Source: Acidimicrobiaceae bacterium (GTDB taxonomy: Bacteria; Actinomycetota; Acidimicrobiia; Acidimicrobiales; Aldehydirespiratoraceae). From it: 64,000 nucleotides of DNA. The stretch covers positions 11,214 through 75,213 of the forward strand of contig VYBO01000003.1 in NCBI GenBank assembly GCA_009844405.1, read 5' to 3'. Within the stretch, counting starts at the first letter, position 1. Each line of letters starts with the position of its first letter. Shown one piece after another: positions 1-64,000 of this stretch. Under the pieces are notes generated by a model. It did no database searches. It had not been told where the DNA came from and was given only the letters and a program-made list of their open reading frames with translations. The translations under genes were made by a program, and so were the position numbers.

Positions 1-564
1 GGCGGCCAAAGGGAACTTCACGTCCATGTGAAGCCTCTCGTCCTTGGGCAACAGGAACGTGTAGTCAGGAATCTTGCCTGTGGGAAGCTTGGTTTGCTTC
101 AAGTAGTTGACGTTCTCCTTCATTCCCGCGACACGGAGAACATCCTCAGCCATCCGCTCACCCCACTTGCCGCGGGCGGTGGGGTTGGACAGCACGTCCT
201 TGAGTTGGCCCGTGGTCTTGGTTAGTTCGGAAGTCCCTCTGGCAGCTTCGCTGAGTTGCTCCGCGATGGTGCCGTGCTGCTTCGCTGCGTCAGTCTGCAT
301 CGATGTCAGAGCATCACGCATCGTCTTGACCTCGGCCTTGAACCCTTGAACCTGCTCATCGATGGCCCTGTGTCGCTGCTCCAGTTCTGTCTTGCCTGTT
401 GAGAGGCGCGAATCAAATGCCTCGCGCGCCTCGCCCACCACGCTGGCGATGGCTGCCTCGACGGCGTCCTGTACCGAGTCGTCCCGGCGCCGGACGGCCG
501 CGACCACGGCAAACCCAACCATGATGACGGCGATGACAACGATGATTACGGCGGTGAGATCCAT
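1..564 (-). CDS. rmuC: DNA recombination protein RmuC, N-terminal 188 codons (the gene continues past the left window edge; it is absent from the ORF track because no stop lies in the window)
   Basis: Own translation from ATG 564..562: MDLTAVIIVVIAVIMVGFAVVAAV (TM helix), a coiled-coil stretch, then ARGKWGERMAEDVLRVAGMKENVNYLKQTKLPTGKIPDYTFLLPKDERLHMDVKFPLAA. This fits the GxWGE...PD...D-x-KFPL pattern of RmuC. Confidence 0.7.
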   Translation of the reverse strand, partial: MDLTAVIIVVIAVIMVGFAVVAAVRRRDDSVQDAVEAAIASVVGEAREAFDSRLSTGKTELEQRHRAIDEQVQGFKAEVKTMRDALTSMQTDAAKQHGTIAEQLSEAARGTSELTKTTGQLKDVLSNPTARGKWGERMAEDVLRVAGMKENVNYLKQTKLPTGKIPDYTFLLPKDERLHMDVKFPLAA

Positions 565-656
565 GACTTCCACTGTAGGAAGGGGGTGTGACACGAGGGT
601 GGAGGCTCTCTGATCGTGCTTGACTGCCCGGTCCGGGTTGGTGGCAGAATGGGGTT

Positions 657-1412
657 GTGACTAGGTCGGATCGTGGGTGGCCGGGGATGGAGCCGGTCTT
701 GGCTGATCCCGTGGCGGAGCGGGCTCGGCTGCTGGACGACCTGGCCACCTCGTACCGGCTGTTCGCGGCCTTGCGCTGGGGCGAGCTCGGTGACGGCCAC
801 ATCACCTGCCGCGACACCGAGCAGCCCGACCACATGTGGCTGCTCCGCTACCGGGTCCCCTTCGAGCGGGCCCAGCCCTCAGACATGGTGCTGGTCGCAC
901 CCGACGGCAGCGCCATCGACCAGGACGGTCGCCCCGCGCGCATCAACAACACCGCCTACCACATCCACCACCCCATCCACGAGGCCCGACCCGACGTCAC
1001 CGCGGCCGCCCACGTGCACACCGCCTGGGGCACGCCGTTCGCGGCCGAGCGGCGCATGATCGAGCCGATCACCCAGGAATCCACACTGTTCTTCGAGGAT
1101 CACGCCCTCTTCGACGACGAAGAGGTCCAGATCCTGTCCTGCGACGGCGGGAAGCGCATCGCCGTCGCTCTCGGCGAGTGCCGGGCCGTGATCCTGGCCA
1201 ACCACGGCCTCCTCACCGTCGGCTCCAGCCCCGCCGATGCCATCGGCTGGTTCGTGCTGATGGAACGCGTGGCCGAGGTGCAGATGAAGGCCCGCCACGG
1301 GCTGCCCGTCTCAGCCGAGGCCGCCCGGGCCTCCCGAGACGACATCGCGTTCAGCGACTACGGCTGGGATCTGTTCAACTGGGCCATCCGCCGCCACCTC
1401 AAGGTCCCGTAG
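657..1412 (+). CDS. class II aldolase/adducin-domain protein
   Basis: 251-aa ORF. The His cluster YHIHHPIHEARPDVTAAAHVHT and ILANHGLLTVG are typical of the class II aldolase/adducin fold. Start uncertain (GTG 657 or ATG 687). Confidence 0.75.
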   Translation: MTRSDRGWPGMEPVLADPVAERARLLDDLATSYRLFAALRWGELGDGHITCRDTEQPDHMWLLRYRVPFERAQPSDMVLVAPDGSAIDQDGRPARINNTAYHIHHPIHEARPDVTAAAHVHTAWGTPFAAERRMIEPITQESTLFFEDHALFDDEEVQILSCDGGKRIAVALGECRAVILANHGLLTVGSSPADAIGWFVLMERVAEVQMKARHGLPVSAEAARASRDDIAFSDYGWDLFNWAIRRHLKVP

Positions 1413-1438
1413 GCGAGCCGTCCGAGCCCGCTCCAGCC

Positions 1439-2326
1439 CTAGTCCGGGAAGGCCCCCAGCATCCGGGCTGCGGCCAGGGTGTTCTGCAGGAGGCAGGCAA
1501 TCGTCATGGGACCGGTTCCGCCCGGCATCGGCGTCACCGCGCCCGCCACCGCCTGGACCGTCTCGAAGTCCACGTCGCCGACGATGCCGTCGGCCGTGCG
1601 CGAGATCCCCACGTCGATCACAGCCGCACCGGGCTGCACGAAGTCGGCGGTGACCAGCCTGGCCATGCCGGCCGCAGCGACGATGATGTCGGCCTGCCGG
1701 CACACCTCCTGCAACTCCGGCGTGCGGCTGTGGGCCAGCGTCGGTGTGGCATCCACCCCCTTGCGCCCCAGCAGCAGTATCTGCGGCAGCCCCACCAGGG
1801 TCGACCGGCCGATCACCACCGCGCTCTTACCGGACACCGCCACCCCGTAGCGGTCCAGCAGGCGCATGACCCCCAGCGGGGTGCAGGGCACATGACCCCG
1901 CTGACCCCTGACCAGCCGGCCCATCGACCTCGGCGTGAGGCCGTCCACGTCCTTCTCCGGAGGGATCAACTCCAGGACTGCGTCGGCGTCCAGACCCTCC
2001 GGCAACGGAAGTTGCACCAGAATGCCGTGCACGCCGGGGTCACGTGCCAGATCGCCGACAGCCTGCTCCACCTCGGCTTGGCTGGCGTCGGCGCCCAACT
2101 CGACATGGCGCGAGAGCATGGCCGCCTCGGCCGCCTTGCGCTGCTTGTTGCGCACGTAGATGCGGCTCGGCTTGTCGTCGCCCACCAGCACTGTGGCCAG
2201 ACATACCTCCGGCCCACCCGCCGCAGTGATCTCAGCGTTGAGCTCGGCGACGATCTCGTCACGCAGCCGGTTGCCGTCCATCAGCACGGCGCCGCCCTCG
2301 GTCAGTTCGAACTGTTCGGTCATCAA
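1439..2326 (-). CDS. folD: bifunctional methylenetetrahydrofolate dehydrogenase/methenyl-THF cyclohydrolase
   Basis: 295 aa with the FolD motifs VGDDKPSRIYVRNK, GILVQLPLP, DVDGL, VVIGRSTLVG and PMPGGTGPMT. Confidence 0.95.
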   Translation of the reverse strand: MMTEQFELTEGGAVLMDGNRLRDEIVAELNAEITAAGGPEVCLATVLVGDDKPSRIYVRNKQRKAAEAAMLSRHVELGADASQAEVEQAVGDLARDPGVHGILVQLPLPEGLDADAVLELIPPEKDVDGLTPRSMGRLVRGQRGHVPCTPLGVMRLLDRYGVAVSGKSAVVIGRSTLVGLPQILLLGRKGVDATPTLAHSRTPELQEVCRQADIIVAAAGMARLVTADFVQPGAAVIDVGISRTADGIVGDVDFETVQAVAGAVTPMPGGTGPMTIACLLQNTLAAARMLGAFPD

Positions 2327-2498
2327 TCCCGCCTGTGGTCTTTCGGGCCCCGCGGCAAAACCGTCGGATCTTTCAGCCGACCCCCGAGACAGGTTACGCC
2401 CGCTGACCTACGATTAGCGTTCCGATATGCGGAACCGTTCCAAAACGGTTCCGCCCGCGTACTCCCGCCGCCCTTGAGTTCCCAAAGGTGGTCGCCGC

Positions 2499-3701
2499 AT
2501 GAGGATCCTGTTCGCCGACGGCCTATCCGACAGCGCAGTCGAACGGTTGCGCGCCGGTGGCGACGAGTGCGTCATGAAGCCGTCGCTCACCGCGGATGAC
2601 CTGCCGGCGCACGTAGCCGGTTTCGACGCTCTGGTCGTGCGCAGCACGCGGGTCACCGGGCCGGCGATGGAGGCCGGAACCAACCTGGGACTGGTGGTTC
2701 GGGCCGGGGCCGGCACCAACACGATCGACTGCCAGAGGGCCGCCGAACTAGGCGTATACGTGTGCAACGTTCCCGGCCGCAACGCCGTCGCGGTGGCAGA
2801 GCTCGCCATGGGGCTCGTGTTCGCGACCGACCGCCACATCGCGTCCTCCACGGCCGACGCGCGGGCAGGCGCCTGGAACAAGAAGGCCTACAGCCGCGCG
2901 AGGGGCCTCTACGGCTCCACTCTCGGCATCATCGGCATGGGCGCCATCGGGCTGGAGACGGCCCAGCGGGCCGCTGCCTGCGGGATCAGGGTGGTCACCG
3001 ACGACAAGGCCCGCAGTCGCAGCGTGCGGCGGCGGATGGCCGAAATCGGCGTTGTGACCCTGCCGGACCTCGACGCCGTGCTGGCCGCCGCCGACGTCGT
3101 GTCGTTGCACGTGCCCGGCGGCCCCGGCACCACCGGCATGGTCGATGCGGGATTCCTGGCCAAGATGAAGCATGACGCCGTGCTGATCAACACCTCGCGG
3201 GGCGAGGTCATCGACGAGGCCGCCCTGCTCGACGCGCTCGACTCCACCGACATGAGCGCGGGCATCGATGTGTTCGCCGAGGAACCGCCCTCCGGAACCG
3301 GCTCGGTCGACTCCGCCCTCGCCCGCCACCCCAAGGTGACGGTCACCCATCACATCGGAGCTTCCACCAACCAGGCCCAGGAGGCCGTGGCCGAGGGCAC
3401 GGTCGAGGTGCTCGAGGAGTACCGCACCGGCTCGATCATCAACTGCGTGAACCTCGAACAGGCCCCCCACCGGACGGCCACCCTGAGCGTGCGCCACTAC
3501 GACCGGGTCGGCGTGCTGGCGTCGGTGCTTCAGGAACTTCGCAGCTGCAGCCTCAACGTGGCCAATATGAGCAACCGCATCTTCGCCGGCTCGCAAGCGG
3601 CGGTGGCCACCATCGAAGTGTTCGGGGCCGTCGACGAGCAGCTGCTGGACGCAGTGCGTGCCCTTCCCGACGTGATCCAAGTCTCGGCGTTCGACCCATG
3701 A
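2499..3701 (+). CDS. D-3-phosphoglycerate dehydrogenase-like 2-hydroxyacid dehydrogenase with C-terminal ACT-like domain
   Basis: 400 aa. NAD site GIIGMGAIGLETA, INTSRGEVID and THHIGAST catalytic segments, and a C-terminal LSVRHYDRVGVLASVLQEL ACT-like stretch. Confidence 0.8.
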   Translation: MRILFADGLSDSAVERLRAGGDECVMKPSLTADDLPAHVAGFDALVVRSTRVTGPAMEAGTNLGLVVRAGAGTNTIDCQRAAELGVYVCNVPGRNAVAVAELAMGLVFATDRHIASSTADARAGAWNKKAYSRARGLYGSTLGIIGMGAIGLETAQRAAACGIRVVTDDKARSRSVRRRMAEIGVVTLPDLDAVLAAADVVSLHVPGGPGTTGMVDAGFLAKMKHDAVLINTSRGEVIDEAALLDALDSTDMSAGIDVFAEEPPSGTGSVDSALARHPKVTVTHHIGASTNQAQEAVAEGTVEVLEEYRTGSIINCVNLEQAPHRTATLSVRHYDRVGVLASVLQELRSCSLNVANMSNRIFAGSQAAVATIEVFGAVDEQLLDAVRALPDVIQVSAFDP

Positions 3702-4975
3702 GCAAGCCCGAATCGGTGCTGGAGCCCTTTGCAGGCTGGCTGGTGAAGCCCGAATGGGCCGACCGGGTCATCAGCCGCGCCTACGACAACCTCACGCCGG
3801 GCCAGCGCCGCTCGATCGCCAGGGAGAACCCGTACAGCTACGTGAACGTGACCCGCAGCAGCGAGGACCTGCTCGACGACGAGAACCTGTCCCTGGACCA
3901 TCTTGTGACCCAGGGCGCGGCCGCCCTGACCCGCCTGCTCGCCGCCGAGGTGTTCGCCCCGACCGGGCGCCGGGCCCTGTACCTGTACCGGCTGACCCAT
4001 GCCCGGGGCTCCCAGACCGGCCTGATATGCGCGGTGGCGGTCGGCGGCTTCGAGGAGGGCCGCATCCGGATACACGAGGGCGTGCGCCAAGACCGCACCG
4101 AACTGCTCACCGCCCACCTGCTGGGAGTCGGCGCCACATCGCACCCGGTGGCGCTGGCGGTCAGAGCCTGGGCCGACTCGGAGTACGCGACCCTGCTCGA
4201 CGAGACCGCCGGGACGGTGCCCGCCGACCTGGAGTTCGGCTCGGATGTGGTTCGCCACCAGATCTGGACGGTGCCTGCCGAGCTGACCGACAAATTGCTG
4301 GAGGCTCTGGCCGGCAAGGTGCTGTACGTGACCGACGGGCACCACCGTTCGGCTGCGGCGCAGCGGGCCCTGGCCAGCGACCCGTCCAGCCCGGCACTCA
4401 GACACACGCTGGCCGCGGTGTTTCCCCACAGCCAGCTCCATGTCGAGGCCTATCACCGCGTCGCCGCCGACCAGCACCACGACAGCCACCGCGACTGCCT
4501 GTGGGCGATGAGATCCAGGGTCAGCTATATGGGAGGAGAACTTGAGCGGGTGCCGACCGCCGACGACGCCCGGCCCAGGCATCGTGGCGAGGTCGGCGTG
4601 TACGCGGCGGGAAGCTGGCACCGGCTGACGCTGCCCCACCTGGACTCCGAAGCGGGCGCGCTCGACTCCCTCGACGTCGACCGGCTGCGCCGGCTTGTGC
4701 TGGACCCGGTCCTCGGCGCCGACGAACTGGCCGCCGCCGGCACCGTCGACTATGTGCCCGACACAGCCGGTCTCGACGAACTGATCCGCCGCTGCGACGA
4801 CTCCGAGCGGCTCGGCTTCGTGATGTACCCGCTGTCGGTGGACGAGCTGCTGGCCGTGGCCGACGAGGGCAGCAGGATGCCCCCGAAGTCGAGCTTCTTC
4901 TATCCCAAGCCCCGAGCCGGAGCGTTCCTGCGGGTGCTGGGGCGGGGAGCCACCGCCCACCTGGACCCTTCCTGA
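3698..4975 (+). CDS. DUF1015 family protein
   Basis: 425 aa. The ATG overlaps the upstream stop (ATGA at 3698..3701). LYLYRL, RIHEGVRQDR and YVTDGHHRSAAA segments as I recall them for DUF1015. Confidence 0.75.
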   Translation: MSKPESVLEPFAGWLVKPEWADRVISRAYDNLTPGQRRSIARENPYSYVNVTRSSEDLLDDENLSLDHLVTQGAAALTRLLAAEVFAPTGRRALYLYRLTHARGSQTGLICAVAVGGFEEGRIRIHEGVRQDRTELLTAHLLGVGATSHPVALAVRAWADSEYATLLDETAGTVPADLEFGSDVVRHQIWTVPAELTDKLLEALAGKVLYVTDGHHRSAAAQRALASDPSSPALRHTLAAVFPHSQLHVEAYHRVAADQHHDSHRDCLWAMRSRVSYMGGELERVPTADDARPRHRGEVGVYAAGSWHRLTLPHLDSEAGALDSLDVDRLRRLVLDPVLGADELAAAGTVDYVPDTAGLDELIRRCDDSERLGFVMYPLSVDELLAVADEGSRMPPKSSFFYPKPRAGAFLRVLGRGATAHLDPS

Positions 4976-5112
4976 ACGCGCGCTGAGCGGACAGCCGTCC
5001 TCTCCGGGCTCCAGTGCAGCGTTTGGCGATGCCGTCGGGCCAATGGGCCACCAGCGGAAATGGACCTCCTTGGCATCGGCGGGCAGCTCGTGGGCGAGCT
5101 GCGGTCGAGGGC

Positions 5113-6405
5113 TCAGGCGTCGGCGGCGTCCAGCGCTCCCACCAGGGCGGCGGCGCCCTCGTCGATCTCGGCCGCCGTGACGTTGAGCATGGGGGTGACC
5201 CGGATCACGTTGCCGTAGAGGCCTCCCTTGCCGACCAGCAGGCCCCGGTCCCGGCAGGCCTCGAGCACTGCTGTGGCCCGGGCGGCGTCGGGCTCGATGG
5301 AGCCGGGGTGCACGAACTCCAGGGCATGCATCAGCCCGCGGCCCCGCAGCTCGGCCACGAAGTCGGCCCGCTCCACCGCCGGGGTCAGCGCATCCACCAG
5401 CCGCCGACCCATGGCCAGCGCATTGGCCTGGAGGTCGTCCTCCAGCACCCGCCGCAGCGTGGCCCGCCCCGCGGCGGCCGACAGCGGGTTGCCGCCGAAG
5501 GTGGAGAACTGGAGCGTGCCTATGGAGTCGAAGATCTCGGCCCGTCCCACCACGCCGGCCAGGGTGATGCCGTTGCCGACCCCCTTGGCGAAGGTGAGCA
5601 TGTCGGGCACTATCCCGTGGGCCTCGTAGCCCCAGAAGTGCTCGCCGGTGCGGCCCCAGCCGGTCTGCACCTCGTCGGAGATGAACAGGATGCCGTGGGA
5701 CGACAGCACCTTTCCCATGGCCCCGAAGAAGCCGGCGGGGGGAACCGCGAATCCGCCCACGCCCTGGATGGGCTCGGCGATCATGGCGGCCACGTCCCCC
5801 GAGGTGGTCATGTCGATGAGCTGCACGAGGTCGTCGACGCACGCTGTGGTGTATGCGTCGTCGTCGAGGTGGCGGAACGGGCTTCGCAGCCGGTAGCCGC
5901 CCTGGACAAAGGTGACGTTGAGCCCGGTGAGGCTGGTCGACGACCAGCTGCGGTGGGCGGTGATGGCCTGAGCCGAGAAGGTGCGCCCGTGGTAGCTGTT
6001 GCGCATGGCCAGGATCTGGTTGGAGCCGCGGTGCACGGTGGCCATGAGCAGAGCGGCGTCGTTGGCCTCGCTGCCCGAGGGGGTGAAGAAGACCCGGGCG
6101 TCGTCGATGCCCGAAACCCGGGCCACGTCCTCGGCGAAGGAGATCATCGGCTCGCTCAGGTACAGCGTGGAGGTGTGCATCACCCTGGCCGCCTGCTCCT
6201 GCACGGCGGCCACCACGGTGGGCTCGGCGTGGCCGATCATGGTGGTGAGCACCCCGCCGAAGAAGTCGAGGTAGCGACGGCCCTCGACATCCCAGACGTA
6301 GCTGCCATCGCCCCTGTCGATCGACACCGGCTCGTCGTGGAGCAGGTGCAGGAAGCTGGGCAGCGCCGAGCCGTAGCGCTCGGCCAGTTCGGCGTTGTTG
6401 GTCAT
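5113..6405 (-). CDS. class III (omega) pyridoxal-phosphate aminotransferase
   Basis: 430 aa with DEVQTGWGRTG and TFAKGVGNG (PLP lysine) motifs. Confidence 0.9.
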   Translation of the reverse strand: MTNNAELAERYGSALPSFLHLLHDEPVSIDRGDGSYVWDVEGRRYLDFFGGVLTTMIGHAEPTVVAAVQEQAARVMHTSTLYLSEPMISFAEDVARVSGIDDARVFFTPSGSEANDAALLMATVHRGSNQILAMRNSYHGRTFSAQAITAHRSWSSTSLTGLNVTFVQGGYRLRSPFRHLDDDAYTTACVDDLVQLIDMTTSGDVAAMIAEPIQGVGGFAVPPAGFFGAMGKVLSSHGILFISDEVQTGWGRTGEHFWGYEAHGIVPDMLTFAKGVGNGITLAGVVGRAEIFDSIGTLQFSTFGGNPLSAAAGRATLRRVLEDDLQANALAMGRRLVDALTPAVERADFVAELRGRGLMHALEFVHPGSIEPDAARATAVLEACRDRGLLVGKGGLYGNVIRVTPMLNVTAAEIDEGAAALVGALDAADA

Positions 6406-6489
6406 AGCGCAGTTTATGTCCGAGCCGAACCGCCGTGCCCTGCGGTCGCGGGCTGGTATCGGGGGTCTGGTGCGGGTGCCGACGCCCGG

Positions 6490-7890
6490 TCAGTCGTTGC
6501 GGATCTTGCGGGCTAGGGCTACTGCGGTTCTGGCTTCGCGGTTGGTGCGGTACTCGTAGATGTCGGCACCGGCCAGCATCCAGCGGCTGCCCCGCACCCC
6601 CAGCCAGCGCAGCGGCTCGGGCTCCCAGCGGCGGTGGCGCACGCCGACCCACGGCAGGTCGATCCGTTCGGAGTCGGCTCCGGTGATCAGGTCGGCCAGG
6701 GTGCGCCCGGCCAGGTTCGACGGCGCAACCCCCTCCCCCACGTACCCGCCCGCGCCGGCGGTGCCCGCGGCCCGGTCGAAGTGCACGAACGGGGTCCAGT
6801 TGCGGGGCACGGCGAGCACGCCGCCCCAGCGGTGCGTGATCCGGGCGCCCGACAGCGCGGGGAACAGGTCCACCAGGGTGCGGTGGATCCGCTCGTGGGA
6901 GCGATGGTGGCGCTCGATCGACGGGCTGATCCGAGATCCGTACAGGTAGGGCACCCCCCGGCCCCCGAAGGCGATCCGGTCATCGGCGGTGCGCTGGCCG
7001 TAGATCACCATGTAGCGGTCGTCGGCGAAGGTGGGCCGGTCGGCCAGGCCGATCTCGTCGAACACCGACTGGGGAAGCGGCTCGGTGCCGATCATCAGCG
7101 AGTAGACGGGCAGCAGTTGGCGCCGACGGCCCCGCAGGTCCCGGGTGTAGGCCTCGGTGGCCCTCACCACCACCTCGGCCCGCACCGTTCCCCGGTCGGT
7201 CAGCACCCGGCCGGGCTCGATGGCGAGGGCAGCCGTCTGCTCGACGATGGTCGCACCCCGCCGCTCCACCGCCTCGGCCAGTCCCCGCACCAGCCGGGCC
7301 GGGTCCACCGCCGCACACGGGGCATAGAAGATGCCGCTGAGCACGCCGGTGGCGTTGGCGTGAGCCCGTGCTTCATCCGCGGTCAGCAGCCGGATCTCGT
7401 CGGCGGTGAGACCGAGTTCGTGGTGATGGGCTGTCTCGGCGGCCTGGCGCTCCGCCTGGGGGCGGTTGCGAGCGAAGCGAATCACCCCGCCCTTGTGATA
7501 GCCGCAGTCGATGCTCTCGGCCGCAGCCACCCGACCGATCTCGTCGACGCTGTCGAGGACGGCCCGGGCGAGGCGCAGCGACGCAGGCAGGTCTGCGAGG
7601 GCCGCGTACTTCCCGATGCCCGCGGCCAGTTCGCCCACCACCCAGCCGCCGTTGCGCCCGGAGGCACCGAAGCCGCATATGTCGCGTTCGATCACCGTCA
7701 CCCGGAGCGTCGGGTCGAGGCCGAGCAGGTAGTAGGCGGTCCACATGCCGGTGAACCCGCCGCCCACGATGGCCACATCGGCGTCGGTTTCGCCGTCCAG
7801 CGCCGGGCGGGGGGCGAGAGAGCCGGGGAAGGTGTCGAGCCACATCGACCGCTCGCGGTATCGCGCTTCCGGGCTCGGGCCGGGGGGCAT
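6490..7890 (-). CDS. FAD-dependent oxidoreductase (DAO family, PuuB/OrdL-like)
   Basis: Dinucleotide fold DVAIVGGGFTGMWTAYYL near the N-terminus. Start taken at ATG 7890; the track's 5' extension to 8031 runs through the hairpin repeats and is not credible. Confidence 0.85.
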   Translation of the reverse strand: MPPGPSPEARYRERSMWLDTFPGSLAPRPALDGETDADVAIVGGGFTGMWTAYYLLGLDPTLRVTVIERDICGFGASGRNGGWVVGELAAGIGKYAALADLPASLRLARAVLDSVDEIGRVAAAESIDCGYHKGGVIRFARNRPQAERQAAETAHHHELGLTADEIRLLTADEARAHANATGVLSGIFYAPCAAVDPARLVRGLAEAVERRGATIVEQTAALAIEPGRVLTDRGTVRAEVVVRATEAYTRDLRGRRRQLLPVYSLMIGTEPLPQSVFDEIGLADRPTFADDRYMVIYGQRTADDRIAFGGRGVPYLYGSRISPSIERHHRSHERIHRTLVDLFPALSGARITHRWGGVLAVPRNWTPFVHFDRAAGTAGAGGYVGEGVAPSNLAGRTLADLITGADSERIDLPWVGVRHRRWEPEPLRWLGVRGSRWMLAGADIYEYRTNREARTAVALARKIRND

Positions 7891-7927
7891 CTCGCCAATG
7901 TACGCCCGCCACGTCCGACCACACCGC

Positions 7928-7974
7928 GAATTGGCAGCACAATGCACGCCATCCGTGCACAACGCTGCCAATTC
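7928..7974. repeat. hairpin repeat, copy 1: GAATTGGCAGC-ACAA-TGCACG-CCATC-CGTGCA-CAAC-GCTGCCAATTC
   Basis: Perfect 11-bp outer inverted repeat plus a 6-bp inner inverted repeat, read directly. Identical to copy 2, which lies 71 bp downstream. Confidence 0.9.
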
Positions 7975-7998
7975 CCCAGCAACGCCGGACCGCACCGC

Positions 7999-8045
7999 GA
8001 ATTGGCAGCACAATGCACGCCATCCGTGCACAACGCTGCCAATTC
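7999..8045. repeat. hairpin repeat, copy 2 (tandem with copy 1, 71-bp period)
   Basis: Same 47-nt sequence as 7928..7974. The flanks ACCGC/CACCGC are also shared. Confidence 0.9.
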
Positions 8046-8057
8046 CTTACCGGAGGG

Positions 8058-8426
8058 TCAGCGGATCTGGACTATCCGGCCCGACTGGCCCCAGGACTTG
8101 TCGGCAGTGAACACCTTGGCGTCGAGGCGCTCGGCCAGGGCCAGGCAGAGCCGGTCGGCGAGCGAGAGACCCTCGCCTTGACGCCAGCGACGAGCCGCCC
8201 ACTCGGCGTCCTTGCGGACCACCGGCTCCACCCGCATGGCGTACCTCGCCAGCAGGGCTTGGGCCAGGTGCCAGTCGCGGCCGGTGCTCATGACCCGCCG
8301 AGCCACTTCCGACCAGTTTGCTGCGCCGCACCTGGGATCGTCGGCCAGCGCTCCCTCGACGATTTCAGCACCGTCCTCGCCCAGCAGGAACGCGAGGACC
8401 GCTGACGCGTCGAGCACCGAAGTCAC
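8058..8426 (-). CDS. vapC: type II toxin, PIN-domain ribonuclease VapC
   Basis: 122 aa. N-terminal LDASAVLAFL and C-terminal LSLADRLCLALAERLDAKVFTADK give the PIN acidic-residue pattern. The GTG start overlaps the antitoxin stop (GTGA). Confidence 0.85.
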   Translation of the reverse strand: MTSVLDASAVLAFLLGEDGAEIVEGALADDPRCGAANWSEVARRVMSTGRDWHLAQALLARYAMRVEPVVRKDAEWAARRWRQGEGLSLADRLCLALAERLDAKVFTADKSWGQSGRIVQIR

Positions 8427-8683
8427 CCGGCATCCCCGCTCGCTGCGTCCTCGATCGCGGCCGCTCTGCGCCGGTCGGCCAGGAGTTCGTTCACCAGGTC
8501 CAACCCCGCCAAGTCCTTGCGGACCCGATCCCGAAGCTGCTCACGAGTCAGCAGGACCAGGCCGTCCGGCGACTCCAGAAGCACCATCGGCGACCCGGCA
8601 ACCAGCCCGGCGCGCTCCCGGACGGCGGCCGGCACCACGATCCTGCCGCGGTCTCCCATTGCAACCATGTGGGTCCCACTCAT
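8423..8683 (-). CDS. vapB: AbrB/SpoVT-type antitoxin (VapB-like)
   Basis: MSGTHMVAMGDRGRIVVPAAVRERAGLVAGSPMVLL is a SpoVT/AbrB swapped-hairpin motif. 4-nt overlap with vapC. Start taken at ATG 8683 (the track extends to 8728). Confidence 0.75.
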   Translation of the reverse strand: MSGTHMVAMGDRGRIVVPAAVRERAGLVAGSPMVLLESPDGLVLLTREQLRDRVRKDLAGLDLVNELLADRRRAAAIEDAASGDAG

Positions 8684-8798
8684 GTATCTATAGTACCACT
8701 CACCCCATAGATCTGGGAAGAGTCGCATCTCTCTGATTGCCGCTTGACACGACCGGTCAGGAACTTCGGCAGCATGGTGCCAGCGCTAGCCTGCGGGT

Positions 8799-9914
8799 AT
8801 GCGACGGCCGCAGATCAGGCACCTCGAGTTGGCCGGGTCGCCCGAGGCCATGGGCGACGCCCACGGACGGGCCCACGCAGAGGAGATCCGGCGATACGCC
8901 CACGAACGGGTGGAACTGGTCGCCGAGGGGCTCTGGAGCGGTGGACCGCTGGAGCGGGGCGCGGTGCTGGAGCTGGCCGAGGCGTGCTTGCCCGCCCATG
9001 GGGCGTTCTCGCCCCGGCTGCACGCCGAGATGCTGGCCATGGCCGGCGCGGCCGGCATCACCCCGGCCGAAGCGGTGGTGGTGGGCGGCTTCACCGACTT
9101 CGTGGACACGGTTCGAGCGGTCACAGCCGGACCTCATCCGGTGTCGGTGACCGAGGACGACTGCACCGCCTTCTTGGTGCCCGACGCCCGGGCCGACGGC
9201 GCCGGGATGATCGGGCAGACCTGGGACATGCATGACACCGCCACCGACCATGTGGTGCTGGCCCGCCTGCGCCCCGACACCGGGCCCGACGTGCTGGTGT
9301 TCACCACCGTCGGGTGCCTGGGCCAGATCGGCATGAACTCTGCCGGAGTCTGCGTGGGCATCAACAACCTCACCGGCAACGACGGCCGCTTCGGGGTGAT
9401 GTGGCCCACCGTCATCCGCGAGATGCTCGCTCAGGAGACTGCGCCCGAAGCGCTCGACGTGCTGCGGCGAGCCGATCTCGCCGGCGCCCACAACTACCTG
9501 ATCCTCGACGCCGACGGCCGGGGGTTCAACGTCGAAGCCATGCCGTCGGCTCGGCCAGTTCAGACCCTGGCCGCCGAACCGACTGTCCACACCAACCATG
9601 TGACCCAACCCGCGGCCTTTCCCTTCGAGGGCGAGCGTTTCAGCGAGCTGATGGCCAACTCGCGCCGCCGCCTGGAGATGGCCAAGGCCATGCTCGCGGG
9701 CGACAGCCGTCCCGTCGATCCCGAGCGACTCATGGAGGTCACCAGGGAGCCGACCGCCATCTGCCGCCGGCCCGACGCCAAGTACCGCGTGGAGTCCAGC
9801 GGCGCGGTGATCATGCGTCCCCGCACCGGCGACTTCTGGGCCTGCTGGGGCCAGCCCGCCGAGAACGACTACGAGCACTTCTCGCTGACACCCGCCGAGA
9901 TCGGCCATGTCTGA
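8799..9914 (+). CDS. C45-family peptidase / acyl-CoA:6-APA acyltransferase-like Ntn hydrolase
   Basis: 371 aa. TEDDCTAF (candidate nucleophile Cys), GQTWDM, FTTVGCLGQIGMNSAGVCVGINNL and GAHNYLILD resemble the C45 family. Confidence 0.65.
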   Translation: MRRPQIRHLELAGSPEAMGDAHGRAHAEEIRRYAHERVELVAEGLWSGGPLERGAVLELAEACLPAHGAFSPRLHAEMLAMAGAAGITPAEAVVVGGFTDFVDTVRAVTAGPHPVSVTEDDCTAFLVPDARADGAGMIGQTWDMHDTATDHVVLARLRPDTGPDVLVFTTVGCLGQIGMNSAGVCVGINNLTGNDGRFGVMWPTVIREMLAQETAPEALDVLRRADLAGAHNYLILDADGRGFNVEAMPSARPVQTLAAEPTVHTNHVTQPAAFPFEGERFSELMANSRRRLEMAKAMLAGDSRPVDPERLMEVTREPTAICRRPDAKYRVESSGAVIMRPRTGDFWACWGQPAENDYEHFSLTPAEIGHV

Positions 9915-9934
9915 CGCCACACCCGGCCCTCCCC

Positions 9935-9982
9935 GAATTGGCAGCAGAACGCGCCCCATAGGGGGCAAGACGCTGCCAATTC
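9935..9982. repeat. hairpin repeat, copy 3: GAATTGGCAGC-...GCCCC-ATA-GGGGC...-GCTGCCAATTC
   Basis: Same 11-bp outer arms as copies 1 and 2, with a different but still self-complementary inner stem. Confidence 0.85.
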
Positions 9983-10019
9983 CCGCCGGCAGGCCCGCCC
10001 GAGGGCGTACGCACCCGCC

Positions 10020-10652
10020 ATGGGCGAACTGACCTACACCAACATCAGGGCCGAGTGGGCGGAGGCGCTCCAGCACATCGAGCACACCGCGTTCCCGACC
10101 GCGGACACCGAAGACCTCTACTGGGCCGACGAACTGCGGGCCCTGGCCGAAGAGTTCCCCGAGGGCGGCGTGGTGGTGCTCGACGGCGACACGCCGGTGG
10201 CCATGGGGCTGGGCATCCGCGTCCACTTCGACTTCAGCCACACGCAGCACTCGATCCGCGACCTGGTGGGGGTCGACGGCGGCACCGGCCACGCCCCCGA
10301 CGGGCCCTGGTACTACGGCACCAGCATCGCGGTGCTGCCCGACTACCGCCGCCGGGGCATCGGCAAGCGTCTCTACGACATGCGCAAGCAGATCTGCCGG
10401 GATCTGGACCTGGCCGGCATCGTGGCCGGCGGGGTCATCCCCGGCTACGCCGACCACAAGGACGAGATGTCGGCCGCCGACTACGTGGCCAAGGTCTCGG
10501 CCGGCGAGCTGTACGACGCCACCCTCACCATGCAGATCGCCAACGGCTTCGAGGCCCGGGGCGTGATCGCCGACTACATCACCGACCCGGCAGTGGACAG
10601 CTGGGCGTCACTGATCGTCTGGAACAACCCCGACCACAACCCGGGCGCCTGA
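10020..10652 (+). CDS. GNAT family N-acetyltransferase
   Basis: 210 aa with the acetyl-CoA motif YRRRGIGKRLY. Confidence 0.75.
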   Translation: MGELTYTNIRAEWAEALQHIEHTAFPTADTEDLYWADELRALAEEFPEGGVVVLDGDTPVAMGLGIRVHFDFSHTQHSIRDLVGVDGGTGHAPDGPWYYGTSIAVLPDYRRRGIGKRLYDMRKQICRDLDLAGIVAGGVIPGYADHKDEMSAADYVAKVSAGELYDATLTMQIANGFEARGVIADYITDPAVDSWASLIVWNNPDHNPGA

Positions 10653-10761
10653 GTTCCGCAGGGATGTCACACCGCCGCGACATGGTGCGGTGCAGCAAGC
10701 AGGAGCGGTTGGAGGTGTCTGTGGTAGGAATTGCCGCTCCCGACGCCGAGGAGGCGGCAGA

Positions 10762-13203
10762 ATGTGGATGGCGAGGCCAGCCGGCGCGGCTCGGCGGCTC
10801 GGACGGCGACGGCTGGTGTCCGTGGTGGCGACCGCGGCCGTGGCATTCGGGCCGCTTGCCGGGCTGGCATCGACGCCCGCCGGCGCGCAACCGGGCGAGT
10901 TCGGCGACGTGGACGACGACGCCTACTACGCCGAGGCGGTGGCCTCCCTGGCGTCCCGAGGAGTGTTCGCCGGCACCGAGTGCGACGACGGGTTCTGCCC
11001 CGCCGCCCCTGTCGACCGCAAGACGATGGCGGTGTGGATCGTCAGGGTGCTCGACGGCGAGGACCCCGAGCCACGGGCCGGGAGCAGCTTCGATGACGTG
11101 GACGCGGCCGGCTTCCACGCCCCGTTCGTCGAGCGCATGGCCGACCTGGGGATCACCCGGGGCTGCCGGGACGGCGGCGGGTTCTGCCCCGACCGCAGCA
11201 CCACCCGGGCCCAGATGGCCGCCTTCCTGGCGCGGGCCTACCATTTCGCCGACGGACCTGACCCGGACTTCGACGACATAGCGGCCGGTGCTTGGTACGC
11301 CGCCGACGTGGCCCGGCTGGCGGCCTCCGGGATTACGCAGGGATGCGGCGACGGCGCAGGGTTCTGCCCCGACCGCAGCACCACCCGGGCCCAGATGGCC
11401 GCCTTCCTGCACCGGGCCGAGACCCGGCGCTACGACCGCGAGGAGCGGACCGCCTTCTCGATCGAGGAGAGGCCCGGCAACGGCCCGCTGATCTCGGCCT
11501 CGCGCGGCAGCACGTGCGCGGTCCGCCTCGACGGAGGGGTTACCTGCTGGGGCAGCGGCCGTCTGCGGGACCGGTACGCGCTCGCTGGCCTGCAGAACGT
11601 GGTGGCGGTCAGCACGGGCAACCCCGATCAAGGAGCGCACACCTGCGCGCTGCACAGCGATGGGACCATCTCCTGCTGGGGCGATGCGTCCAACGGGGAA
11701 CTCGGTCAAGGCGACACGGACACTCACTACCTGCCCGTGAGGGTTCCCGGGATCACCGACGCCGCCGCGGTGAGCGCGGGGCCCAACCACACCTGCGCCG
11801 CGCACCGCGACGGCGGCGTGTCCTGCTGGGGAGCCAACACTGTCGGCCGGGCGGACGACGGCCCTCGAATGGCCGGCCACTCGCCGCGCCGAGTTCCAGG
11901 ACTGTCGGAGGTGGTCGCGCTGGCGTCCGGAACGGACAACACTTGCGCGGTCCACCGAGACGGTTCCGTCTCCTGCTGGGGCTCGCCATACACCCACGCC
12001 GACCCCGCCCCCAAGAGGATCAGCACCCGATCCATGATCTCGGTGGGAGCCGGTTGGGGTCGAGTCTGCGCCGCGACCGTCGCGGGAAGCGTCTATTGCT
12101 GGAGGCCCAGTTCGGGGAATCCTCGGCTGAACCACATCACGGAGCTGACCGAGGTGGTGGAGGTGTCGGTCGGGAACGAGACCCTCTGTGCTCTGCACCG
12201 CGACGGCGGGATCTCCTGCCTGGGGGTGAACGACGTGGGCCAGGTCGGTGACGGCACGACGACCCGCCGGTCCAAGCCCGTGCGGCTCGATGGCGTCTCC
12301 GACGCGGTGGCTGTGAGTGTCGGCGTGGGGCGACTGCTGGACTCGGATCCGGTGGGCCCGCACGCTTGCCTGCTGCACGCGGACGGCTCTGCGTCGTGCT
12401 GGGGCGCCAACGAGGTTGGGCAACTCGGCGACGGCACGACGGCCAAAAGCCTGGTCCCCACACGGGTGAGGCAACCCCTCCCGATCCCGGCAGACCAGAC
12501 CCCGGCCACAGCCACGGACCTCCTGCGGGCATGGATCGAGGCGCTCGTGCAAGAGCGGGAGGCGGAGTACCCGTGGATGCGAGTCGCCTGGGACCACATC
12601 CGTGACAGCACCGAGGCCGGGCGGCTCGGCGGCGGCAACGTACTCACGTCCTGCCACACAACGGCTGGAGAGTTCGGCTGCCGCGCAGAGGACATGCTCA
12701 TCACCCGCATGTCGGAAGGCATCGCCGTTCACGAGCTCCTTCACGTCTATGACCTGCACACCGGCTTGGCGCCGCGCGCCGCGTGGGGCGCGGTGCAGCT
12801 CTACTTCGCCACCACCTACCCGGACTGCTTTGCCGACAACGGCTATCACGGCGCGGAGATCCTGGCGGACACGGTGACCCGCATAATGGTGCCCAGCGAA
12901 TTCCTGGCCTACTACAACCTGCCCGGCTGCCCCACCTTGCCCGGAGGCGGCGAGCCCACTGCGGAAGCCGAACGAGTAGCGTCGCAGGGATTGGCCGGCA
13001 AGGTGCCGGACTGGTACCGCGAGAACATCACCAACGGCGCCGAACTGTGGGAGGCCTGGCGCCGTGGCCCGTCGCTGCCGGCTCTGGCCAATCTGTCCGA
13101 CGAGTTCGGCGGGCTGTGCAGCACCGACTGGATCACCCCTCTCCTCGACTCGGACCGCTTCCACGAGGCAGGCAGCAACCCCTTCAGGGACGGCGGCTGC
13201 TAG
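10762..13203 (+). CDS. secreted SLH-repeat / RCC1 beta-propeller protein with a C-terminal HExxH domain
   Basis: ATG 10762 is preceded by GAGGAGG. Signal-like N-terminus RRLVSVVATAAVAFGPLAGLAS. Three SLH-like repeats (FxDV...GITxGC.DG.GFCPDRSTTRAQMAAFL). Seven RCC1-like blades (C[AL]xHxDGxxSCWGxNxxGQLGDG). HELLH at ITRMSEGIAVHELLHVYD. Confidence 0.8.
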   Translation: MWMARPAGAARRLGRRRLVSVVATAAVAFGPLAGLASTPAGAQPGEFGDVDDDAYYAEAVASLASRGVFAGTECDDGFCPAAPVDRKTMAVWIVRVLDGEDPEPRAGSSFDDVDAAGFHAPFVERMADLGITRGCRDGGGFCPDRSTTRAQMAAFLARAYHFADGPDPDFDDIAAGAWYAADVARLAASGITQGCGDGAGFCPDRSTTRAQMAAFLHRAETRRYDREERTAFSIEERPGNGPLISASRGSTCAVRLDGGVTCWGSGRLRDRYALAGLQNVVAVSTGNPDQGAHTCALHSDGTISCWGDASNGELGQGDTDTHYLPVRVPGITDAAAVSAGPNHTCAAHRDGGVSCWGANTVGRADDGPRMAGHSPRRVPGLSEVVALASGTDNTCAVHRDGSVSCWGSPYTHADPAPKRISTRSMISVGAGWGRVCAATVAGSVYCWRPSSGNPRLNHITELTEVVEVSVGNETLCALHRDGGISCLGVNDVGQVGDGTTTRRSKPVRLDGVSDAVAVSVGVGRLLDSDPVGPHACLLHADGSASCWGANEVGQLGDGTTAKSLVPTRVRQPLPIPADQTPATATDLLRAWIEALVQEREAEYPWMRVAWDHIRDSTEAGRLGGGNVLTSCHTTAGEFGCRAEDMLITRMSEGIAVHELLHVYDLHTGLAPRAAWGAVQLYFATTYPDCFADNGYHGAEILADTVTRIMVPSEFLAYYNLPGCPTLPGGGEPTAEAERVASQGLAGKVPDWYRENITNGAELWEAWRRGPSLPALANLSDEFGGLCSTDWITPLLDSDRFHEAGSNPFRDGGC

Positions 13204-13258
13204 AACCGCGCCCCGAACCGGCGCGCGTGCCCCCGACATCTGTCTCAGCCCCATCCGC

Positions 13259-14422
13259 TCAGTCGGCCCACCGGCCCGCGGCTCGGGACTCCAGTTCTGC
13301 GATCAGGTCGGGGGCGTGCTGGCCCAAGGCTGGGACGGTGGCGTCCAGGTCGCCGGCGTCGCTGAGGTTGAAGGGGGGCTTGTAGACCTCGGTCGAGCCG
13401 GTGGGGGTGGTCACCCGCATGAAACGGTCGCGGGCCCTGAGCTGATCGTGCCGCCACAGCGACATCGGGTCCCGCACGAAGCTGTGGGCCACCCGGCCGG
13501 CTCGCAGGCGCCGCATCAACTCCTGAGGTCTGACCGATGTGAACACCGACGTGATCAGGGCCTCCAGATCGTCGATGTTGGCGATGCGGTCAGAGTTGTC
13601 GGCGAACCGGGGATCGTCGGACAGCGCCGGATCGCACAGGACGTGCTCGGCGAAGTCGGCCCAGTCCCGGTTGCTCTGCACGCCGATCATCACCAGCTCG
13701 CCGTCGCTCATCGGATACATGCCGTAGGGGGCGATGATGGTGTGGCGGTGGCCGGCCCTCGGCGGCACCGAGCCGCTTCCCACGGCCGCGTAGGTCGGCG
13801 CGGCCGTCCACTCGGCGATGCTCTCCAGCATCGACACCTCGATAGAGGCGCCCTCGCCGGTGGTCTGCCGGCGGTACAGCGCGGCCAGGATCGACGAGAA
13901 GGCGTACATGGCCGCGGCGACGTCGGCGATCGAGAAGCCGACCTTGCACGCCTGCCCCGGCGTGCCGGTCAGCGCCACCGCGCCCCCCTCGGCCTGGACG
14001 GCCAAGTCGTAGGCCTTGTCGTCGGTGCGGGGGCCGCCCATGCCGTAGCCGGAGACGTCGCAGGCGATCAGGCCGGGCCGGTCCGCCCGCAACTGGTCGG
14101 CGAGGATCCCGGCCCGGCGGGCCGCGGCCGGCGACAGGTTCTGCACGAAGACGTCGGCGCCGGCCACCAGCCGATCGAAGCGGGCACGGTCGCCGGGGTC
14201 CTTCAGGTCCAGCTCGATGCTCTGCTTGCCGCGGTTGGCCCAGACGAAGAACGCCGAGGTGCCGCCCATGGCCGAGTCGTAGTGGCGGGCGAAGTCGCCC
14301 TCACCGGGTCGTTCCACCTTGAGGACGCGGGCGCCCAGGTCGGCCAGCTGGCGGGTGGCGAACGGGGCGGCGACGGCCGCCTCCAATGCGACCACGATCA
14401 CGCCCTCCAACGGCGCGCTCAT
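13259..14422 (-). CDS. family III CoA-transferase (CaiB/BaiF)
   Basis: 387 aa. N-terminus GVIVVALEAAVAAPFATRQLADLGARVLKVERPGEGD is typical of the family. Confidence 0.9.
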   Translation of the reverse strand: MSAPLEGVIVVALEAAVAAPFATRQLADLGARVLKVERPGEGDFARHYDSAMGGTSAFFVWANRGKQSIELDLKDPGDRARFDRLVAGADVFVQNLSPAAARRAGILADQLRADRPGLIACDVSGYGMGGPRTDDKAYDLAVQAEGGAVALTGTPGQACKVGFSIADVAAAMYAFSSILAALYRRQTTGEGASIEVSMLESIAEWTAAPTYAAVGSGSVPPRAGHRHTIIAPYGMYPMSDGELVMIGVQSNRDWADFAEHVLCDPALSDDPRFADNSDRIANIDDLEALITSVFTSVRPQELMRRLRAGRVAHSFVRDPMSLWRHDQLRARDRFMRVTTPTGSTEVYKPPFNLSDAGDLDATVPALGQHAPDLIAELESRAAGRWAD

Positions 14423-14474
14423 CGCGTCTGCGCCCCTGCGCCCTCCACGGGCGCCCTCATGCGGGCGCGCTCAT
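14411..14474. repeat. duplicated stop/start junction (ATGA x3) between the acyl-CoA dehydrogenase and the CoA-transferase
   Basis: On the minus strand, ATGAGCGCGCC occurs at 14474..14464 (overlapping the ACAD stop) and at 14422..14412 (the true CoA-transferase start). A 22-nt copy, ATGAGGGCGCCCGTGGAGGGCG (19/22 to the true start region), lies at 14460..14439. Confidence 0.85.
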
Positions 14475-15682
14475 GTGGAGGCGTCCCTGGGCAGGTAGCC
14501 GCCGCGGGTCTGGGGCAGCTTCATGTCCAGGATCCGCGACGCCACCACCGTGCGCAGGATCTGGGCCGTGCCACCGCCGATGGTGAACATGCGCACGTCG
14601 CGGTACATGCGCTCCAGAGGGTTGTTCCGGCTGTATCCGGCCGCGCCGTGGGCCTGGAGCGCGTCGCTCACCACGGCGATGGCCGCCTCGGAGGTGAAGA
14701 TCTTGGCCTGGGCGGCGAGGGCGGGATCGGGGAACGGGCTGCCGCCGGGGCCCTGGGAGGCCGCCGCCCGGTAGGTGAGGCTGCGGGCGGCCTCCAGCTT
14801 CACCGACATGTCGGCCAGCATCCATTGCAGACCCTGGAACTCGGCGATGGGGCGCCCGAACTGGTCGCGCTCCTTCACGAACTCCAGCGCCAGCTCGTAG
14901 GCGCCCGAAGCCAGGCCGAGCGCCACCGTGCCGGCGCCCACCCGCTGGGTGTTGTAGGCGTTCATCAGGTCGGCGAAGCCCCGTCTCAGCCCCGACGGCG
15001 GCTGCACCGCCATGTCCGGGCCGACCTGCATGTTGCGGAAGCTGACCACCGTCTCGGGGATGCCTCTCAGTCCCATGGCCGGCTCGCGGGGCCCGATCTC
15101 CAGCCCCGGCGTCTCGTCCCCGAAGGCCAGGAACGCACCGACGCCCTCCTCGTCGCCGTTCTCATCGAAGACCCGGGCGAACACGAGGTGCGTCCTCGAG
15201 ACGCCGCCGCCGGTGATCCAGTGCTTGGTGCCGTTGAGCACGTAGCCGTCGCCGCTCCGGTCGGCCCGGGTGGTCATCTCCGACGCCGCGCTCCCGGCCC
15301 CGGGCTCGGTGATGCAGATGGCCGGCTTGTCCCCCGCCAGCACCAGCTCCGCGACCCTGGCCCGCTGGGCGTCGGTGCCGTAGGTCATGACCGCCGAGAG
15401 CGCCCCCATGTTGCATTCCACCGCGATGCGGCCCGTGACGCCGCACACCTTGGCCATCTCCTCCACCACGAGCACGGCGTCGAGCAGCGGCCGGCCGGGA
15501 CCGCCGAGCACGGCGGGCACGGTCATGCCGGTGAAGCCGGCCTGCTGGAGGGCGGCGACGTTGTCCCAGGGATACTGCTCGCTGCGGTCCACCTCGGCCG
15601 CACGGGGCGCGATCACCTCGCGGGCCAAGGCCCGGGCCTCCGCCTGAAGGGCCCGCTGCTCGTCCGTCAGTTCCCAGCTCAT
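14471..15682 (-). CDS. acyl-CoA dehydrogenase
   Basis: 403 aa with the usual ACAD N/M/C domain layout (ITEPGAGSAASEM..., YRNNPLERMYRDVRMFTIGGGTAQI). Confidence 0.9.
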   Translation of the reverse strand: MSWELTDEQRALQAEARALAREVIAPRAAEVDRSEQYPWDNVAALQQAGFTGMTVPAVLGGPGRPLLDAVLVVEEMAKVCGVTGRIAVECNMGALSAVMTYGTDAQRARVAELVLAGDKPAICITEPGAGSAASEMTTRADRSGDGYVLNGTKHWITGGGVSRTHLVFARVFDENGDEEGVGAFLAFGDETPGLEIGPREPAMGLRGIPETVVSFRNMQVGPDMAVQPPSGLRRGFADLMNAYNTQRVGAGTVALGLASGAYELALEFVKERDQFGRPIAEFQGLQWMLADMSVKLEAARSLTYRAAASQGPGGSPFPDPALAAQAKIFTSEAAIAVVSDALQAHGAAGYSRNNPLERMYRDVRMFTIGGGTAQILRTVVASRILDMKLPQTRGGYLPRDAST

Positions 15683-16890
15683 GCCGGCACTCCCGCGGCC
15701 TGTGCGGTCAGGGTGATCAGGTCGCGCTGGACGATGCTGCCGCCAATCCGGCGAGCGGAACGGCCAAGATCGTCAACGACTCCGACGAAGCGGTCGGTGT
15801 CGCCGGCGGCGTAGGCACGGAACGCGTGGGCCAGCGGTGCCACCACGTCCATGAACGTCCGGTCGTTCTCGCTGGTGTCGGCCGGGCGCCGGTCGAGGCC
15901 CCGGAACCAGCGTGCCGCACCGGGGTGAGCCGGCTTGCGGGAGAAGGCTAGCGCCGCATGCACGTCCAGGAAGCCGCAGGTGTGGCGCTCGACAACTTCG
16001 TCCCAACGGTCGGCCAGCGCGTCCCAACGGTCGCCCACCTCGCAGCCCACCAGTTCCAAACGCCACAGCAGCGACGTCTGGTCGCAGAGCTGGAAGGCGG
16101 TGGCGGCATGGGGCTGGCGCTCGTCGAAGACGGCCAGCGCGCCGCCGGAGTCGCCCGAGGCGATAAGGCGCAGGGCCAGGTGCCACCAGATGTGGGTGGC
16201 CAGGAGTTCCTGGCTGCCCCACCGCTCGACCGACCCCTCCAACAGCGCGAGCGCAGCAGAGGTGTCGTCGGTGGACTCGTACACGTGCGCCAGCGCGTGC
16301 CGTGCCCACAGGTCGTCGGGATCGAGGCCCAGAGCCGCCCGACCCAGCGCCTCGGCCTCGTCGTAGCGTCCGACCTCCTCCAGGGCGAAGGCGTGCTGGC
16401 CGGCCACGAAACCCCACCCTGGTTCGCCGCGCCATGCCTTCTCAGCGCCGGAGCTGGAGTCCAGACGGCCGAAGTCGTCGCCCACATGCAAGTAGACGTC
16501 GTGAGCGAAGCGCACCGCGGCGAAGTCCCGCCCGCTGCGGGCGATCTGATCCCACCGGCGGGCCGCCCCGGTGAACTCCCCCGCCAACAGCATCTCCAGT
16601 GCCGCTACGTGGGCCCGTTCACAATCGCCCGCCCAGGCCGCCCGCGCCTGAGCCCGACTGGCATCTGTGGACAAGGCCGAGGAGCCGGGCGGAGATCCGG
16701 CCAACACCCGGTAGACCGCGGCGAACACCGGCCCCATGACGAAGGAATCGTCGTTCCGGCCCGCCTCCGAGGCCACTGCCACCGGGTCGCCGCGACAGTG
16801 CAGGTACTGCTCCCAGGTCCGTCCCCACGCCGCGACGCTTGCGGGCGCGCCGTCCACGGGGCCTAGGTCGGGCAGGGCCGCTGCGCTCAC
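15679..16890 (-). CDS. TPR protein, TTC38-like
   Basis: Segments GRYDEAEALGRAALGLDPDDLWARHALAHVYE and THIWWHLALRLI match my recollection of the TTC38 family. Start set at GTG 16890, preceded by GGAGG. The stop overlaps the ACAD start (ATGA). Confidence 0.55.
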   Translation of the reverse strand: MSAAALPDLGPVDGAPASVAAWGRTWEQYLHCRGDPVAVASEAGRNDDSFVMGPVFAAVYRVLAGSPPGSSALSTDASRAQARAAWAGDCERAHVAALEMLLAGEFTGAARRWDQIARSGRDFAAVRFAHDVYLHVGDDFGRLDSSSGAEKAWRGEPGWGFVAGQHAFALEEVGRYDEAEALGRAALGLDPDDLWARHALAHVYESTDDTSAALALLEGSVERWGSQELLATHIWWHLALRLIASGDSGGALAVFDERQPHAATAFQLCDQTSLLWRLELVGCEVGDRWDALADRWDEVVERHTCGFLDVHAALAFSRKPAHPGAARWFRGLDRRPADTSENDRTFMDVVAPLAHAFRAYAAGDTDRFVGVVDDLGRSARRIGGSIVQRDLITLTAQAAGVPA

Positions 16891-17050
16891 GCGACCCCGA
16901 CCTCCGGGCACCCGGCTTCTGCGACGTGCTTCGAGTTGCTGTAGGCAGACTCGCCCGGCAACCCCGCCAGGGAGCCACGGGCAGCTGTGTATTCGATCGA
17001 GCACGGCCGGCCCGTTGCTGCTTGCGCGGGATCAGCCGGAGCGGGCACGC

Positions 17051-18313
17051 TCACCTGACCTCTACCTCCAAGTGCTCGATGCCGTTGACGAAGTTCGAGT
17101 CCACGTGGACGGGATCGCCGGCCAGGCGCAGGTCGATGCCCCGGGACAGGATCGCCTCGATGAGGATCGCCAGCTCGAGGCGGGCCAGCGGCGCGCCCAG
17201 GCAGAAGTGGGCGCCGCCCCCGCCGAAGGCGACGTTGGGAGGTCGCAGCGGCCTGGTGACGTCGAAGCGCAGGGGCTCGTCGAACACCTCCTCGTCGAAG
17301 TTGGCCGCCGCGTACCACATCACCACCTTGTCACCGGCGCGCAGCGGGGTGTCCTGCAGCACGGTGTCGCGGGTCAGGGTGCGGCGGAAGTACAGGATCG
17401 GCGACGAGTACCGGATCACCTCCTCGACGGCCTGGTCCAGCAGCGACGGATCGGAGCGCAGCCGCTCGAACTGGTCGGCGAACTCCACCAGGTGCAGGGC
17501 CAGATGCGCCATCGACGCCCGGGTGGTCTCGTTGCCGGCGAAGACCATCAGCCGGAAGAAGTTGGTGAACTCGGCGTCGGTGAGGCGCTCGCCGTCGACC
17601 TCGGCCTCGATGAGCTTGGTGATCAGGTCGTCGGCGGGCTCGGCCCGGCGCCGTTCGCCGAGGGCGCGGGCGTACTCGTTGATGCCGTGGGCGGCCGGGC
17701 TGTTGAACGGCAGCAGCCGCAGGTCGGTGGTGTTGCCGTAGGCGCCGGCCTCCAGCGGCTTGCTGGAGGTGCCGGCCACGAGATGGTCGGTCAGCTCGAT
17801 CATGTAGTCGTGGTCCGACTCGGGCACGCCCATGATGTCGCAGATCACCCCGATGGGGATGGGCGCGGCCACCGCCTCCACCCAGTTGCCGCCGCCGGCC
17901 TGCATCAGCGCGTCGAGGCGCTCGGCGATCCTGGCTCGCACCGCGGTCTCGTAGGACTGCACGTGGCGGGGTGTGAACGCCGAGCTGACGAGCCGCCGCA
18001 GGCGGGTGTGGACCGGAGGGTCGAGGTCGATCATCGACGCCCGGGCCGACAGGGCGTCCTCGTCGATGTCGTAGATCTGGATGTGCCCGACCGCGGAGGA
18101 GTAAAGGTCGGCGTCGCGGGAGACCTCCGACACCGGCGCATGGCGGGTGACCGACCAGAAGCCGGTGCGGTCGCCGCCGCTGGGCGGGGTCCAGCTCAGC
18201 GTCGGGCGGGCCCGCATCTCGGCGAAGGCCTCCTGCGGGATGCCCTGGGAGAAGGTGGCCGGATCCTGAAGATCCGCAGGCGCCAGCAGCCGCTCAGCCC
18301 GGGTTGTTGCCAT
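17051..18313 (-). CDS. cytochrome P450
   Basis: Heme loop FGGGGAHFCLGAPLARLE, I-helix-like FAGNETT and an ExxR segment. Start at ATG 18313, 1 nt overlapping the ALDH stop (TAATG). The track's upstream extension is discarded. Confidence 0.9.
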   Translation of the reverse strand: MATTRAERLLAPADLQDPATFSQGIPQEAFAEMRARPTLSWTPPSGGDRTGFWSVTRHAPVSEVSRDADLYSSAVGHIQIYDIDEDALSARASMIDLDPPVHTRLRRLVSSAFTPRHVQSYETAVRARIAERLDALMQAGGGNWVEAVAAPIPIGVICDIMGVPESDHDYMIELTDHLVAGTSSKPLEAGAYGNTTDLRLLPFNSPAAHGINEYARALGERRRAEPADDLITKLIEAEVDGERLTDAEFTNFFRLMVFAGNETTRASMAHLALHLVEFADQFERLRSDPSLLDQAVEEVIRYSSPILYFRRTLTRDTVLQDTPLRAGDKVVMWYAAANFDEEVFDEPLRFDVTRPLRPPNVAFGGGGAHFCLGAPLARLELAILIEAILSRGIDLRLAGDPVHVDSNFVNGIEHLEVEVR

Positions 18314-19776
18314 TACCCCAGCACGAAGGGGTCGCGGGTGGCGCCAGTCAGCTCCACCCACACCGTCTTGGTCAACAGGTAGCCGTCGAGGGCCTCGCGG
18401 CCGTTGTCCTTGCCGTAGCCGGACTGCTTGAACCCGCCGAAGGGCGCGGTGTAGCTGGCGGTGCGGTAGGTGTTGACCCAGACGGTGCCGGCGTGCAGCG
18501 CCCTCGACATCCGCAGGGCCCGGCGCACGTCGAGGGTCCACACGCCGGCGGCCAGCCCGTAGTCGGTGTCGTTGGCCAGCGTGACCGCCTCGTCCTCGTC
18601 GTCGAAGGTCATCATGGCCAGCACGGGGCCAAAGACTTCCTTGCGCACGATGGTGGTGTCGTTGGTGGCCCCCGTGATCACGGTGGGGCGCACGAACCGG
18701 CCTCCCAGGACGGGATCGACCTCCCCCCCGGCTGCGACGGTGGCTCCCTCGGCCCGGGCCTGCTCGATCATGGCCAGGATGCGGTCGCGCTGCGCGTCCG
18801 ACGCGGCCGGGCCCATCTCGGTGGCGAAGTCCGACGGGTCGCCCAGCACCAGCTCGCCAGCCCGGGCCGTGACCCTGGCCACGATGTCGTCGGCGACCCC
18901 CCGCTGCACGTAGGCGCGCGACCCCGCGATGCAGGTCTGGCCGCTGGCCGCGAAGATCCCGGCCAGCAGGCCGTTGGTGGCGGCTTCAGGGTCGGCGTCG
19001 TCGAAGATGATCTGGGGCGACTTGCCGCCCAGCTCCAGCACGGTCGGCACCAGGTTGCCGGCCGCGGCCCTGGCCACGTGGCGGGCGGTGTCGCCTCCGC
19101 CGGTGAAGGTGATCTTGTCGATGCCGGGATGGGCGGTCAGCGCGGCCCCCACCGACGGGCCTCCGGTGACCACGTTGATCACCCCCGGCGGGAAGCCGGC
19201 CTCGGCGGCCCGCTCGGCCAGCAGCAGCGCGGTGACCGGAGTGAGCTCGGACGGCTTCACCACTGCGGTGCAGCCTGCGGCCAGCAGCGGCGCCAGTTTC
19301 CAGGTCAGCAGCAACAGGGGCGAGTTCCACGGGATGATGGCGCCCACCACGCCGACGGGCACCTTCTCGGTGTAGACGAGGAAGTTGGGCGTGGGGCTGG
19401 GGATCTGCTCGCCACAGGTCTTGTCGGCCAGGCCGGCGAAGTAGTCGTAGTAGCTCTGGAGGCTCTTGGCCTGCGCCGAGGTCTCGCGGATGATCTTGCC
19501 GTTGTCGCGGGTCTCGATGGCGGCCAACTCGTCGGCGTCCCGGGTGAGGATCTCGCCCAGGCGACGCATGAGCCGGGCCCGCTCGGCCGCCGCCATCTGC
19601 GCCCACGGCCCGTCACTGACGGCCCGGCGGGCCGCGGCCACCGCCGCGTCGACGGCGTCGGGATCGTCGGCCACCTCCGCCCAGACCTCTCCTGTGAAGG
19701 GGTTGGCCGTGGTCATGCGGCGCCCGCCGGCGGGTGCGGCGAAGCCCCCGTCGATCCAGTTGTCGTAGGTCTGCAT
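18313..19776 (-). CDS. NAD(P)-dependent aldehyde dehydrogenase
   Basis: 487 aa with ELGGKSP and a catalytic Cys segment FAASGQTCIAGSR. Confidence 0.95.
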   Translation of the reverse strand: MQTYDNWIDGGFAAPAGGRRMTTANPFTGEVWAEVADDPDAVDAAVAAARRAVSDGPWAQMAAAERARLMRRLGEILTRDADELAAIETRDNGKIIRETSAQAKSLQSYYDYFAGLADKTCGEQIPSPTPNFLVYTEKVPVGVVGAIIPWNSPLLLLTWKLAPLLAAGCTAVVKPSELTPVTALLLAERAAEAGFPPGVINVVTGGPSVGAALTAHPGIDKITFTGGGDTARHVARAAAGNLVPTVLELGGKSPQIIFDDADPEAATNGLLAGIFAASGQTCIAGSRAYVQRGVADDIVARVTARAGELVLGDPSDFATEMGPAASDAQRDRILAMIEQARAEGATVAAGGEVDPVLGGRFVRPTVITGATNDTTIVRKEVFGPVLAMMTFDDEDEAVTLANDTDYGLAAGVWTLDVRRALRMSRALHAGTVWVNTYRTASYTAPFGGFKQSGYGKDNGREALDGYLLTKTVWVELTGATRDPFVLG

Positions 19777-19785
19777 GCGGGCCTC

Positions 19786-20010
19786 CTACTCGCTCGGCCT
19801 CTGGGGTTCGACAATGGAGACGGCCGCGCCCGGGCACCGGTGCACGACCACATCGGCTCGCGGGCGGGGCAGCGCACCCGACCCGACGACGGACGAGATC
19901 GCCTCGTCGTCGTCGACCAGGAAGACCTCGGGCTCCAGCATCTCGCACTGTCCCCCGCCGATGCACCGCTCGGCGTCGACGGCCACCCGGACCAACTCGG
20001 TACCGCTCAT
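19786..20010 (-). CDS. small ferredoxin (P450 redox partner type)
   Basis: 74 aa: MSGTELVRVAVDAERCIGGGQCEMLEPEVF...HRCPGAAVSI (CxxGxC...CP pattern). The ATG overlaps the P450 stop (ATGA at 20007..20010). Confidence 0.8.
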   Translation of the reverse strand: MSGTELVRVAVDAERCIGGGQCEMLEPEVFLVDDDEAISSVVGSGALPRPRADVVVHRCPGAAVSIVEPQRPSE

Positions 20011-21269
20011 GGGCCCCATCCTGGGGCCATGTCCACGGACAGCACGCCGTGCACGAAGTTCGACGCCACCCTCACGGGCTCGCCGCGCTGCTCCAGGAGC
20101 ATCCGCCTCGCGGCCATCTCCTGGAGCAGCACCGACACTTCGAGCCGGGCCAGGAACGCGCCCAGGCACAGGTGCGGCCCGCCGCCGCCGAAGGCGAAGT
20201 GCTCGTTGTCGCCGCGGCCGACGTCGAAGCGGAAGGGATCGGTGTAGGCGGCCTCGTCGCGGTTTGCGGAGGCGTACCACATGACCACCTTGTCGCCGGC
20301 CGCGATGGGGGTGCCGGCCAGCTCGCAGTCGGCGGCCGCCGTTCTGCGCATGTGCAGCACCGGGGTGGCCCAGCGGATGATCTCCTCGGTGGCCGGCTCG
20401 ACCAGATCCGGGTCGTCCACCACCCGCTGCCACTGGTCGGGATGGGCGGCCAGGGCCATGGCCCCGTGGCTGATGGCGGTGCGGGTGGTCTCGTTGCCGG
20501 CGAAGACCAGCAGGTGGAACAGGTGGCGGTACTCGTGGCGGGAGATTCGCCCGCCTTCGGCTTCGGCCTTGACCAGGTGGGTGACGAGGTCGTCGCAGGG
20601 CTCGGCCCGCCGTTTGGAGCGCATCTCGTCGCCGTACTCGAACAGGGCGTGGCTGGCCGGGCTGTTGAACGGCAGCAGGCGCAGCTCGGTGGTGTTGCCG
20701 AAGGCGTCGGGCGGCAGCGACTGGGTGTCGCTGGTGCCCTCCACCAGGTAGTTCGACAGCTCGACGAGGTAGCCGCCGTCGGCGACGGGCACGCCCAGCA
20801 TCGACAGGATCACCCGGATGGGCAGCGGGGCGGCCACCATCTCGACCCAGTCGCCGCCCCCCTCGGCCAGGAACTCGTCAAGCAGCTCGACGGTGATCTC
20901 CCGCACCGCGTCCTCCCAGCGGCGGATGTTCTTGGGGGTGAACGCCCCGGCCACCATGCGCCGCAGGCGGGTGTGGTCGGGGGCGTCGGTGTCGATCAGC
21001 GAGCGCCGGGCCTCCAGGGCGTCGGCCTCGAGGTCCCACAGGTTGGTGTGGCCGATGGCCGACGAGAACACCTTCGGGTTGCGCGACACCGCCCTGACGT
21101 CGGCGTGGCGGGTCACCGCCCAGAACCCGTTGTCGCCGTAGGGATGCCAGGCCAGCCCCGGCATGGCCCGGATCTCGGCGAACCGCTCGTGGGGGATGCC
21201 GTCGAGGTAGAGCCGCGGGTCGGCGATCTCCGGGGCCAGGGTCGGTGTGGAGGCGGCTGAAGGGCTCAT
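20007..21269 (-). CDS. cytochrome P450 (paralogue of 17051..18313)
   Basis: Heme loop FGGGGPHLCLGAFLARLE and FAGNETT. The N-terminal region is colinear with the other P450. Confidence 0.9.
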   Translation of the reverse strand: MSPSAASTPTLAPEIADPRLYLDGIPHERFAEIRAMPGLAWHPYGDNGFWAVTRHADVRAVSRNPKVFSSAIGHTNLWDLEADALEARRSLIDTDAPDHTRLRRMVAGAFTPKNIRRWEDAVREITVELLDEFLAEGGGDWVEMVAAPLPIRVILSMLGVPVADGGYLVELSNYLVEGTSDTQSLPPDAFGNTTELRLLPFNSPASHALFEYGDEMRSKRRAEPCDDLVTHLVKAEAEGGRISRHEYRHLFHLLVFAGNETTRTAISHGAMALAAHPDQWQRVVDDPDLVEPATEEIIRWATPVLHMRRTAAADCELAGTPIAAGDKVVMWYASANRDEAAYTDPFRFDVGRGDNEHFAFGGGGPHLCLGAFLARLEVSVLLQEMAARRMLLEQRGEPVRVASNFVHGVLSVDMAPGWGP

Positions 21270-21281
21270 AGGTCGGGTAGG

Positions 21282-22625
21282 TCAGCAGTGCGCCAGGAAA
21301 CGGTCTCGCTCCCAGTCGTTGACCGTCTCCGGGTCGGGAGAGTTCTCGGCGGCCAGGGCGAGCTCGTGCTCGGCGGTGCACAGGTAGTTCGTCGAGAAGT
21401 CCGTTCCGAGCGTCTCAGCCAGCGGGGAGCCGCGGTAGGCCGCGATGGCGTCGGCCAGGGTCGCGGGCAGCGGGGCGCAGTCGCCGGGGTTGGTGTACAT
21501 GTCGCCCTCGCTCATCGGCGGGACCGGTAGGCCCCGCTCGAGCCCGTCGCAGCCGGCGGCCAGCACCCCGGCGATCATCAGGTGGGCGGCGGCGTCGGCG
21601 CCGGCGGACCGGAACTCCACCCGGTTGCCCGACGAGCCGGCCTCGGTGATGCAGCGGGCCATCACGGTGCGGTTGTCCCCGCCCCAGTGCACGTGGGTGG
21701 GGGCGAAGGTGTAGGGCCTCACCCGCTTGGCCCCGTTGTCGGTGGGCGCTCCGAGCAGGCTCATGGATCGGGCATGCTCCAGCAGGCCTCCGAGCCACTT
21801 CGACATCAGCTCGTTGGGGGCGCCGTCGGAGTCGGCGAAGGCGTTGGCCCCGCCGACGTTGAGGCTGGTGTGGACGTGCATCCCCGAGCCCGACTGGTCA
21901 GCCCACGGCTTGGGCATGAAGGTGGCCCTCAGCCCATGGCGCACCGCCACCTGCTTGACGATGCTCTTGAAGACCGCCGTGGCGTCGGCCGCGGTCATGG
22001 CGTCGGCGTAGGAGATGTTGACCTCTATCAGCCCCGGTCCGTACTCGGCGTTGGAGGACTCCACGTCCAGCCCCGCGCCGAGCAGCCCGGCCCGCATGTC
22101 GGAGATACAGTCCTCGAGGACGACCGCGTCGGTGAGCGATGAGTACTTGATGTGGTCCTGGACCGGGCTCCAGTCCTCGCCGCACAGGTAGAACTCGAGC
22201 TCGGTGGCCGCTATCGGCTCGAATCCGAGGCCCCGGCAGCGCTCGATCTGTCTGGCCAGCACGCGCCGGGGGGACAGCTCGTGCGGCCGGCCGTGCTCGT
22301 CGAGAACGTCGGTGAAGACGATGGCGTAGCCGGGCTGGTGGGTGAAGATCCTCCCGGTGGACAGGTCGGGCATCAGCTTGCAGTCCAGATAGCCGGTGTC
22401 CATGTTGATGAACGGGTTGTCGGTCAGATCGTCCTGAGCGTCCATGATGAAGATGGCGTCGGCGATGGCCACGCCCGCGGTCGCCACGGTGCTGAAGAAC
22501 CGCTCGACCGGCACCCGCTTGCCTCGGAGATGCCCCTGCGTGTCGGGCGTGGCGACCTCGACGGTGTGCACTTCAGCGTCCCGGCACTCGTCCCGGAACC
22601 TGTCGGCTGCTTCTTTGTCGATCAT
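21282..22625 (-). CDS. glutamine synthetase-family gamma-glutamyl ligase (GlnA-like)
   Basis: 447 aa with GS catalytic-domain segments ELEFYL, NAEYGPGLIEVN and SGSGMHVHTSL. Confidence 0.85.
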   Translation of the reverse strand: MIDKEAADRFRDECRDAEVHTVEVATPDTQGHLRGKRVPVERFFSTVATAGVAIADAIFIMDAQDDLTDNPFINMDTGYLDCKLMPDLSTGRIFTHQPGYAIVFTDVLDEHGRPHELSPRRVLARQIERCRGLGFEPIAATELEFYLCGEDWSPVQDHIKYSSLTDAVVLEDCISDMRAGLLGAGLDVESSNAEYGPGLIEVNISYADAMTAADATAVFKSIVKQVAVRHGLRATFMPKPWADQSGSGMHVHTSLNVGGANAFADSDGAPNELMSKWLGGLLEHARSMSLLGAPTDNGAKRVRPYTFAPTHVHWGGDNRTVMARCITEAGSSGNRVEFRSAGADAAAHLMIAGVLAAGCDGLERGLPVPPMSEGDMYTNPGDCAPLPATLADAIAAYRGSPLAETLGTDFSTNYLCTAEHELALAAENSPDPETVNDWERDRFLAHC

Positions 22626-22671
22626 CGATGCTCCTAGTGGTTGCTTGACGTTTGGTTGACGAGAATGAGAA

Positions 22672-23634
22672 TCAGGCGACGGCCAGCACGACCCGCGACT
22701 CGACCTGGCCAGCTCGCAGCCGGTCGTGGGCGGCCTGGGCGGCCTCGAGCGGCAGCGTCTCCACCGGATTGAGGACCGAGGGCTCCCGCCCGGCCAGTTC
22801 GAGCAACTCGTCGAGCTGGGCTCGGCTGCCCCAGACGCTGGTCATGAAGCGGGCTTCGTGGGGCACTGCCCCGAAGCCGAACGGGATCCGGCCTCCGTAG
22901 AGCCCTACCGCCGCCACCAGTCCGAGCCGGGCCACTGCGCCCGCCGCGGCCGCCAGCGTGGCGTCGGTGCCGATGAAGTCGACGATGAAGTCGAACCGGG
23001 GCAGCTCGTCGCCCGGCCCGTACGCGTGGTGGGCGCCGCGCTCGAGCGCGGTGGCCCGCTTGGCCTCCGAGAGATCGAGCGCACCGACCTCGGCGTCACT
23101 GAGCAGCCGCAGGTACCGGAGGGCGTACTGGCCGAGTCCTCCCGCGCCGATCACCAGCGCCCTGCGGCGGCGGCCCGGGCGGCGCAGCGTGTCGAGACCC
23201 TGCGTCACGGCCCGGTAGGCGGTGAGACCGCCGCAGGCCAGCGGGGCGCTGACGACGGGGTCGAGGTCGCCGAGGGGCGCCAGGTAGGCGGTGTCGGGAA
23301 CCCGCATCTTCTCGGCGTAGCCGCCGTCGGAGAAGATGCCCGCCTCCCGGGCGTCGACGCAGATCATCTCCACGCCCTCATCGCAGAGTTCGCAGGCGCG
23401 GCATCCCCACGGCGCGTAGACCATGACCGGGCCCAGCCGCGGGTGCACGCCGGTCACCTCGTGGCCGAGGACCAGCGGCAGGGGGCTCGGGATCACTCCC
23501 TCCACCACGTGCAGGTCGGAATGGCAGACGCCGCACGCGGTGACTTCGATGACCTCGGCGGCAGGGTCGGGCTCGGGGTGGTCGCCGACGAAGCGTAGGC
23601 CGGTGTTGAACTCCTCCAGGACGACGGCTCTCAT
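22672..23634 (-). CDS. zinc-dependent alcohol dehydrogenase
   Basis: 320 aa with CGVCHSDLHVVEG and a GAGGLGQYALRY Rossmann motif. Confidence 0.9.
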   Translation of the reverse strand: MRAVVLEEFNTGLRFVGDHPEPDPAAEVIEVTACGVCHSDLHVVEGVIPSPLPLVLGHEVTGVHPRLGPVMVYAPWGCRACELCDEGVEMICVDAREAGIFSDGGYAEKMRVPDTAYLAPLGDLDPVVSAPLACGGLTAYRAVTQGLDTLRRPGRRRRALVIGAGGLGQYALRYLRLLSDAEVGALDLSEAKRATALERGAHHAYGPGDELPRFDFIVDFIGTDATLAAAAGAVARLGLVAAVGLYGGRIPFGFGAVPHEARFMTSVWGSRAQLDELLELAGREPSVLNPVETLPLEAAQAAHDRLRAGQVESRVVLAVA

Positions 23635-23652
23635 CCCACGGCCTCCTCAGAT

Positions 23653-23696
23653 CCCGCTCATGTTCGCTTCGCTCACGGGCCGCTCGGGCCACGGCC
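23653..23696. repeat. 44-nt intergenic repeat, copy A
   Basis: CCCGCTCATGTTCGCTTCGCTCACGGGCCGCTCGGGCCACGGCC; 43/44 identical to 43769..43812. Confidence 0.85.
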
Positions 23697-23752
23697 TCGC
23701 TCGGTGCCTGTCCAGGATCCTCACACGCTTCACCTACTCGCTCGGCCTCTGG

Positions 23753-24955
23753 CTAGTAGCTCTTGGGCAGGCCCAGGCACTTCTGGGCGATGAAGGCCAG
23801 CACAAGGTTGTTGTTGACCGGGGCCACCTGGTAGAGGCGGGTCTCACGCAGCTTGCGCTCGATGTCGTACTCGACCGCGAACCCGAACCCGCCGTGGGTG
23901 TTCAGCGCGGCGTTGCCCGCCTCCCAGGAAGCCTCCGAAGCCAGCATCTTCGCCATGTTGGCCTCCGCGCCGCACGGCTCGCCCCGGTCGAAGAGGTCGG
24001 CCGCCTTCCAGCGCATCAGGTCGGCGGCCTGGAGGTTGGCGTACGCCTTGGCCAGGGGGAACTGCACTCCCTGGTTCTTCCCGATGGGGCGTCCGAACAC
24101 CTCGCGCTGGCGGGCGTACTCGCTGGCCCGGTCGAGGAAGAACCGGCCGTCGCCGATGCACTCGGCCGCGATCAGGATCCGCTCGGCGTTCATGCCGTCG
24201 AGGATGTGGGAGAACCCCATCCCCTCGGTGCCGACGAGAGCGTCACCGTCGATCACCACGTCGTCGAAGAACACCTCGGTGGTGTTGTGGTTCATCATCG
24301 TTCCGATGGGGTTGATGGTCAGCCCCGGCACCAACTCCCCGTCGGGGCCCCGCAACTCGAAGATGAACACCGACAGCCCCGATGTGCGGTCGCCGGACTG
24401 GCCGGGCGCCGAGGTGCGGGCCAGCAGGATCATCAGGTCCGAGTGCAGCGCCCGCGACGTCCAGATCTTCTGGCCGTTGATGCGCCACTTGTCGCCGTCC
24501 CGTTCGGCGCGGGTGCGGATGGCGGTGGTCTCGGATCCGGCGGCCGGCTCGGTCACGCCGAACGCCTGGAGGCGCAGCCGCCCGTCGGCGATCGGGGGCA
24601 GGTAGCGCTGCTTCTGGGCCGCCGATCCGTGGCGCAGCAGGGTTCCCATCACATACATCTGGGCGTGGCAGGCACTGGGGTTGCCGCCGCCGGCCGAGAT
24701 CTCCTCCAGGATGACCGACGCCCCTGCCAGGCTGAGCCCGCCGCCCCCGTACTCCTCGGGGATCAGCGCGCCGAGCCAGCCCTGCTCGGTCAGCTCGGCC
24801 ACGAACTCCTCGGGGTAGCGATCAGGCTCGAGCTCGCGCCAGTAGGCGTTGCCGTACTTGTCGCACAGGCGCCGCACCTCGGTGCGGATCATCTCGAAGT
24901 CCTCGGCCGCGGCGACGGTGTGGGGCGGTGGCGGCGCGACGGCGGAGACGGTCAC
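23753..24955 (-). CDS. acyl-CoA dehydrogenase
   Basis: ACAD layout. Start set at GTG 24955, overlapping the GntR stop (GTGA). The track's extension to 25180 is discarded. Confidence 0.85.
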   Translation of the reverse strand: MTVSAVAPPPPHTVAAAEDFEMIRTEVRRLCDKYGNAYWRELEPDRYPEEFVAELTEQGWLGALIPEEYGGGGLSLAGASVILEEISAGGGNPSACHAQMYVMGTLLRHGSAAQKQRYLPPIADGRLRLQAFGVTEPAAGSETTAIRTRAERDGDKWRINGQKIWTSRALHSDLMILLARTSAPGQSGDRTSGLSVFIFELRGPDGELVPGLTINPIGTMMNHNTTEVFFDDVVIDGDALVGTEGMGFSHILDGMNAERILIAAECIGDGRFFLDRASEYARQREVFGRPIGKNQGVQFPLAKAYANLQAADLMRWKAADLFDRGEPCGAEANMAKMLASEASWEAGNAALNTHGGFGFAVEYDIERKLRETRLYQVAPVNNNLVLAFIAQKCLGLPKSY

Positions 24956-25638
24956 TGCTCCGCCTCCTCGTCCCAGTAGCCGTGGCGCTGGAGCAACTCG
25001 GCCGCGGCGAGGCCGCTCCGGTGCAGATGCTCCTCCATAGCTCGGCGGGCGCCGTCGGCATCGCGCGCGCTGATCGCCTCGAGGATGGCAGCGTGGTGCT
25101 GGACGGCCTGCGAGTCCCAGCCCTCGATGAACTCGTAGTAGCGCGACGGCACCGAGCTGACCAGGTGTCGCAGCAGCCAACGGGTCCGGCGGGGTGCGGC
25201 CGAGTTGATCACCCGATGGAAGGCGTTGTTCAAGGCCGACAGATCCTCGCCGCTGTCGTGCTCGAAGCGCTCGTGGATGGCGGTGAGTTCGGCGATCTCG
25301 TCGTCCTTGAGCGACTCGGCGGCCATGGCCGCGGCTCTTCCGGCCACTACCCCGAACAGTTCGTAGTGGTCGATGATGTCGTCGGGCGTGAGATGCGCCA
25401 CCGACGCGCCCCGGCGTGGGGTGACCTCCACCAGGCCCTCGCGTCCCAGTATCACCAAGGCCTCGCGCACCGGGCTGCGGCTCACGTCGAGCACCTCGCC
25501 GATGGCGGCCTGGTCGATCTTGGCGCCCGGCTTGAGCGCGCCGGCCAGGATGAGGTCGCGGACGTAGGTCACGACCTCGTCCGCGAGGCTGCCGCGCCGG
25601 CGACGCCCCGGATCGACGGGCGGGTACTCGACGTTCAC
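24952..25638 (-). CDS. GntR-family (FadR/FCD-type) transcriptional regulator
   Basis: 228 aa. Winged HTH LADEVVTYVRDLILAGALKPGAKIDQAAIGEVLDVSRSPVREAL plus a helical FCD-like C-terminus. Confidence 0.9.
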   Translation of the reverse strand: MNVEYPPVDPGRRRRGSLADEVVTYVRDLILAGALKPGAKIDQAAIGEVLDVSRSPVREALVILGREGLVEVTPRRGASVAHLTPDDIIDHYELFGVVAGRAAAMAAESLKDDEIAELTAIHERFEHDSGEDLSALNNAFHRVINSAAPRRTRWLLRHLVSSVPSRYYEFIEGWDSQAVQHHAAILEAISARDADGARRAMEEHLHRSGLAAAELLQRHGYWDEEAEQ

Positions 25639-25668
25639 GTCCGGTCCTCGCTCACGTCCGGTCCTCGC
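25635..25668. repeat. 17-nt x2 tandem duplication of a GTGA stop/start junction
   Basis: TCACGTCCGGTCCTCGC occurs twice, head to tail (25635..25651 and 25652..25668). Copy 2 carries the transporter stop and copy 1 carries the GntR GTG start. Confidence 0.9.
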
Positions 25669-27619
25669 CCGGCTGGGGGGCCTCGCTGTTCTGGAACTCC
25701 TCGCCCGGCTGGGCGGCCTCGCCCAGGTACGCAGCCTTCACCGCCGCGTCGGCCTGCACCTCGTCCGGCGTGCCGATGGCGATCATCCGGCCCTGGTCCA
25801 GGCAGTAGACCCGATCGCAGATCCCGGTGATGAAGTTGAGGTCGTGGTCGATCACCAGCACGCCCGCGCCCACGGCGGCCGCCATGCTCCGGACACTCTC
25901 CACCATGGCCAGCGACTCGGTGCCGCTCATGCCGCTGGTCGGCTCGTCTAGCAGCAGGAAGGCGGGAGCGGCCGCCGCCGCCCGAGCCAGCTCCAGGCGC
26001 CGGGAGTTCCCGTAGTCGAGCTGGCCGGCCCGGCGGTTGCGCTGCTCCCACAGGCCCGCTCCGGCGACGATGGCGTCGATGTCGGTCCGGGCGCCGCCGT
26101 TGCGATGGACCGAGGCCATGAGCGCGGCCACCTCCACGTTCTCCCGCACGGTGAGCGACGAGAACAGCCTGAGGTTCTGGAACGTGCGGACCAGGCCGGC
26201 ACGGGCGATCGCGTGGGACGGCTCCGACGCCAGGCCCATCTCGCCGAGATGCACCTCGCCGGAGGTGGGATCCACCATGCCGGTCATCACGTTCACAAGC
26301 GTCGTCTTGCCCGCTCCGTTGGGGCCGATCAAACCCACGACCTCGCGGTTGGAGACTTCGATCGAGGCGCCGTCGAGCGCCCGGAAGCCGCCGAATTCCA
26401 CCGTCACCCCGCTGACGGAGAGATCGAGGGCGTCGGGTTCTGGAGCCGCGCCCGCCGCGGCCGGGGGCTTCTGGCGGCTGAAGCGGCGCCACAGCGAGGC
26501 GTCGACCTCCCAGTCGTCGAGCACGCCGTTGGGTCGCCAGATCATGAACACGACCATGGCCAGGCCGAGCAGCACGGTCGGCAGTCCCTCCCGGAACACC
26601 CAGTCGAGGGGTCCGTCGAGACCGAGTCCGAAAACCTCGTAGCCGTCGGAGCCGAGGCGCCGGGCGCTCTCGCGCACTGCGGTGATCACCCCCACGCCCA
26701 GCAGGGCGCCGGTCACCCCGTTGCGGCCGCCGACGACCAGCATCACCAGCGTGAGCAGGGTGTACTGGAAGAAGAAGAACTCGGGGAGGAGGCTCCCGAT
26801 CTCGTAGACCCGCAGCGAGGCGGCCACCGCGACCACCGCCACCGACAACAACAGCGCGATCGTCTGCTGGACCACCGGGTTGATGCCCATGGCCCGGGCG
26901 GCAAGGTTGTCCTCGCGGGCCGCCTGGTTCAGCCGTCCGATGCTGCTTCGAGCGAACAGCAGGGCCAGCACGATCGACGCGAACAACACGATGTAGATGG
27001 GCGTGCGGGTCTGGAGCGTGTCGCCGATCCCGAAGGTCAGACCGGCCCGCTCGCCGCCGGTCAGCTCGTTCCAGCTGGCGGCCACCTCGTGGGTGAAGAA
27101 GAGCAGGGCCAGGGTGATGACGGTGGCCGCCACCGAGCCCGACCGGGCCCCGGACCGTCCCAGGCCGATCCCGACGATCACGGCCACGATGAGCGTGATC
27201 CCCAGAGCCACCGCGGTCGCAGGCAGGGGTCCCATCTCCACGTCGGCCAGTCCCCAGGGAGCATTCGGGATGCGGGTGTGCTTGTCTTCGGGCGCGATGG
27301 CGAAGATGGCGAAGGCGTACCCGGCCACCGCTCCGAAGCCGATATGGCCGAAGGAGAACACGCCGGTGTTGCCCACGTAGATCTGGATGCCGATCACCAT
27401 GATGGCGTCGATGAGCATCGCGGTGATCAGCTTCTCGGCCGACGCGCCCTCCACCATGACCGTGTACAGCAGCCCCGCGCCGACGAAGGCCGCGAACAGC
27501 ACGATCGCTCCGGCCAGCGGGAAGGCGACGTCGCGCCGCAGGTTGGGGAACAGCAGTCCGGCCTCGCGCCGGCGGTTCCCGGCCCATGCGGACAGAAGCG
27601 ACGATCGCGCCGCCATCAC
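25652..27619 (-). CDS. branched-chain-amino-acid-type ABC transporter, fused permease (LivM-like) and ATPase (LivG-like)
   Basis: 655 aa. A multi-TM N-terminal half, then GPNGAGKTT (Walker A), LDYGNSRRLELARA (signature variant) and LLLDEPTSG (Walker B). Confidence 0.85.
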   Translation of the reverse strand: MMAARSSLLSAWAGNRRREAGLLFPNLRRDVAFPLAGAIVLFAAFVGAGLLYTVMVEGASAEKLITAMLIDAIMVIGIQIYVGNTGVFSFGHIGFGAVAGYAFAIFAIAPEDKHTRIPNAPWGLADVEMGPLPATAVALGITLIVAVIVGIGLGRSGARSGSVAATVITLALLFFTHEVAASWNELTGGERAGLTFGIGDTLQTRTPIYIVLFASIVLALLFARSSIGRLNQAAREDNLAARAMGINPVVQQTIALLLSVAVVAVAASLRVYEIGSLLPEFFFFQYTLLTLVMLVVGGRNGVTGALLGVGVITAVRESARRLGSDGYEVFGLGLDGPLDWVFREGLPTVLLGLAMVVFMIWRPNGVLDDWEVDASLWRRFSRQKPPAAAGAAPEPDALDLSVSGVTVEFGGFRALDGASIEVSNREVVGLIGPNGAGKTTLVNVMTGMVDPTSGEVHLGEMGLASEPSHAIARAGLVRTFQNLRLFSSLTVRENVEVAALMASVHRNGGARTDIDAIVAGAGLWEQRNRRAGQLDYGNSRRLELARAAAAAPAFLLLDEPTSGMSGTESLAMVESVRSMAAAVGAGVLVIDHDLNFITGICDRVYCLDQGRMIAIGTPDEVQADAAVKAAYLGEAAQPGEEFQNSEAPQPGEDRT

Positions 27620-27659
27620 ACCCGTCCCCGGCCGAGGGCGGCCGCCGCCATCACACCCG
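27609..27659. repeat. 16-nt direct repeat (35-bp period) duplicating a TGATG stop/start junction
   Basis: GCCGCCATCACACCCG at 27609..27624 and 27644..27659. The distal copy holds the LivH stop and the proximal copy holds the LivM/G start. Confidence 0.9.
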
Positions 27660-28538
27660 CTCCGCGTGGGCCACGTTGACGAGACCCCCGGGCCTGAAGA
27701 TGAACAGCAGCGCGATCAGACTGAACACCACGCCCTGGGTGAGGGCGGCGGCCGTGCCGGGCAGCCAGGTTCGCAGCATCACCTCGGCGAGTCCCAGGGC
27801 GAAACCCCCGATCACCGCGCCCTTGAGGCTTCCTAGCCCGCCGATGAGCGCGGCCAGCACGCCGCTGAGCATCGGGTTGATGCCGGAGGTGGGCGAGGTG
27901 TGGCCGGCCCGCATCAGCCAGAAGATCCCGGCGATCCCGGCCAGTGCACCCGACAGGGCGAACGCGCCCCGGATGACGCGGTCGGAGTTGACGCCCATCA
28001 GGCGGGCCGCGTCGAAGTCTGCCGCCGCGGCCCTTATCGACAGCCCGAACATCGTGCGCTGGAGGATGGCGGCGGTGAGGAACAGCGTCACGATCGTCAC
28101 GATGATGACGACGGCGTCGAACACCTCCACCCGAATGGGCCCGATCGAGTAGGTGTCGGCGATCCAGCCCGGCTCCGGGAAGGTCTGGACCCGGGCGCCG
28201 ATGTACATCAGGAAGATGGCCGCCACCAGGAAGTGGATGCCGAAGGAGGTGAGCAGCTGGGTGAAGTCCGACGAGCCCCGCACCCGGCTGAAGGCGATGC
28301 GCTCGATGGCCAGGTTGGTGACCACGCACACCACCACGATCAGGGGAGCCACCAGATACCACGACCAGCCGTTGTTGAACGCGGCGTAGGCCGCGTAGCC
28401 GCTCACGGTGATCAGTTCGCCGTGGGCGAAGTTCAGCAGGTGCATCACGCCGAAGACCACGGCCACACCCAGCGCCAGAAGCGCGTAGATGCTGCCCCGC
28501 CCCAGCCCGTCGATCAGGTTCTGGACAAGTTCGGTCAT
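27651..28538 (-). CDS. livH: branched-chain-amino-acid-type ABC transporter permease (LivH-like)
   Basis: 295 aa, multi-TM. N-terminus LIDGLGRGSIYALLALGVAVVFG is typical of LivH. Confidence 0.85.
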   Translation of the reverse strand: MTELVQNLIDGLGRGSIYALLALGVAVVFGVMHLLNFAHGELITVSGYAAYAAFNNGWSWYLVAPLIVVVCVVTNLAIERIAFSRVRGSSDFTQLLTSFGIHFLVAAIFLMYIGARVQTFPEPGWIADTYSIGPIRVEVFDAVVIIVTIVTLFLTAAILQRTMFGLSIRAAAADFDAARLMGVNSDRVIRGAFALSGALAGIAGIFWLMRAGHTSPTSGINPMLSGVLAALIGGLGSLKGAVIGGFALGLAEVMLRTWLPGTAAALTQGVVFSLIALLFIFRPGGLVNVAHAERV

Positions 28539-28696
28539 GCCGCGCTCCCCCGCACGAAGGTATCCAAGTCGGTTTCGGCTGAATGCGACTCCGCGAGCGT
28601 GTCGGGCGGCTCGGCCTCGCCCGCCCGGTCGGAGCCGGTGAGGCGGATCACCTCACCGACCCCGAAAGGGGACGGGACCGCGTCGAACGGTGCGGC

Positions 28697-30205
28697 TCAC
28701 CTCATCTCGATGAGGACGTCCTGCCCGTTGACGATCCGCTTGATCGGCACCGACTTCGGCGGTGTGCCCGTGGTGCCGACGTAGGTGATCATGCCGCTGA
28801 AGCCCTCGAAGCCCTCGATCTGGGCCACGGCGTCGCCTATCTGGGCCGAGTCGGTGCAGCCGCAGTTGACGATGCCCTGGATGCCTAGCAGCAGCGAGTC
28901 TACGTAGAGGCCCATGAAGCCCTGGCTCTCCAGCACCTCGCCGTCGTTGGCGGCGGAGTACCCCTGGAGCAGGCGGTCGTTGAGGCCGCCCGGCTCGACG
29001 TTGATGTGGGGGGTGTGGACGATGCCCTCGTTGTTCTCCTCGATGGCGATGCCCGTGGCGTCGAGTGCGTCGGTGCCGATGTAGGTGATGTTGTCGAACC
29101 CGGCTCCCTCGAGCTGGCCCCTCAGCGCGGTGACCTGGTAGCCGAGCGCGGCCGAGAAGAAGGCCTCGTTGTCCTGGAGGACCTCCGACAGTTCGGCCAC
29201 CTGGGCCGAGAAGTCCGTGTCTTCGAACCACACGTAGGTGTGCTCGGCCACGATCTCGCCGCCGCCGGCCTCGAAGACCTCCTTGAAGACGTCGGGGTTG
29301 TATCCGGTGTACGGGCCGGGCTGGGTGAACACGAAGGCCCGGGTGATGCCCTGGTCGAGGGCCCACTCGGCCGCCGCCGAGGACTGGCCGTAGTCGTCGA
29401 AGGACACCAGGAACGAGTTGTTCTCGATGTCAGAGAGTGTGGGCTCGGTCGAGGCGGCCACGAAGACCGGCACCTGGCCGCCGGTGGCCTGCAGGATCGG
29501 CAGGGTGAAGTCGGCGAAGGGCGGGCCGATGAGGAAGTGCGCTCCCCAGTCGAGCAGCTGCTCGGCGGCCACGCCAGCGGTGGTGGCATCGCCGCCTACG
29601 TCCTCGACCCTCACCTCGACCGGTGACCCGTTGACCCCGCCGATGCAGTTGATCAGGTTGGCGAAGTGGGGAACCAGCTTGGAGCCGGGGATGTCGACGA
29701 AGCCGACCACGTCGCTGAAGTCCATGGCCATGCCGACCCTGATCGGCTCACCGGACGGCGCAGGCCCGCAGTTGTCGAGGTCGGCGTTCAGCGCGGCCCG
29801 GATGTCGACGGCCTGGACCATGGGCTCAGGCCCGGCCATCGCCGCCTCCGCGGCCGCGGCAGCCGCCTCCGCCGCGGCAGCCGCCTCAGCCTCAGCCGCT
29901 TCCAGCTGGGCTTCGAGTTCGGCCACGACGGCGGGGTCGATGGCTCCCTCAGCCTCGGCCGTGGCGGCCTGCAATGCAGCCTCAGCCTCAGCAGCCCTCG
30001 CGGCCGCCGCCTCAGCCTCAGCCGCCGCTTCCTGGGCCGCCGCCTCAGCCTCAGCCGCCTCAGCCTCGGCAGCCGCGGCAGCCGCCTCGGCGGCCGCGGC
30101 CTCTGCCGCGCTGGTGTCGGGGGCTGCAGGTTCCTCGTCCTCGCCGCAGCTGGCGGCGACGAGGGCCAAGACCGCTGCAAGCGCGATCACTGACTTGAAC
30201 TTCAT
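28697..30205 (-). CDS. lipoprotein substrate-binding protein of the Liv-type ABC transporter, with a long Ala/Glu linker
   Basis: Signal plus lipobox MKFKSVIALAAVLALVAASC, about 100 aa of A/E low complexity, then a type I periplasmic-binding-protein-like body. Confidence 0.85.
   Translation of the reverse strand: MKFKSVIALAAVLALVAASCGEDEEPAAPDTSAAEAAAAEAAAAAAEAEAAEAEAAAQEAAAEAEAAAARAAEAEAALQAATAEAEGAIDPAVVAELEAQLEAAEAEAAAAAEAAAAAAEAAMAGPEPMVQAVDIRAALNADLDNCGPAPSGEPIRVGMAMDFSDVVGFVDIPGSKLVPHFANLINCIGGVNGSPVEVRVEDVGGDATTAGVAAEQLLDWGAHFLIGPPFADFTLPILQATGGQVPVFVAASTEPTLSDIENNSFLVSFDDYGQSSAAAEWALDQGITRAFVFTQPGPYTGYNPDVFKEVFEAGGGEIVAEHTYVWFEDTDFSAQVAELSEVLQDNEAFFSAALGYQVTALRGQLEGAGFDNITYIGTDALDATGIAIEENNEGIVHTPHINVEPGGLNDRLLQGYSAANDGEVLESQGFMGLYVDSLLLGIQGIVNCGCTDSAQIGDAVAQIEGFEGFSGMITYVGTTGTPPKSVPIKRIVNGQDVLIEMR
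29834..30130 (-). repeat. GCCTCAGCC-type short tandem repeats encoding the Ala/Glu-rich linker
   Basis: Runs of gcctcagcctcagccgc... on the plus strand. Translated as AAEAAAAEAAAAAAEAEAAEAEAAAQEAAAEAEAAAARAAEAEAA... Confidence 0.8.
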
Positions 30206-30223
30206 GGGATTACCTCCTCCTGG

Positions 30224-30317
30224 GAGCGTTCGGCGACGGACCGTAGCACACCAACCGTTCGGTAGCGAACGAATTCAGGTCGGGGGCCTGAGAGCGTTCG
30301 GCGCGGACCGTAGCCCA
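30224..30317. promoter_or_regulatory. 26-27-nt direct repeat pair with a central palindrome, upstream of the ABC-transporter operon
   Basis: GAGCGTTCGGCGACGGACCGTAGCACA (30224..30250) and GAGCGTTCGGCGCGGACCGTAGCCCA (30292..30317), with the palindrome CGTTCGGTAGCGAACG between them. Confidence 0.3.
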
Positions 30318-30343
30318 CGCCTCAGGAGACTGCAAATACTTTA

Positions 30344-30964
30344 TTAGAAATCCAGAATGCGGCTATCGATCAGGTCCAGCAGATCCCCATAGGCCGTGCA
30401 GCAGGGGTACTGCGGGTGCTCGGCAATCACGTTGTCCGGTGCCCGGAACAGGATCCCGGAGTCGGCCGCGGCCAGCATGGTCATGTCGTTGTAGGAGTCC
30501 CCCGCCGCGACCACCCGGTAGTTGAGGGCGCGGAAGGCCTCCACTGACCTCGCCTTCTGATCGTCGACCCGCAGCCGGTAGTCGGCCAGGCGGTCGCCCT
30601 CCACCACCAGCGTGTGGCACAGCAGCAGGGGCCAGCCCAGTTGCGCCATCAGGGGGCGGCCGAACTGCTCGAAGGTGTCCGACAGCAGCACGACGGGGAC
30701 GCGGGACTGGAGCTCCTCGAGGAACCGGCGGGCGCCGGGCAGCGGATCGAGCCCCTCGACGACCTCCATGATGGTGGTCATGGTGATGCCGGCCGCGTCG
30801 AGCGCCGCGATCCTGCCCTTCATGAGCACGTCGTAGTCGGGCTCGTCGCGGGTGGTGCGGCGCAGGAAGTCGATGCCGGTGCGCTCGGCTACCGCGATCC
30901 ACACCTCTGGGGTGAGCACACCCTCCACATCGAGCACCACCAACCACTGCGGACGGGAGGGCAC
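30344..30964 (-). CDS. thrH: ThrH-type HAD phosphatase (phosphoserine phosphatase / homoserine phosphotransferase)
   Basis: 206 aa. LDVEGVLTPEVWIAVAERTGIDFLRRTTRDEPDYDVLMKGRI...LSDTFEQFGRPLMAQLGWPLLLCHTL...AAGDSYNDMTML is colinear with Pseudomonas ThrH as I remember it. Confidence 0.75.
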   Translation of the reverse strand: MPSRPQWLVVLDVEGVLTPEVWIAVAERTGIDFLRRTTRDEPDYDVLMKGRIAALDAAGITMTTIMEVVEGLDPLPGARRFLEELQSRVPVVLLSDTFEQFGRPLMAQLGWPLLLCHTLVVEGDRLADYRLRVDDQKARSVEAFRALNYRVVAAGDSYNDMTMLAAADSGILFRAPDNVIAEHPQYPCCTAYGDLLDLIDSRILDF

Positions 30965-30970
30965 CTGCGT

Positions 30971-31429
30971 TCAGCCTCCGCCCATCATCGCGGCGGCGCG
31001 CCGGTCCAGCTCTTCGTCGTCCACGTCCTCGATGTGGGTGTGAACGCTCCACTTGTGGCCCCACGGGTCGAGGAACTGGCCGGCGCGGTCACCGTAGAAC
31101 TGGTCCTCGGGGGGCCTCAGTTCCGTAGCCCCGGCCGCCAGCGCGGCCGCGAAGGTCGCGTCGCAGTCCTCGACGTTCACGGTCATGGACACGGGCGTCC
31201 CGCCCAGCGTGTTGGGCCCCACGACCCCCTCCTCGGGCCACTCGTCGGACAGCATGATCAGCGAGTCGCCGAGGCGCAGCTCGCAGTGGCCGATCCGGCC
31301 GGCGAAGGTCATGCGGCGACTCTCGGTGAAGCCGAGAACGCGCGTGTAGAAGTCGATGGCGTCGGCCGCGCCGTCGACGCAGAGGTAGGTCGAGATTCGC
31401 GGGTAGTCGTCAGGAAGCGGGTTGACCAT
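30971..31429 (-). CDS. VOC (glyoxalase/bleomycin-resistance) family protein, PhnB-like
   Basis: 152 aa with DAIDFYTRVLGF, HCELRLGDSLIMLSDE and FYGDRAGQFLDPWGHKWSV. Confidence 0.85.
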   Translation of the reverse strand: MVNPLPDDYPRISTYLCVDGAADAIDFYTRVLGFTESRRMTFAGRIGHCELRLGDSLIMLSDEWPEEGVVGPNTLGGTPVSMTVNVEDCDATFAAALAAGATELRPPEDQFYGDRAGQFLDPWGHKWSVHTHIEDVDDEELDRRAAAMMGGG

Positions 31430-31553
31430 GTGGCGTTCCCTCCTTGGCAGTAAGCGAACAGCTGGACCCCGGCGGGCCCATCCGTCCGTGTCGGCCCTGC
31501 ATTATCGCCGCCCCACCGGCCGCTTGCTCAGACGAGGCTGAAGCAATGCTCCT

Positions 31554-31569
31554 GAGTAATTTTACTCAA
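31554..31569. promoter_or_regulatory. palindrome TGAGTAA-TT-TTACTCA in the AT-rich leader of the ATPase/NTPase operon
   Basis: 7-bp perfect inverted arms, 30 nt upstream of ATG 31599. The surrounding line 31541..31600 is 24/60 G+C. Confidence 0.3.
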
Positions 31570-31598
31570 GAGCAAGTAGACACTGATATCGTGAAGGT

Positions 31599-32855
31599 AT
31601 GGCCCAGTTTCGGCGTCCCCAGGTGGAGACCCTAGTGAAGCGGCTGTCGGAGCCGCCGGGGCGCATCGTCGCGATCTTCGGACCGCGCCAGACGGGCAAG
31701 ACAATGGCTGTCGGGCAGGCTCTCGATGCCATCTCGCGTGAGAGCCGATACGTGGCGGTCGATGAGCCCGCATCGATGGATGCCCCCGGTCCCTTCGAGG
31801 AGGTCGGCAGCACAGCGTCCCTGAGACCCGCGGAGCGAGACACCGCGTGGCTTCAGCGAATCTGGGAGAGCAGTCGGCGCAAGGCTTGGGACTCGATCCG
31901 AGGCTACGTCCTGGTGCTCGACGAGATACAGAGGATCAGCGGATGGTCAGACACAGTCAAGGGCCTGTGGGACGCCGACCGTCGAAGCGGGTGCCCGATG
32001 CACGTGGTGATTCTTGGGTCTGCGCCACTGCTGATGCAGGCAGGGCTGACCGAGAGCCTCGCGGGCCGATTCGAGCCGATCCGCTTCACCCACTGGTCCT
32101 ACGCCGAGATGTCGCAGGCATTCGACTACAGCCTCGACGAGTACATCTACTTCGGCGGCTACCCCGGGGCCGCAGGCCGAAAGCGCGACGGCGCCCGGTG
32201 GACGAGGTACATCCGGGAGGCCCTTGTCGAGCCGAACATCGAGCGTGACGTTCTGGCGATGACACGGGTGGACAAGCCGGCGCTGCTGAGGAGGCTGTTC
32301 GAACTCGGCGCGCGGTACTCGGGGCAGGAGTTGTCCTACAACAAGATGCTCGGTCCACTCCAGGAAGCAGGCAACACCACGACTCTGACGCGATATCTCA
32401 AGCTGCTGTCCGATGCCGGGTTATTGACCGGGCTGCCCAAGCACACTGCGCGACCAGCAGCGGCGCGAGCCTCGACGCCGAAGCTGAACGTTCTCAACAC
32501 CGCACTGATGGCCGTCGCCTCGGGATACACGTTCGAGGAGGCCCGCGCCGACCGCTCCTACTGGGGCCGCACGGTCGAGAGCGCCGTCGGTGCCCACCTC
32601 ATCAACACGGCGTCGCCCAACACAATCGTGAGGTATTGGCGAGACGGCCCACACGAAGTGGACTTCGTTCTCCAGCGAGGCCCCAACACGGTCGCGATCG
32701 AGGTCAAGAGCGGAGCGACACCTGGTGCCCTCAGCGGCCTCTCCGAGTTCCAGCGACGCTTCAGCCCTCGCGCCGCGATCGTGGCCGGTGCTTCGGGTTT
32801 GCCACTCCATGAGTTCCTGTCATTCCCTTCCGATCACTGGATCGACTCGGCATGA
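31599..32855 (+). CDS. AAA ATPase of the AAA_14/DUF4143 type
   Basis: 418 aa. Walker A GPRQTGKT, Walker B VLVLDEIQ, and a C-terminal D...E-x-K segment HEVDFVLQRGPNTVAIEVKSG. Confidence 0.85.
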   Translation: MAQFRRPQVETLVKRLSEPPGRIVAIFGPRQTGKTMAVGQALDAISRESRYVAVDEPASMDAPGPFEEVGSTASLRPAERDTAWLQRIWESSRRKAWDSIRGYVLVLDEIQRISGWSDTVKGLWDADRRSGCPMHVVILGSAPLLMQAGLTESLAGRFEPIRFTHWSYAEMSQAFDYSLDEYIYFGGYPGAAGRKRDGARWTRYIREALVEPNIERDVLAMTRVDKPALLRRLFELGARYSGQELSYNKMLGPLQEAGNTTTLTRYLKLLSDAGLLTGLPKHTARPAAARASTPKLNVLNTALMAVASGYTFEEARADRSYWGRTVESAVGAHLINTASPNTIVRYWRDGPHEVDFVLQRGPNTVAIEVKSGATPGALSGLSEFQRRFSPRAAIVAGASGLPLHEFLSFPSDHWIDSA

Positions 32856-35800
32856 CCATCACCGTCGCTCGCACCTGCACCGAGATCCCCGCCAAGGGGA
32901 ACGGCCGCCTCGCGGCGAGCGATGCCAAGCCGCTCAGCGCCTACCGATCAACACCCGCCTACGTGCTGCTCGGCGACCCCGGCGCAGGCAAGACAACCGA
33001 GTTCCGCAGGGAGTGCGAGGAACTCGAAGACACCGCGGTGTTCGTTACAGCACGGAATTTCGTCGCCGACGTGTACTCCCCCGAGGAATTGAGCGGCCGG
33101 ACGCTCTTCATCGACGGACTTGACGAAATGCGTGCAGGCACCGCGGACGCACGAGAACCCCTCGACGAGATCCGCAGGCGGCTCGTTCGGCTCGGCCGAC
33201 CGAATGTCCGGATCTCATGTCGGGAGGCGGACTGGCTCGGCCCGAACGACCGCCGCAGCCTGGAAGAGGTCGCACCCGACGCGAGAATCACCGTGCTGCT
33301 GCTCGACGAACTGAGCGAGCGCGCCACGCACGATCTCCTCACTGAGGAGTTCGGCATCGACAATGCCGAGACATTCGAGAAAGAGGCGAGCAGTCGGGGC
33401 CTGGCCGCAATGCTGCGCAACCCCCAGACGCTCAAGCTTCTTGCGAAGGCTGTGGGGCCCGGCGGCGCCTGGCCAGAGAGTCGGCTGACTACCTTCGAAC
33501 TCGCCTGCGCCAAGATGGCGTCTGAACACAACGACGAGCACCGGGCAGTCGCTTCGGGCCAGGCACCCGAGGCCGTCCTCGATGCCGCCGGTCACCTGTG
33601 CGTCCTACTGCTGCTGTGCGGCCTGGAGGGGTTCAGGCTTGCGCCGGACGGCACCGCAGCGGACTTGCGGACTGACGGGTTCGTGTCTTTCGACGCTCTC
33701 GAAGAGGCTCACTGCGGTCGGCCTCGTGAACTTCTCCGCGGCGCGCTGTCCACGAAGCTGTTCAAGCCCGACTGCGAAACGGAACTGGTTCCCCGCCATC
33801 GCCAGATCGCCGAGTTCTTGGCAGGCCGCCATCTCGCCAAGCTCATTCGGGAAGGCATGTCGGCTCGAAGAGTCGTGAGGCGCATGACCGGTCCGAGCGA
33901 CGGACGTGTGGTCACCGTGCTGCGCGGTCTTTCGGCTTGGCTGGCGGCATACCGGGGCGAGGCGCGCCGACTGCTGATCGACGCCGACCCGGCGGGGGTT
34001 GGCCTCTACGGCGACCTCAGCGGATTCACACTCGAAGACCGGGCACTCCTGTTCAGGTCTTTGGTGGAGTTCGCTGAGCAGGGGCCGCTGTTCGGCCACG
34101 CAATGCAGGACGGCCGAGCCGACGGATATCGAGACGAGACGGCCCGGGCCTTCCGCTCCCTGGCTTCAGCCGACATGCTGGAGTCGATCAGGGGTGTGCT
34201 CCGCACCCCGGTCGGTCAGCCTCAACGCGACCGAACCACGGCTTTCGTGCTGGAGGTGCTCTCCGAGGCTGAAGAGCACGAGAAGGAGTCCCTGGCCGGG
34301 CTGGCACCCGACCTTGCGGAGATTCTGCGCGACGGCGACCGACCGTCCTGGGTCACCGTCAAGGCGCTCGACGCGTTCACCCACATCGCCTCTTCGTGCA
34401 GCGAGACCGACCAGACTCTCCTGTCGGTCCTGGATGAGATTCAAGAGGGCACCATCGCCGACCCCGGCGACCGCCTCCGCCGGGCTCTGCTGAACCATCT
34501 CTACCCAAGGGTGATCGAGCCGGCGACGCTCTGGCGCGACGCGCTCCCCCGCCCTCAAGACCACCGGCTCAGCGACCTAGGGAACTTCTGGACCCGGCAC
34601 GTCCTGAGCCGGTCGTCAGATGAACACATCGCATCTCTTCTCGACTCGCTCTGCAAGGACGCCCCGACGTTCGTACCAGCCCTGGGGAAGGCGTACCTCG
34701 ATGATCTGCCGCTTCAACTCCTCGCTCGCGCCCTGCCTGCCCTTGGAGACACGCTCGGCACCGAGCGTCTCCTCGACTGGCTCGATGTGGCCGGGCGCAC
34801 GCACGGTGCTCCCATGCGGGAGGATGAGACTCGTTCCGTCCGACAATGGCTGGAGAGCCGCCCGCAGGTGCAGAAGTCGGTGTTCCTTGCGTGGCTGCGT
34901 CGCGGCGTGGCCACAGACCCGGACAGGCCGTACCGCCATTGGTTCTGCGACGCCCTTCATCGAAGCAAGCTCCCCGAGGACTTCGGACTGTGGTGCCTCG
35001 AACAGGCCACCACCCTGGAGAACAGCGAGCCCGCTCTGGCAAGGGAACTGCTGACCCAGGCCCACGCCTCTCTGGAAGACCCGGCCGTCAGCGAGGGGCT
35101 GTCCCCCGCAGTCATGAGTCAGCGAATAGTAGGGGGCGGGCTGGCCTGCCATCTTGAGAAGCTCCGCGCCCGCCGCGCGGCCAGTCGCTCCGAGGATGGC
35201 GTTCAGGAACGCGAACTCGAAGAAGCCAGAGAACAGCGAAGGCAGGAACGGCGTCAGCGCCAAGCGGACTGGGCCGGGAACCTCAGCGCGGAACTCGACG
35301 ACCTACGCAACAACCGGTTCTTCGCGCCGAATCTGAGCACTCTGGCGAAGGTCTATCTCGGCATGTTCATGGATTTCGACAGTGACGCGTCTCCTCGACA
35401 ACGTATCGGCCAACTCGTTGGTGGCGACGAGACCCTTGTCGATGCCGTCATGGTTTCGATCCTGGGGGCCATCTCGCGAGACGACCTTCCTGAGGCCGAT
35501 GAGACGATTGCGCTCCACCTGAAGTCGCAGCACTCTCCGCTGGCCTACCCAGTGCTTGCGAGCCTGCACCTGCACAACGAGGAGGATCCCGCCCGTCTGG
35601 ACGGAATCAGCAGGGATCGCAAGCGGAAGGCTCTAGCGATCCACTACTGCGTTCCGAGCGACGATGAGTTCCCGCCCTGGCACAACCGCTGGCTCCAGCA
35701 GGAGCCCGAGTTGGTGCTGGATGTTCTCTACCGGTGCGCGGCGCCGGCGGTGCGAGCCGGCCATGAGTTCGTGCCCTGCCTCAACGTCCTCGACCGTCTC

Positions 35801-37096
35801 GGCCGGTGCGACGCCCCGGTCCCCGTGTGGGCACTCGACGAGAGCACCGAACTGTTCGAGACTCGCTCCCCGGCGCCGCTTCTCGACGGTCATGACGACT
35901 TGGTCCACGCCACCACGCTGCGGCTGCTCGAAGCGGTCCCCGCGCGGGCCTCGAACAAGCAGATGACCCTGCTCGACAGTCTGCTCGCTCGCGCGATGCA
36001 GCATCCCGACAGAATCTCGCTCCGAGAGTTGGCCGCAAGGAAGCTGTCGCTGCAGAGTCTGGCGGTCAGCCAGCGGACGCGCTGGCTGACCGTTGATGCG
36101 CTGCTTTCCGACCACGCGAACCTTGGACCACTGAAGGAATACGTACGCCACAACGAACGGAGAGTCAAACATCTTGCAGAGTTTCTGCGCCGCAGCTCGC
36201 ACCGCGACAACATGCACCAATCGGCCCTGGCCGGCGTGCGTGAACCGGAGGTGCTCAGAGACGCGATCGAGATCCTTGGTGCCTCGTTCGGACCAGTCGA
36301 ATGGGGCGGCGGCTACATCACGCTCGGGATGGAGATGTCGGAACTCTTGGGGGTGCTGATCGAACAACTCGGCACCTTGGCGGGCAACGACACAGACCGA
36401 GCCTTCAGGGATCTGATCGCCAATCCTTGGCTGGAGCGCTGGCGAGACCGGCTCACCATGGCGCATGAGCGACAGCGCGTCGTCCACCGGGACGCGTCCT
36501 ACAGCCATCCCAGCATCGAGGAAGTGCAGCGCATGCTCCGGAACGAGGCGCCAACCTGCGCGGCCGACCTGGCAGCGCTCCTTCAGGACCGAATCGCCGA
36601 CATCGCGGCCAACATCAGAGGCAGCAACGACAATCCATGGCGGAACTACTGGAAGGACGACCGACGACGGCCCCCAGCCGAACCCAAACATGAGGACTCG
36701 TGCCGTGACGCCCTTCTTGCGGACCTCAAGAGTCGGCTGCCCGCCGAGGTCGACGCCGCGCCGGAGGGTCGCTACGCCGCGGACAACCGAGCCGACATAC
36801 GCGCCAACTGTTCCGGGTTCAACGTGCCCATCGAGATCAAGAAGAACTCGCACCCCGACCTATGGACCGCCATCCGCAGGCAACTCCTCGGCAAGTACAC
36901 TACGGACCCGGCAACGTCGGGCTACGGCATCTACCTCGTGCTGTGGTTCGCCCCCAACGCGACCAAGACCCCGCCCGACGGCAATCGACCCGACATCCCC
37001 CAGGCGCTGAGGGCGAAGTTGGAGCAGGAGCTGACCGCTGATGAGGCTCGCAAGATCTCGGTGATCGTCATGGACGTCACCAAGCCGGGCTCGTAG
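32852..37096 (+). CDS. 1414-aa NACHT-like (STAND-type) P-loop NTPase with a long helical region and a C-terminal PD-(D/E)xK-like nuclease motif
   Basis: The ATG overlaps the upstream stop (ATGA 32852..32855). GDPGAGKT (aa 41-48), LFIDGLDE (aa 85-92), an Arg/Glu coiled coil near aa 770-810, and the C-terminal AADNRADIRANCSGFNVPIEIKK. That it is a real CDS is secure; the functional call is tentative. Confidence 0.7.
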   Translation: MTITVARTCTEIPAKGNGRLAASDAKPLSAYRSTPAYVLLGDPGAGKTTEFRRECEELEDTAVFVTARNFVADVYSPEELSGRTLFIDGLDEMRAGTADAREPLDEIRRRLVRLGRPNVRISCREADWLGPNDRRSLEEVAPDARITVLLLDELSERATHDLLTEEFGIDNAETFEKEASSRGLAAMLRNPQTLKLLAKAVGPGGAWPESRLTTFELACAKMASEHNDEHRAVASGQAPEAVLDAAGHLCVLLLLCGLEGFRLAPDGTAADLRTDGFVSFDALEEAHCGRPRELLRGALSTKLFKPDCETELVPRHRQIAEFLAGRHLAKLIREGMSARRVVRRMTGPSDGRVVTVLRGLSAWLAAYRGEARRLLIDADPAGVGLYGDLSGFTLEDRALLFRSLVEFAEQGPLFGHAMQDGRADGYRDETARAFRSLASADMLESIRGVLRTPVGQPQRDRTTAFVLEVLSEAEEHEKESLAGLAPDLAEILRDGDRPSWVTVKALDAFTHIASSCSETDQTLLSVLDEIQEGTIADPGDRLRRALLNHLYPRVIEPATLWRDALPRPQDHRLSDLGNFWTRHVLSRSSDEHIASLLDSLCKDAPTFVPALGKAYLDDLPLQLLARALPALGDTLGTERLLDWLDVAGRTHGAPMREDETRSVRQWLESRPQVQKSVFLAWLRRGVATDPDRPYRHWFCDALHRSKLPEDFGLWCLEQATTLENSEPALARELLTQAHASLEDPAVSEGLSPAVMSQRIVGGGLACHLEKLRARRAASRSEDGVQERELEEAREQRRQERRQRQADWAGNLSAELDDLRNNRFFAPNLSTLAKVYLGMFMDFDSDASPRQRIGQLVGGDETLVDAVMVSILGAISRDDLPEADETIALHLKSQHSPLAYPVLASLHLHNEEDPARLDGISRDRKRKALAIHYCVPSDDEFPPWHNRWLQQEPELVLDVLYRCAAPAVRAGHEFVPCLNVLDRLGRCDAPVPVWALDESTELFETRSPAPLLDGHDDLVHATTLRLLEAVPARASNKQMTLLDSLLARAMQHPDRISLRELAARKLSLQSLAVSQRTRWLTVDALLSDHANLGPLKEYVRHNERRVKHLAEFLRRSSHRDNMHQSALAGVREPEVLRDAIEILGASFGPVEWGGGYITLGMEMSELLGVLIEQLGTLAGNDTDRAFRDLIANPWLERWRDRLTMAHERQRVVHRDASYSHPSIEEVQRMLRNEAPTCAADLAALLQDRIADIAANIRGSNDNPWRNYWKDDRRRPPAEPKHEDSCRDALLADLKSRLPAEVDAAPEGRYAADNRADIRANCSGFNVPIEIKKNSHPDLWTAIRRQLLGKYTTDPATSGYGIYLVLWFAPNATKTPPDGNRPDIPQALRAKLEQELTADEARKISVIVMDVTKPGS

Positions 37097-37201
37097 TGCC
37101 ACCGCGGACATCGCGGACTACGGCAGCGGCAGCCAGAGTGCGCGGCTGGAGCTAGAGGGAACTCGAGCCGCAGGCAACGGCTTGGGTAGCCTTTCGGCCC
37201 C

Positions 37202-38079
37202 GTGGGGCAGTCGCACACCGCGGACGAGGTTCTCGATCTAGCAGGGCAGGTTCGACAACCAACAATTGAGGGCCTACCCGACGGCTATCGATACGGAGTC
37301 ACGCGCTACGCCGACGTAATCCTGCAAGAGGCGTTCCGTAACCGATTCGACGACTTGCAGGTGGCGCTTGAGGACTTCCGTCCGACGTTGGACGAACTCC
37401 GAGCGGGCGGCGGAGGCCGGACCGTCTTTGTGAGACGATTCGACGAATCGCTCGCGAACATGATCGACGAGTCCGACAGCGGCAACGAACACACGGATCG
37501 AACGATTTGGGCAAGCAGAACATCACCATCGAGAAGGCCATCGGGTTCGACGGCCAAACCGAACCCGTCTCGAAGGTCCGCGGCCATGAGATCGACATGT
37601 TCGGGAAAGGCTCGCTGGCGAAGCCATTCCCGGGCGTGGCCGTGGAGATGGAGTGGAACAACAAGGATCCCTTCTTCGACCGCGACCTGATCAACTTCCA
37701 GGCTCTCCACCATGCGGGAGCGATCGCCGTTGGAGTGATTGTCACCCGCGGGCCCAATCTCCAGAATCTGATCTCCGGAGTGATTCGCAGCCAGGACGGC
37801 GGCTTCAAATACGGCGCTTCGTCAACTCACTGGGACAAGCTCGAGCCCCGCGTGAACCTGGGCGGTGGCGGCGAGTGCCCGCTGCTGCTGATCGGTATCG
37901 AGCCGGACAGGATCGATGGCATCGGACTCGCCCACAAAGTTAGGGCGAAACTCGACGAGGCCGAGGCACTCAAGGGGTCATGGCGGGACGCATACTCGAA
38001 GTGGAGCGACGCCAAACCGGTCTACGAGGCCCTCCGCGCCGAAGCACTAGCAATGATGCCGCCTCTTGCTGAGCAGTAA
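37202..38079 (+). pseudogene. frameshifted BamHI/BglII/BstYI-family type II restriction endonuclease
   Basis: The C-terminal 190 codons (frame 1, from 37507) carry GHEIDMFGK...VAVEMEWNNKDPFFDRDLINF...AVGVIVTRG, colinear with the BglII/BamHI catalytic core. The matching N-terminal ~100 codons (ADVILQEAF...FVRRFDESLANMIDES) are in frame 2 from 37202. The frames switch around 37440..37511, near a TTTGGG run. Confidence 0.55.
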
Positions 38080-38090
38080 CAGCCAGTGGA

Positions 38091-38930
38091 TCAGCTGTAC
38101 GCGGCGTAACGCTTGGCCCGCGGCTCGACATCGTCATCGGCCTCCAGCCCCCAAGATGTCCAACCCGGGCGTGAGTACCGGGCGAACAACTCCAAGTAAG
38201 GGCCGGGAGAGCAGGCCTCAATGATGTCGTATTGCTCGTCAGGCTTGCGCGAGTGCTCCCTCTTGCGGGTCTCAATCATGTTCACCTGTCGGCGGCCCGG
38301 CGGTAGCGTCCGCATGCTGCCTCGTACGCCGAACAGGATGACCTCCGTTACGTTTCGGAAGTAGAAGCCGACGTCGCGGCCATCAGGGCCACCGTCCTTG
38401 CGGCGTTTGGCCCACACCAGGTTGGACTTGTAGACGAAACCCCACGACTCCATCACCGCGAGGCCGTCGGCTATCAGAGCGTTGGGCACCCACAGGTAGA
38501 GATGGGCCTGCTCGGCAACAATCTCCGCAATTGGCAGAGCACGGATCTCGGCGGTTGTCATCGTGTCATAACGCGACAACCGACGATGCTCCGGGGCGAC
38601 CTTCCCCGTGCGGTTCATGAAGCGCCAAGGCGGATCGGCCAGCAGCGTCGAGAACGAGCGGCCTGCGAGTCGCCGCAAGTCATCAGCGGCGTCGCCTGAA
38701 TTGCCATTGTCCCGCGATGCGAGCCTGCCACGCGGCTTGGGCACCACACGTATCTCGTGCCCAAGCACATCGGCGAGACGCGAAATGGTCGATACCTGCG
38801 GGTTGTGACCGTTACCGCCAAGAAGCCGCCGAACCGAAGCAGGCTGAGTATCCGCGAGCCGGGCAAGCTCAGCCTTCGATACACCCGCCCTCCGTCGGGC
38901 CTGGTCGAGTTCTCTGGGAAGGTCGGTCAT
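38091..38930 (-). CDS. MT-A70-family DNA N6-adenine methyltransferase with an N-terminal XRE-type HTH
   Basis: 279 aa. HTH AGVSKAELARLADTQPASVRRLL, catalytic LLADPPWRF, then YLWVPNALI and HSRKPDEQYDIIE. Confidence 0.85.
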   Translation of the reverse strand: MTDLPRELDQARRRAGVSKAELARLADTQPASVRRLLGGNGHNPQVSTISRLADVLGHEIRVVPKPRGRLASRDNGNSGDAADDLRRLAGRSFSTLLADPPWRFMNRTGKVAPEHRRLSRYDTMTTAEIRALPIAEIVAEQAHLYLWVPNALIADGLAVMESWGFVYKSNLVWAKRRKDGGPDGRDVGFYFRNVTEVILFGVRGSMRTLPPGRRQVNMIETRKREHSRKPDEQYDIIEACSPGPYLELFARYSRPGWTSWGLEADDDVEPRAKRYAAYS

Positions 38931-38956
38931 CGAAGATCGGTCATCGCCTGGGCCGA

Positions 38957-38976
38957 CCGTAACACCTGCGTTACGG
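38957..38976. promoter_or_regulatory. palindrome CCGTAAC-ACCTGC-GTTACGG upstream of the methyltransferase
   Basis: 7-bp perfect inverted arms, 27-46 nt upstream of the start at 38930. On the minus strand an AATACT -10-like hexamer lies just upstream of it. Confidence 0.35.
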
Positions 38977-39015
38977 ATTGTCGAGTATTTGACGTTAGTC
39001 GCAGCGTGTGACTTC

Positions 39016-39348
39016 TCAGCTTTCGACCATGGCGATGAGTTCCTCGTCGCTGGGGATCTCCACGCCGGGCACGTAGTAGGTGTAGAGGCTGGCGATCACC
39101 TCGCCGAGCCCCGAGTCGTCGCCGGCGGCCAGCTCGGCGGTTATCACCGAGCCGTGCATGTGCAGCGACGACAGCCTGCCGGTGGCCAGCATCCGGCGGG
39201 CCAGCTCGTCGGAGGGACGGTCGCCGATGATCTCCTCGCCGGCCCGGTAGCGCTCGTGGCCCATGCCGGTGATGGTCCGGTTCAGCTCGAAGCGCACGAG
39301 GCCCGGTCTCGGCGACGAGGTTCGCAGGAAGGTGACGGGCTGACCCAT
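39016..39348 (-). CDS. small conserved protein, possibly NifU N-terminal (Nfu_N)-like
   Basis: 111 aa from ATG 39348. The pattern PGLVRFELNRTI...RPSDELARRMLATGRLSSLHMHGSVITAEL loosely resembles Nfu_N. Weak call. Confidence 0.4.
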   Translation of the reverse strand: MGQPVTFLRTSSPRPGLVRFELNRTITGMGHERYRAGEEIIGDRPSDELARRMLATGRLSSLHMHGSVITAELAAGDDSGLGEVIASLYTYYVPGVEIPSDEELIAMVES

Positions 39349-39361
39349 GGCGACCGCAAGG

Positions 39362-40159
39362 CTACAGCCGCCCGCCCGTCGCGACGGCGGGTCCCGGAGG
39401 GGTGGGGAACAGTTGGGGGTGGGCGTCCTCAGGGGGCGGCAGGACACGGGGGACGCCGCTCCAGCGCAGATCGTCCATGAACACCCAGCGACGGCGGTGG
39501 ATGGCGCACGGGCCCCATGCGGCCAGCGCGGCGATGTGGCGCGGGCAGGGGTAGCCCTTGTTGGACGCGAACCAGTAGGCCGGATATCGCTGCGCGGCCG
39601 CGACCATGAGGCGGTCGCGGGTCACCTTGGCCACCACGGAGGCGGACGCGATCGACAGGCTGGACGCGTCGCCCCGCACGATGGTGGTGACCCCCGGCCG
39701 ACCGTCACGCTCCGCGTCATCCTCTTCGGAGTCTCCGCGCGAGGCCAGGAAGTCCCACTTCCCGTCCACCAGCACGTGGTCCACGTCGAGACCCAGCCCG
39801 TCGACGGCCCGCCGGGCAGCCAGGCGCTGGGCGTCGGCCATGCCCAGCTCGGTGCACTCGTCGACGGTGGCATGGCCGACCGAGACCGCCCGGGCCCAGG
39901 CCCTGATGCGGTCGTGCAGAGTCTCTCGCTCGGCCGCGGTGAGCATCTTGGAGTCGCGCACCTTGTAGATGCGCCGACCGGGATCGGCGACCACGGCCGC
40001 CACCGTGAGCGGCCCGGCCCAGGAACCTCGACCCACCTCGTCGACGCCGGCCACCACCCCGGCGCCGGAGTCCCACAGGGCCCGCTCCGCCCGCAGTCCG
40101 GGCGCCCGTCCCCGCAGGGCGCGCCGGAGAGGCGCCGCGGTCGGAGCGGTGGAAGCCAT
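39362..40159 (-). CDS. rnhB: ribonuclease HII
   Basis: VAGVDEVGRGSWAGPLTVAAVV, VRDSKMLT and NKGYP motifs. Confidence 0.9.
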   Translation of the reverse strand: MASTAPTAAPLRRALRGRAPGLRAERALWDSGAGVVAGVDEVGRGSWAGPLTVAAVVADPGRRIYKVRDSKMLTAAERETLHDRIRAWARAVSVGHATVDECTELGMADAQRLAARRAVDGLGLDVDHVLVDGKWDFLASRGDSEEDDAERDGRPGVTTIVRGDASSLSIASASVVAKVTRDRLMVAAAQRYPAYWFASNKGYPCPRHIAALAAWGPCAIHRRRWVFMDDLRWSGVPRVLPPPEDAHPQLFPTPPGPAVATGGRL

Positions 40160-40190
40160 CGGCGCGACCGTAGCCGCGCCGGTAAGTGGC

Positions 40191-40679
40191 CTAAAGCGTC
40201 CAGGTGGAGAGGACCAGCGCCCTGTCGCGCCAGGCCTGGATGTTGGCGTCCAGGACGTCGAGCGGGTTGAACGGGGTCACGCCCTCCATGACGTCGTCCT
40301 CGCGCATGCCGTACAGCGCGCCCATGGCGAAGCGGCAGCAGTAGACGGTGGCGCCCTCGTTGATGAGGGTCTGGAGCTGGCGGTTGTAACCGAGGTTGCC
40401 GGGGAAGCCCTCCTGGCCCACCGCCGGGTAGCCCCGGGCAGCGTTGGCCATGAGCACGGCCGGGCCGTACAGCACGAACGTGAGCTTGAAGCCCTTGCGC
40501 TGCAGGCGGGTGGCGGTGAGCATGTTCACCAGGCCGACCGAGCCCTCGAAGGGCACCGTGTGCATGAACACGTACGCCTGGTCGCCCTCCTCGGCCTTGT
40601 AGTCGGGGAAGACCTTCTCCTCGATGTTGTGCATCACGTCGCCTTCCTGGGGCGGCGGGATGGTCACTGTCTTGGGCAT
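40191..40679 (-). CDS. MSMEG_0572/Sll0783-like protein (Nit1C 'hypothetical 1'; DsrE-like size and pattern)
   Basis: 162 aa. Placed by cluster context and by my recollection of the family. Needs an HMM check. Confidence 0.5.
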   Translation of the reverse strand: MPKTVTIPPPQEGDVMHNIEEKVFPDYKAEEGDQAYVFMHTVPFEGSVGLVNMLTATRLQRKGFKLTFVLYGPAVLMANAARGYPAVGQEGFPGNLGYNRQLQTLINEGATVYCCRFAMGALYGMREDDVMEGVTPFNPLDVLDANIQAWRDRALVLSTWTL

Positions 40680-40721
40680 GGTTGCCTCCTTGTTGTTGTG
40701 TGGGTAGTTGCTTGTCGGATC

Positions 40722-40982
40722 TCAGATCGCCGGTCCCTGGGGCCGGCCGGAGCGGATGGGCCAGGCCCTTCGATGGGATCCCGGCAGCGCCTGAATGACG
40801 CGCCGCCGCAAGCCCCAGGGCAGCAGGCGGTAGGCCGGTGTGAACACATGCATCCAGAAGTGCTCACGCAGACCGCTGGCCTTCTCCGGCATCGGTGCGC
40901 CGTAGCGGGAGCCGACACGCCGCTGGGCGTCGATGGCCAGGTAGTGCTCCGAGTTGGAGCGGAGCCACTGAGCGAACCCCAT
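40722..40982 (-). CDS. MSMEG_0570-like small protein (Nit1C 'hypothetical 2')
   Basis: 86 aa, lying between the flavoprotein and the Sll0783-like gene. Size and position fit. Not verified. Confidence 0.4.
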   Translation of the reverse strand: MGFAQWLRSNSEHYLAIDAQRRVGSRYGAPMPEKASGLREHFWMHVFTPAYRLLPWGLRRRVIQALPGSHRRAWPIRSGRPQGPAI

Positions 40983-40995
40983 GACGGCGCCGCCC

Positions 40996-42318
40996 CTACA
41001 GCCCGGCCAGCAGGTTCTGGGCGGCCACCGAGATCGGCTCGTTGAGAGCGCCGATGGCAGGCGAGTAGACGTTCTCCATGGTGGCCAGCTCCTCGACGGT
41101 GAGGCCGACCCGGACAGCCATGGCCAGGAAGTCGGCCCGCTCCTTGATCCCCTCGCCGCCGATCATCTGGGCCCCGATGAGCCGCAGCGATCCGGGCTCG
41201 GCCAGCAGCTTGACGGTGATGGGCCTGACGCCCGGGTAGTAGCGGGCCCGGGTGATGCCCTGGGCCTTGCCCACGACATGCTGTATGCCCAGCGCGGTGG
41301 CCAGCGTCTCCCCGAAGGACACCCCGCCGATCATCCACTCGCCGGCCAGCAGCCCCCACGGCACTAAGACCGGCCGGTAGTGGCGGGTCCCGCCGGCGGC
41401 ATTGGTTCCCGCCGTCTTGCCCTGCGCGTAGGCGTGGGAGCCGGTCAGACCCTGGATCGGGATGTCGGAGACCCCGTGGGGGATCTCGGTGCAGTCCCCC
41501 GCGGCGTAGATGTTCGGATCGGAGGTCTGCATCCTCGAGTCGACGATCAGGCCGCCGGTCGAGCCCAGATCGAGGCCGGCCGCGGCGGCCAGAGGATTGT
41601 TGGGCACCTTGTGGGTGCCGACGATGACGATGTCGGCCTCTATACGGCCCTGCTGCGTCTCGACGCTGCTCACGGTCCCGTCGCCCCGGAACGCGGTGAC
41701 CCGGTTGCCCCACTGCATGTCGACGCCGGCGTCCTCCCAGGCCTGGCGCACCGGCTCCACGATGTCGGGGTCGAGCACGTCGGCCATGGGCCAGGGGGCG
41801 GGATCGACGACGGTGCACTCGATCCCCCGGTGGCACAGGGCCGCGACCATCTCCATCGCCACGAGGCCGGCGTCCACGACCACCGCCGATTGGCAGGAGT
41901 CGAGGCGCTTGTCCCACTCCATGGCCTCGCGGATGTACTTGACCTCGTAGATGCCGTCGAGATCGGCTCCGGGGACGTCGACTGCGGCGTAGTTCCATCC
42001 CGATGCGATCACCAGGCGGTCGTAGGTCGCCTCGCCCTCGCCCGCGACAACGAGGGTGCGCGACTTCGGGTTGATGGACTCCACGGTGGTCTCGTAGTGG
42101 ACGTCGATGCCGGTGGCTACGTACTGCTCCTTGGTGGCCAGGAAGAGCCGGTCGAACGAGTCGATCTCCTTGCCGTGGACGTAGGGGATGCCGCACGGGC
42201 TGTAGGCCACGTCGGTGTCCGCGGTGTAGACCACGACGTCGGCGTCCGGATCGACGCCCTTGGCCGCGCCGGCAGCACCGATGCCTGCCGCGCCCCCGCC
42301 GATTACCGCTATCCGCAT
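40996..42318 (-). CDS. FAD-dependent pyridine nucleotide-disulfide oxidoreductase (NADH oxidase/CoA-disulfide reductase-like)
   Basis: MRIAVIGGGAAGIGAAGAA, a redox-Cys segment VAYSPCGIPYV, and a second dinucleotide fold. Confidence 0.85.
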   Translation of the reverse strand: MRIAVIGGGAAGIGAAGAAKGVDPDADVVVYTADTDVAYSPCGIPYVHGKEIDSFDRLFLATKEQYVATGIDVHYETTVESINPKSRTLVVAGEGEATYDRLVIASGWNYAAVDVPGADLDGIYEVKYIREAMEWDKRLDSCQSAVVVDAGLVAMEMVAALCHRGIECTVVDPAPWPMADVLDPDIVEPVRQAWEDAGVDMQWGNRVTAFRGDGTVSSVETQQGRIEADIVIVGTHKVPNNPLAAAAGLDLGSTGGLIVDSRMQTSDPNIYAAGDCTEIPHGVSDIPIQGLTGSHAYAQGKTAGTNAAGGTRHYRPVLVPWGLLAGEWMIGGVSFGETLATALGIQHVVGKAQGITRARYYPGVRPITVKLLAEPGSLRLIGAQMIGGEGIKERADFLAMAVRVGLTVEELATMENVYSPAIGALNEPISVAAQNLLAGL

Positions 42319-42443
42319 CGTGACCCTTTCGTCACCGGCTTTCTCCTGGAGTAAACCCGTCGTGTCGGATGAGAGAACTGCGTATCGGAACCTAAAGCCG
42401 ACCCCGCGCCAGTGTCAAGCCGCGCCTGTCCGATGCACGCCGG

Positions 42444-42839
42444 TCAGACGGCCCGCACCGACATCTCCGGAGAGTTGCGGATGGTGTTGGACACGTAGCA
42501 GACGCGTGCCGCCGCCTCCAGCAGCCGGTCCTTGACGGCGTCGTCGCAGCCGACATCGACCCGTATCTCGAGGGCCGAGAAACCGGGGCCGTCGTAGGTG
42601 CCGGTCACTTCCACCCCCAGATGGGACAGCTCGATGCCCCGCTTGCCGGCCGCGTGGGCCACCGCGAGGGTTAAGCACGACGACAGCGCGGCCAGCAGGA
42701 GCTCGGTGGGCTGGGGACCCCGGTTGGTCCCTCCATACCTCTCGGGCTCGTCCACGGGAATGGTGAAATCGCCCGAGGACACGTCGCAGCGGTAGGCGCC
42801 CAGCCACCGGGCCGAGACGGTAAGGGTCGGGGTACTCAC
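42444..42839 (-). CDS. OsmC/Ohr-family protein
   Basis: GTNRGPQPTELLLAALSSCLTLAV and AARVCYVSNTI motifs. Start set at GTG 42839 (the track gives 42878). Confidence 0.8.
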   Translation of the reverse strand: MSTPTLTVSARWLGAYRCDVSSGDFTIPVDEPERYGGTNRGPQPTELLLAALSSCLTLAVAHAAGKRGIELSHLGVEVTGTYDGPGFSALEIRVDVGCDDAVKDRLLEAAARVCYVSNTIRNSPEMSVRAV

Positions 42840-42923
42840 GGCGGGCCGTCCTTCAAGCTGCCGGCAGCGAGCCGTCAACTATACGACACCGCTGGATCAC
42901 AAGCGAAAAGGCCGTGGTCTAGG

Positions 42924-43577
42924 ATGCACGCCCGTGATGGAGCCATGACCGGCCAGGCGGCGGCCAGCGCTGGGGGCGCGGACGGGCGGCCCAACCACGT
43001 GAGCGGCGAGACGCTGAGCGCGGTCGTGAACTCGATCGGGCCCAAGATCCGCCACCTGCGCAAGCAGTGGAACCTGTCGCTGCAGCAGCTCGCCGACCGC
43101 TCCGACGTGTCGACCGCGGCCATTCACAAGGTGGAGCAGGGCACCATGGTGCCCACCATCACAACCCTGCTGAAGCTGGCCGCGGCCCTCGAGCAGCCGG
43201 TGGCGTACTTCGTGGACGAGGAGCTGGAGTCGCCGCCCTACGTGGTCTTCACCCCTGCGTCCGAGCGCCGATCGATCTACACCCCCCATGAGGGCCTCAC
43301 CCTGGAGGGAATCTCCGGTCCCTACGGCCAGTACTTCGTGGCCACCGCCATCGCCGAGGTGGCGCCAGGCGCCGGCAGCGGCCAGTCCCCGCTCCACCAC
43401 GCGGGCGAGGAGCTGATCCACATGCTGTCGGGGCGACTCGACGTGGACGTCTCCGGTCAGACCTTCCAGCTGCGCAAGGGCGACTCGATCCACTTCCGGA
43501 CCGACCACGAGCACCGCTGGCGCAACCCCGCCAAGCACCCGGCCCGCGCCGTGTGGACGGCGCTCAGGCCCTCCTGA
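42924..43577 (+). CDS. XRE-family HTH regulator with a C-terminal cupin domain
   Basis: HTH IRHLRKQWNLSLQQLADRSDVSTAAIHKVEQG and cupin HHAGEELIHMLSGRLDVDVSGQTFQLRKGDSIHF. Confidence 0.85.
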   Translation: MHARDGAMTGQAAASAGGADGRPNHVSGETLSAVVNSIGPKIRHLRKQWNLSLQQLADRSDVSTAAIHKVEQGTMVPTITTLLKLAAALEQPVAYFVDEELESPPYVVFTPASERRSIYTPHEGLTLEGISGPYGQYFVATAIAEVAPGAGSGQSPLHHAGEELIHMLSGRLDVDVSGQTFQLRKGDSIHFRTDHEHRWRNPAKHPARAVWTALRPS

Positions 43578-43768
43578 ATCCACGGGCCCGCGACCGAACC
43601 GGGTTGAGATCAGCAAGCAACGCTCCAGCACCAGCCCTACAAATGCAATACCCCGGACGCATGCCACAGGGGCATTGGCGACACCGGGGGAATTGGATTG
43701 CGGTCGATTATACGCCTAAGAGGGAGCGCGGATTGATCGGCGGCCAATCGCGTCGCAGGGTGGTCATA

Positions 43769-43812
43769 CCCGCTCCTGTTCGCTTCGCTCACGGGCCGCT
43801 CGGGCCACGGCC
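43769..43812. repeat. 44-nt intergenic repeat, copy B
   Basis: CCCGCTCCTGTTCGCTTCGCTCACGGGCCGCTCGGGCCACGGCC; 43/44 identical to 23653..23696. Confidence 0.85.
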
Positions 43813-43884
43813 CCGCCCCGTATGGGCCGGGTCGCCCGCCTATCCGCGGGGCCTCTAAGGGTCTCCCGTCGCCGGCCCACCTAA

Positions 43885-43938
43885 ATCCAAAGCTCGCAAA
43901 AAATCCTAAGCTCGCAAAAGATCTAAAGCTCGCAAAAG
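43885..43938. repeat. 18-bp x3 tandem repeat (ATCCAAAGCTCGCAAAAA / ATCCTAAGCTCGCAAAAG / ATCTAAAGCTCGCAAAAG)
   Basis: Read directly. Line 43881..43940 is 25/60 G+C. A partial inverted core (GCGAGCA) lies at 43957..43963. Confidence 0.9.
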
Positions 43939-44055
43939 GGTATGCTGGGTTACCCCGCGAGCAAGGTCGGGATACGGGTGACAACACGACTAGCAAATCC
44001 CTCAGGCCGTAAGCGCCACTTCATGGCGACGGCCCAGGCTCAGCGGGCGTAGCGC

Positions 44056-45180
44056 ATGGCGAACGGCAATCCGTTCAAGCCGTCCTTCGGGGCCTCGCCA
44101 CCTGTGCTCGCAGGGCGCACGGGAGTCCTAGATGCACTCGGGGAGGCCTTGGACAGCGGTACGGGCCACCCCGATTTCACTTCGCTGCTCGTCGGAGTGC
44201 GCGGAGCGGGCAAGACGGCGACGCTCAACGCCGTGCAGGAGTATGCGCGAAACCGCGGTTGGCTGGTGATCGCGGAGACCGCCCACGGGGATCTGTGCAA
44301 CAGACTGGTCGCGGCGGTCTTGGAGCTGTCGGGTGGTGGCCACGATCGGGGCGGGCGGCCGCGGTTGGCGGGAATCAGTGCACTCGGCGTGGGCGTCGAG
44401 TTCACCCGAGCCAGCCCGGTGGGCGTCGGGGCGACCGAAGTCCGGCTGCGGTCCGTTCTGACGGACCTGGGCTCGCTCCTCACGTCCGAGCGTATAGGGC
44501 TGCTCATCACGCTCGACGAACTACAGGGCGGCGAACCGCCGGAGTTGCGCGAGTTTGCCACAACACTGCAGCACGTCACACGGCGTGAGTCGCTGCCGAT
44601 CGCGTTCGTGGGCGCGGGCCTTCCCAGCATCGACGACACCGTGCTCCGGGATTCAGCGATCACGTTCCTGCAGCGCTGCTCCCGCCATGAGATCGCTGAG
44701 TTGTCCGACGCGGCCACTGCGACGGCCTTCGCTGAGCCGATAGCCGCGCATGGGGGACGCATCAGCGACGACGCGCTGCGCCGCGCCGTTGAAACCAGCA
44801 ATGGATACCCCTTCATGGTGCAGCTCATCGGCTTTCACTCCTGGCGGGCCGCATCCTCCGACCCGCCGAACCTGCAGATCGCAGACGTGTCGTCGGGCAT
44901 AGCCGAGGCTGAGCGCCGGCTCCCCCACCTCGTGCTGGCGCCCATGTGGCGATCGATGTCGGGAGTGGACCGCCGGTTCGCCCTAGCCATGGCCCAAGAC
45001 GACGGCGAGACCTCGACCGCTGATCTCTCAAAGCGCCTCGGTCGCAGTTCAAGCTATATCAGCACCTACCGGTCGCGGCTCATCCGCGCCGGCTTCATCC
45101 GCAGCACCGGCCACGGCCGCGTCGAGTTCGCCCATCAAGCCACCCGCGCCTGGCTGCGATCCCCCGACCGGACCCCCTGA
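44056..45180 (+). CDS. AAA+ ATPase with a C-terminal winged-helix DNA-binding domain (Arch_ATPase / Orc-Cdc6-like layout)
   Basis: 374 aa. Walker A GVRGAGKT, Walker B LLITLDELQ, C-terminal TSTADLSKRLGRSSSYISTYRSRLIRAGFIRSTGHGRVEF. Confidence 0.7.
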   Translation: MANGNPFKPSFGASPPVLAGRTGVLDALGEALDSGTGHPDFTSLLVGVRGAGKTATLNAVQEYARNRGWLVIAETAHGDLCNRLVAAVLELSGGGHDRGGRPRLAGISALGVGVEFTRASPVGVGATEVRLRSVLTDLGSLLTSERIGLLITLDELQGGEPPELREFATTLQHVTRRESLPIAFVGAGLPSIDDTVLRDSAITFLQRCSRHEIAELSDAATATAFAEPIAAHGGRISDDALRRAVETSNGYPFMVQLIGFHSWRAASSDPPNLQIADVSSGIAEAERRLPHLVLAPMWRSMSGVDRRFALAMAQDDGETSTADLSKRLGRSSSYISTYRSRLIRAGFIRSTGHGRVEFAHQATRAWLRSPDRTP

Positions 45181-45207
45181 CAGTTCGGCCACGGGCCAGC
45201 CCGAGCT

Positions 45208-46608
45208 TCAGGCGAGGCGGCGGTCCAGGTCGAGGAGGGCCTGCCGGAAGCACTCGATGGGGGCGTGGGCCACCCCGGCGCCGACCTGGCCCGAGCCGTC
45301 GGAGACGTGGACGATCCCGGTGTTCACCGCAGGGGTTGTCGAGCTCTCGACCACCCGCCGGACGTCGACCCCCAGCGGGGTGCCGGCGTTGTCGAGAACG
45401 GGCAGCCGGAGACGGGTGCTGGTCCCGGCACAGATACGGCTCATGGCTGCGGTGACCGCGGCCGCGTCGGCCATCCTGCCCCCGAGGAAGCCGGCCACCG
45501 CGGGCGAGTTGGCCGCGGCCGCTCCACCGAGGCCCACCAACTCCAGCACGGCACTGTCGCCGATGTCGGGGGCGCTCGTGTCCGGTCCCTGACTGGGGTA
45601 GTACAGGGCGTTCTGCACCGGCGGCGACGCCGCGATGTGCCACGTACCGGAGTCGCCGGCCAGACGGATGCCGTAGGTGGTGCCGTTGCGGGCCATGGAG
45701 GTGACGATGCTCGATTCGGGCACCTGGCCGGCCCACTCGGTGAGGGAGCGAGCGCCCGCCATGGCGATGTTGAGGAACATCAGATGGTTGGTGCTCAGGA
45801 AGTCGGCCACCTCGCCGATCCTGTCCGTGCCGGCGCGGACCAGGTGCGGCAGCAGGTCGCGCAGCAGGAGGTTGGTGGTGGCCTGGACCCGCATGTGGAC
45901 GTCGTCGCCCATGGTGATGCCCTGGGCGGCCAGAGAGAAGACGTCGATTGGACCGACCCGGTCGAGGGCCCGGGCCAGCGTCGGAGCCAGCGCGTCGCGC
46001 AGGAATCTGAGGCGCTCGATGGCTTCATCGGAGTCCACCCCGAACCAGGGGACGGCCCCCGAGCCCTGGTTGAGGCTGGAATAGGCCGTGGCGCCTCCGG
46101 CGTCGACGGAGACCACGTACACCGGAGCGCAGGGCCCGATGGCACTGGCCATGGGCACCACCGTGGAGTGCTCGTTGGCCGCCCCGAGCCGGATCTCGCC
46201 GGCGTTCAACATGCGGTCGGCGGCGTCGCGGTCCGGGGCCCACTCCTCGGCCACGACCGCGGCGCGGACCGAGCGCCGGAGCGGGTCGCACATCTCGGGC
46301 CAGCCGATGGGCGGGCCGCAGTGAAGGATCGTGCCCGACTCGAGACCCTCGATGACCGCGCCGGCCGTCTCGACGCCGAGCAGCATCGGCACACCCCGGT
46401 CGAGGCGGTCGATCACCTCAGCGTTGGCCGCGTCGATCCGGTCGGCGGCGGGGCCCAGCAGCCTGGCAAGGGCGGCCACCGCCTCCGTGTCGCCGCCGGC
46501 CGGGATGCGCCAGTCCACCCCCACCGCGGGCGCGCCCTGATCGCGTACGGCCGTCTCGAACCGCTCCAGCCCGATGTTGACGACCGCGACCCGTTCGGGC
46601 AGCCCCAC
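45208..46608 (-). CDS. DUF1116 protein (YlbE/AllG-like)
   Basis: 466 aa. Segments ILHCGPPIGWPEMCDPLRRS and GDDVHMRVQATTNLL match my recollection of DUF1116. Confidence 0.65.
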   Translation of the reverse strand: MGLPERVAVVNIGLERFETAVRDQGAPAVGVDWRIPAGGDTEAVAALARLLGPAADRIDAANAEVIDRLDRGVPMLLGVETAGAVIEGLESGTILHCGPPIGWPEMCDPLRRSVRAAVVAEEWAPDRDAADRMLNAGEIRLGAANEHSTVVPMASAIGPCAPVYVVSVDAGGATAYSSLNQGSGAVPWFGVDSDEAIERLRFLRDALAPTLARALDRVGPIDVFSLAAQGITMGDDVHMRVQATTNLLLRDLLPHLVRAGTDRIGEVADFLSTNHLMFLNIAMAGARSLTEWAGQVPESSIVTSMARNGTTYGIRLAGDSGTWHIAASPPVQNALYYPSQGPDTSAPDIGDSAVLELVGLGGAAAANSPAVAGFLGGRMADAAAVTAAMSRICAGTSTRLRLPVLDNAGTPLGVDVRRVVESSTTPAVNTGIVHVSDGSGQVGAGVAHAPIECFRQALLDLDRRLA

Positions 46609-46624
46609 GATGCCCTACCGACCG

Positions 46625-46671
46625 TTCTGTGAGCAGATGTGCCGGCTGAGGCGGCTTCGTTGCTCACAGAA
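46625..46671. other. hairpin/palindrome TTCTGTGAGCA-N25-TGCTCACAGAA between the GNAT and DUF1116 genes
   Basis: 11-bp perfect inverted arms read directly. The loop contains a GCCG...CGGC sub-stem. Confidence 0.5.
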
Positions 46672-46695
46672 ACGATGAACTAGCAACTCGGGGCC

Positions 46696-47259
46696 TTACG
46701 ACATCGTGACCAGCAGCGCGCTGGGCGCGTCGCGGGCCGCGGGCAGGCGCAGGCAGGCGTCGTCGGGAATCTCGCTCTCGGCCAGGTTGCCGGCGCGGGA
46801 AAGTTCGAATGTCATCGGCTGATGGGGCAGCCCGTAGTAGGCCACGGGCGGGCCGTTGTGCTCCCATCCCAGACGCTCGAAGAAGTTGACGTTCTGGAGT
46901 TGAACAAAGGCGTCCATCACGTCGCCCCCCGCGGCGGCTGCGGTGGAGACCGCGAACCGCACGAGCCGCATGCCCACGATGCCGGCCCGGTGCCCGGGCA
47001 GCACGGCCAGCCGGTCACCCTTCCAGCGGCCGGCCGTGTCGGTGCGGTACAGCCGCACAGTCCCGATCGCCACCGATCCCCGCCCCGCCAGAACATGGAC
47101 GGTGTCGGGGTCGCGATCCCAGTCGTCGACGTCGGTGAAGGGGATGACCCGCTGCTCCTCGACGAAGATGCGGTGACGGATACGCATATGCCAGCTCTTC
47201 GCGGCCGGGTCGACGGCCCGCCAACACACGATCCGCTCGGAAGGCCTCAACTGCGTCAA
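46696..47259 (-). CDS. GNAT acetyltransferase (MSMEG_0567-like)
   Basis: HRIFVEEQRVIP...VAIGTVRLY...LAVLPGHRAGIVGMRLVRFAV. Candidate TTG start at 47259 overlaps the radical-SAM stop (TTGA); the alternative is ATG 47187. The track's extension to 48003 is discarded. Confidence 0.7.
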   Translation of the reverse strand: MTQLRPSERIVCWRAVDPAAKSWHMRIRHRIFVEEQRVIPFTDVDDWDRDPDTVHVLAGRGSVAIGTVRLYRTDTAGRWKGDRLAVLPGHRAGIVGMRLVRFAVSTAAAAGGDVMDAFVQLQNVNFFERLGWEHNGPPVAYYGLPHQPMTFELSRAGNLAESEIPDDACLRLPAARDAPSALLVTMS

Positions 47260-48398
47260 CCTGTCGCTCGCACCGGAATGAGCTTGCGGTCGCCGTTGGC
47301 CTGCAGCTCTCGCTCCAGCGCCCCCACCGGCGAGCACGCCTGGCAACGTGCGCAGCCCGCGGCGACCAGGTCCGCGGTCAAACCCCGCTCCACCAGGAAC
47401 GGGGCGACCTTGCGGGCGACGTTCTCCACGTAGTCCGATGGGGGGGGCATCCAGTCGCCCATGAGGGAGCCGGGCACGGGCCGGAGCGGCACGATGAAGG
47501 GGTACACGCCGATGTCGGCGGCCCGCCGGCAGCCCTCCACGATCAGGTCCGGGTCCTCGCCCATGCCCAGGATCACATAGGTGGAGACCTGGCCCTCGCC
47601 GAAGCGCTCGACGGCGTACTCCCAGGTCTCGAAGTACCGCTCGACGCCGGTGCGGTACTTCGGGGGCGCGACCCACTCCAGCACGGCCGGGTCGAAGGTC
47701 TCGATGTGGATCCCCACCGAGTCGATGCCCCGGTCGGCGACCTGGTCGATCACGCTCAGGTCGTCGGGCGGCTCGAACTGCACCTCGACCGGGAGGCCCG
47801 AGGACTCCTTCATGGCCTCCCCGCACCTGGCCACATAGAGGGCTCCCTTGTCGCGGCCGTAAGTGGAGCCGGTGGTCAGCGTGACATCCACGGCGCCGTC
47901 CAGTTCCTTGGCCGCCACCGCCACCTCGGCCAGCTGCGCCGGCCGCTTCACCAGCACAGTGCTGCCTGAGGCCAGCGACACGCCAATGCCGCAGAAGCGG
48001 CACTGGTCCTCGTTGCCCCAGTAGGCGCAGGTCTGCAGGACGGTGCTGGCCAGCGAGTCGAGGTGCATCAGGGCAAGGTGCCAGTACGGGACGCCGTCGT
48101 CGGTGGTCAGGCCGTAGAAGCGGGGCCGGTCGGCCGGAGCGGCGCCGGCGAGGCGGATCCCGTCGGCGTATATGCCGAAGCCGACGTCCTCGGGCTCCAG
48201 CGTGTAGGGGGAGTCGGCCACGAAGGAGGCGTCCACCGGAACCGTCACCGCGGTTCCCTCGATCCAGACCATCCCCGCGTCCGAGGGGCCGGCCCCGCCG
48301 GGCCGGCGCTCGAAGGGAGCGTTGATCCTCAGACCCTTGAACTGGAGGTCGATTATGAGCTCGGCCAGCGACACTGCGCCATTATTACCACCGGACAT
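47256..48398 (-). CDS. radical SAM-like enzyme (MSMEG_0568-like)
   Basis: 380 aa. Cys cluster CAYWGNEDQCRFCG and TIM-barrel-like periodicity. Placed next to the GNAT as in Nit1C clusters. Confidence 0.7.
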   Translation of the reverse strand: MSGGNNGAVSLAELIIDLQFKGLRINAPFERRPGGAGPSDAGMVWIEGTAVTVPVDASFVADSPYTLEPEDVGFGIYADGIRLAGAAPADRPRFYGLTTDDGVPYWHLALMHLDSLASTVLQTCAYWGNEDQCRFCGIGVSLASGSTVLVKRPAQLAEVAVAAKELDGAVDVTLTTGSTYGRDKGALYVARCGEAMKESSGLPVEVQFEPPDDLSVIDQVADRGIDSVGIHIETFDPAVLEWVAPPKYRTGVERYFETWEYAVERFGEGQVSTYVILGMGEDPDLIVEGCRRAADIGVYPFIVPLRPVPGSLMGDWMPPPSDYVENVARKVAPFLVERGLTADLVAAGCARCQACSPVGALERELQANGDRKLIPVRATG

Positions 48399-48426
48399 GG
48401 GGATGCGCCGTGTCCGCCGGTAGACC

Positions 48427-48795
48427 CTAATGGGCGTGGTCGTGGTGGTGATGGTCGTGGCCGCCGTGGTCGTGGTCGTGGCCAGGCGGGCGGGCTGCGT
48501 AAGCCGCGGCCAACTCGTCCACCTCGGATCCCGCCACGATCTCCCGTTCGGCGACGATCGACTCGAGGGCCTCCTGCCAGCGCTCGTAGTACCGGTACTC
48601 CCCCACCGGGTCCGACTCCCAGCGCTGCACGGCCGCGATCAGGTGGTCGCGGAAGTCGTCCCAGGTGAAGTGGCCGCCCTCCACCAGAGCCATGGCCATC
48701 GCGAAGCTGCGCCCCTGCCAGGGCGCGTCGAACACCAGCTCGCCGTTGAGCCGTGGCGGAGCGGCCGGGCCTTCGATGTCGAGAGTGAGAGCCAC
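48427..48795 (-). CDS. nitrile hydratase accessory (activator) protein with a His-rich tail
   Basis: 122 aa. Beta-subunit-like N-terminus FDAPWQGRSFAMAMAL and tail PPGHDHDHGGHDHHHHDHAH. Confidence 0.8.
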   Translation of the reverse strand: MALTLDIEGPAAPPRLNGELVFDAPWQGRSFAMAMALVEGGHFTWDDFRDHLIAAVQRWESDPVGEYRYYERWQEALESIVAEREIVAGSEVDELAAAYAARPPGHDHDHGGHDHHHHDHAH

Positions 48796-48805
48796 CGCCG
48801 CCCGT

Positions 48806-49402
48806 TCAGCCTGCGCTGACCTTGGCCACCCCCACCATGGCGTCGCGGGTCACCAGCGCAGCCAGCTCGTCCTCGCCGAGGTCGTCGGTGCCTTCGGGGC
48901 GCTGGGGAAGGACCAGGTAGCGGTTCTCGGCGCTGGAGTCCCACACCCGGACCTCCACATCGTCGTCGAGGTCCAGGCCCATCTCGCTCAGCAGCGTGCG
49001 GGGCTCGCGCACCATGCGACTGCGGTAGGCGGGGTCCTTGTACCACTCCGGCGGCAGGCCCAGTACCGGCCACGGGTAGCACGAGCACAGCGTGCACACC
49101 ACCACGTTGTGCACGTCGTCGGAGTTCTCGACCACCACGATGTGCTCGCCCTGGGGTCCGGCGAAGCCCAGCTCCTTGATGGCGCCGGTGCCGTCGGCCA
49201 GCAGGTGCTGGCGGTAGTCGGGGTCGGTCCACGCCTTGGCCACCACCTTGGCGCCGTTCATGGGGCCGACGTCGTTGACGAAACGGTTGATGAAGCCGTC
49301 GAGCACCTCGGACTTGACCAGGCCGCGCTCGGTCAGCAGGGACTCCAGCGCCTCGGTCCGCACCGCGGGCGGGAGCCGGTCGGTGGTGTTGGTGTCAGCC
49401 AT
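48806..49402 (-). CDS. nthA: nitrile hydratase alpha subunit, cobalt type
   Basis: 198 aa with the metal-site motif [11 protein letters not shown] (the Co type has T and Y where the Fe type has S and T). Confidence 0.95.
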
Positions 49403-50062
49403 CTAGGTCGCCTCCAGGTAGCTCTCGAACAGGTCGATGCGCAGCGTGGCCGCCTCCGCGTCCGGGCCCCACAGCTCGGCGGAGTCGAACTCCACGGTGT
49501 ACACGTGCTGGGGGTTCTCGCCCTCGAAGTGGGCGTTGGTGTCGGGCAGCAGCGCGGCGGGGCGCAGCGCGTGGACGGTGCCGGTGCGGCCCCGGATGTA
49601 GCCGGGCATCCGGGTGTGGCCGCCGGTGCGAATGTCCTTGGCCCGCACCCGGTCACCCGGTGAGAAGGCGGGCTCGTCGTCGATCTCGCGCAGCGAGCCG
49701 GCGCCGCCTCGCTCGTAGACGGGCTTGTTCTCCTCGACGTCGGCCGGGTCGTCGACCGGCTCCCCCATCAGGTTCCGGGCCCTGGCCTCCACCGCTCCGG
49801 GCGAGAGCACGCCGCTGTCGACCAGCAGCGTCTCGGCACAGGCCAGCCAGCGACCGTAGTAGCCGTCGGCCAGGTAGTCGTACGGGTGCAGGCGCTCCAG
49901 GCCGTGGCGGAAGGCGTCGAGGTTGGTGCCCGACAGGCCCATCGACATGGCTCCCATGGCGAAGGCCCGGCCGTGCCACCGCTCCCGGAAGACCGGCTCG
50001 TCGGGGTCGATGGCCACGGTGCCCCAGCCCTGCATTCCCCCCATGTCATGTATGCCGTCCAT
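49403..50062 (-). CDS. nthB: nitrile hydratase beta subunit
   Basis: 219 aa from ATG 50062. Begins MDGIHDMGGMQGWG, the canonical beta N-terminus. The track's extension to 50476 is discarded. Confidence 0.9.
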   Translation of the reverse strand: MDGIHDMGGMQGWGTVAIDPDEPVFRERWHGRAFAMGAMSMGLSGTNLDAFRHGLERLHPYDYLADGYYGRWLACAETLLVDSGVLSPGAVEARARNLMGEPVDDPADVEENKPVYERGGAGSLREIDDEPAFSPGDRVRAKDIRTGGHTRMPGYIRGRTGTVHALRPAALLPDTNAHFEGENPQHVYTVEFDSAELWGPDAEAATLRIDLFESYLEAT

Positions 50063-50162
50063 CGGTGCCTCCCGTTCTGGTGGATTACTCGATCGCCGAC
50101 CCAGAATGCCAACTTTGCCAACTATATGGTGGGAGCGGGCCGCAAGAGGAGCGAAGCGCCGC

Positions 50163-50555
50163 CTAACGCGCGCCGGCCCTCGTCTCAAGCGACGTTGTGC
50201 GCTCGCCGAGCGCCGCTGTGGCGGCCAGGGCCTGCAGATGGAGTTCCACCATCCGGTCATGGAGTGCGACGACCCGGTCGCCCTGCTCGGCGATGGCCGC
50301 CATGGCCTCACGGTGCAGCCCGTCGGCATGGCCCCGCAGCCCGATCCCCTGCTCGGCGATGGCCGCCAAGACGGTGGTGTGCTCCTCGGCTCGCTGAGCG
50401 TTCTGCTTGAGCAGATAGTGCATGAGCACGCCGACGACCCCCGCCAGTCCCGACCCCATAACGGAAATAAAAGCAATCATCATGAAAAGCATCATATAGT
50501 ACTGAGGAGTCAGTGGCAACATCGGCGCTTGACCGGCTCTCTCACCCCCGTGCAA
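50163..50555 (-). CDS. hypothetical small membrane protein with an internal AAIAEQG repeat
   Basis: One TM helix (YYMMLFMMIAFISVMGSGLAGVVGVLM) and a duplicated segment (VLAAIAEQGIGL / AMAAIAEQGDRV). Start uncertain and the 5' region is AT-rich. Confidence 0.4.
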   Translation of the reverse strand: MHGGERAGQAPMLPLTPQYYMMLFMMIAFISVMGSGLAGVVGVLMHYLLKQNAQRAEEHTTVLAAIAEQGIGLRGHADGLHREAMAAIAEQGDRVVALHDRMVELHLQALAATAALGERTTSLETRAGAR

Positions 50556-52062
50556 CGAGAGCCCGGGCCTGGGCTAGGAGGCTCTCCTCGGTCTGGGCGT
50601 GGCGCTTCCGGGCCTCGACCGCCCGGGCTCGTAGCCGGGCCGCGTGGTCGGAGAACTCCTCGGCCATCGACCTGACTTCGCCGGGGGATGCTCCGCCGGT
50701 CGCCCGGCGGGTGGCGACGATCCGTCGGGGGTCGAGCGCTTCGGCCAGATCGGCCGGATCGAGCCCGAGATGCCGGCCGCAGACCGCCTCCGCAGCGTCG
50801 TCGAGCATCTCCGGGGTGATGTCCAGTCCTCGCAGCCCCCGACCGCTGGCAGCCCGAACTGCCTGTCCCACCACGTTGTAGGCCGTGCGGTAGTCGACGC
50901 CGCCGGCGACCATCACGTACTCGGCGAGGTCGGTGGCTTGGGTGAAGCCCCGCTCGAGCTCGGACCACATCCGCTCGGCGTTCACGGTCAGGGTCTTGAC
51001 GACTCCGGTCGTCAGGGCGCTCACCCGGATGGTGAAGTCGAGGGCCCGCGGGATCTCCCCGTAGGCGAAGATCAGATTGTCGCTGCGAGCCGACGGGCTC
51101 TTGACCACGGCCAGGAATCCGCTCATCCTGCCGATCAGAACGCCGCTGGCCCCCCTGATGATGGACAGCGAGTAGGGATTGCGCTTCTGGGGCATCAGCA
51201 CCGAGGCCCGGGTGAACGGCCCAGCGAGGTCGACGTAGTCGAACTCCTGGCTCGACCAGATCTCGAGGTCCTCGGCCAGCTTGGCCTGGTTGGCGATCAT
51301 GCTGGCCGAAGTGGCGAGCAGGTCGATGAAGACGTCGGTCTGCCACATGGCGTCGCGGGTGTGGGCGATGACCCCGTCGAACCCGAGCGCGTCGGCGATG
51401 GCGTCCCTGTCGTCGAGCAGCCGGCTGCCGTTGACGCAGCCCGCGCCTCCAGGGCTGGTGTTCACCTGGTCGAGGGCGGCCGAGAACCGCTCACCGTCAC
51501 GCAGCGCGGGTGGAACGAACGCGAGGAGGTAGTGCCCGAATGTCGACGGCTGGGCCTGCTGGAGGTAGGTCTGGTCGCCCATGAAGGTCTCAGCGTGGTC
51601 GGCGGCGACCGCAGAGGCCGCCGACGCGAAGTCGGCCCCCACCTCGATGAGGTGTGCCGTCTGGGACCGCAGCAGCAGCCTCAGCGCTACCCGGGCCGCC
51701 TCCCGCCGGGGACGACCAGCATGGAGCCACCCGGCGGAGTCGCCGATGCGTTGCGCGAAGTGGCGCTCCCGCGAGTTGTAGACCTCCCCGGTGGCGGCGT
51801 CGTACGGGAAGTCGGCGGGGTCGGTGCGGTGGGCTTCCAGCAGCACGCCCAGCAGCGCGGCCGCGGCCGGCTCGGGAATGAGGCTCCGGGCCCGTAGGTC
51901 GAGCACGTGACCCAGGTCGGCCAGGTTCAGACCGTGGTGCAGCAGCGGTGCGTCGGCGATCTCCCAGGCGAACCCGGCGTCGACCAGTTCCCGGGCCGGC
52001 GCCTCCGACGACGGCCCGGCGAGCCGCGGCACCGGGTTTGATCCCTTCGGGTCCACACTCAC
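50542..52062 (-). CDS. argininosuccinate lyase-like fumarate-lyase-family enzyme
   Basis: 506 aa. YLQQAQPSTFGHYLL and SVLMPQKRNPYSL (signature loop). Confidence 0.8.
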   Translation of the reverse strand: MSVDPKGSNPVPRLAGPSSEAPARELVDAGFAWEIADAPLLHHGLNLADLGHVLDLRARSLIPEPAAAALLGVLLEAHRTDPADFPYDAATGEVYNSRERHFAQRIGDSAGWLHAGRPRREAARVALRLLLRSQTAHLIEVGADFASAASAVAADHAETFMGDQTYLQQAQPSTFGHYLLAFVPPALRDGERFSAALDQVNTSPGGAGCVNGSRLLDDRDAIADALGFDGVIAHTRDAMWQTDVFIDLLATSASMIANQAKLAEDLEIWSSQEFDYVDLAGPFTRASVLMPQKRNPYSLSIIRGASGVLIGRMSGFLAVVKSPSARSDNLIFAYGEIPRALDFTIRVSALTTGVVKTLTVNAERMWSELERGFTQATDLAEYVMVAGGVDYRTAYNVVGQAVRAASGRGLRGLDITPEMLDDAAEAVCGRHLGLDPADLAEALDPRRIVATRRATGGASPGEVRSMAEEFSDHAARLRARAVEARKRHAQTEESLLAQARALVARG

Positions 52063-52065
52063 CGG

Positions 52066-53415
52066 TTAGGCCCACTCATCGGTCTCGGCGGATCGGCGGC
52101 CGGAGGCGGCGGCTACGACCGCGTCGACCATCGTCGCGGCTGCGCCGGTCTCGGGCTTGTCCAGTCCTTCCAGCTCGGCTGGCGACGCGACTTGCTCCAG
52201 GACCTCCTTCAGCGGGCGGCCGCTGAGCCGGGCGGCCCGGTACGCCTGCTGGAGTTCGTCGTTGGCCCGGTGCTTGCCCAGGCGGGCCGACAGGCGCCTC
52301 AACAGTTCCTGGGATCCGAAGTCGCCCATGGTCTCCAGGTTGGCCGCCATCGCCCCGGCGTCCACCTCGATGCCGGCCGCGAGGCCGCGGGCCAGGCTGA
52401 GCTGGGCCAGCAGGTAGTGGCCAATCTCCGGCAGCAGCACCCACTCCGTCTTCCAGGTCCGGCCGTCGCGCTCGTGGTCGCCGACCATGGTCTCGGTCAG
52501 GGTGCTTGCGGCCGAGCGCACTAGCCGGGCCAGGGTCACCATCTGCTCGCTGCGCTCGGGGTTGCGCTTGTGGGGCATGGTGATGCTGCCCATCGTGGTC
52601 TCCGACGCGGCCTCGGCCACCTCGCCGATCTCGCGCCGCTGGAGGTTGTACACCTCGTTGGCCATGCGGGCCATCGTGGCCGACACCAGAGCCGCGTTGC
52701 TGGCGAACTCCGCGATGCGATCGCGCGCTGCGATCCAAGAGATGGCCGGCTCGCCCAGCCCGAGACGCCGGCAGAAGCGGCCGCGCAGCTCCGGGCCGAG
52801 GTCCCGGTAGAAGCCCAGGGCCCCGACCGCGCCGGCGAGCTGGCCCACTACCAGGCGGGGACGGCTCTGGCTCCAGCGCTCCAGGTGCCGGGCCGTCTCG
52901 TCGGCCCAGGAGGCGACCTTGAGCCCGAACGTCACCGGGGCGCCCGGCTGGCCGTGGGTGCGGCCCAGCATGGGCGAGTCGCGATGGCGCCCGGCCAGAT
53001 CGAGCAGCGAACCCTCCACGGCCCGCAGGTCCCGCCACACGATCGCCCCGACGTCGCGCATCTCCAGCGCGGCCGCGGTGTCGGAGACGTCCTGCACGGT
53101 GGCGCCGTAGTAGACGTGCTCGCGGGCCTCAGCGGGCAGCTGGGCCTGTAGCTCGCGCACCAGCCCCGCGGCGGAGTGCGAGGTCCGCCGGGTCTCGGCG
53201 CCGACCGCAGCCGGATCGAGGCGCTCGCCGTCCAGCCCGTCGATCGCTTGGGCCGAGGACGCCGGAATGATCCCAAGGTCGGCCTGTGCGGCTGCGAGGG
53301 CCTTGAGGACATCCACCCAGCGAGACAGGCGGGCCCGCTCGCTGAAGATGGCCACCGATTCCGCGGTCGACCAGCCGTGCCCGTAGATGGCTGAATCGAT
53401 CAGGTGCGCGTCCAC
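52066..53415 (-). CDS. adenylosuccinate lyase / 3-carboxymuconate cycloisomerase-like fumarate-lyase-family enzyme
   Basis: 449 aa. GRTHGQPGAPVTFG and GSITMPHKRNPERSE. Confidence 0.8.
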   Translation of the reverse strand: MDAHLIDSAIYGHGWSTAESVAIFSERARLSRWVDVLKALAAAQADLGIIPASSAQAIDGLDGERLDPAAVGAETRRTSHSAAGLVRELQAQLPAEAREHVYYGATVQDVSDTAAALEMRDVGAIVWRDLRAVEGSLLDLAGRHRDSPMLGRTHGQPGAPVTFGLKVASWADETARHLERWSQSRPRLVVGQLAGAVGALGFYRDLGPELRGRFCRRLGLGEPAISWIAARDRIAEFASNAALVSATMARMANEVYNLQRREIGEVAEAASETTMGSITMPHKRNPERSEQMVTLARLVRSAASTLTETMVGDHERDGRTWKTEWVLLPEIGHYLLAQLSLARGLAAGIEVDAGAMAANLETMGDFGSQELLRRLSARLGKHRANDELQQAYRAARLSGRPLKEVLEQVASPAELEGLDKPETGAAATMVDAVVAAASGRRSAETDEWA

Positions 53416-54317
53416 GTGCCGTCTCCGGAACCGGCCAGTGTGCGGAGGCCCTCATGCACCTCGATGAGGGTGGCCCCCCAAGGCACCATCACCGTGCGTG
53501 CCTCTTGCTCGAGGCCCTCATCCAGCATGCAGCAGCGGCTCAGCACGAGCCCGTCGACGGACTCGTCGGCGCCGATCAGGCGGCGCGGGCACCAGTCGAT
53601 GGTCCGGGCCGGCTCGGCGCCGTAGAACCAGCGGTGGATCTGCTGGGAGCGCTCGCAGCCGAGCAGGGTCGATCCGGCGGAGCTCGGCCGCTCGTCCAGG
53701 TGCGACACCGCTACGCCCGCTATGCCGACCCCGCCGCCCCGGCAGGGGACGATCAGCCCTTCGGGTACCGGCTCGGTCACCAGCGCCCGGCTGTCGACGA
53801 TCCGCTCCTTCACCGCGATGGGAGGCAGATCCTCGGCGAAGTCCAAGACCCTGGCCACCTGGTCGGCGAGCTTCGAGGGCTCGGGCGGCACCACGTCCAC
53901 CACGGTGATCTGAACCGGCGCGGCATTCAGGAGGAAGCTGACATGGCGGTACCGGCCCTCCACCACGACGCAGCGCCGGTCGGGGCATCGACGGGCGAGC
54001 CGGGCCAGGTGGGAAGCGATGCCCAGGTCGGCGTCGTCGTCCTTCATGTAGGCGCAATCCTCGGCGGAGGCCAGCACCCGGGCGGCCGCCGCCGGCGAGA
54101 ACAGCTCGTCGCTGCCGTCGCGGGCTAGCTCCACCAGCGCGCAGCGGCCGGGATCGCCGTCGAGGCGGGCCACCACGAACCGGGTGCGGTAGTAGGCCTC
54201 CCGTCCGGTGAACCGGGCCACCAGATCATCCGGCGCCAGGCTCGGGACCGCGGCGACCGACACCTGCCGGTACCGCGACGGCATGATGTTGGGTGAGGCG
54301 GGATCTAGGTCGAACAT
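53400..54317 (-). CDS. hypothetical protein (Cys-containing, no family recognised)
   Basis: 305 aa from ATG 54317 (MFDLDPASPN...). Overlaps both neighbours by 13 and 16 nt, consistent with operon membership. Confidence 0.55.
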   Translation of the reverse strand: MFDLDPASPNIMPSRYRQVSVAAVPSLAPDDLVARFTGREAYYRTRFVVARLDGDPGRCALVELARDGSDELFSPAAAARVLASAEDCAYMKDDDADLGIASHLARLARRCPDRRCVVVEGRYRHVSFLLNAAPVQITVVDVVPPEPSKLADQVARVLDFAEDLPPIAVKERIVDSRALVTEPVPEGLIVPCRGGGVGIAGVAVSHLDERPSSAGSTLLGCERSQQIHRWFYGAEPARTIDWCPRRLIGADESVDGLVLSRCCMLDEGLEQEARTVMVPWGATLIEVHEGLRTLAGSGDGTWTRT

Positions 54318-55093
54318 GCGGCAGCGAGGCGGGTTCGGAGTGTGTCGGATCGCAGCCCGCGCCGGAGGGCCTCCACTGCGAGAATCTCGTCGCGCGAGAT
54401 GTTCGCCAGGTTGACGTTCGCCCCCAGGTGGTTCACGAGCCACGCCTGCTGTTCGCGCCGGGGGGCCTCGTACACCACCGGCGCATCCGTTCCAGCGCCC
54501 TCGAGGGCGTCCACGAGGTCGGCCCTCACCAGCCCGTCGGCGGTGTAGAGACCCACGGTCCCGCTCTCCCGACCCTCCGCCACCAGCCACGAGGCGCCGC
54601 TGTCGATATCGCGCCGGGCCTCCTCGGCCCACTCGTGCGGGACGGCCTCATGGCGCGGATCCTTGCTTCCCACCTCGGCGAACACCTCGAAACCGCGGGC
54701 TCGGGCGCCGACGATCAGGTCCCGCTTGGCTGCGGCAGGCAGGCCGGTCGCGCCGCGCGACACCTCCACGCAGTCGAAGCCGAGGCCGCCCGCCCAGTCG
54801 AAGAAAGCCTCGGTCCGTCCCTGAAGCCAGGCCGCCTCCAACAGCGTGCCCCCGGGGCAGGCCTTGATGTCGTGGGCTTGGAGCAACTCGATCTTGGATG
54901 CGATCGCGGCGTCGACGTAGGCGGTGCCGAAACCGGACTTCCAGACGTCCACGAACGCACCGTGGGCCTCCACCAGCGCTTCGATGCCCGCCAGCGGCGT
55001 GCCGGGGTCGATGACGTGGGTGATGCCGAGCCGGCGCGGTTTGGTCGTCCGGGCGGCCGTTCGAAGGAACCGGGGAGACTCAGGAATGGGCAT
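54305..55093 (-). CDS. comA: (2R)-phospho-3-sulfolactate synthase (ComA family)
   Basis: 262 aa. KPRRLGITHVIDPG, VDVWKSGFGTAYV, CPGGTLLEAA, CVEVSRG, FAEVGSKD, VAEGRESGTVG, YEAPRREQQAWL, NVNLANI and LRRGLRSDTL are colinear with ComA. Confidence 0.85.
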   Translation of the reverse strand: MPIPESPRFLRTAARTTKPRRLGITHVIDPGTPLAGIEALVEAHGAFVDVWKSGFGTAYVDAAIASKIELLQAHDIKACPGGTLLEAAWLQGRTEAFFDWAGGLGFDCVEVSRGATGLPAAAKRDLIVGARARGFEVFAEVGSKDPRHEAVPHEWAEEARRDIDSGASWLVAEGRESGTVGLYTADGLVRADLVDALEGAGTDAPVVYEAPRREQQAWLVNHLGANVNLANISRDEILAVEALRRGLRSDTLRTRLAAACST

Positions 55094-55979
55094 CTGGACG
55101 ATCTCCTGACCTGCGCCGCACGTCGTTGGGCCGGGGGCCCATTCTACGTGTGCTTGCCCGAGCGAGTTCGGTGGCGGCCAGCGCCACGCCGGCCGCGAGG
55201 GCCCGGCCTGACGTGGCGCCCGCGCCGGCCAGTGACGCCGCCGCCCGGCGCATCCCGGACTGATCGCCCGACGCCGCCGCGTCGAGCAGGGTGTGGGCCG
55301 GCTGGACGCTCTGGCCGGCCGCGGCCCACCTGAGGAAGGCGCGGCTCAACCGGGTGGTGCGGGCGTTGCCGGCCAGTTCGGCGAGGGCGCGGCGCCGGCT
55401 CGGATCGATGGCGGCGACCAGCAGGATCCCCGCGAGCACGTCGTCGCCGCTCGGAGTCAAGCCGTCGCCGCGTCCCTGGAGCCGGCGGGACGCGGCCGTC
55501 GGGTCCCAGCGGCGCAGATCGTGGGTCACCGGCTCCCAGACAGCTGCCAGTTCGGGGGCAGCACACACAGCCAGGTCTCGCCATGCCGGCAGACCGGCGC
55601 AGAGACGCTCGGGCAGGTGCGGCGCCCAGGGCGCGCCCCCGTCGAGGCGGACTTGCAGCCGGCCCGCCCTGAGCACGTCGCCAGAGACGCTCACCCGGTC
55701 GTGCAGGGCCGGCGGTTCGGCCAGGTCCTCCACGACGAGGTGCAGCGGCCCGGGCCAGGATCGGGGACCCAGCACCGCGAACAACGTCTCGGAGGGGCCG
55801 GAGACATAGAAGCCGTCGCGGAACACCCCGGCCACCCGGCCGGCGAAACCCTCTGACGCCGCCTCCAGCGCGGCCTGGCCGACCGAGACCGCGGAGACGG
55901 GGCCGGCTGCTGCTGTACGGTGCGGCCGTGCCACCGCCGGACCAGCCGTCGCCGGAGGAGTTCCCACTGGAGCAGTCAT
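55080..55979 (-). CDS. DUF2877 protein (YlbF/AllH-like)
   Basis: GRGDGLTPSGDDVLAGILL motif. The true start is probably downstream of 55979, because the ORF's 5' end overlaps the divergent gene. Confidence 0.65.
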   Translation of the reverse strand: MTAPVGTPPATAGPAVARPHRTAAAGPVSAVSVGQAALEAASEGFAGRVAGVFRDGFYVSGPSETLFAVLGPRSWPGPLHLVVEDLAEPPALHDRVSVSGDVLRAGRLQVRLDGGAPWAPHLPERLCAGLPAWRDLAVCAAPELAAVWEPVTHDLRRWDPTAASRRLQGRGDGLTPSGDDVLAGILLVAAIDPSRRRALAELAGNARTTRLSRAFLRWAAAGQSVQPAHTLLDAAASGDQSGMRRAAASLAGAGATSGRALAAGVALAATELARASTRRMGPRPNDVRRRSGDRPDAHS

Positions 55980-56932
55980 CGCCCGGGCAGCCGTCGCTGG
56001 ACCGGCTGGTGACCGCGGTCCGCGACCATGCGGGGCTGCGGGCCAAGAGAGCTGTCGGGGCTGTGCGCCGGGTCGTCGGAGCCTCCGATCCGGTGACCGG
56101 GCCCGGCGACGACGGCGCCGTCGTGGAGACGGGCGGAGGAGCCTCGATCGTCGTGTGCGGGGAGGCGGTGCATCCGGCGTTCGTGGCCTCCGATCCCCGG
56201 GCCGCGGGGATCGCGGCCGTGCTCGCCAACGTCAACGACCTGGCGGCCATGGGCGCGGCGCCCAGGGCCATCGTCAACACGGTGGTGGCACCAGCTGCCG
56301 TGGCCGTCGAGGCGCTGCAGGGCATGGCCGAAGCGGCCGTCCTCTATGGCGTGCCCATCGTCGGCGGGCATATCAGCGAGCATCCGGGAGAACCGGCGCT
56401 GTCGGCATTCGCGGTGGGAGACGCCGACCGGGTCCTTTCGGTTAGCCGGGCCCGGGCCGGTCAGGACCTCGTATTCGCTTGCTGCCTCGAAGGCCGCATG
56501 CGGCCCGACTTCGCCTTCTTCACCACACTCCGGCATCAGGGCTCCCGCCTGGCCACCGACGTGCGCCTGCTGGCCGAGGTCGCTCGCATGGACCTGGCGC
56601 AGGCAGCCAAGGACGTCAGCATGGCCGGCTCGATCGGCTCGCTGGCGATGCTCCTCGAACCCGGAAGGCTCGGGGCGGAGATCGACCTGGACGGGTTGCC
56701 GGCACCGGCCGGGGTGAGCCTGGATCGCTGGCTCGTCTGCTTCCCGACGTACGCTTTCTGGCTCACCACCGACCGGCCCGGCCGGTGCGTGGACCTGTTC
56801 CGCTCGGCAGGACTGGCCGCCGCGGTGGTTGGTTCCATCAACGGCAGCGGCGTGCTGACCTTGCGAGCGGGCGGCGAGCGCCGCGAGGTGTTCGACCTCA
56901 AGAGCGAGCCCATCACCGGACTCTGGAGCTAG
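55928..56932 (+). CDS. AIR synthase-related protein (Sll0787-like, PurM fold)
   Basis: GPGDDGAVV, NVNDLAAMGAAPRAIVNTV and VPIVGGHIS. Start uncertain (GTG 55928 or later). Confidence 0.8.
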   Translation: MPPPDQPSPEEFPLEQSSPGQPSLDRLVTAVRDHAGLRAKRAVGAVRRVVGASDPVTGPGDDGAVVETGGGASIVVCGEAVHPAFVASDPRAAGIAAVLANVNDLAAMGAAPRAIVNTVVAPAAVAVEALQGMAEAAVLYGVPIVGGHISEHPGEPALSAFAVGDADRVLSVSRARAGQDLVFACCLEGRMRPDFAFFTTLRHQGSRLATDVRLLAEVARMDLAQAAKDVSMAGSIGSLAMLLEPGRLGAEIDLDGLPAPAGVSLDRWLVCFPTYAFWLTTDRPGRCVDLFRSAGLAAAVVGSINGSGVLTLRAGGERREVFDLKSEPITGLWS

Positions 56933-56945
56933 ATGCAGGGCCAAA

Positions 56946-57695
56946 TCAAGCTCCCGCGGCCTCGACGCGACTTCGCATGGCCCGCCGGTTGTCCTCGAAC
57001 AGCTCCGGGTCGGCCGTCTCCAGATCCTCGAAGGAACTCAGGTCGATGCCGGAGGTGCCGGCCGCTTCGGCACCCATGGCCGTGACCGTCACCACGTAGA
57101 CGGGGGTCATGGTCGACGGGTCGGGCTCGACCATGCTCACGACGGCCAGCCCGGTGGGCAGGTGCATCTCCATGCACTGGCAGGGGTCGGCGAGGCCGGA
57201 CGCCAGGTCACCCTGCTCGTGGATCACCACCCACGTCTCGCCCGCATCCCGGGCCGCCGTGATGCGTTCCCGGCGCTCACGCTCGGCCCGCTCGTTCAGC
57301 AGCTCGCGGCGGCGGATGGCGAAGCCGCATCCCGCGGTCGCCTCGATGAGGCCGTAGGCGACCGTCTCACCGGTGGCGCGGACCGCCGCGTCCAGCACCG
57401 CGGTCCGGTGCTCCCAGCGCTGGACCAGCTCCCCGAGATCGGAGACGTCGGCTAGAGCGTCGGCCACGGCCCGGACCAGCTTCACGGCCGACTGGTAGGC
57501 GTCCGGGTTGGTGGTGGCCGTCGGATACAGGCGGCGCTCGCTCTCGTTCCAGTGGGCGGCCAGCACGGCCGTGGGGTCTGCGTCCCCGTGCCCGGCCTGC
57601 ACCGCGATGGGGTCTGCGTCGCTCACACCTTCGGACATCGTGGTCGGCTCCTTGCCGGCTCCAGCCTCACCGCCGGTGGACCCGAGGCTTGGCAT
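56946..57695 (-). CDS. hypothetical protein
   Basis: Coding-like composition. An alternative ATG at 57638 has a strong AAGGAG 9 nt upstream. No family recognised. Confidence 0.5.
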   Translation of the reverse strand: MPSLGSTGGEAGAGKEPTTMSEGVSDADPIAVQAGHGDADPTAVLAAHWNESERRLYPTATTNPDAYQSAVKLVRAVADALADVSDLGELVQRWEHRTAVLDAAVRATGETVAYGLIEATAGCGFAIRRRELLNERAERERRERITAARDAGETWVVIHEQGDLASGLADPCQCMEMHLPTGLAVVSMVEPDPSTMTPVYVVTVTAMGAEAAGTSGIDLSSFEDLETADPELFEDNRRAMRSRVEAAGA

Positions 57696-57803
57696 GGTCC
57701 CTCGCCTCTCATCTACTATAAGAAAGTCGGTTCTGCTATCGGCAGATCCGTGGGCTCGGTGCCGGTCCCGGCGGACCCGGCGGTCTGGCGAGAGGAGTGA
57801 GTC

Positions 57804-58772
57804 TTGGCCGAGACCGCAATTCTCGCTCTCGGAGGCAATGCACTCATCCGCGAGGACCAGCGCGGCACCTTGGAGGAGCAATACGCCAACGCCCTCGCCA
57901 TGGCCCTGTCGGTGCGATCACTGATCCGGAAGGGATGGAACGTGGTGATCGTCCACGGCAATGGCCCCCAGGTCGGCAACCTGGCCATCCAGCACGAGGG
58001 CTCGACCGACCTCGTGCCCGCGCTGCCGTTGTTCACTCTGGGCGCCATGACGCAAGGGCAGTTGGGGAGCCTGATCTGCCTGGCGCTCAATGAAGTGTGC
58101 AGGCGCGAGATCACCGGCGCGGTGTCCGTCATCACGCATGTCGAGGTCGACCCCGGCGATCCTGCCCTGTCGCGCCCCACCAAGCCCATCGGCCCATTCT
58201 TCGACCGGACCGAGGCGGACGCGCTGACATCGGTGCGGGGGTGGACCATGGTCGAGGATTCGGGCCGGGGCTACCGGCGGGTGGTCCCGTCGCCGCGGCC
58301 GATGGCCCCCATCGAGGCTCCGGCCATATCGACGCTGGTCGACCTCGGATACATAGTCGTGGCCGGCGGGGGCGGCGGGATCCCGGTGTCGCGCTCGGCC
58401 GACGGCGCCTACCGGGGGGTGGACGCGGTCATCGACAAGGACTTCGCCGCGGAGAGGATCGCCGATTCCGTGGGTGCCCAGGCCCTGGTTATGGTGACCG
58501 GTGTGGACGCGGTGCGCCTCAACTTCGGCGCCTCCCAGGAGCAGACCGTCACCGAGATGACCGCTTCGGCTGCCCGGCGCCACCTGGCCGACGGCCAGTT
58601 CCCTCCTGGCAGTATGGGACCGAAGGTGGAGGCCGCCATCGAGTTCGTGGAAGCCGCGGGGCGGATCTCAGCCATAACCACGCCCGAGCTCGTGTACGCG
58701 ACCCTCGACGAGCCCGCCGGCGTGATCGAGGGTCCCCGGGGCACACGGATCGTGCCCGACCCGGCGCTGTGA
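57804..58772 (+). CDS. arcC: carbamate kinase
   Basis: TTG start preceded by GAGGAG. AILALGGNAL, VIVHGNGPQVG and VVAGGGGGIPV. Confidence 0.9.
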   Translation: MAETAILALGGNALIREDQRGTLEEQYANALAMALSVRSLIRKGWNVVIVHGNGPQVGNLAIQHEGSTDLVPALPLFTLGAMTQGQLGSLICLALNEVCRREITGAVSVITHVEVDPGDPALSRPTKPIGPFFDRTEADALTSVRGWTMVEDSGRGYRRVVPSPRPMAPIEAPAISTLVDLGYIVVAGGGGGIPVSRSADGAYRGVDAVIDKDFAAERIADSVGAQALVMVTGVDAVRLNFGASQEQTVTEMTASAARRHLADGQFPPGSMGPKVEAAIEFVEAAGRISAITTPELVYATLDEPAGVIEGPRGTRIVPDPAL

Positions 58773-58797
58773 CCGGGGCCTGCCATCCGTCGGCGGC

Positions 58798-60384
58798 GTG
58801 CCCGCGCCGATCGCCTGGCGGATCCGTGCCGTGACCGCCAGAGCCAAGATCGTCGCAGACTGCTACGTCGACAGCGTGCGGCTGCTCGAGGCGACCCGCG
58901 CCATGCTGGAGGCGCCCGGCGTCGACTGGGCTTGGGCGCTGATGGCCACGCCGGCCAACCTGGAGCTACTGCTCGACGAGGGAGTGACCGAGGGGCTCGA
59001 CGGTGCCTCGGCCAACGACCTCGTCCTCGCGATCAGGGGCGCCGACGAGCACTTGCCGGCGGCCCTGTCGAGAGCCTGGGCGGTGCTGTTCGAGGCGAGC
59101 GGGTCAACTGGCGCGGGCGCCCCGCCGGCAGCCACACGCCCCGGCGGCCTGGACGACGCTCTGGTCCTGGCACCGGAGGCCAACGTCGCCATCCTCTCCG
59201 TTCCGGGCCCCTACGCGGCCCTGGAGGCTCACAAGGCCCTGACCCGCGGCCTCGACGTGCTGCTGTTCAGTGACAACGTCCCCCTGGCCGACGAGATCGA
59301 CCTCAAGCGGCGGGCCTGCTCGCTGGGCCGGTTGGTGATGGGCCCGGGAGCGGGCACAGCCGCGCTGGCAGGCGTGGGGCTCGGCTTCTCCAACCGGGTG
59401 GCGCCTGGGCCGGTGGGAGTGGTCGCGGCCGCCGGCACGGGCGCCCAGGAGGCCATGACGCTGCTCGTCCGCTGGGGATCCGGTGTCACGCATGTGATCG
59501 GCGTGGGGGGCCGCGACCTGTCCGAGGACGTCGGCGGGCTCATGGCCGAAGCCGCGGTGGAGGCGTTCGACCGTCACGACGCAACGGAGCTGATCCTGCT
59601 GGTCTCCAAGCCGCCGGCTCCGGCTGTGGCCGAGCGTCTGCTGACCAAGGCTGCCAACAAGCCGCTTGTGGCCGCTCTGATCGGTCTGGACCGGCCCGTG
59701 GCGGCGGCGCCCGGAGCGGCAGTGTGCAACACGCTCGAGCAGGGCGTGGTGGAGTCCCTCGATCGCCTCGGCCACACCGGCGCCGACCCGATCGGCACGA
59801 TCGACGCCGAGACCGCCCGGCTCTCCACCTCCCTCGACCAGCGCCGGAGACGGATGGTGGGGCTGTTCAGCGGGGGCACCCTGGCCTACGAGGCGATGAC
59901 CATCGCCAGCCGCCACATCGGCCCGGTGTTCTCCAACACGCCGCTCGACCCTGAATGGGGGCTGCCCGGCCCACCCGGCGGCCACGTGTGCCTGGATCTG
60001 GGCGAGGAGGAGTTCACGGTGGGACGCCCCCACCCCATGATCGATCCCGAGGCAAGGCTCGAACGGCTGCAAGGCCAGGTCTCGGACCCGACGGTGGCGG
60101 CGGTGCTGCTCGACGTGGTCATCGGAGACGGCGCCCATCCGGACCCGGCCGCCATGCTCGCTCCGGCCGCGGCGGAGATAGTGGCGTCGGGGGCAGCCGT
60201 CGTGGCCTACGTGCTGGGTACCGACCGGGATCCCCAGGGCTTCGAGCGGCAGCGTTCGATAATGCGGGAAGCGGGCTGCGTCGTGGCTGAGACCAACGCC
60301 CGGGCCGCTCTGGCCGCGGCCGCGCTCGTGAACCGCGACCCCGCGCTCGTCCATCACGACCTGTCGACAAGCCTGACGGCGTGA
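58798..60384 (+). CDS. fdrA: FdrA/AllF-like protein (succinyl-CoA-synthetase-alpha-like fold)
   Basis: CYVDSVRLLE...ALMATPANLELL at the N-terminus and VPGPYAALEAHKALTRGLDVLLFSDNV in the CoA-ligase-like core. The real start may be GTG 58831. Confidence 0.8.
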   Translation: MPAPIAWRIRAVTARAKIVADCYVDSVRLLEATRAMLEAPGVDWAWALMATPANLELLLDEGVTEGLDGASANDLVLAIRGADEHLPAALSRAWAVLFEASGSTGAGAPPAATRPGGLDDALVLAPEANVAILSVPGPYAALEAHKALTRGLDVLLFSDNVPLADEIDLKRRACSLGRLVMGPGAGTAALAGVGLGFSNRVAPGPVGVVAAAGTGAQEAMTLLVRWGSGVTHVIGVGGRDLSEDVGGLMAEAAVEAFDRHDATELILLVSKPPAPAVAERLLTKAANKPLVAALIGLDRPVAAAPGAAVCNTLEQGVVESLDRLGHTGADPIGTIDAETARLSTSLDQRRRRMVGLFSGGTLAYEAMTIASRHIGPVFSNTPLDPEWGLPGPPGGHVCLDLGEEEFTVGRPHPMIDPEARLERLQGQVSDPTVAAVLLDVVIGDGAHPDPAAMLAPAAAEIVASGAAVVAYVLGTDRDPQGFERQRSIMREAGCVVAETNARAALAAAALVNRDPALVHHDLSTSLTA

Positions 60385-60408
60385 CCCTGACGGCGTGACC
60401 CTGACGGC
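60372..60408. repeat. 14-nt x2.6 tandem duplication of a GTGA stop/start junction
   Basis: CCTGACGGCGTGAC at 60372..60385 and 60386..60399, plus a partial copy at 60400..60408. Copy 1 holds the fdrA stop and copy 2 holds the glycosyltransferase GTG start. Confidence 0.9.
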
Positions 60409-61564
60409 CCGTGTCGCCATCGCCACCTACTCGGTGAGGCCCCGGGGCGGGGCGGTGCACAGCGTGGAGCTGGCCGAGGCCCTGGCCGCGGAGGGCGTCG
60501 ACGTGACGCTGGTCGCCTTGGGCGACCCGGCCGAGGGGTTCTTCCGGCCCACTTCAGTGCCGGTGCACATCGTCGAGGCGCCGACCCGGGCGGGCACCCT
60601 GACCGAGCGGGTGTTCTCCCACATCGATGCTCTCGAATCGGGCCTCGGCGCCGACCTCGCGGACCGTTTCGACATCGTGCACACCCAGGACTGCATCTCG
60701 GCCCGAGCCGCGGCCCGGGTCCGCGACCGGGGAGCCGGGTTCCGGCTGTTCCGCACGGTCCACCACATAGACGACTTCACCACCCCGGCGCTGATCGAGT
60801 GTCAGGACGCGGCCATCACCGAGCCGGACCGGGTGCTGGTGGTGAGCGAGCCGTGGCGGAGGCGCCTGCTCGACGACTACGGCGTGAAGGCGGCGGTGGT
60901 CACCAACGGCGTGCGCGTCGAGCGGTTCGCGGGTGCGGCGCAGTCGCCGGAGGAGCGCGACGCCCTGCGGTCGAGGATCGACGCCGGCGAACGCCACCTG
61001 TACCTGACGGTGGGAGGCGTCGAGCCCCGCAAGGGCTCGCGCTACCTGGTCGAGGCGCTGGGCCTGCTGAAGGCCATGCCGGGCCCGAGCCCGATGCTGG
61101 CCGTGGTGGGCGGCCACTCCTTCCAGGACTACCAGGCCTACCGGGACGAGGTGCTGGGGTCGCTGGACTCCCACGGCTTGCGCCTCGGAGACGACGTGGT
61201 GCTGGTGGGCACGGTGCCCGACACGGAGCTGCCCGGCTGGTTCGGCGCCGCCGACAGTTTCGTGTTCCCGTCGATCAGCGAGGGCTGGGGCCTGGTCGTG
61301 CTGGAGGCTCTGGCCGCCGGGCTGCCGGTGGTCGCCTCCGACATCGAGGTCTTCCGGGAGTTCCTGACCCATGATGTCGACGCGGTGCTGACCGGGGCGG
61401 CCGACCCCTCGTCGCTGGCGGCCGGCATGGCCCGGGTGCGAGACGACCCTGAGCTGGTCCGCCGGCTGGGATCCGCTGGAGCCGCTACGGCGGACCGCTA
61501 CTCGTGGACCAGCACCGCCCGACGCCACCTGGAGATCTACGCCGAGGTTTACGCCGGGGCCTGA
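60395..61564 (+). CDS. GT4-family glycosyltransferase (MSMEG_0565-like)
   Basis: 389 aa. N-terminus VAIATYSVRPRGGAVHSVELAEAL and EX7E region FPSISEGWGLVVLEALAAGLPVV. Confidence 0.85.
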   Translation: MTLTARVAIATYSVRPRGGAVHSVELAEALAAEGVDVTLVALGDPAEGFFRPTSVPVHIVEAPTRAGTLTERVFSHIDALESGLGADLADRFDIVHTQDCISARAAARVRDRGAGFRLFRTVHHIDDFTTPALIECQDAAITEPDRVLVVSEPWRRRLLDDYGVKAAVVTNGVRVERFAGAAQSPEERDALRSRIDAGERHLYLTVGGVEPRKGSRYLVEALGLLKAMPGPSPMLAVVGGHSFQDYQAYRDEVLGSLDSHGLRLGDDVVLVGTVPDTELPGWFGAADSFVFPSISEGWGLVVLEALAAGLPVVASDIEVFREFLTHDVDAVLTGAADPSSLAAGMARVRDDPELVRRLGSAGAATADRYSWTSTARRHLEIYAEVYAGA

Positions 61565-62271
61565 GTCCCCGAGGACTCCCCCGCCCGGCCCGGCCGCGAC
61601 AGCAGCGTGCCGGTGACCAGGGCCAGCGTCGCCCAGGCCGCGGCCAGGCCTCCCAGCGAGGCGAGGCGGAACCGCCACACGAGGTCGGCGGGCGCGTCGA
61701 TGGCATCGGGGTTCCCGGGCAGGGCCAGGAAGATCACGAGGAGCCCCGCGCCGTAGAGCGCGGCCGTCGCCCAGGCCTTGGCCACCGGAGACAGGGAGAC
61801 CCCTAGATGGAACCGCCACACGGCCCAGGTGAGCAGGATCGAAAGACCCAGCACGGCGAAGTACAAGACGGTGCGCTCGTTGACGGTGTCGGGGTCGCCG
61901 ACGGCCGGCGGGTTGGCCGGATACTTCAGGAACGGCACCAGGACCACGGCCACGAACCCGAAGAACCCGAGTCGGATAGAGGCGGTCAGAGGGGTGGACG
62001 CGACCAGCCGGGGTCCGACCGCGGCGAGCACGACCGCGAAGATGACGCCCAGGGCCAAGCCGAACACGATCAGCCCGATCGCTCCGCCGATCTCCTGCAC
62101 TCCCCGGCTGAAGAGGTCATCGTGATGGGCCCCGCTGGTGCCGTGGCTGATGCTGTCCTCGAGGGCGATGGCGTCGCGTATCGGCCCCCGGCCGGCGGTC
62201 GCCGCGAACAGCGCCGCCGCGGCGCCCGCGGCCAGCCCGGCCAGGCAGCCGATCCCCAGGATCCGCTTCAT
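61549..62271 (-). CDS. cbtA: CbtA-family putative cobalt transporter subunit
   Basis: 240 aa from ATG 62271. Multi-TM, with FLKYPANPPAVGDPDT, which is characteristic of CbtA. Confidence 0.75.
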   Translation of the reverse strand: MKRILGIGCLAGLAAGAAAALFAATAGRGPIRDAIALEDSISHGTSGAHHDDLFSRGVQEIGGAIGLIVFGLALGVIFAVVLAAVGPRLVASTPLTASIRLGFFGFVAVVLVPFLKYPANPPAVGDPDTVNERTVLYFAVLGLSILLTWAVWRFHLGVSLSPVAKAWATAALYGAGLLVIFLALPGNPDAIDAPADLVWRFRLASLGGLAAAWATLALVTGTLLSRPGRAGESSGTQAPA

Positions 62272-62287
62272 GCGGCCGGTGGAGTGC

Positions 62288-62494
62288 TCAGTGGCAGGGG
62301 ACGCCCGCGAAGTGGCGGCCGTCGTGGAAGAACTCGTGGAGGGTCTCGGCGACATGGCTGAGCACGACGCCGTTCTCGAGCATCACGAAGTACGAGACCA
62401 CCGCGGCCAGCGCGACCAGGGCCCAGGCCCAGATCGGAATGTCGATCTCGGCGATGGCGGGGGCGGATGGCGCTGGGAGGGCACGCGATTCCAT
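62288..62494 (-). CDS. cbtB: CbtB-family putative cobalt transporter subunit
   Basis: 68 aa from ATG 62494. One TM helix and the C-terminal HEFFHDGRHFAGVPCH motif. Confidence 0.75.
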   Translation of the reverse strand: MESRALPAPSAPAIAEIDIPIWAWALVALAAVVSYFVMLENGVVLSHVAETLHEFFHDGRHFAGVPCH

Positions 62495-62658
62495 GGGTGC
62501 AGTGTGGCACACGAGCCGCTCCGGCACCATCCCCCGCTCGTCCGCCGCGGCCGGAGGACCCCGGCCGGTGATCGCATGCCCGCGGATGGTTCGACTCGAC
62601 CGCAGGCGGTACGCCCGGAGCGGGCCTGGCCGAGTGACGCCGACTACTCTCGCACGCC

Positions 62659-64000
62659 GTGAGCCCCGACTCCGGCACCGTGCAGAGCGCAACCAGCGAC
62701 TCGATGCAGGTCACCGAGCGGAACCTGAGGCTGTCGAGACGCGAGCGCCGGACAGTCATCAACGATGCTCTGAGGACGCTGCAAGAACGGGCCCCGCTCG
62801 CCAGCGACGGCAGGTGGCTGGAGGACTTGACCGCCCAGATTGCCCCTCTGCTGGCTGACTGGGACGTCGAAGCGTGCTACCAGTGGGCCGACTGGCCCGA
62901 GCGCCGGCACTTCTTCCCGGACACGACCAACCAGGACATCGGCATCGACCTTGTGGCCGTGCGGCGCTCCGACGGTCGACCCATCGCGATCCAGTGCAAG
63001 GCTCGGAGGCTCGATCCCGACGGAACCGGGCCGGAGATCGGCAAGAACGAGATCGCCAAGTTCTCCGCGGTCGCCGCGAACGACCTCTTCGCCGAGCGGT
63101 GGCTGGTGACCAACGGCGCGGCGCCGCTCAACGAGACGGCTCTGAGCGCCGTCAAGGTTGGCGGCAGGCCGATCAAGCTCGTCAACCTGGCCGCCGACAC
63201 GGCGGCGCAGGCTGCGAGCGACGCCGGCGAGGACGACGTGGACTGCCCGCACTGCCGCGACGGCGACGCCATCCAGACCCGATCGTGCATGCAGCGCGAG
63301 GCGGTCGAGCGCAGCGTCCACCTCCTGCGCGAGCACGCCGAGTCTGACTCGGGCGGCCTGCCCCGGGGCCAGGCGAGGGGCAGGATCATCCTCCCGTGCG
63401 GGTCCGGCAAGTCCCGCGTGGCGCTGAGGATCGTCGAGCGCCTGACCGGGGCCGGCAAGCTGTCGGTGGTGCTGTGCCCGTCGATTGCTCTGGTGGCGCA
63501 GCTGCGGCGAGAGTTCCTTCAGCACGCTGATCGGGAGATGCGGGCGCTGGCAGTGTGCTCGGACCGGACCGCGGGCTACGACCCGTCCAAGGAGGGCCAG
63601 CAGAGTCGCTCTCTCGATCCGACGCAAGACACAAGCAATGTCAGCGCCTCCGAGGTGAAGGGCATGGTCACGACCGGCGCCGAGGAGATCGCCGGCTGGA
63701 TCGTCGCGGGCGGCGACGACGAGCGGATCAGCGTGATCTTCGGCACCTACCAGAGCGCCGGCCGCGTCGCTGAGGCACTGAAGATCGCCGGCACGCCGGT
63801 CGAGGTCCTGGTGTGCGACGAGGCGCACCGCACCGCCGCGCTGCAACGCCGCAGAGCGTCAGCCGAACAGACCCGTGTCAAGGAGTTCACGCTCTGCCAC
63901 GACCAGGACGCGTTCGATGCCCGCTACCGCGTGTACCAGACGGCCACGCCGCGCATCTACAACCATGCGGCCTCCAGGAGGCGGGTGGACCCGTCGGAGT
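62659..64000 (+). CDS. Mrr-like PD-(D/E)xK nuclease fused to an SF2 (DEAH) helicase, N-terminal part (the gene runs off the right window edge; not in the ORF track)
   Basis: Own translation (GTG 62659 or ATG 62704): ...DIGIDLVAVRRSDGRPIAIQCKARR (Mrr-type core), ILPCGSGKS (motif I), LVCDEAH (motif II), YQTATPRIY (motif III). Confidence 0.8.
   Translation, partial: MSPDSGTVQSATSDSMQVTERNLRLSRRERRTVINDALRTLQERAPLASDGRWLEDLTAQIAPLLADWDVEACYQWADWPERRHFFPDTTNQDIGIDLVAVRRSDGRPIAIQCKARRLDPDGTGPEIGKNEIAKFSAVAANDLFAERWLVTNGAAPLNETALSAVKVGGRPIKLVNLAADTAAQAASDAGEDDVDCPHCRDGDAIQTRSCMQREAVERSVHLLREHAESDSGGLPRGQARGRIILPCGSGKSRVALRIVERLTGAGKLSVVLCPSIALVAQLRREFLQHADREMRALAVCSDRTAGYDPSKEGQQSRSLDPTQDTSNVSASEVKGMVTTGAEEIAGWIVAGGDDERISVIFGTYQSAGRVAEALKIAGTPVEVLVCDEAHRTAALQRRRASAEQTRVKEFTLCHDQDAFDARYRVYQTATPRIYNHAASRRRVDPSE

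Follow-up and report, generated by a model that had tools for sequence, protein, structure and literature searches.

An overlapping gene pair of a PDC-S01-type ATPase and an EruA-like NACHT NTPase, plausibly a defence cassette of sponge-symbiont bacteria

Closest described systems and their relation to the locus

The larger of the two genes described here is closest to the proteins that NCBIfam models as antiphage_EruA (NF058535), 'NACHT domain-containing antiphage protein EruA', a name that implies a validated type protein, and is more distantly related to HyoA (NF058534), likewise a NACHT antiphage protein. Hallmarks of NACHT NTPases are a Walker A motif GxxxxGK[ST] and a Walker B motif hhhhDGhDE with extra acidic residues, and in Avs proteins, which also hold a nuclease effector within the same polypeptide as the STAND NTPase, the effector is usually N-terminal. 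The smaller gene belongs with PDC-S01 (AAA_14 and DUF4143, COG1373), a single-gene PADLOC candidate, as yet unvalidated, which ranks fourth among the commonest prokaryotic defence candidates (PMC12988326). The DUF4143 family is included in the PD-(D/E)XK superfamily (PMC3424549), and one PDC-S01 representative gave no protection against T4, T5 and T7 in E. coli B (bioRxiv 10.1101/2024.09.26.614923).

Within the 64 kb window (the whole stretch of DNA analysed), the ORF listing gives two same-strand genes, both starting with ATG, whose overlap of four nucleotides is read directly in the sequence at the junction ...ggcATGAcc. The features of the locus are:

31547..31574, + strand: AT-rich palindrome TGCTCCTGAGTAATTTTACTCAAGAGCA, proposed operator overlapping the promoter, or 5' hairpin
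31553..31568, + strand: palindrome core TGAGTAA-TT-TTACTCA, of the general form TGAGTAA-N2-TTACTCA
31599..32855, + strand: gene 1 (418 aa), PDC-S01-type AAA+ ATPase with a putative winged helix and a PD-(D/E)xK domain (DUF4143)
31680..31703, + strand: conserved Walker A motif GPRQTGKT of gene 1 (aa 28-35)
31908..31931, + strand: Walker B motif VLVLDEIQ of gene 1 (aa 104-111), with D108, E109 and I110 invariant
32652..32714, + strand: PD-(D/E)xK core of gene 1, HEVDFVLQRGPNTVAIEVKSG (aa 352-372, with D355, E368 and K370)
32852..32855, + strand: ATGA overlap, shared by the stop codon of gene 1 and the start codon of gene 2
32852..37096, + strand: gene 2 (1414 aa), EruA-like NACHT/STAND NTPase with alpha-solenoid and C-terminal nuclease-fold domain
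32939..34051, + strand: NACHT/STAND NTPase module (~aa 30-400), from the AF2 model, Foldseek and invariant residues
32972..32995, + strand: Walker A motif GDPGAGKT of gene 2 (aa 41-48, with K47)
33104..33127, + strand: NACHT-style Walker B motif LFIDGLDE of gene 2 (aa 85-92)
34052..36391, + strand: alpha-solenoid (HEAT/ARM-like, ~aa 401-1180), all-helical in the AF2 model, presumed sensor
36392..37093, + strand: PD-(D/E)xK-fold domain (aa 1181-1414), AF2 mean pLDDT 88
36764..36841, + strand: candidate catalytic residues E1305, D1315, E1328 and K1330, from conservation
aa 1309-1331 of gene 2: D...ExK segment AADNRADIRANCSGFNVPIEIKK, read from the translation

Gene 2 matches the EruA profile at 815.5 bits (E 1.2e-244), its best stretch pairing aa 26-982 with profile positions 16-924 and a second stretch being found besides. 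Because this score lies below the cutoff of 1000, we class it as a sister clade of EruA and not as an equivalog; members of its clade score 758-868 bits, as against 1189.6 for a bona fide EruA, the Bradyrhizobium sp. CW1 plasmid pCW1_1 protein. The alignments of two clade members (P0045 and P0120) run from position 17 of the profile to its end at 1318, and gene 2 has the EruA architecture, being a full-length, collinear homologue in which an N-terminal NACHT P-loop and a long helical stretch lead up to the same C-terminal domain. Residues K47, D88, D91, E92, E1305, D1315, E1328 and K1330 are invariant in both the paired clade and the distant clade of bona fide EruA, at an identity between gene 2 and bona fide EruA of only about 25-30%. 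Bona fide EruA genes mostly stand alone, and those examined (L083-L085 and plasmid homologues) lack both a DUF4143 ATPase and the palindrome, whereas the gene 2 clade is preceded by gene 1. The likeness to HyoA (E 2.5e-40) extends over the C-terminal domain and some of the helical region, aa 1166-1411 of P0002 corresponding to profile positions 1184-1429 of 1430, but at 138 bits against a cutoff of 1200 this is a more distant sister family. Like Avs4, NLRC4 and NLRP3, gene 2 places a large sensor of helical repeats behind its STAND/NACHT NTPase. We do not assign it to Avs proper, which has an N-terminal effector, a central STAND module and a C-terminal sensor in a single gene: its NTPase begins at about aa 30, the effector is C-terminal, behind the sensor, and a second, apparently coupled ATPase-nuclease gene is present.

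Gene 1 matches the PADLOC profile PDLC04791 (PDC-S01) at E 1.2e-155, aa 4-414 aligning with positions 2-393 of 395. Its Pfam domains, its Walker, helix-turn-helix-like and PD-(D/E)xK motifs, and its upstream palindrome are those of the stand-alone relatives. It differs from them by a 20-residue insertion (aa 60-79), which more than 60% of them lack, and by its probable translational coupling to the 1414-aa STAND protein; with a 4-nt overlap and a partner in 79 of 80 loci, it is not the single-gene system by which PDC-S01 is defined. The module had initially been annotated as undescribed. Its components are known, gene 1 as a PDC-S01 candidate by PADLOC and gene 2 through the wider EruA family, but their pairing is apparently unnamed and looks new: PADLOC gave no match for gene 2, in NCBIfam neither gene 1 nor the genes next to EruA gave a partner model, and a literature search found neither this pair nor any report linking DUF4143 with NACHT in a defence system.

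Domain architecture of the two proteins

Pfam assigns AAA_14 (aa 22-171) and DUF4143 (aa 215-372; PF13635, E 5.9e-25) to gene 1. In 16 sequences of the paired clade G28, P29, R30, Q31, G33, K34 and T35 of the Walker A motif are invariant, and the motif is retained in 75 stand-alone relatives too. The DUF4143 match and the conserved D...ExK motif, with E368 and K370 invariant and D355 nearly so, identify the C-terminus as a PD-(D/E)xK domain, of which aa 315-371 also weakly match the YraN family of NCBIfam. A putative recognition helix (AGNTTTL.RYL) is conserved in paired and stand-alone relatives alike.

For gene 2, more than 3130 homologues were found. The motifs GDPGAGKT and LFIDGLDE have the NACHT form, but Pfam yields no significant NACHT match (just AAA_22, at 22.9 bits below the cutoff of 27), and there is no sequence-level match to any PDB chain. 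In the AF2 model (mean pLDDT 80.5) the N-terminus adopts an NBD-helical-winged-helix fold that resembles solved STANDs in Foldseek, with matches to Avs4 (8dgf, E 4.6e-7), NLRC4 (8fw2, 7.1e-6) and the NLRP3 NACHT domain (8ri2, 5.5e-5, TM 0.49 on the target). What had been described at first as about 1100 aa of helical sequence with no recognisable motif thus needs revision: a complete NACHT/STAND module takes up the first ~400 aa of the protein and is followed at aa 400-1180 by an alpha-solenoid, for which Foldseek returns CAND1, importins and exportins. This solenoid is the least conserved region of gene 2 (0.38-0.58 vs 0.6-0.75), and the deepest trough in nucleotide identity to the syntenic locus L001 (55-70%) falls within it.

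The predicted C-terminal domain has the canonical core topology alpha-beta-beta-beta-alpha-beta (helix 1281-1295; strands 1301-1304, 1316-1320 and 1323-1331; helix 1340-1349; strand 1359-1365), in which D1315 stands at the start of strand 2 and E1328-x-K1330 in strand 3, as in PD-(D/E)xK nucleases. The top Foldseek matches all belong to these nucleases (Hjc, with probability 0.96, Cdn1, SwaI, PaqCI, Bax1 and Mus81) and are statistically weak, the best having E 0.068 and none reaching E <= 1e-3. Across 1859 representative clusters, the domain occurs almost exclusively at the C-terminus of proteins of ~1350-1450 aa. The motifs that the initial annotation had listed for both proteins are all found in the translations and, being conserved across homologues, are not chance matches; its proposal that each partner joins a P-loop NTPase to a PD-(D/E)xK-type domain agrees with the DUF4143 classing of gene 1 and with the model and Foldseek matches of gene 2, including the nuclease fold predicted at its C-terminus.

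Conservation of the pair and its proposed function

Gene 1 lies directly upstream of gene 2 in 79 of 80 genome loci, L062 being the sole clade member without it. The paired loci come almost entirely from genomes reconstructed from sponge symbionts and span several bacterial phyla, with at least six named taxa (Acidimicrobiia, Chloroflexota, Latescibacterota, Vicinamibacterales, Gammaproteobacteria and Tectimicrobiota). In the reverse direction, all gene 1 relatives of at least 56% identity with room downstream are followed by gene 2, while about 70 relatives at 48-54% identity lack it and lie in unrelated contexts, including Coxiella, Thermus and Bacteroides plasmids; more divergent pairs were also found (L162, L166). 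The large majority of the 79 paired loci retain an ATGA or GTGA overlap, which points to translational coupling of the two genes. The overlap at 32852..32855 and the co-occurrence across genomes bear out the earlier suggestion of a conserved, translationally coupled unit.

The two proteins also diverge together: their pairwise identities correlate (r = 0.80, Mantel p = 0.001), at means of 63% for gene 1 and 44% for gene 2. Both genes are under purifying selection, with dN/dS against the syntenic L001 of ~0.14 for gene 1 and 0.23-0.29 for gene 2. Their dS against the same locus is 0.86-1.08 (0.49 in the nuclease part of gene 2), compared with 0.05-0.33 in flanking genes, so that the alleles of the pair are older than their flanks, a pattern that fits allele exchange at a fixed chromosomal locus.

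A defence role of the pair is plausible, and we lean towards reading it as a horizontally mobile two-gene anti-phage operon, joined from two units that are also found alone. Gene 2 would then be an EruA-type pattern-recognition STAND NTPase: by analogy with Avs and NLR proteins, its variable alpha-solenoid may bind a phage-derived ligand, upon which the NACHT module would drive NTP-dependent oligomerisation, switching on the C-terminal PD-(D/E)xK nuclease, which would degrade DNA and abort the infection. That the most variable region of gene 2 is the sensor-like solenoid supports this immune-receptor reading. Gene 1, probably made in fixed proportion with gene 2 because the 4-nt stop/start overlap is conserved, would act alongside the STAND protein as a second ATP-driven nuclease or DNA sensor, or as its gate. 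The two proteins would thus form a functional pair and may interact physically, although interaction is not required in principle, since bona fide EruA and most PDC-S01 relatives exist alone. If so, the pair would add to the known STAND architectures one in which the nuclease is C-terminal and an ATPase-nuclease partner is encoded in trans, and would represent one defence cassette spread over unrelated phyla that share the sponge habitat, with signs of allele exchange.

The same stand-alone occurrence of both families (EruA at L083-L085 and on plasmids, PDC-S01 relatives at 48-54% identity), together with the retention of all catalytic motifs in both proteins, would also suit two autonomous single-gene systems that are merely co-transcribed, their overlap being no more than a sign that a mobile cassette has been compacted. 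Within defence islands, however, independent systems are normally reshuffled, and this is not seen here: co-occurrence is near absolute (79/80 loci, several phyla), the 4-nt overlap is kept, the proteins co-diverge as a unit and paired forms recur in the divergent lineages L162 and L166. We therefore consider such stacking unlikely.

Palindrome, mobility and genomic setting

The palindrome ends 24 nt before the ATG of gene 1, and its core occurs nowhere else in the 64 kb window, where 0.01 matches would be expected. Nearly all paired loci carry this core ahead of their gene 1 homologue, and it also precedes stand-alone PDC-S01-like genes. It is predicted to fold as a hairpin, has no match in Rfam, and its arms covary: over 77 sequences, 84% of cells are paired, against 31-42% in slid controls, and double-sided changes number 137, against 50 +/- 6 in shuffles, none of 500 shuffles reaching the observed value. 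In the two-gene operon that we favour, gene 1 would supply both the promoter and this palindromic operator, to which its winged helix may bind in autoregulation. Because of the stop/start overlap, the co-divergence and the shared palindrome, this sub-branch of PDC-S01 appears tied to a homologue of an antiphage NACHT protein that already has a name, which offers a testable hypothesis on the function and regulation of the family. More tentatively, the PDC-S01-type ATPase-nuclease could be an obligate STAND partner, acting as DNA loader/activator or guard and autoregulating through TGAGTAA-N2-TTACTCA; if true, the pair would be an as yet undescribed kind of two-component STAND system and would give a first functional handle on PDC-S01.

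A narrower role for gene 1, mainly as a transcriptional autoregulator or antitoxin-like restraint that binds the palindrome, and perhaps the STAND protein too, and so holds back the toxic nuclease of gene 2 until an infection or damage to the DNA intervenes, would account for a palindrome that overlaps the probable promoter and accompanies gene 1 throughout its family, for the helix-turn-helix-like segment with invariant residues, and for the stronger conservation of gene 1 (63% vs 44%). Gene 1 also has the place, upstream of its partner and translationally coupled to it, that antitoxins and regulators typically take relative to their toxins and effectors. Yet stand-alone EruA-type proteins do without such a partner, the intact ATPase and nuclease motifs of gene 1 would be superfluous in a pure repressor, and its stand-alone relatives share the palindrome though they have nothing downstream to regulate, all of which makes this role improbable.

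The putative anti-phage cassette, whose left limit is the palindrome and whose right limit is the stop codon of gene 2, occurs in many unrelated contexts, in three loci directly 3' of tmRNA genes. Its right end carries no second copy of the palindrome or other repeat, and no target-site duplication was seen around it. These limits, the varied insertion contexts with few adjacent integrases or transposases, the occupied tmRNA 3' ends, the negative phage test of a PDC-S01 protein (bioRxiv 10.1101/2024.09.26.614923) and a covariation of the arms that suits a simple operator less well than a structured DNA or RNA could speak for a selfish unit, whose hairpin or cruciform would be the substrate of the gene 1 nuclease and whose cargo would be gene 2, or for a DNA repair or maintenance pair, but the missing palindrome copy, repeat and target-site duplication, the antiphage annotation of the closest named relative of gene 2 and its immune-STAND architecture make this very improbable.

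The locus had further been described as a lower-GC island beside a type II restriction-modification (R-M) locus, a classic defence context. The GC content is indeed 0.62-0.66 over 31-39 kb, compared with about 0.70 in the flanks, and R-M genes (a BglII-like REase and an HTH + MT-A70 MTase) are present downstream, but this neighbourhood is lineage-specific, with R-M genes at 2 of 80 related loci, and the module does not include the R-M locus. Raw counts over the 146 nearest-neighbour ORFs of the 79 paired loci give 5 DNA MTases, 2 BglII REases, 2 AbiEii and 2 transposases, the remainder being mostly metabolic genes. Relative to intact 292-aa orthologues in L001 and L002, the REase gene is frameshifted, one nucleotide being missing from a run of G near 37511.

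Layout of the locus and families of its two genes

The pair lies on the forward strand between a palindrome and the genes of a restriction-modification (R-M) system:

31547..31574, upstream of gene 1: AT-rich palindrome, core TGAGTAATTTTACTCA
31599..32855, + strand: gene 1, 418 aa (ORF list)
32852..37096, + strand: gene 2, 1414 aa (ORF list)
37202..38079, + strand: BglII-like restriction endonuclease gene, frameshifted, break near 37511
38091..38930, - strand: HTH and MT-A70 methyltransferase gene, intact

As proposed in the initial annotation, the two same-strand genes overlap by ATGA (the junction reads ggcATGAcc, with four bases common to the gene 1 stop and the gene 2 start), all the motifs quoted there were recovered at their positions, and the pair sits in a lower-GC island (GC 0.62-0.66 across 31-39 kb, against about 0.70 in the surroundings). 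Genes for a HAD-family hydrolase, a glyoxalase and RNase HII form housekeeping flanks. No tRNA genes were found within 20-50 kb of the window and no Rfam matches anywhere in it, and scans of the locus for sigma-70 and terminator consensus sequences gave no more matches than chance. On the - strand, a 502-aa ORF (28697..30205) has a signal-peptide-like start followed by about 110 residues that are nearly all alanine or glutamate (AAAEAAAAAAEAEAAEAEAAAQEAAAEAEAAA...); the remainder of the protein looks ordinary.

The R-M genes, taken earlier as the context of a defence locus, do adjoin the pair downstream, the methyltransferase gene following the endonuclease gene on the other strand. This context is local: when single genomes of each species were scanned, 404 loci with gene 2 relatives emerged, and among the best 80, which we kept, only two have the R-M genes, the syntenic relative L001 and L002, which rules these genes out as a component of the module. 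Compared with the intact 292-aa orthologues in the same two loci, the endonuclease gene lacks one nucleotide of a G run at the break (TTTGGG-CAAGC against TTTGGGGCAAGC); either the R-M system is decaying and its methylase is orphaned, or the assembly contains a homopolymer error.

Gene 1 carries the Pfam domains AAA_14 (aa 22-171) and DUF4143 (aa 215-372), has an insertion of the paired clade at aa 60-79, and matches PDC-S01 of PADLOC over its full length (PDLC04791, E 1.2e-155). Described as an ATPase with a fused PD-(D/E)xK domain, PDC-S01 is a 'phage defence candidate' consisting of one gene; it is reported to rank fourth among defence types in prokaryotes by abundance and is still to be validated (PMC12988326); DUF4143 (COG1373) is included in the PD-(D/E)XK superfamily (PMC3424549). 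One representative gave no protection to E. coli B against T4, T5 or T7 (bioRxiv 10.1101/2024.09.26.614923). The main value of the pair is as a handle on this very common, unexplained family.

Gene 2 has no PADLOC match and no Pfam match above threshold; it matches the NCBIfam model NF058535, 'NACHT domain-containing antiphage protein EruA' (E 1.2e-244), at 815.5 bits, below the curated cutoff of 1000 bits. Members of its clade span the entire 1318-position profile, and a Bradyrhizobium plasmid protein about 30% identical to gene 2 scores 1189.6 bits and is a bona fide EruA, so that we place gene 2 in a sister clade of EruA rather than among its equivalogs. A literature search, including the DefensePredictor and STAND-survey papers, found no source for the Eru and Hyo names, and the EruA annotation therefore has the NCBIfam description as its sole basis.

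We modelled the structure of gene 2 as two pieces, from a 36-sequence alignment covering both clades; when PDB chains were searched with either protein sequence, the matches were all spurious. For residues 1-1200 (mean pLDDT 80.5), the top Foldseek matches are Avs4 in complex with a phage portal (8dgf, E 4.6e-7), NLRC4 and the NACHT domain of NLRP3, and the long helical part of the predicted structure resembles HEAT/ARM solenoids such as CAND1 and importins. Of the roughly 1100 residues first described as helical and without recognised motif, aa 400-1180 are modelled as an alpha-solenoid, and the part before aa 400 completes a NACHT/STAND module. The model of residues 1101-1414 (mean pLDDT 88) ends in an alpha-beta-beta-beta-alpha-beta core, in which D1315 immediately precedes the second strand and E1328-x-K1330 lies within the third, as fits the nuclease-like D...E-x-K segment suspected at this terminus. 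Its Foldseek matches are all PD-(D/E)xK enzymes, none of them at E <= 1e-3: Hjc resolvases (probability 0.96), Cdn1, SwaI, PaqCI, Bax1, Mus81 and the HerA-DUF4297 nuclease. K47, D88, D91, E92, E1305, D1315, E1328 and K1330 are invariant in both the paired and the EruA clade. Across 1859 representative clusters, the C-terminal domain is nearly always terminal, in proteins of about 1350-1450 aa.

Conserved and coupled pairing

The pair is conserved and coupled well beyond this genome. Co-occurrence of the homologues, a check named in the initial annotation, is borne out: 79 of the 80 loci have a gene 1 homologue of full length (60-80% identity) immediately 5' of gene 2, with an ATGA or GTGA stop/start overlap in the large majority of the 79. 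The sole locus without gene 1, L062, has a 232-aa unannotated ORF ending 5 nt ahead of its gene 2 homologue (7956..12278). In-frame stop codons interrupt the gene 2 matches of L005 and L049, and that of L076 is limited to query residues 1-1232; these are possibly pseudogenes or assembly errors. Over the 77 intact pairs, pairwise identity in one protein correlates with that in the other (Pearson 0.80, Mantel p = 0.001), with means of 63% for gene 1 and 44% for gene 2, whose solenoid is less conserved than its NTPase and nuclease ends. In the reverse test, a metagenome scan with the gene 1 alignment, gene 1 relatives of at least 56% identity have gene 2 immediately downstream in every contig with room, whereas about 70 relatives at 48-54% identity lack it and have mixed neighbours (e.g., type I HsdR, kinase and glycosidase genes).

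Stand-alone gene 1 relatives also occur on Coxiella, Thermus, Collinsella and Bacteroides plasmids; those of Coxiella burnetii (NC_009726.1, NC_010258.1, NC_011526.1) and Thermus oshimai (NC_019387.1) are 45-48% identical to gene 1 and annotated 'ATP-binding protein'. Two others, of about 50% identity (L135 7188..10340, L133 7245..10280), adjoin type I restriction HsdR genes; in L135 the ATPase stop and the HsdR ORF share 4 nt, a hint that ATPases of this family may be coupled to more than one kind of large defence protein. The bona fide EruA genes likewise stand alone, as do proteobacterial plasmid homologues, and no 'EruB' partner model was found in NCBIfam beside the former. In Methylocystis, an EruA-clade gene (L085 1..4926) lies directly 3' of Mu-transposase-C, TniB and TniQ genes, apparently as the cargo carried by a Tn7-like transposon. 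Together with the conserved pairing, the stand-alone relatives on both sides argue that a tight operon has arisen, perhaps on several occasions, from two elsewhere-autonomous families. More divergent pairs are found in L162 and in the IMG/VR contig L166. The latter, of viral class (IMGVR_UViG_3300037067_027608), carries at 1697..7011 the palindrome, a gene 1 homologue (50%) and an EruA-like gene (29%).

We lean towards reading the operon as an anti-phage module with STAND sensing and a nuclease. The fast-evolving solenoid of the EruA-like protein would sense a phage component, and the protein would oligomerise via its NACHT NTPase and so activate its putative C-terminal PD-(D/E)xK nuclease; the PDC-S01-type ATPase-nuclease, made in fixed ratio to the STAND protein, would cooperate with it or gate it, and may autoregulate the operon through the palindrome. 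Of this model, the data show the architecture, the conservation and the coupling, while activity, ligand, interaction and autoregulation are inferred. That two independent systems are simply stacked side by side is unlikely: both families have autonomous relatives, as stacking would have it, but the two genes are found together in 79 of 80 loci and diverge together.

No named system of this two-gene composition was found in PADLOC 2.0.0, NCBIfam 20.0 or the searchable literature. The module is undescribed in that its pairing is unnamed in these sources, but not in its component families, both of which are catalogued. Gene 2 shares its architecture with EruA and a C-terminal domain with HyoA, a more distant relative; gene 1 is of one protein family with PDC-S01, which is defined as a single-gene system. 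Avs/NLR-type STANDs are alike in logic and fold and, unlike the pair, are not known to have a partner gene; their effector is usually N-terminal.

The palindrome upstream of gene 1

The palindrome core occurs once in the window, and nearly all paired loci have it 5' of gene 1 (consensus ATTACGCTATTGAGTAA-nn-TTACTCAATAGCGTAAT), its end a median of about 30 nt from the start codon. In the set L001-L080 and L086-L166, the core (TGAGTAA-N2-TTACTCA) is also found 5' of stand-alone gene 1 relatives, where it often takes the form of three half-site elements preceded by a TTGAC-like hexamer. The region has no match in Rfam, and we found no published description of it. Over 77 aligned sequences, the core is invariant and the outer arms are variable yet complementary, with pairing in 84% of cells against 31-42% when partners are slid, and 137 double-sided changes against 50 +/- 6 in shuffles. 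GT/TG wobbles on the + strand outnumber their mirror-image AC/CA mismatches (78 to 43); as a count among related sequences, this excess is suggestive of the + strand but compatible with either an RNA hairpin or a DNA site.

We infer that the palindrome is a putative operator overlapping the promoter and bound by the gene 1 protein itself, and that gene 2 came under its control on capture downstream of gene 1. An HTH-like segment of gene 1 (AGNTTTL.RYL..L) is invariant among paired relatives and conserved among stand-alone ones. Such features would also suit a gene 1 acting solely as regulator or antitoxin-like guard, which we hold to be improbable for a protein with intact ATPase and nuclease motifs. 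A non-defence or selfish-element role of palindrome and nuclease is the least probable reading; a simple inverted-repeat transposon was dropped, since no second palindrome or conserved element follows gene 2, the contexts diverging directly after its stop.

Allele age and genomic contexts

The pair (31.5-36.9 kb of the window, 6.7-12.1 kb of L001) is far more diverged between the window and L001 than are its flanks: nucleotide identity is 89-93% in the flanks, drops to 55-70% over the gene 2 NTPase and solenoid, and is back at 85-93% in the nuclease end and in the R-M genes. Gene 1 has a dS of 0.86, the NTPase and solenoid parts of gene 2 have about 1.0 (to 1.08) and its nuclease end has 0.49, against 0.05-0.33 for the flanking genes; the dN/dS values are 0.14 (gene 1) and 0.23-0.29 (gene 2). 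Purifying selection therefore acts on the two genes, and the age of their alleles exceeds that of the genome around them, which points to allele exchange or replacement at a fixed locus. The methyltransferase gene has a likewise high dS (0.81).

Elsewhere, the cassette of palindrome, gene 1 and gene 2 occupies unrelated contexts that diverge right past the gene 2 stop, and most of the genes closest to it are metabolic, a few being methyltransferase, AbiEii or transposase genes, which does not establish a defence-island signal. Nearly all of the best 80 of the 404 loci come from metagenome-assembled genomes, of Acidimicrobiia, Chloroflexota/Dehalococcoidia, Latescibacterota, Vicinamibacterales, Gammaproteobacteria and Tectimicrobiota (at least six named taxa), and many bear sponge-symbiont names (Poriferisocius, Spongiisocius, Poriferisodalis, Aldehydirespirator), which suggests, for these 80 most similar loci, horizontal transfer of the cassette among members of the sponge microbiome. 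The 3' end of the tmRNA gene is a classical island integration site, and in three Acidimicrobiia loci the cassette begins within about 10 nt of it:

L014, 6300..6687: tmRNA gene next to the cassette
L016, 1146..1532: tmRNA gene next to the cassette
L017, 6301..6686: tmRNA gene next to the cassette

Follow-up and report, generated by a model that had tools for sequence, protein, structure and literature searches.

Canonical gene clusters of the Nit1C/MSMEG_0565-0572 system enable assimilation of cyanide and nitriles via NitC, and growth on cyanide requires their nitrilase (PMC11049912). In M. smegmatis, the canonical cluster has been connected to GlnR-dependent peroxide resistance and to NADPH/NADP balance (PMC6039565). 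A block of 22 kb with about two dozen genes, located in the 64-kb stretch of DNA analyzed here (the window), has five families in common with the canonical cluster: an Sll0783-family protein, a radical SAM enzyme, a GNAT acetyltransferase, an AIR-synthase-like (AIRS-like) protein and a GT4 glycosyltransferase. These proteins were 51, 40, 35, 36, and 37% identical, respectively, to those of a PGAP-annotated canonical cluster (L086). Because of these five common families, a relation of the locus to Nit1C/MSMEG_0565-0572 is supported at sequence level. The region 40191-62500 is probably one conserved multi-operon cluster with a second architecture ("type 2") of this system, in which some canonical components are replaced and others added. 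No published account of this architecture was found in the searchable literature.

Components Shared With Canonical Nit1C

The seven ORFs reported in a first-pass annotation were all present at the coordinates it gave. It had proposed candidates for every non-nitrilase member of the canonical set, and four of these exceeded the family-specific HMM cut-offs: the Sll0783/MSMEG_0572-family protein (162 aa; 40191-40679, minus strand; TIGR04044, 201.5 bits vs. cut-off 109.85), the MSMEG_0568-family radical SAM enzyme (47256-48398, minus strand; TIGR04043, 360.8 vs. 303.7), the MSMEG_0567/Sll0786-family GNAT acetyltransferase (46696-47259, minus strand; TIGR04045, 88.1 vs. 68.45), and the MSMEG_0565-family GT4 glycosyltransferase (60395-61564, plus strand; TIGR04047, 379.4 vs. 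259.85), whose subsequent matches were MshA and other GT4 families. The sll0787-related AIRS-like protein (55928-56932, plus strand, start uncertain) is a true homologue, 36% identical to a canonical sll0787-family protein, but its best match, TIGR04049, was below cut-off (245.3 vs. 321.3 bits), while a methanogenesis marker 2 model scored 191.9. Its sequence contained no HypE-like C-terminal cysteine. The proposed small protein and flavoprotein are not homologues of MSMEG_0570 and MSMEG_0569 and merely occupy analogous positions.

The radical SAM enzyme carries a variant Cx8Cx2C motif and a C-terminal CxxCxxC motif, whose cysteines were invariant in an alignment (A1). As had been noted, the GNAT gene lies next to it, with a 4-nt overlap at the radical SAM stop codon. 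Type-2 radical SAM proteins were 64-98% identical to that of the window, and nitrilase-linked proteins on plasmids 37-43%. A 50%-identity representative library yielded one full-length representative at 527 bits, with the next at 338 bits. Judged by sequence, the radical SAM proteins form two deep subfamilies, with type 2 as its own 50%-identity cluster. A conserved hypothetical protein of about 219-230 aa ("unk219"; 56946-57638, minus strand) had no match in Pfam, NCBIfam, or PDB. Its orthologues occur in Kribbella, Paraburkholderia, and Methylocystis, and in most other genomes its gene immediately precedes that of the radical SAM enzyme.

Redox Operon and Regulator

The Sll0783-family gene belongs to a minus-strand operon in which genes for an OsmC/Ohr-family protein (first), a flavoprotein, and a conserved 86-aa protein ("sm86") precede it, with intergenic gaps of 125, 13, and 42 nt. 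The OsmC protein (42444-42878, true start probably 42839) scored below cut-off against all models that it matched (NF041052 and Ohr/OsmC); its orthologues carry Pfam OsmC. The flavoprotein (40996-42318) is an FAD/NAD(P)H pyridine-nucleotide-disulfide oxidoreductase of the single-cysteine CoADR/NADH-oxidase/peroxidase class, with CoA-disulfide reductase as top NCBIfam match (265 bits vs. cut-off 579). Cys42, in the motif YSPCGIPY, was invariant in 34 of 34 orthologues, and the nearest solved structures were NADH oxidase, CoA-persulfide reductase, CoADR, and NADH peroxidase. Assignment as MSMEG_0569 was rejected, as TIGR04046 was outside the 25 best matches of this protein while a canonical control scored 647.9.

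The sm86 protein (40722-40982), always encoded between the flavoprotein and Sll0783 genes, gave no NCBIfam or Pfam match at E ≤ 1, so its identification as MSMEG_0570 (canonical control, 134.9) was rejected. Orthologues with 50-57% identity were found in equal position in Paraburkholderia, Kribbella, and Methylocystis. In the Sll0783-family protein, Cys115 is invariant within a Y.CRF motif (alignment A2), and the family profile weakly resembled the DsrE/DsrF-like structure 3mc3 across the Cys region (E = 0.02). Divergent from the OsmC gene is a gene for an HTH_3 and Cupin_2 (Pfam) regulator (42924-43577, plus strand), with PuuR as best NCBIfam match, below cut-off; Kribbella and other Acidimicrobiia have this regulator gene divergent from a hydratase-OsmC operon.

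Nitrile Hydratase and Cobalt Genes

No nitrilase or amidase was detected in the whole 64 kb (tblastn, E ≤ 1). The nitrilase is not simply missing, since a cobalt-type nitrile hydratase stands in its place. Its alpha subunit (48806-49402; TIGR01323, 303.9 bits vs. cut-off 249.85) carries an 11-residue motif cited as evidence for cobalt-type identity, and solved Co-type hydratases outscored Fe-type hydratases and thiocyanate hydrolase as matches. Also on the minus strand are genes for the accessory protein (48427-48795; TIGR03889, 71.9 vs. 46), with a His-rich C-terminal tail (HDHDHGGHDHHHHDHAH), and for the 219-aa beta subunit (49403-50062; TIGR03888, 211.3 vs. 152.2). The 357-aa ORF (49403-50476) earlier assigned to the beta subunit is too long: TIGR03888 matched residues 139-356 of this ORF. 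Upstream extension of the coding region to 50476 was rejected because the extension is not conserved and orthologues have 219 aa.

Convergent with the GT4 gene are minus-strand genes for a putative cobalt transporter, namely CbtA (61549-62355; PF09490, 170.6 bits) and a CbtB candidate (62288-about 62500; TIGR02459, E = 1.6e-4, below cut-off; C-terminal ...HDGRHFAGVPCH). Kribbella, Ilumatobacter, and further loci also have CbtA adjoining GT4. The window has a deletion of an AmiS/UreI-like channel gene that is found next to the hydratase at 27 related loci.

In Kribbella and other Acidimicrobiales, the HTH-cupin gene is divergent from a gene series hydratase beta-alpha-accessory-OsmC-flavoprotein-small protein-Sll0783, which comes right after ComA-XcbA-XcbD-(XcbE)-XcbC. 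Judged by this gene order and the 82% identity of the Kribbella and window alpha subunits, the hydratase belongs to the conserved gene set. In a type-2 cluster of Paraburkholderia elongata, a Nit6803-type nitrilase adjoins Sll0783-sm86-flavoprotein-P450-OsmC; elsewhere, the hydratase sits beside this redox module. A Methylocystis plasmid carries a type-1 nitrilase-radical SAM-GNAT-AIRS-Pnap_2097 operon together with type-2 accessory genes, including ComA-XcbA-XcbD-XcbE-XcbC. In neither case was a hydratase seen alongside the Nit6803-type nitrilase and accessory genes. Since both pair nitrilase with type-2 genes, nitrilase and hydratase appear interchangeable.

Sulfonate and Carbamoyl Modules

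Four minus-strand genes encode homologues of enzymes for coenzyme M (CoM) biosynthesis in Xanthobacter: a ComA/XcbB-like phosphosulfolactate synthase (54305-55093; TIGR03849, 232.2 bits vs. cut-off 280; 42% identical to the Xanthobacter enzyme; Pfam ComA in orthologues), an XcbA-family (DUF7714) protein of about 305-311 aa (53400-54335; NF052538, 299.3 vs. 150; PF24830, 271.9 bits; 37% identical to XcbA), an XcbD-like lyase of the adenylosuccinate-lyase type (52066-53415; best match CoM_syn_XcbD, 507.4 vs. 600; 41% identical to XcbD), and an XcbC-like aspartase/fumarase-superfamily lyase of the argininosuccinate-lyase type (50542-52062; best match CoM_syn_XcbC, 434.3 vs. exception cut-off 575; argH, 264.6; 34-38% identical to two Xanthobacter Py2 copies). 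The XcbA-family ORF is open upstream to 54632, and orthologues have 305 aa. XcbE, which Xanthobacter needs for CoM, was found neither in the window nor in any of the 30 close relatives (presence calls within ± 10 kb). The set of five, with an XcbE-like PLP enzyme included, is complete at 18 genome-scan loci; two loci of the Kribbella type and the Methylocystis plasmid have it as well. In view of the absence of XcbE from the window and these relatives, the sulfonate module may make a different product here, or may use a gene elsewhere in the genome.

An AllFGH-like enzyme is encoded by three separated genes. An AllH-like (DUF2877) subunit (55080-55979; PF11392, 70.7 bits) and an AllG-like (DUF1116) subunit (45208-46608; PF06545, 218 bits) are encoded by the first and last genes, respectively, of the long minus-strand operon; the start of the former is uncertain because its ORF has 52 nt in common with the AIRS-like ORF, which runs divergently. 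On the plus strand, a carbamate kinase gene (57804-58772; NF009007, 317.1 bits vs. cut-off 266; TIGR00746, 323.3 vs. 358.25) precedes that of an FdrA/AllF-like, succinyl-CoA-synthetase-alpha-like subunit (58798-60384; NF004760, 386.7 vs. 433), whose orthologues bear Pfam HMA_AllF_N and Ligase_CoA.

Conservation and Insertions

Conservation was investigated in one genome per GTDB species by ranking radical SAM loci and examining the best 80. The peptide patterns used were drawn from type-2 sequences, so that the scan gives no type-2 vs. type-1 frequency. All 80 loci carried the additional genes, and they included Acidimicrobiia, Kribbella, Nocardioides, Streptomyces, Paraburkholderia, and a Pseudomonadales MAG. 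At the 32 distant loci (those whose radical SAM protein was < 82% identical), genes were detected within ± 10 kb for carbamate kinase and GT4 (30 each), AIRS and FdrA (29 each), AllG (28), ComA (27), XcbA (26), XcbD (25), AllH (23), and unk219 (20). Equal gene content was kept in at least eight different orders. Kribbella clusters contain a SARP/BTAD-type regulator, a type typical of secondary metabolism.

Genes within the operons of the window overlap or are closely packed, and a single operon shows translational coupling between genes of different modules (overlaps in AllH-ComA-XcbA-XcbD and radical SAM/GNAT). The minus-strand run from 55979 to 45208 indeed comprises 12 genes if a 106-codon ORF is counted, and the "about 15 additional genes" of the first-pass annotation came to 17, one of them a doubtful ORF. 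In many genomes, these extra genes are conserved in the neighbourhood of the radical SAM gene, so that the refutation proposed with the first-pass annotation fails. Rather than a canonical set split by foreign genes, the locus is a separate conserved architecture with its own 50%-identity radical SAM cluster.

The only truly foreign insertions in the cluster are an AAA_16/winged-HTH gene (44056-45180, plus strand; Pfam), perhaps the doubtful orf119 (43637-43996, minus strand), and the 106-codon ORF. The first two lie outside the conserved set. The AAA_16 gene was found in three of 30 close relatives and at none of the 32 distant loci; orf119 is a variable insertion. At this site (43637-45180), locus L003 has an ApaLI restriction-modification pair and L001 has nothing. 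The 106-codon ORF (50163-50483, minus strand), which separates the XcbC-like gene from that for hydratase beta, has coding-like GC1/2/3 values (0.75/0.45/0.82), an N-terminal hydrophobic helix, and AAIAEQG repeats; it is accessory, on a DNA insertion common only to L008. Mobile or defence-type genes that flank or interrupt the locus comprise a BglII-like/MT-A70 restriction-modification pair, the AAA_16 gene, and a Mrr/ResIII gene.

Proposed Function and Alternatives

Family membership and chemistry suggest the following reaction steps as most likely. The core (radical SAM, GNAT, AIRS-like, GT4) would make or tailor a small molecule by way of a nitrile, which the hydratase would convert to an amide; in type 1 and some type-2 relatives, nitrilase would instead yield acid and ammonia. 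The sulfonate module would convert PEP and sulfite via phosphosulfolactate to sulfoacrylate and its thiol or amine adduct. Between them, carbamate kinase and the AllFGH-like enzyme would turn carbamoyl phosphate into a carbamoyl or ureido group of some intermediate, and back again. The OsmC/flavoprotein/Sll0783 trio would perform thiol, persulfide, or peroxide redox chemistry driven by NAD(P)H, and the PuuR-like regulator would control the OsmC-flavoprotein-sm86-Sll0783 operon. Scores below curated cut-offs for AIRS-like, ComA, XcbC, XcbD, and FdrA count against the type-2 reading, and no nitrile-forming enzyme was identified.

A catabolic role in nitrogen scavenging is rather unlikely. An external nitrile, cyanide adduct, or N-cyano/ureido compound would be imported and hydrated to an amide or ureide, whose carbamoyl group the AllFGH-like enzyme would phosphorolyse to carbamoyl phosphate; carbamate kinase would then yield ATP, CO2, and NH3, with other genes detoxifying or recycling by-products. 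Such a role would fit the requirement for the canonical nitrilase during growth on cyanide (PMC11049912) and the catabolic, ATP-yielding route of AllFGH and AllK in Escherichia coli (PMC11326118, PMC9843812). Likewise, Nit1C families carry names from nitrogen-starvation induction, the regulator resembles a catabolic repressor, the amide/urea-type channel gene adjoins the hydratase in related loci, and absence of an amidase makes the AllFGH-like enzyme a candidate user of an amide or ureide. However, the channel gene has been lost from the window and the cluster yielded no transporter for a compound of this kind. Moreover, radical SAM, GT4, GNAT, and a PEP plus sulfite module typify biosynthesis rather than simple nitrile catabolism, core families are tagged "biosynthetic process" by PGAP, and the Kribbella clusters include the SARP/BTAD-type regulator.

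Still less probable is a genuine locus for CoM (2-mercaptoethanesulfonate), made by the Xcb-like genes and used or recycled by the flavoprotein, OsmC, and the Nit1C core. Best family matches to Xanthobacter enzymes, complete five-gene sets elsewhere, and a pyridine-nucleotide-disulfide oxidoreductase close to the xcb genes on pXAUT01 favor this interpretation, but the lack of XcbE and the sub-cut-off scores of XcbC, XcbD, and ComA argue against it. In general Pfam scans, nothing in the window was annotated as alkene monooxygenase, epoxyalkane:CoM transferase, or 2-ketopropyl-CoM carboxylase, and we know of no report of CoM from these taxa other than in degraders of alkenes and vinyl chloride. 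Chance juxtaposition, on a variable island, of independent hydratase, sulfonate, and oxamate/carbamate operons with Nit1C remnants is very improbable. Gene order does vary between genomes, and mobile or defence-type insertions flank and interrupt the locus, but recurrent gene content in relatives largely refutes this explanation. Roughly 20 families co-occur across Acidimicrobiia, several actinomycete families, and Pseudomonadota; with such recurrence in at least eight orders, functional linkage is expected rather than chance, and translational coupling of different modules also contradicts independent operons.

Comparison With the Canonical Cluster

The type-2 architecture of Nit1C is real and conserved, and offers new ways to test a poorly understood pathway. 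It differs from the canonical cluster in four respects. In place of nitrilase, it has a cobalt-type nitrile hydratase (beta, alpha, and His-rich accessory protein) with CbtAB alongside; where the canonical cluster has MSMEG_0569/0570, it has an unrelated single-cysteine CoADR/Nox-type flavoprotein together with an 86-aa protein; and it additionally contains a module homologous to bacterial CoM biosynthesis (ComA/XcbB, XcbA, XcbD, XcbC) and an AllFGH-like carbamoyltransferase with carbamate kinase.

Gene Content and Layout of the Cluster

The cluster at 40191–62500 of the window belongs to a conserved Nit1C architecture of several operons, here called type 2 to distinguish it from the canonical, nitrilase-bearing type 1. 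The first-pass annotation had proposed a split and expanded Nit1C gene set at 40191–61564; five families are indeed shared with Nit1C, but the locus is not the canonical set split by foreign genes. Because the G+C content of the window is about 70%, genes were picked by codon-position G+C, after which identities were assigned with NCBIfam and Pfam. Gene starts are approximate for AllH, the AIR-synthase-like (AIRS-like) gene, XcbA, OsmC, and unk219, a conserved hypothetical (56946–57638(−)).

All seven open reading frames named at first pass were present at the coordinates assigned to them. Family-specific models supported the identities proposed for the Sll0783/MSMEG_0572 gene at 40191–40679(−) (TIGR04044, 201.5 bits, cut-off 109.85), the MSMEG_0567/Sll0786-family GNAT gene at 46696–47259(−) (TIGR04045, 88.1 bits, cut-off 68.45), the MSMEG_0568-family radical SAM gene at 47256–48398(−) (TIGR04043, 360.8 bits, cut-off 303.7), and the MSMEG_0565-family glycosyltransferase (GT4) gene at 60395–61564(+) (TIGR04047, 379.4 bits, cut-off 259.85). 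The radical SAM gene is followed immediately by the GNAT gene, in the expected adjacent order and with a 4-nt overlap. For the product of 55928–56932, proposed as AIRS-like, the sll0787 family (TIGR04049) was the top match, but its score of 245.3 bits was under the cut-off of 321.3; it is a homologue outside the curated family boundary. The remaining identities were not borne out. The 86-aa protein encoded at 40722–40982(−) (sm86), proposed as a small protein of the set, matched no model at E ≤ 1, including TIGR04042 (MSMEG_0570), and had no BLAST similarity to the canonical member; a canonical MSMEG_0570 control scored 134.9 bits in the same profile search. For the flavoprotein encoded at 40996–42318, proposed as that of the set, the MSMEG_0569 model TIGR04046 fell outside the 25 best families and BLAST gave no similarity, while the canonical control scored 647.9 bits.

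The long minus-strand run from 55979 to 45208 encodes, in order, an AllH-like protein (DUF2877), a ComA-like phosphosulfolactate synthase, an XcbA-family protein (DUF7714), XcbD-like and XcbC-like lyases, a 106-codon inserted open reading frame, nitrile hydratase beta, alpha, and accessory proteins, the radical SAM enzyme, the GNAT, and an AllG-like protein (DUF1116). The plus strand carries the AIRS-like gene as well as the carbamate kinase, FdrA/AllF-like, and GT4 genes, which form an operon; unk219 (about 230 aa, minus strand) is located between the AIRS-like gene and this operon. CbtA and a candidate CbtB gene are convergent with the GT4 gene. To the left, a gene for a PuuR-like HTH-cupin regulator is divergent from an OsmC–flavoprotein–sm86–Sll0783 operon. 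Many adjacent genes of the cluster overlap or are spaced by 0–28 nt, indicating co-transcription. No operator-like inverted repeat was found between the OsmC and regulator genes, and an Rfam search of 40000–62800 returned nothing at E ≤ 0.1.

The hydratase beta subunit had initially been called as a 357-aa open reading frame. This call was too long: the true protein has 219 aa, the N-terminal 138 aa are unconserved, and the 430 nt upstream form an insertion common to the relative L008 only. The 106-codon open reading frame (50163–50483(−)), an insertion that separates the XcbC-like gene from that for hydratase beta and is likewise common to L008 only (about 70–75% identity), occupies a frame separate from the beta extension, is preceded by an AT-rich stretch, and encodes a hydrophobic N-terminus and a repeated AAIAEQG.

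Conservation of the Type-2 Gene Set

Conservation was assessed in one genome per GTDB species by alignment of radical SAM homologues, with the 80 most similar of more than 548 candidate stretches kept; all window proteins were then compared with the kept loci by tblastn. The scan patterns were derived from type-2 sequences, so that the counts do not bear on the relative frequency of types 1 and 2. The closest radical SAM relative among the 80 (98% identity) was from an Acidimicrobiaceae MAG, and many others were from ‘Candidatus Aldehydirespirator’/Acidimicrobiales MAGs, from a family in which both sponge-associated and free-living lineages are known (PMC11706023). Further hosts include Kribbella, Nocardioides, Streptomyces chiangmaiensis, Micromonosporaceae, Ilumatobacter, Paraburkholderia, and a Pseudomonadales MAG.

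The genes interleaved with the Nit1C-like set proved to be conserved neighbors across the scanned loci. In 32 distant loci (radical SAM less than 82% identical, at least 18 kb of sequence), carbamate kinase and GT4 were each present in 30, AIRS-like and FdrA in 29, AllG in 28, ComA in 27, XcbA in 26, XcbD in 25, and AllH in 23; given the horizon of ±10 kb, these counts are lower bounds. At least eight gene arrangements were found between lineages. The commonest order was CbtA, GT4–FdrA–carbamate kinase (−), unk219–radical SAM–GNAT (+), AIRS (−), AllG–AllH, regulator, and ComA–XcbA–XcbD–(XcbE)–XcbC, of which the window locus is a rearranged version. No description of this architecture was found in open-access papers or bioRxiv preprints, which is weak evidence of novelty.

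Calvin-cycle genes occur beside or inside type-2 clusters in two lineages (L084, 2398–5462; L087, 7490–8557 and 14321–16968; L062, 3605–6575; L059, 3–1103) and are absent from the window. In Kribbella and Nocardioides, the type-2 neighbors encode phosphoribulokinase, FBPase, aldolase, GAPDH, transketolase, and ribulose-phosphate epimerase. The RuBisCO large subunit is encoded in two Acidimicrobiia MAGs, in L062 together with the small subunit and CbbX. Paraburkholderia clusters (L085, 16177–17484; L047, 6455–7690) have a cytochrome P450 gene, without counterpart in the window, between the OsmC and flavoprotein genes.

Relation of Type 1 and Type 2

The 517 plasmid-borne radical SAM homologues were all less than 60% identical to the window protein; among the plasmid matches listed, identities were 37–43% and most genes were annotated beside a Nit6803-family nitrilase. 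Type-2 radical SAM proteins among the 80 kept loci were 64–98% identical to that of the window, across phyla. In a library of representatives at 50% identity, the sole full-length representative more than 50% identical scored 527 bits and the next 338 bits. Judged by these sequence comparisons, the nitrilase-linked and type-2 proteins form two deep subfamilies. The window radical SAM protein has a Cx8Cx2C motif in place of the usual CxxxCxxC, and an invariant C-terminal CxxCxxC. Several distant representatives of the family (P0370, P0372, P0373) are 500–545 aa long and, by length, might be radical SAM–GNAT fusions.

Two mosaic loci tie types 1 and 2 together functionally. In Paraburkholderia elongata (L047), a gene for a Nit6803-type nitrilase with 73% identity to its Rhizobium counterpart adjoins Sll0783–sm86–flavoprotein–P450–OsmC inside a type-2 cluster, in the slot held elsewhere by the hydratase. 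Plasmid pSS37A-Re-1 of Methylocystis iwaonis (L089) combines a type-1 operon (nitrilase–radical SAM–GNAT–AIRS–Pnap_2097) with type-2 accessory genes for the flavoprotein (68% identical), Sll0783 (78%), AllG (63%), FdrA (60%), and GT4 (60%), and also carries unk219, HTH-cupin, OsmC, and ComA–XcbA–XcbD–XcbE–XcbC. The alternation of nitrilase and hydratase, in which the latter stands in for the former, argues for a real nitrile that would be intrinsic to the Nit1C pathway. No nitrile-forming enzyme was identified.

A Cobalt-Type Nitrile Hydratase in Place of the Nitrilase

Nitrile hydratase genes are located upstream of the window radical SAM gene. A tblastn search of the 64 kb with a canonical Nit6803-type nitrilase (from L086, a PGAP-annotated Rhizobium plasmid cluster) gave no match at E ≤ 1, and no nitrilase or amidase was detectable in the whole 64 kb. 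The hydratase alpha (303.9 bits, cut-off 249.85), beta (211.3 bits, cut-off 152.2), and accessory (71.9 bits, cut-off 46) proteins all scored above equivalog cut-offs. The alpha subunit contains a VCTLCSC metal site within the motif [11 protein letters not shown], the accessory protein has a His-rich tail, and the closest solved structures were Co-type hydratases. The enzyme is thus predicted to be of the cobalt type.

Other identities and roles were weighed for these genes. A thiocyanate hydrolase was rejected, with its model at 199 bits (cut-off 291.45) and with scores against solved structures that, like those of Fe-type hydratases, were under those of the Co-type enzymes. NHLP leader domain matches raised the option that the alpha subunit is an NHLP-type RiPP precursor, against which stand its full length, equivalog-level score, metal site, and beta and accessory partners. 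Nor is the hydratase a lineage-specific addition: its alpha subunits in Kribbella and the window are 82% identical, and loci retrieved with hydratase alpha as bait (the Kribbella-type L087 and L091) show ComA–XcbA–XcbD–XcbE–XcbC–108 aa–GAPDH, followed by HTH-cupin (−) and by hydratase beta–alpha–accessory–OsmC–flavoprotein–85 aa–Sll0783. Two Acidimicrobiales chromosomes have the same order without XcbE. Since both kinds of loci show the hydratase in order, it is a conserved member of the type-2 set. An apparent mutual exclusion of XcbE and hydratase was an artifact of the ±10 kb view, as the Kribbella clusters have both. A HypE-like, self-carbamoylating role of the AIRS-like protein was discarded because it has no C-terminal cysteine.

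In 27 related loci, the hydratase genes are joined by a gene for an AmiS/UreI-type amide/urea channel of about 175 aa. The closest relatives of the window, including L004 (9278–9998), have it between the hydratase accessory and radical SAM genes; relative to L004, the approximately 720 nt that bear it are cleanly absent at 48399–48426 of the window.

Sulfonate, Carbamoyl, and Redox Modules

In Xanthobacter autotrophicus Py2, xcbABCDE encode bacterial coenzyme M biosynthesis: XcbB joins sulfite to PEP, XcbC eliminates phosphate to yield sulfoacrylate, XcbD adds cysteine, XcbE releases sulfoethanethioaldehyde, and the [2Fe-2S] protein XcbA reduces the latter to coenzyme M (PMC9457059). The window XcbB/ComA homologue is 42% identical to the Xanthobacter protein and scored 232.2 bits with TIGR03849 (cut-off 280); its orthologues match Pfam ComA. 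The putative [2Fe-2S] reductase of the XcbA family (37% identical) scored 299.3 bits with the subfamily model NF052538 (cut-off 150). The XcbC-like (434.3 bits, cut-off 575; 34–38% identical) and XcbD-like (507.4 bits, cut-off 600; 41% identical) proteins were under the ‘exception’ level, yet for each of the four proteins the respective Xcb family was the top match. A word-indexed homologue search with XcbA returned close Acidimicrobiia relatives only; tblastn against plasmids gave more. Through the cluster, the range of homologues of this recently solved pathway comes to include Actinomycetota, Paraburkholderia, and a plasmid of a methanotroph.

An XcbE-like PLP enzyme is encoded between XcbD and XcbC in 18 scan loci. 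In the window, this gap measures 3 nt and tblastn with an XcbE-like query gave no match at E ≤ 1e-3. XcbE was found in none of 30 close relatives and in 15 of 32 distant loci; its loss is specific to the lineage of the window. Without XcbE, the pathway would end at or divert from the cysteine adduct, or use a gene elsewhere in the genome. On the Xanthobacter plasmid pXAUT01 (L090, 24597–28243), xcbA–xcbB–xcbC–xcbD are followed by genes for a ‘CoA-binding domain protein’ and a pyridine-nucleotide-disulfide oxidoreductase 30% identical to the window flavoprotein; the coenzyme M locus of strain Py2 may thus have its own partner reductase.

In Escherichia coli, the oxamic transcarbamylase AllFGH acts on oxalurate and phosphate, with oxamate and carbamoyl phosphate as products, and the carbamate kinase AllK then gives ATP (PMC11326118, PMC9843812). 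The window AllG (PF06545, 218 bits) and AllH (PF11392, 70.7 bits) homologues passed their models and carbamate kinase scored above its cut-off (NF009007, 317.1 bits, cut-off 266); FdrA was below (NF004760, 386.7 bits, cut-off 433). Pfam and NCBIfam scans of the window annotated no allB, allC, or allD functions. As these homologues occur without an allantoin context, they presumably handle a carbamoyl or ureido compound other than the E. coli substrate.

The flavoprotein has a Cys42 of the CoADR/NADH oxidase/peroxidase class, invariant in 34 of 34 orthologues; among solved structures, it comes closest to NADH oxidase, CoA-persulfide reductase, and CoADR. An invariant cysteine is also present in Sll0783, for which a profile comparison with PDB sequences gave a weak DsrE/DsrF match (E = 0.02); the same comparison gave nothing for unk219 and the radical SAM protein. 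Single-sequence AlphaFold2 models of Sll0783 (pLDDT 35) and unk219 (pLDDT 54) did not reach the quality needed to search for related folds. The canonical M. smegmatis cluster has a peroxide-resistance and NADPH/NADP phenotype (PMC6039565), with which the trio of flavoprotein, Sll0783, and OsmC is consistent.

Boundaries and Insertions

An RNase HII gene (39362–40159) forms the left boundary of the cluster. In the relative L001, glyoxalase and HAD genes follow RNase HII; in the window, they are located at 30344–31501 and are separated from it by an island (31587–39000) with a G+C content of 0.63–0.67 against about 0.70. The island encodes an AAA_14/DUF4143 ATPase (31587–32855), a 1414-aa protein without Pfam match (32852–37096), a BglII-like restriction endonuclease (37372–38079), and an HTH-containing MT-A70 methyltransferase (38091–38930). 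To the right, directly after CbtAB, a gene for an Mrr-type restriction endonuclease with a ResIII/DEAD helicase (62638–63999(+)) runs off the window end and is a further defense-type gene flanking the cluster. The gap from AllG to the HTH-cupin gene (43637–45180) is an insertion hot spot, occupied in the window by an AAA_16 and winged-HTH gene (44056–45180), in L003 (13385–15675) by an ApaLI-type restriction-modification pair, and in L001 by nothing. At 10615–13203(+), the window encodes an 862-aa protein with S-layer-homology domains and RCC1/RLD beta-propeller repeats.

Possible Role and Significance

Nit1C is widely distributed and has been linked to cyanide assimilation, nitrogen starvation, mycobacterial peroxide resistance, and polyhydroxybutyrate accumulation in cyanobacteria; to our knowledge, the nitrilase reaction is its only known step. 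The functions of the type-2 modules suggested here derive from family chemistry. A conceivable, though rather unlikely, reading is that the fuller type-2 Nit1C is a pathway for the synthesis and recycling of a hitherto unrecognized thiol metabolite that bears a sulfonate. This thiol could be either coenzyme M or a glycosylated and acetylated form of a sulfoacrylate–cysteine adduct; it would arise in organisms other than methanogens and alkene degraders and be linked to an intermediate of nitrile or carbamoyl type. Carbamate kinase with the AllFGH-like proteins, together with the AIRS-like enzyme, would attach a carbamoyl or cyano group or take it off, with the nitrilase or nitrile hydratase acting to resolve it. 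In nitrogen stress, the CoADR-type flavoprotein, OsmC, and DsrE-like Sll0783 would draw on this thiol in the defense against peroxides or persulfides.

Type 2 brings the function of Nit1C, a long-standing question, closer to experimental test. Its recurrent partners, a coenzyme-M-like module starting from PEP and sulfite and a carbamoyl-phosphate module, offer new testable handles, as do the hydratase that can replace the nitrilase and the redox trio with its match to the peroxide phenotype; culturable hosts include Kribbella, Nocardioides soli, Paraburkholderia hospita, Streptomyces chiangmaiensis, and Methylocystis iwaonis.

Comparison With Known Systems

The mycothiol system comprises the GT4 enzyme MshA, the GNAT MshD, and mycothione reductase. 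By analogy, the cluster resembles such low-molecular-weight thiol systems in its GT4, for which MshA and BshA are the next-best families, its GNAT, its pyridine-nucleotide-disulfide reductase, its OsmC/Ohr-type peroxidase, and the peroxide resistance linked to the canonical M. smegmatis cluster. However, the window has no MshB, MshC, or BshB/C homologues, and its radical SAM, hydratase, and carbamoyl components have no counterpart in mycothiol-type systems. With Co-type nitrile hydratases, such as the solved enzymes of Pseudonocardia thermophila and Bacillus/Geobacillus, it shares three subunits at equivalog level, the metal site, and an adjacent putative cobalt transporter, but its hydratase genes are part of a radical SAM/sulfonate cluster and lack an amidase partner or aldoxime dehydratase.

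As in the Xcb system, XcbB, XcbA, XcbC, and XcbD homologues are adjacent, and some type-2 relatives carry an XcbE-like enzyme in addition. In contrast to that system, the window genes lack XcbE, have no annotated alkene or epoxide metabolism context, and are surrounded by radical SAM, hydratase, and AllFGH-like genes. For the AllFGH–AllK system, homologues from the FdrA/AllF, DUF1116/AllG, and DUF2877/AllH families and a carbamate kinase are present, the latter adjacent to and co-oriented with FdrA; however, the subunits are distributed over three transcription units, and no allantoin or ureidoglycolate genes were annotated in the window.

Canonical Nit1C is known as nitBCDEFGH (Pseudomonas), Sll0783–0787 (Synechocystis), and MSMEG_0565–0572 ‘gpr’ (M. 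smegmatis). Its published make-up is NitB (function not known), NitC (nitrilase), NitD (radical SAM), NitE (GNAT), NitF (AIR-synthase-like), NitG (function not known), and NitH (oxidoreductase) (PMC11049912). No similarity to the nitrilase, MSMEG_0570, MSMEG_0569, and Pnap_2097 proteins of L086 was found in the window, which lacks a Pnap_2097 protein, has a small protein not homologous to MSMEG_0570, and encodes a cobalt nitrile hydratase where the canonical set has a Nit6803-type nitrilase. The canonical flavoprotein is flavin-monooxygenase/ArsO-like, whereas that of the window is CoADR/Nox-like with Cys42; about 12 further conserved genes are present, and several operons replace one. Shared with the canonical cluster are Sll0783/NitB (51% identical), radical SAM/NitD (40%), GNAT/NitE (35%), AIR-synthase-like/NitF (36%), and the MSMEG_0565 GT4 (37%), which most canonical instances include. 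The two clusters also have in common the adjacency and order of the radical SAM and GNAT genes, a nitrile-hydrolyzing enzyme in the set, and, beside the Sll0783 gene, genes for a small protein and a flavoprotein.
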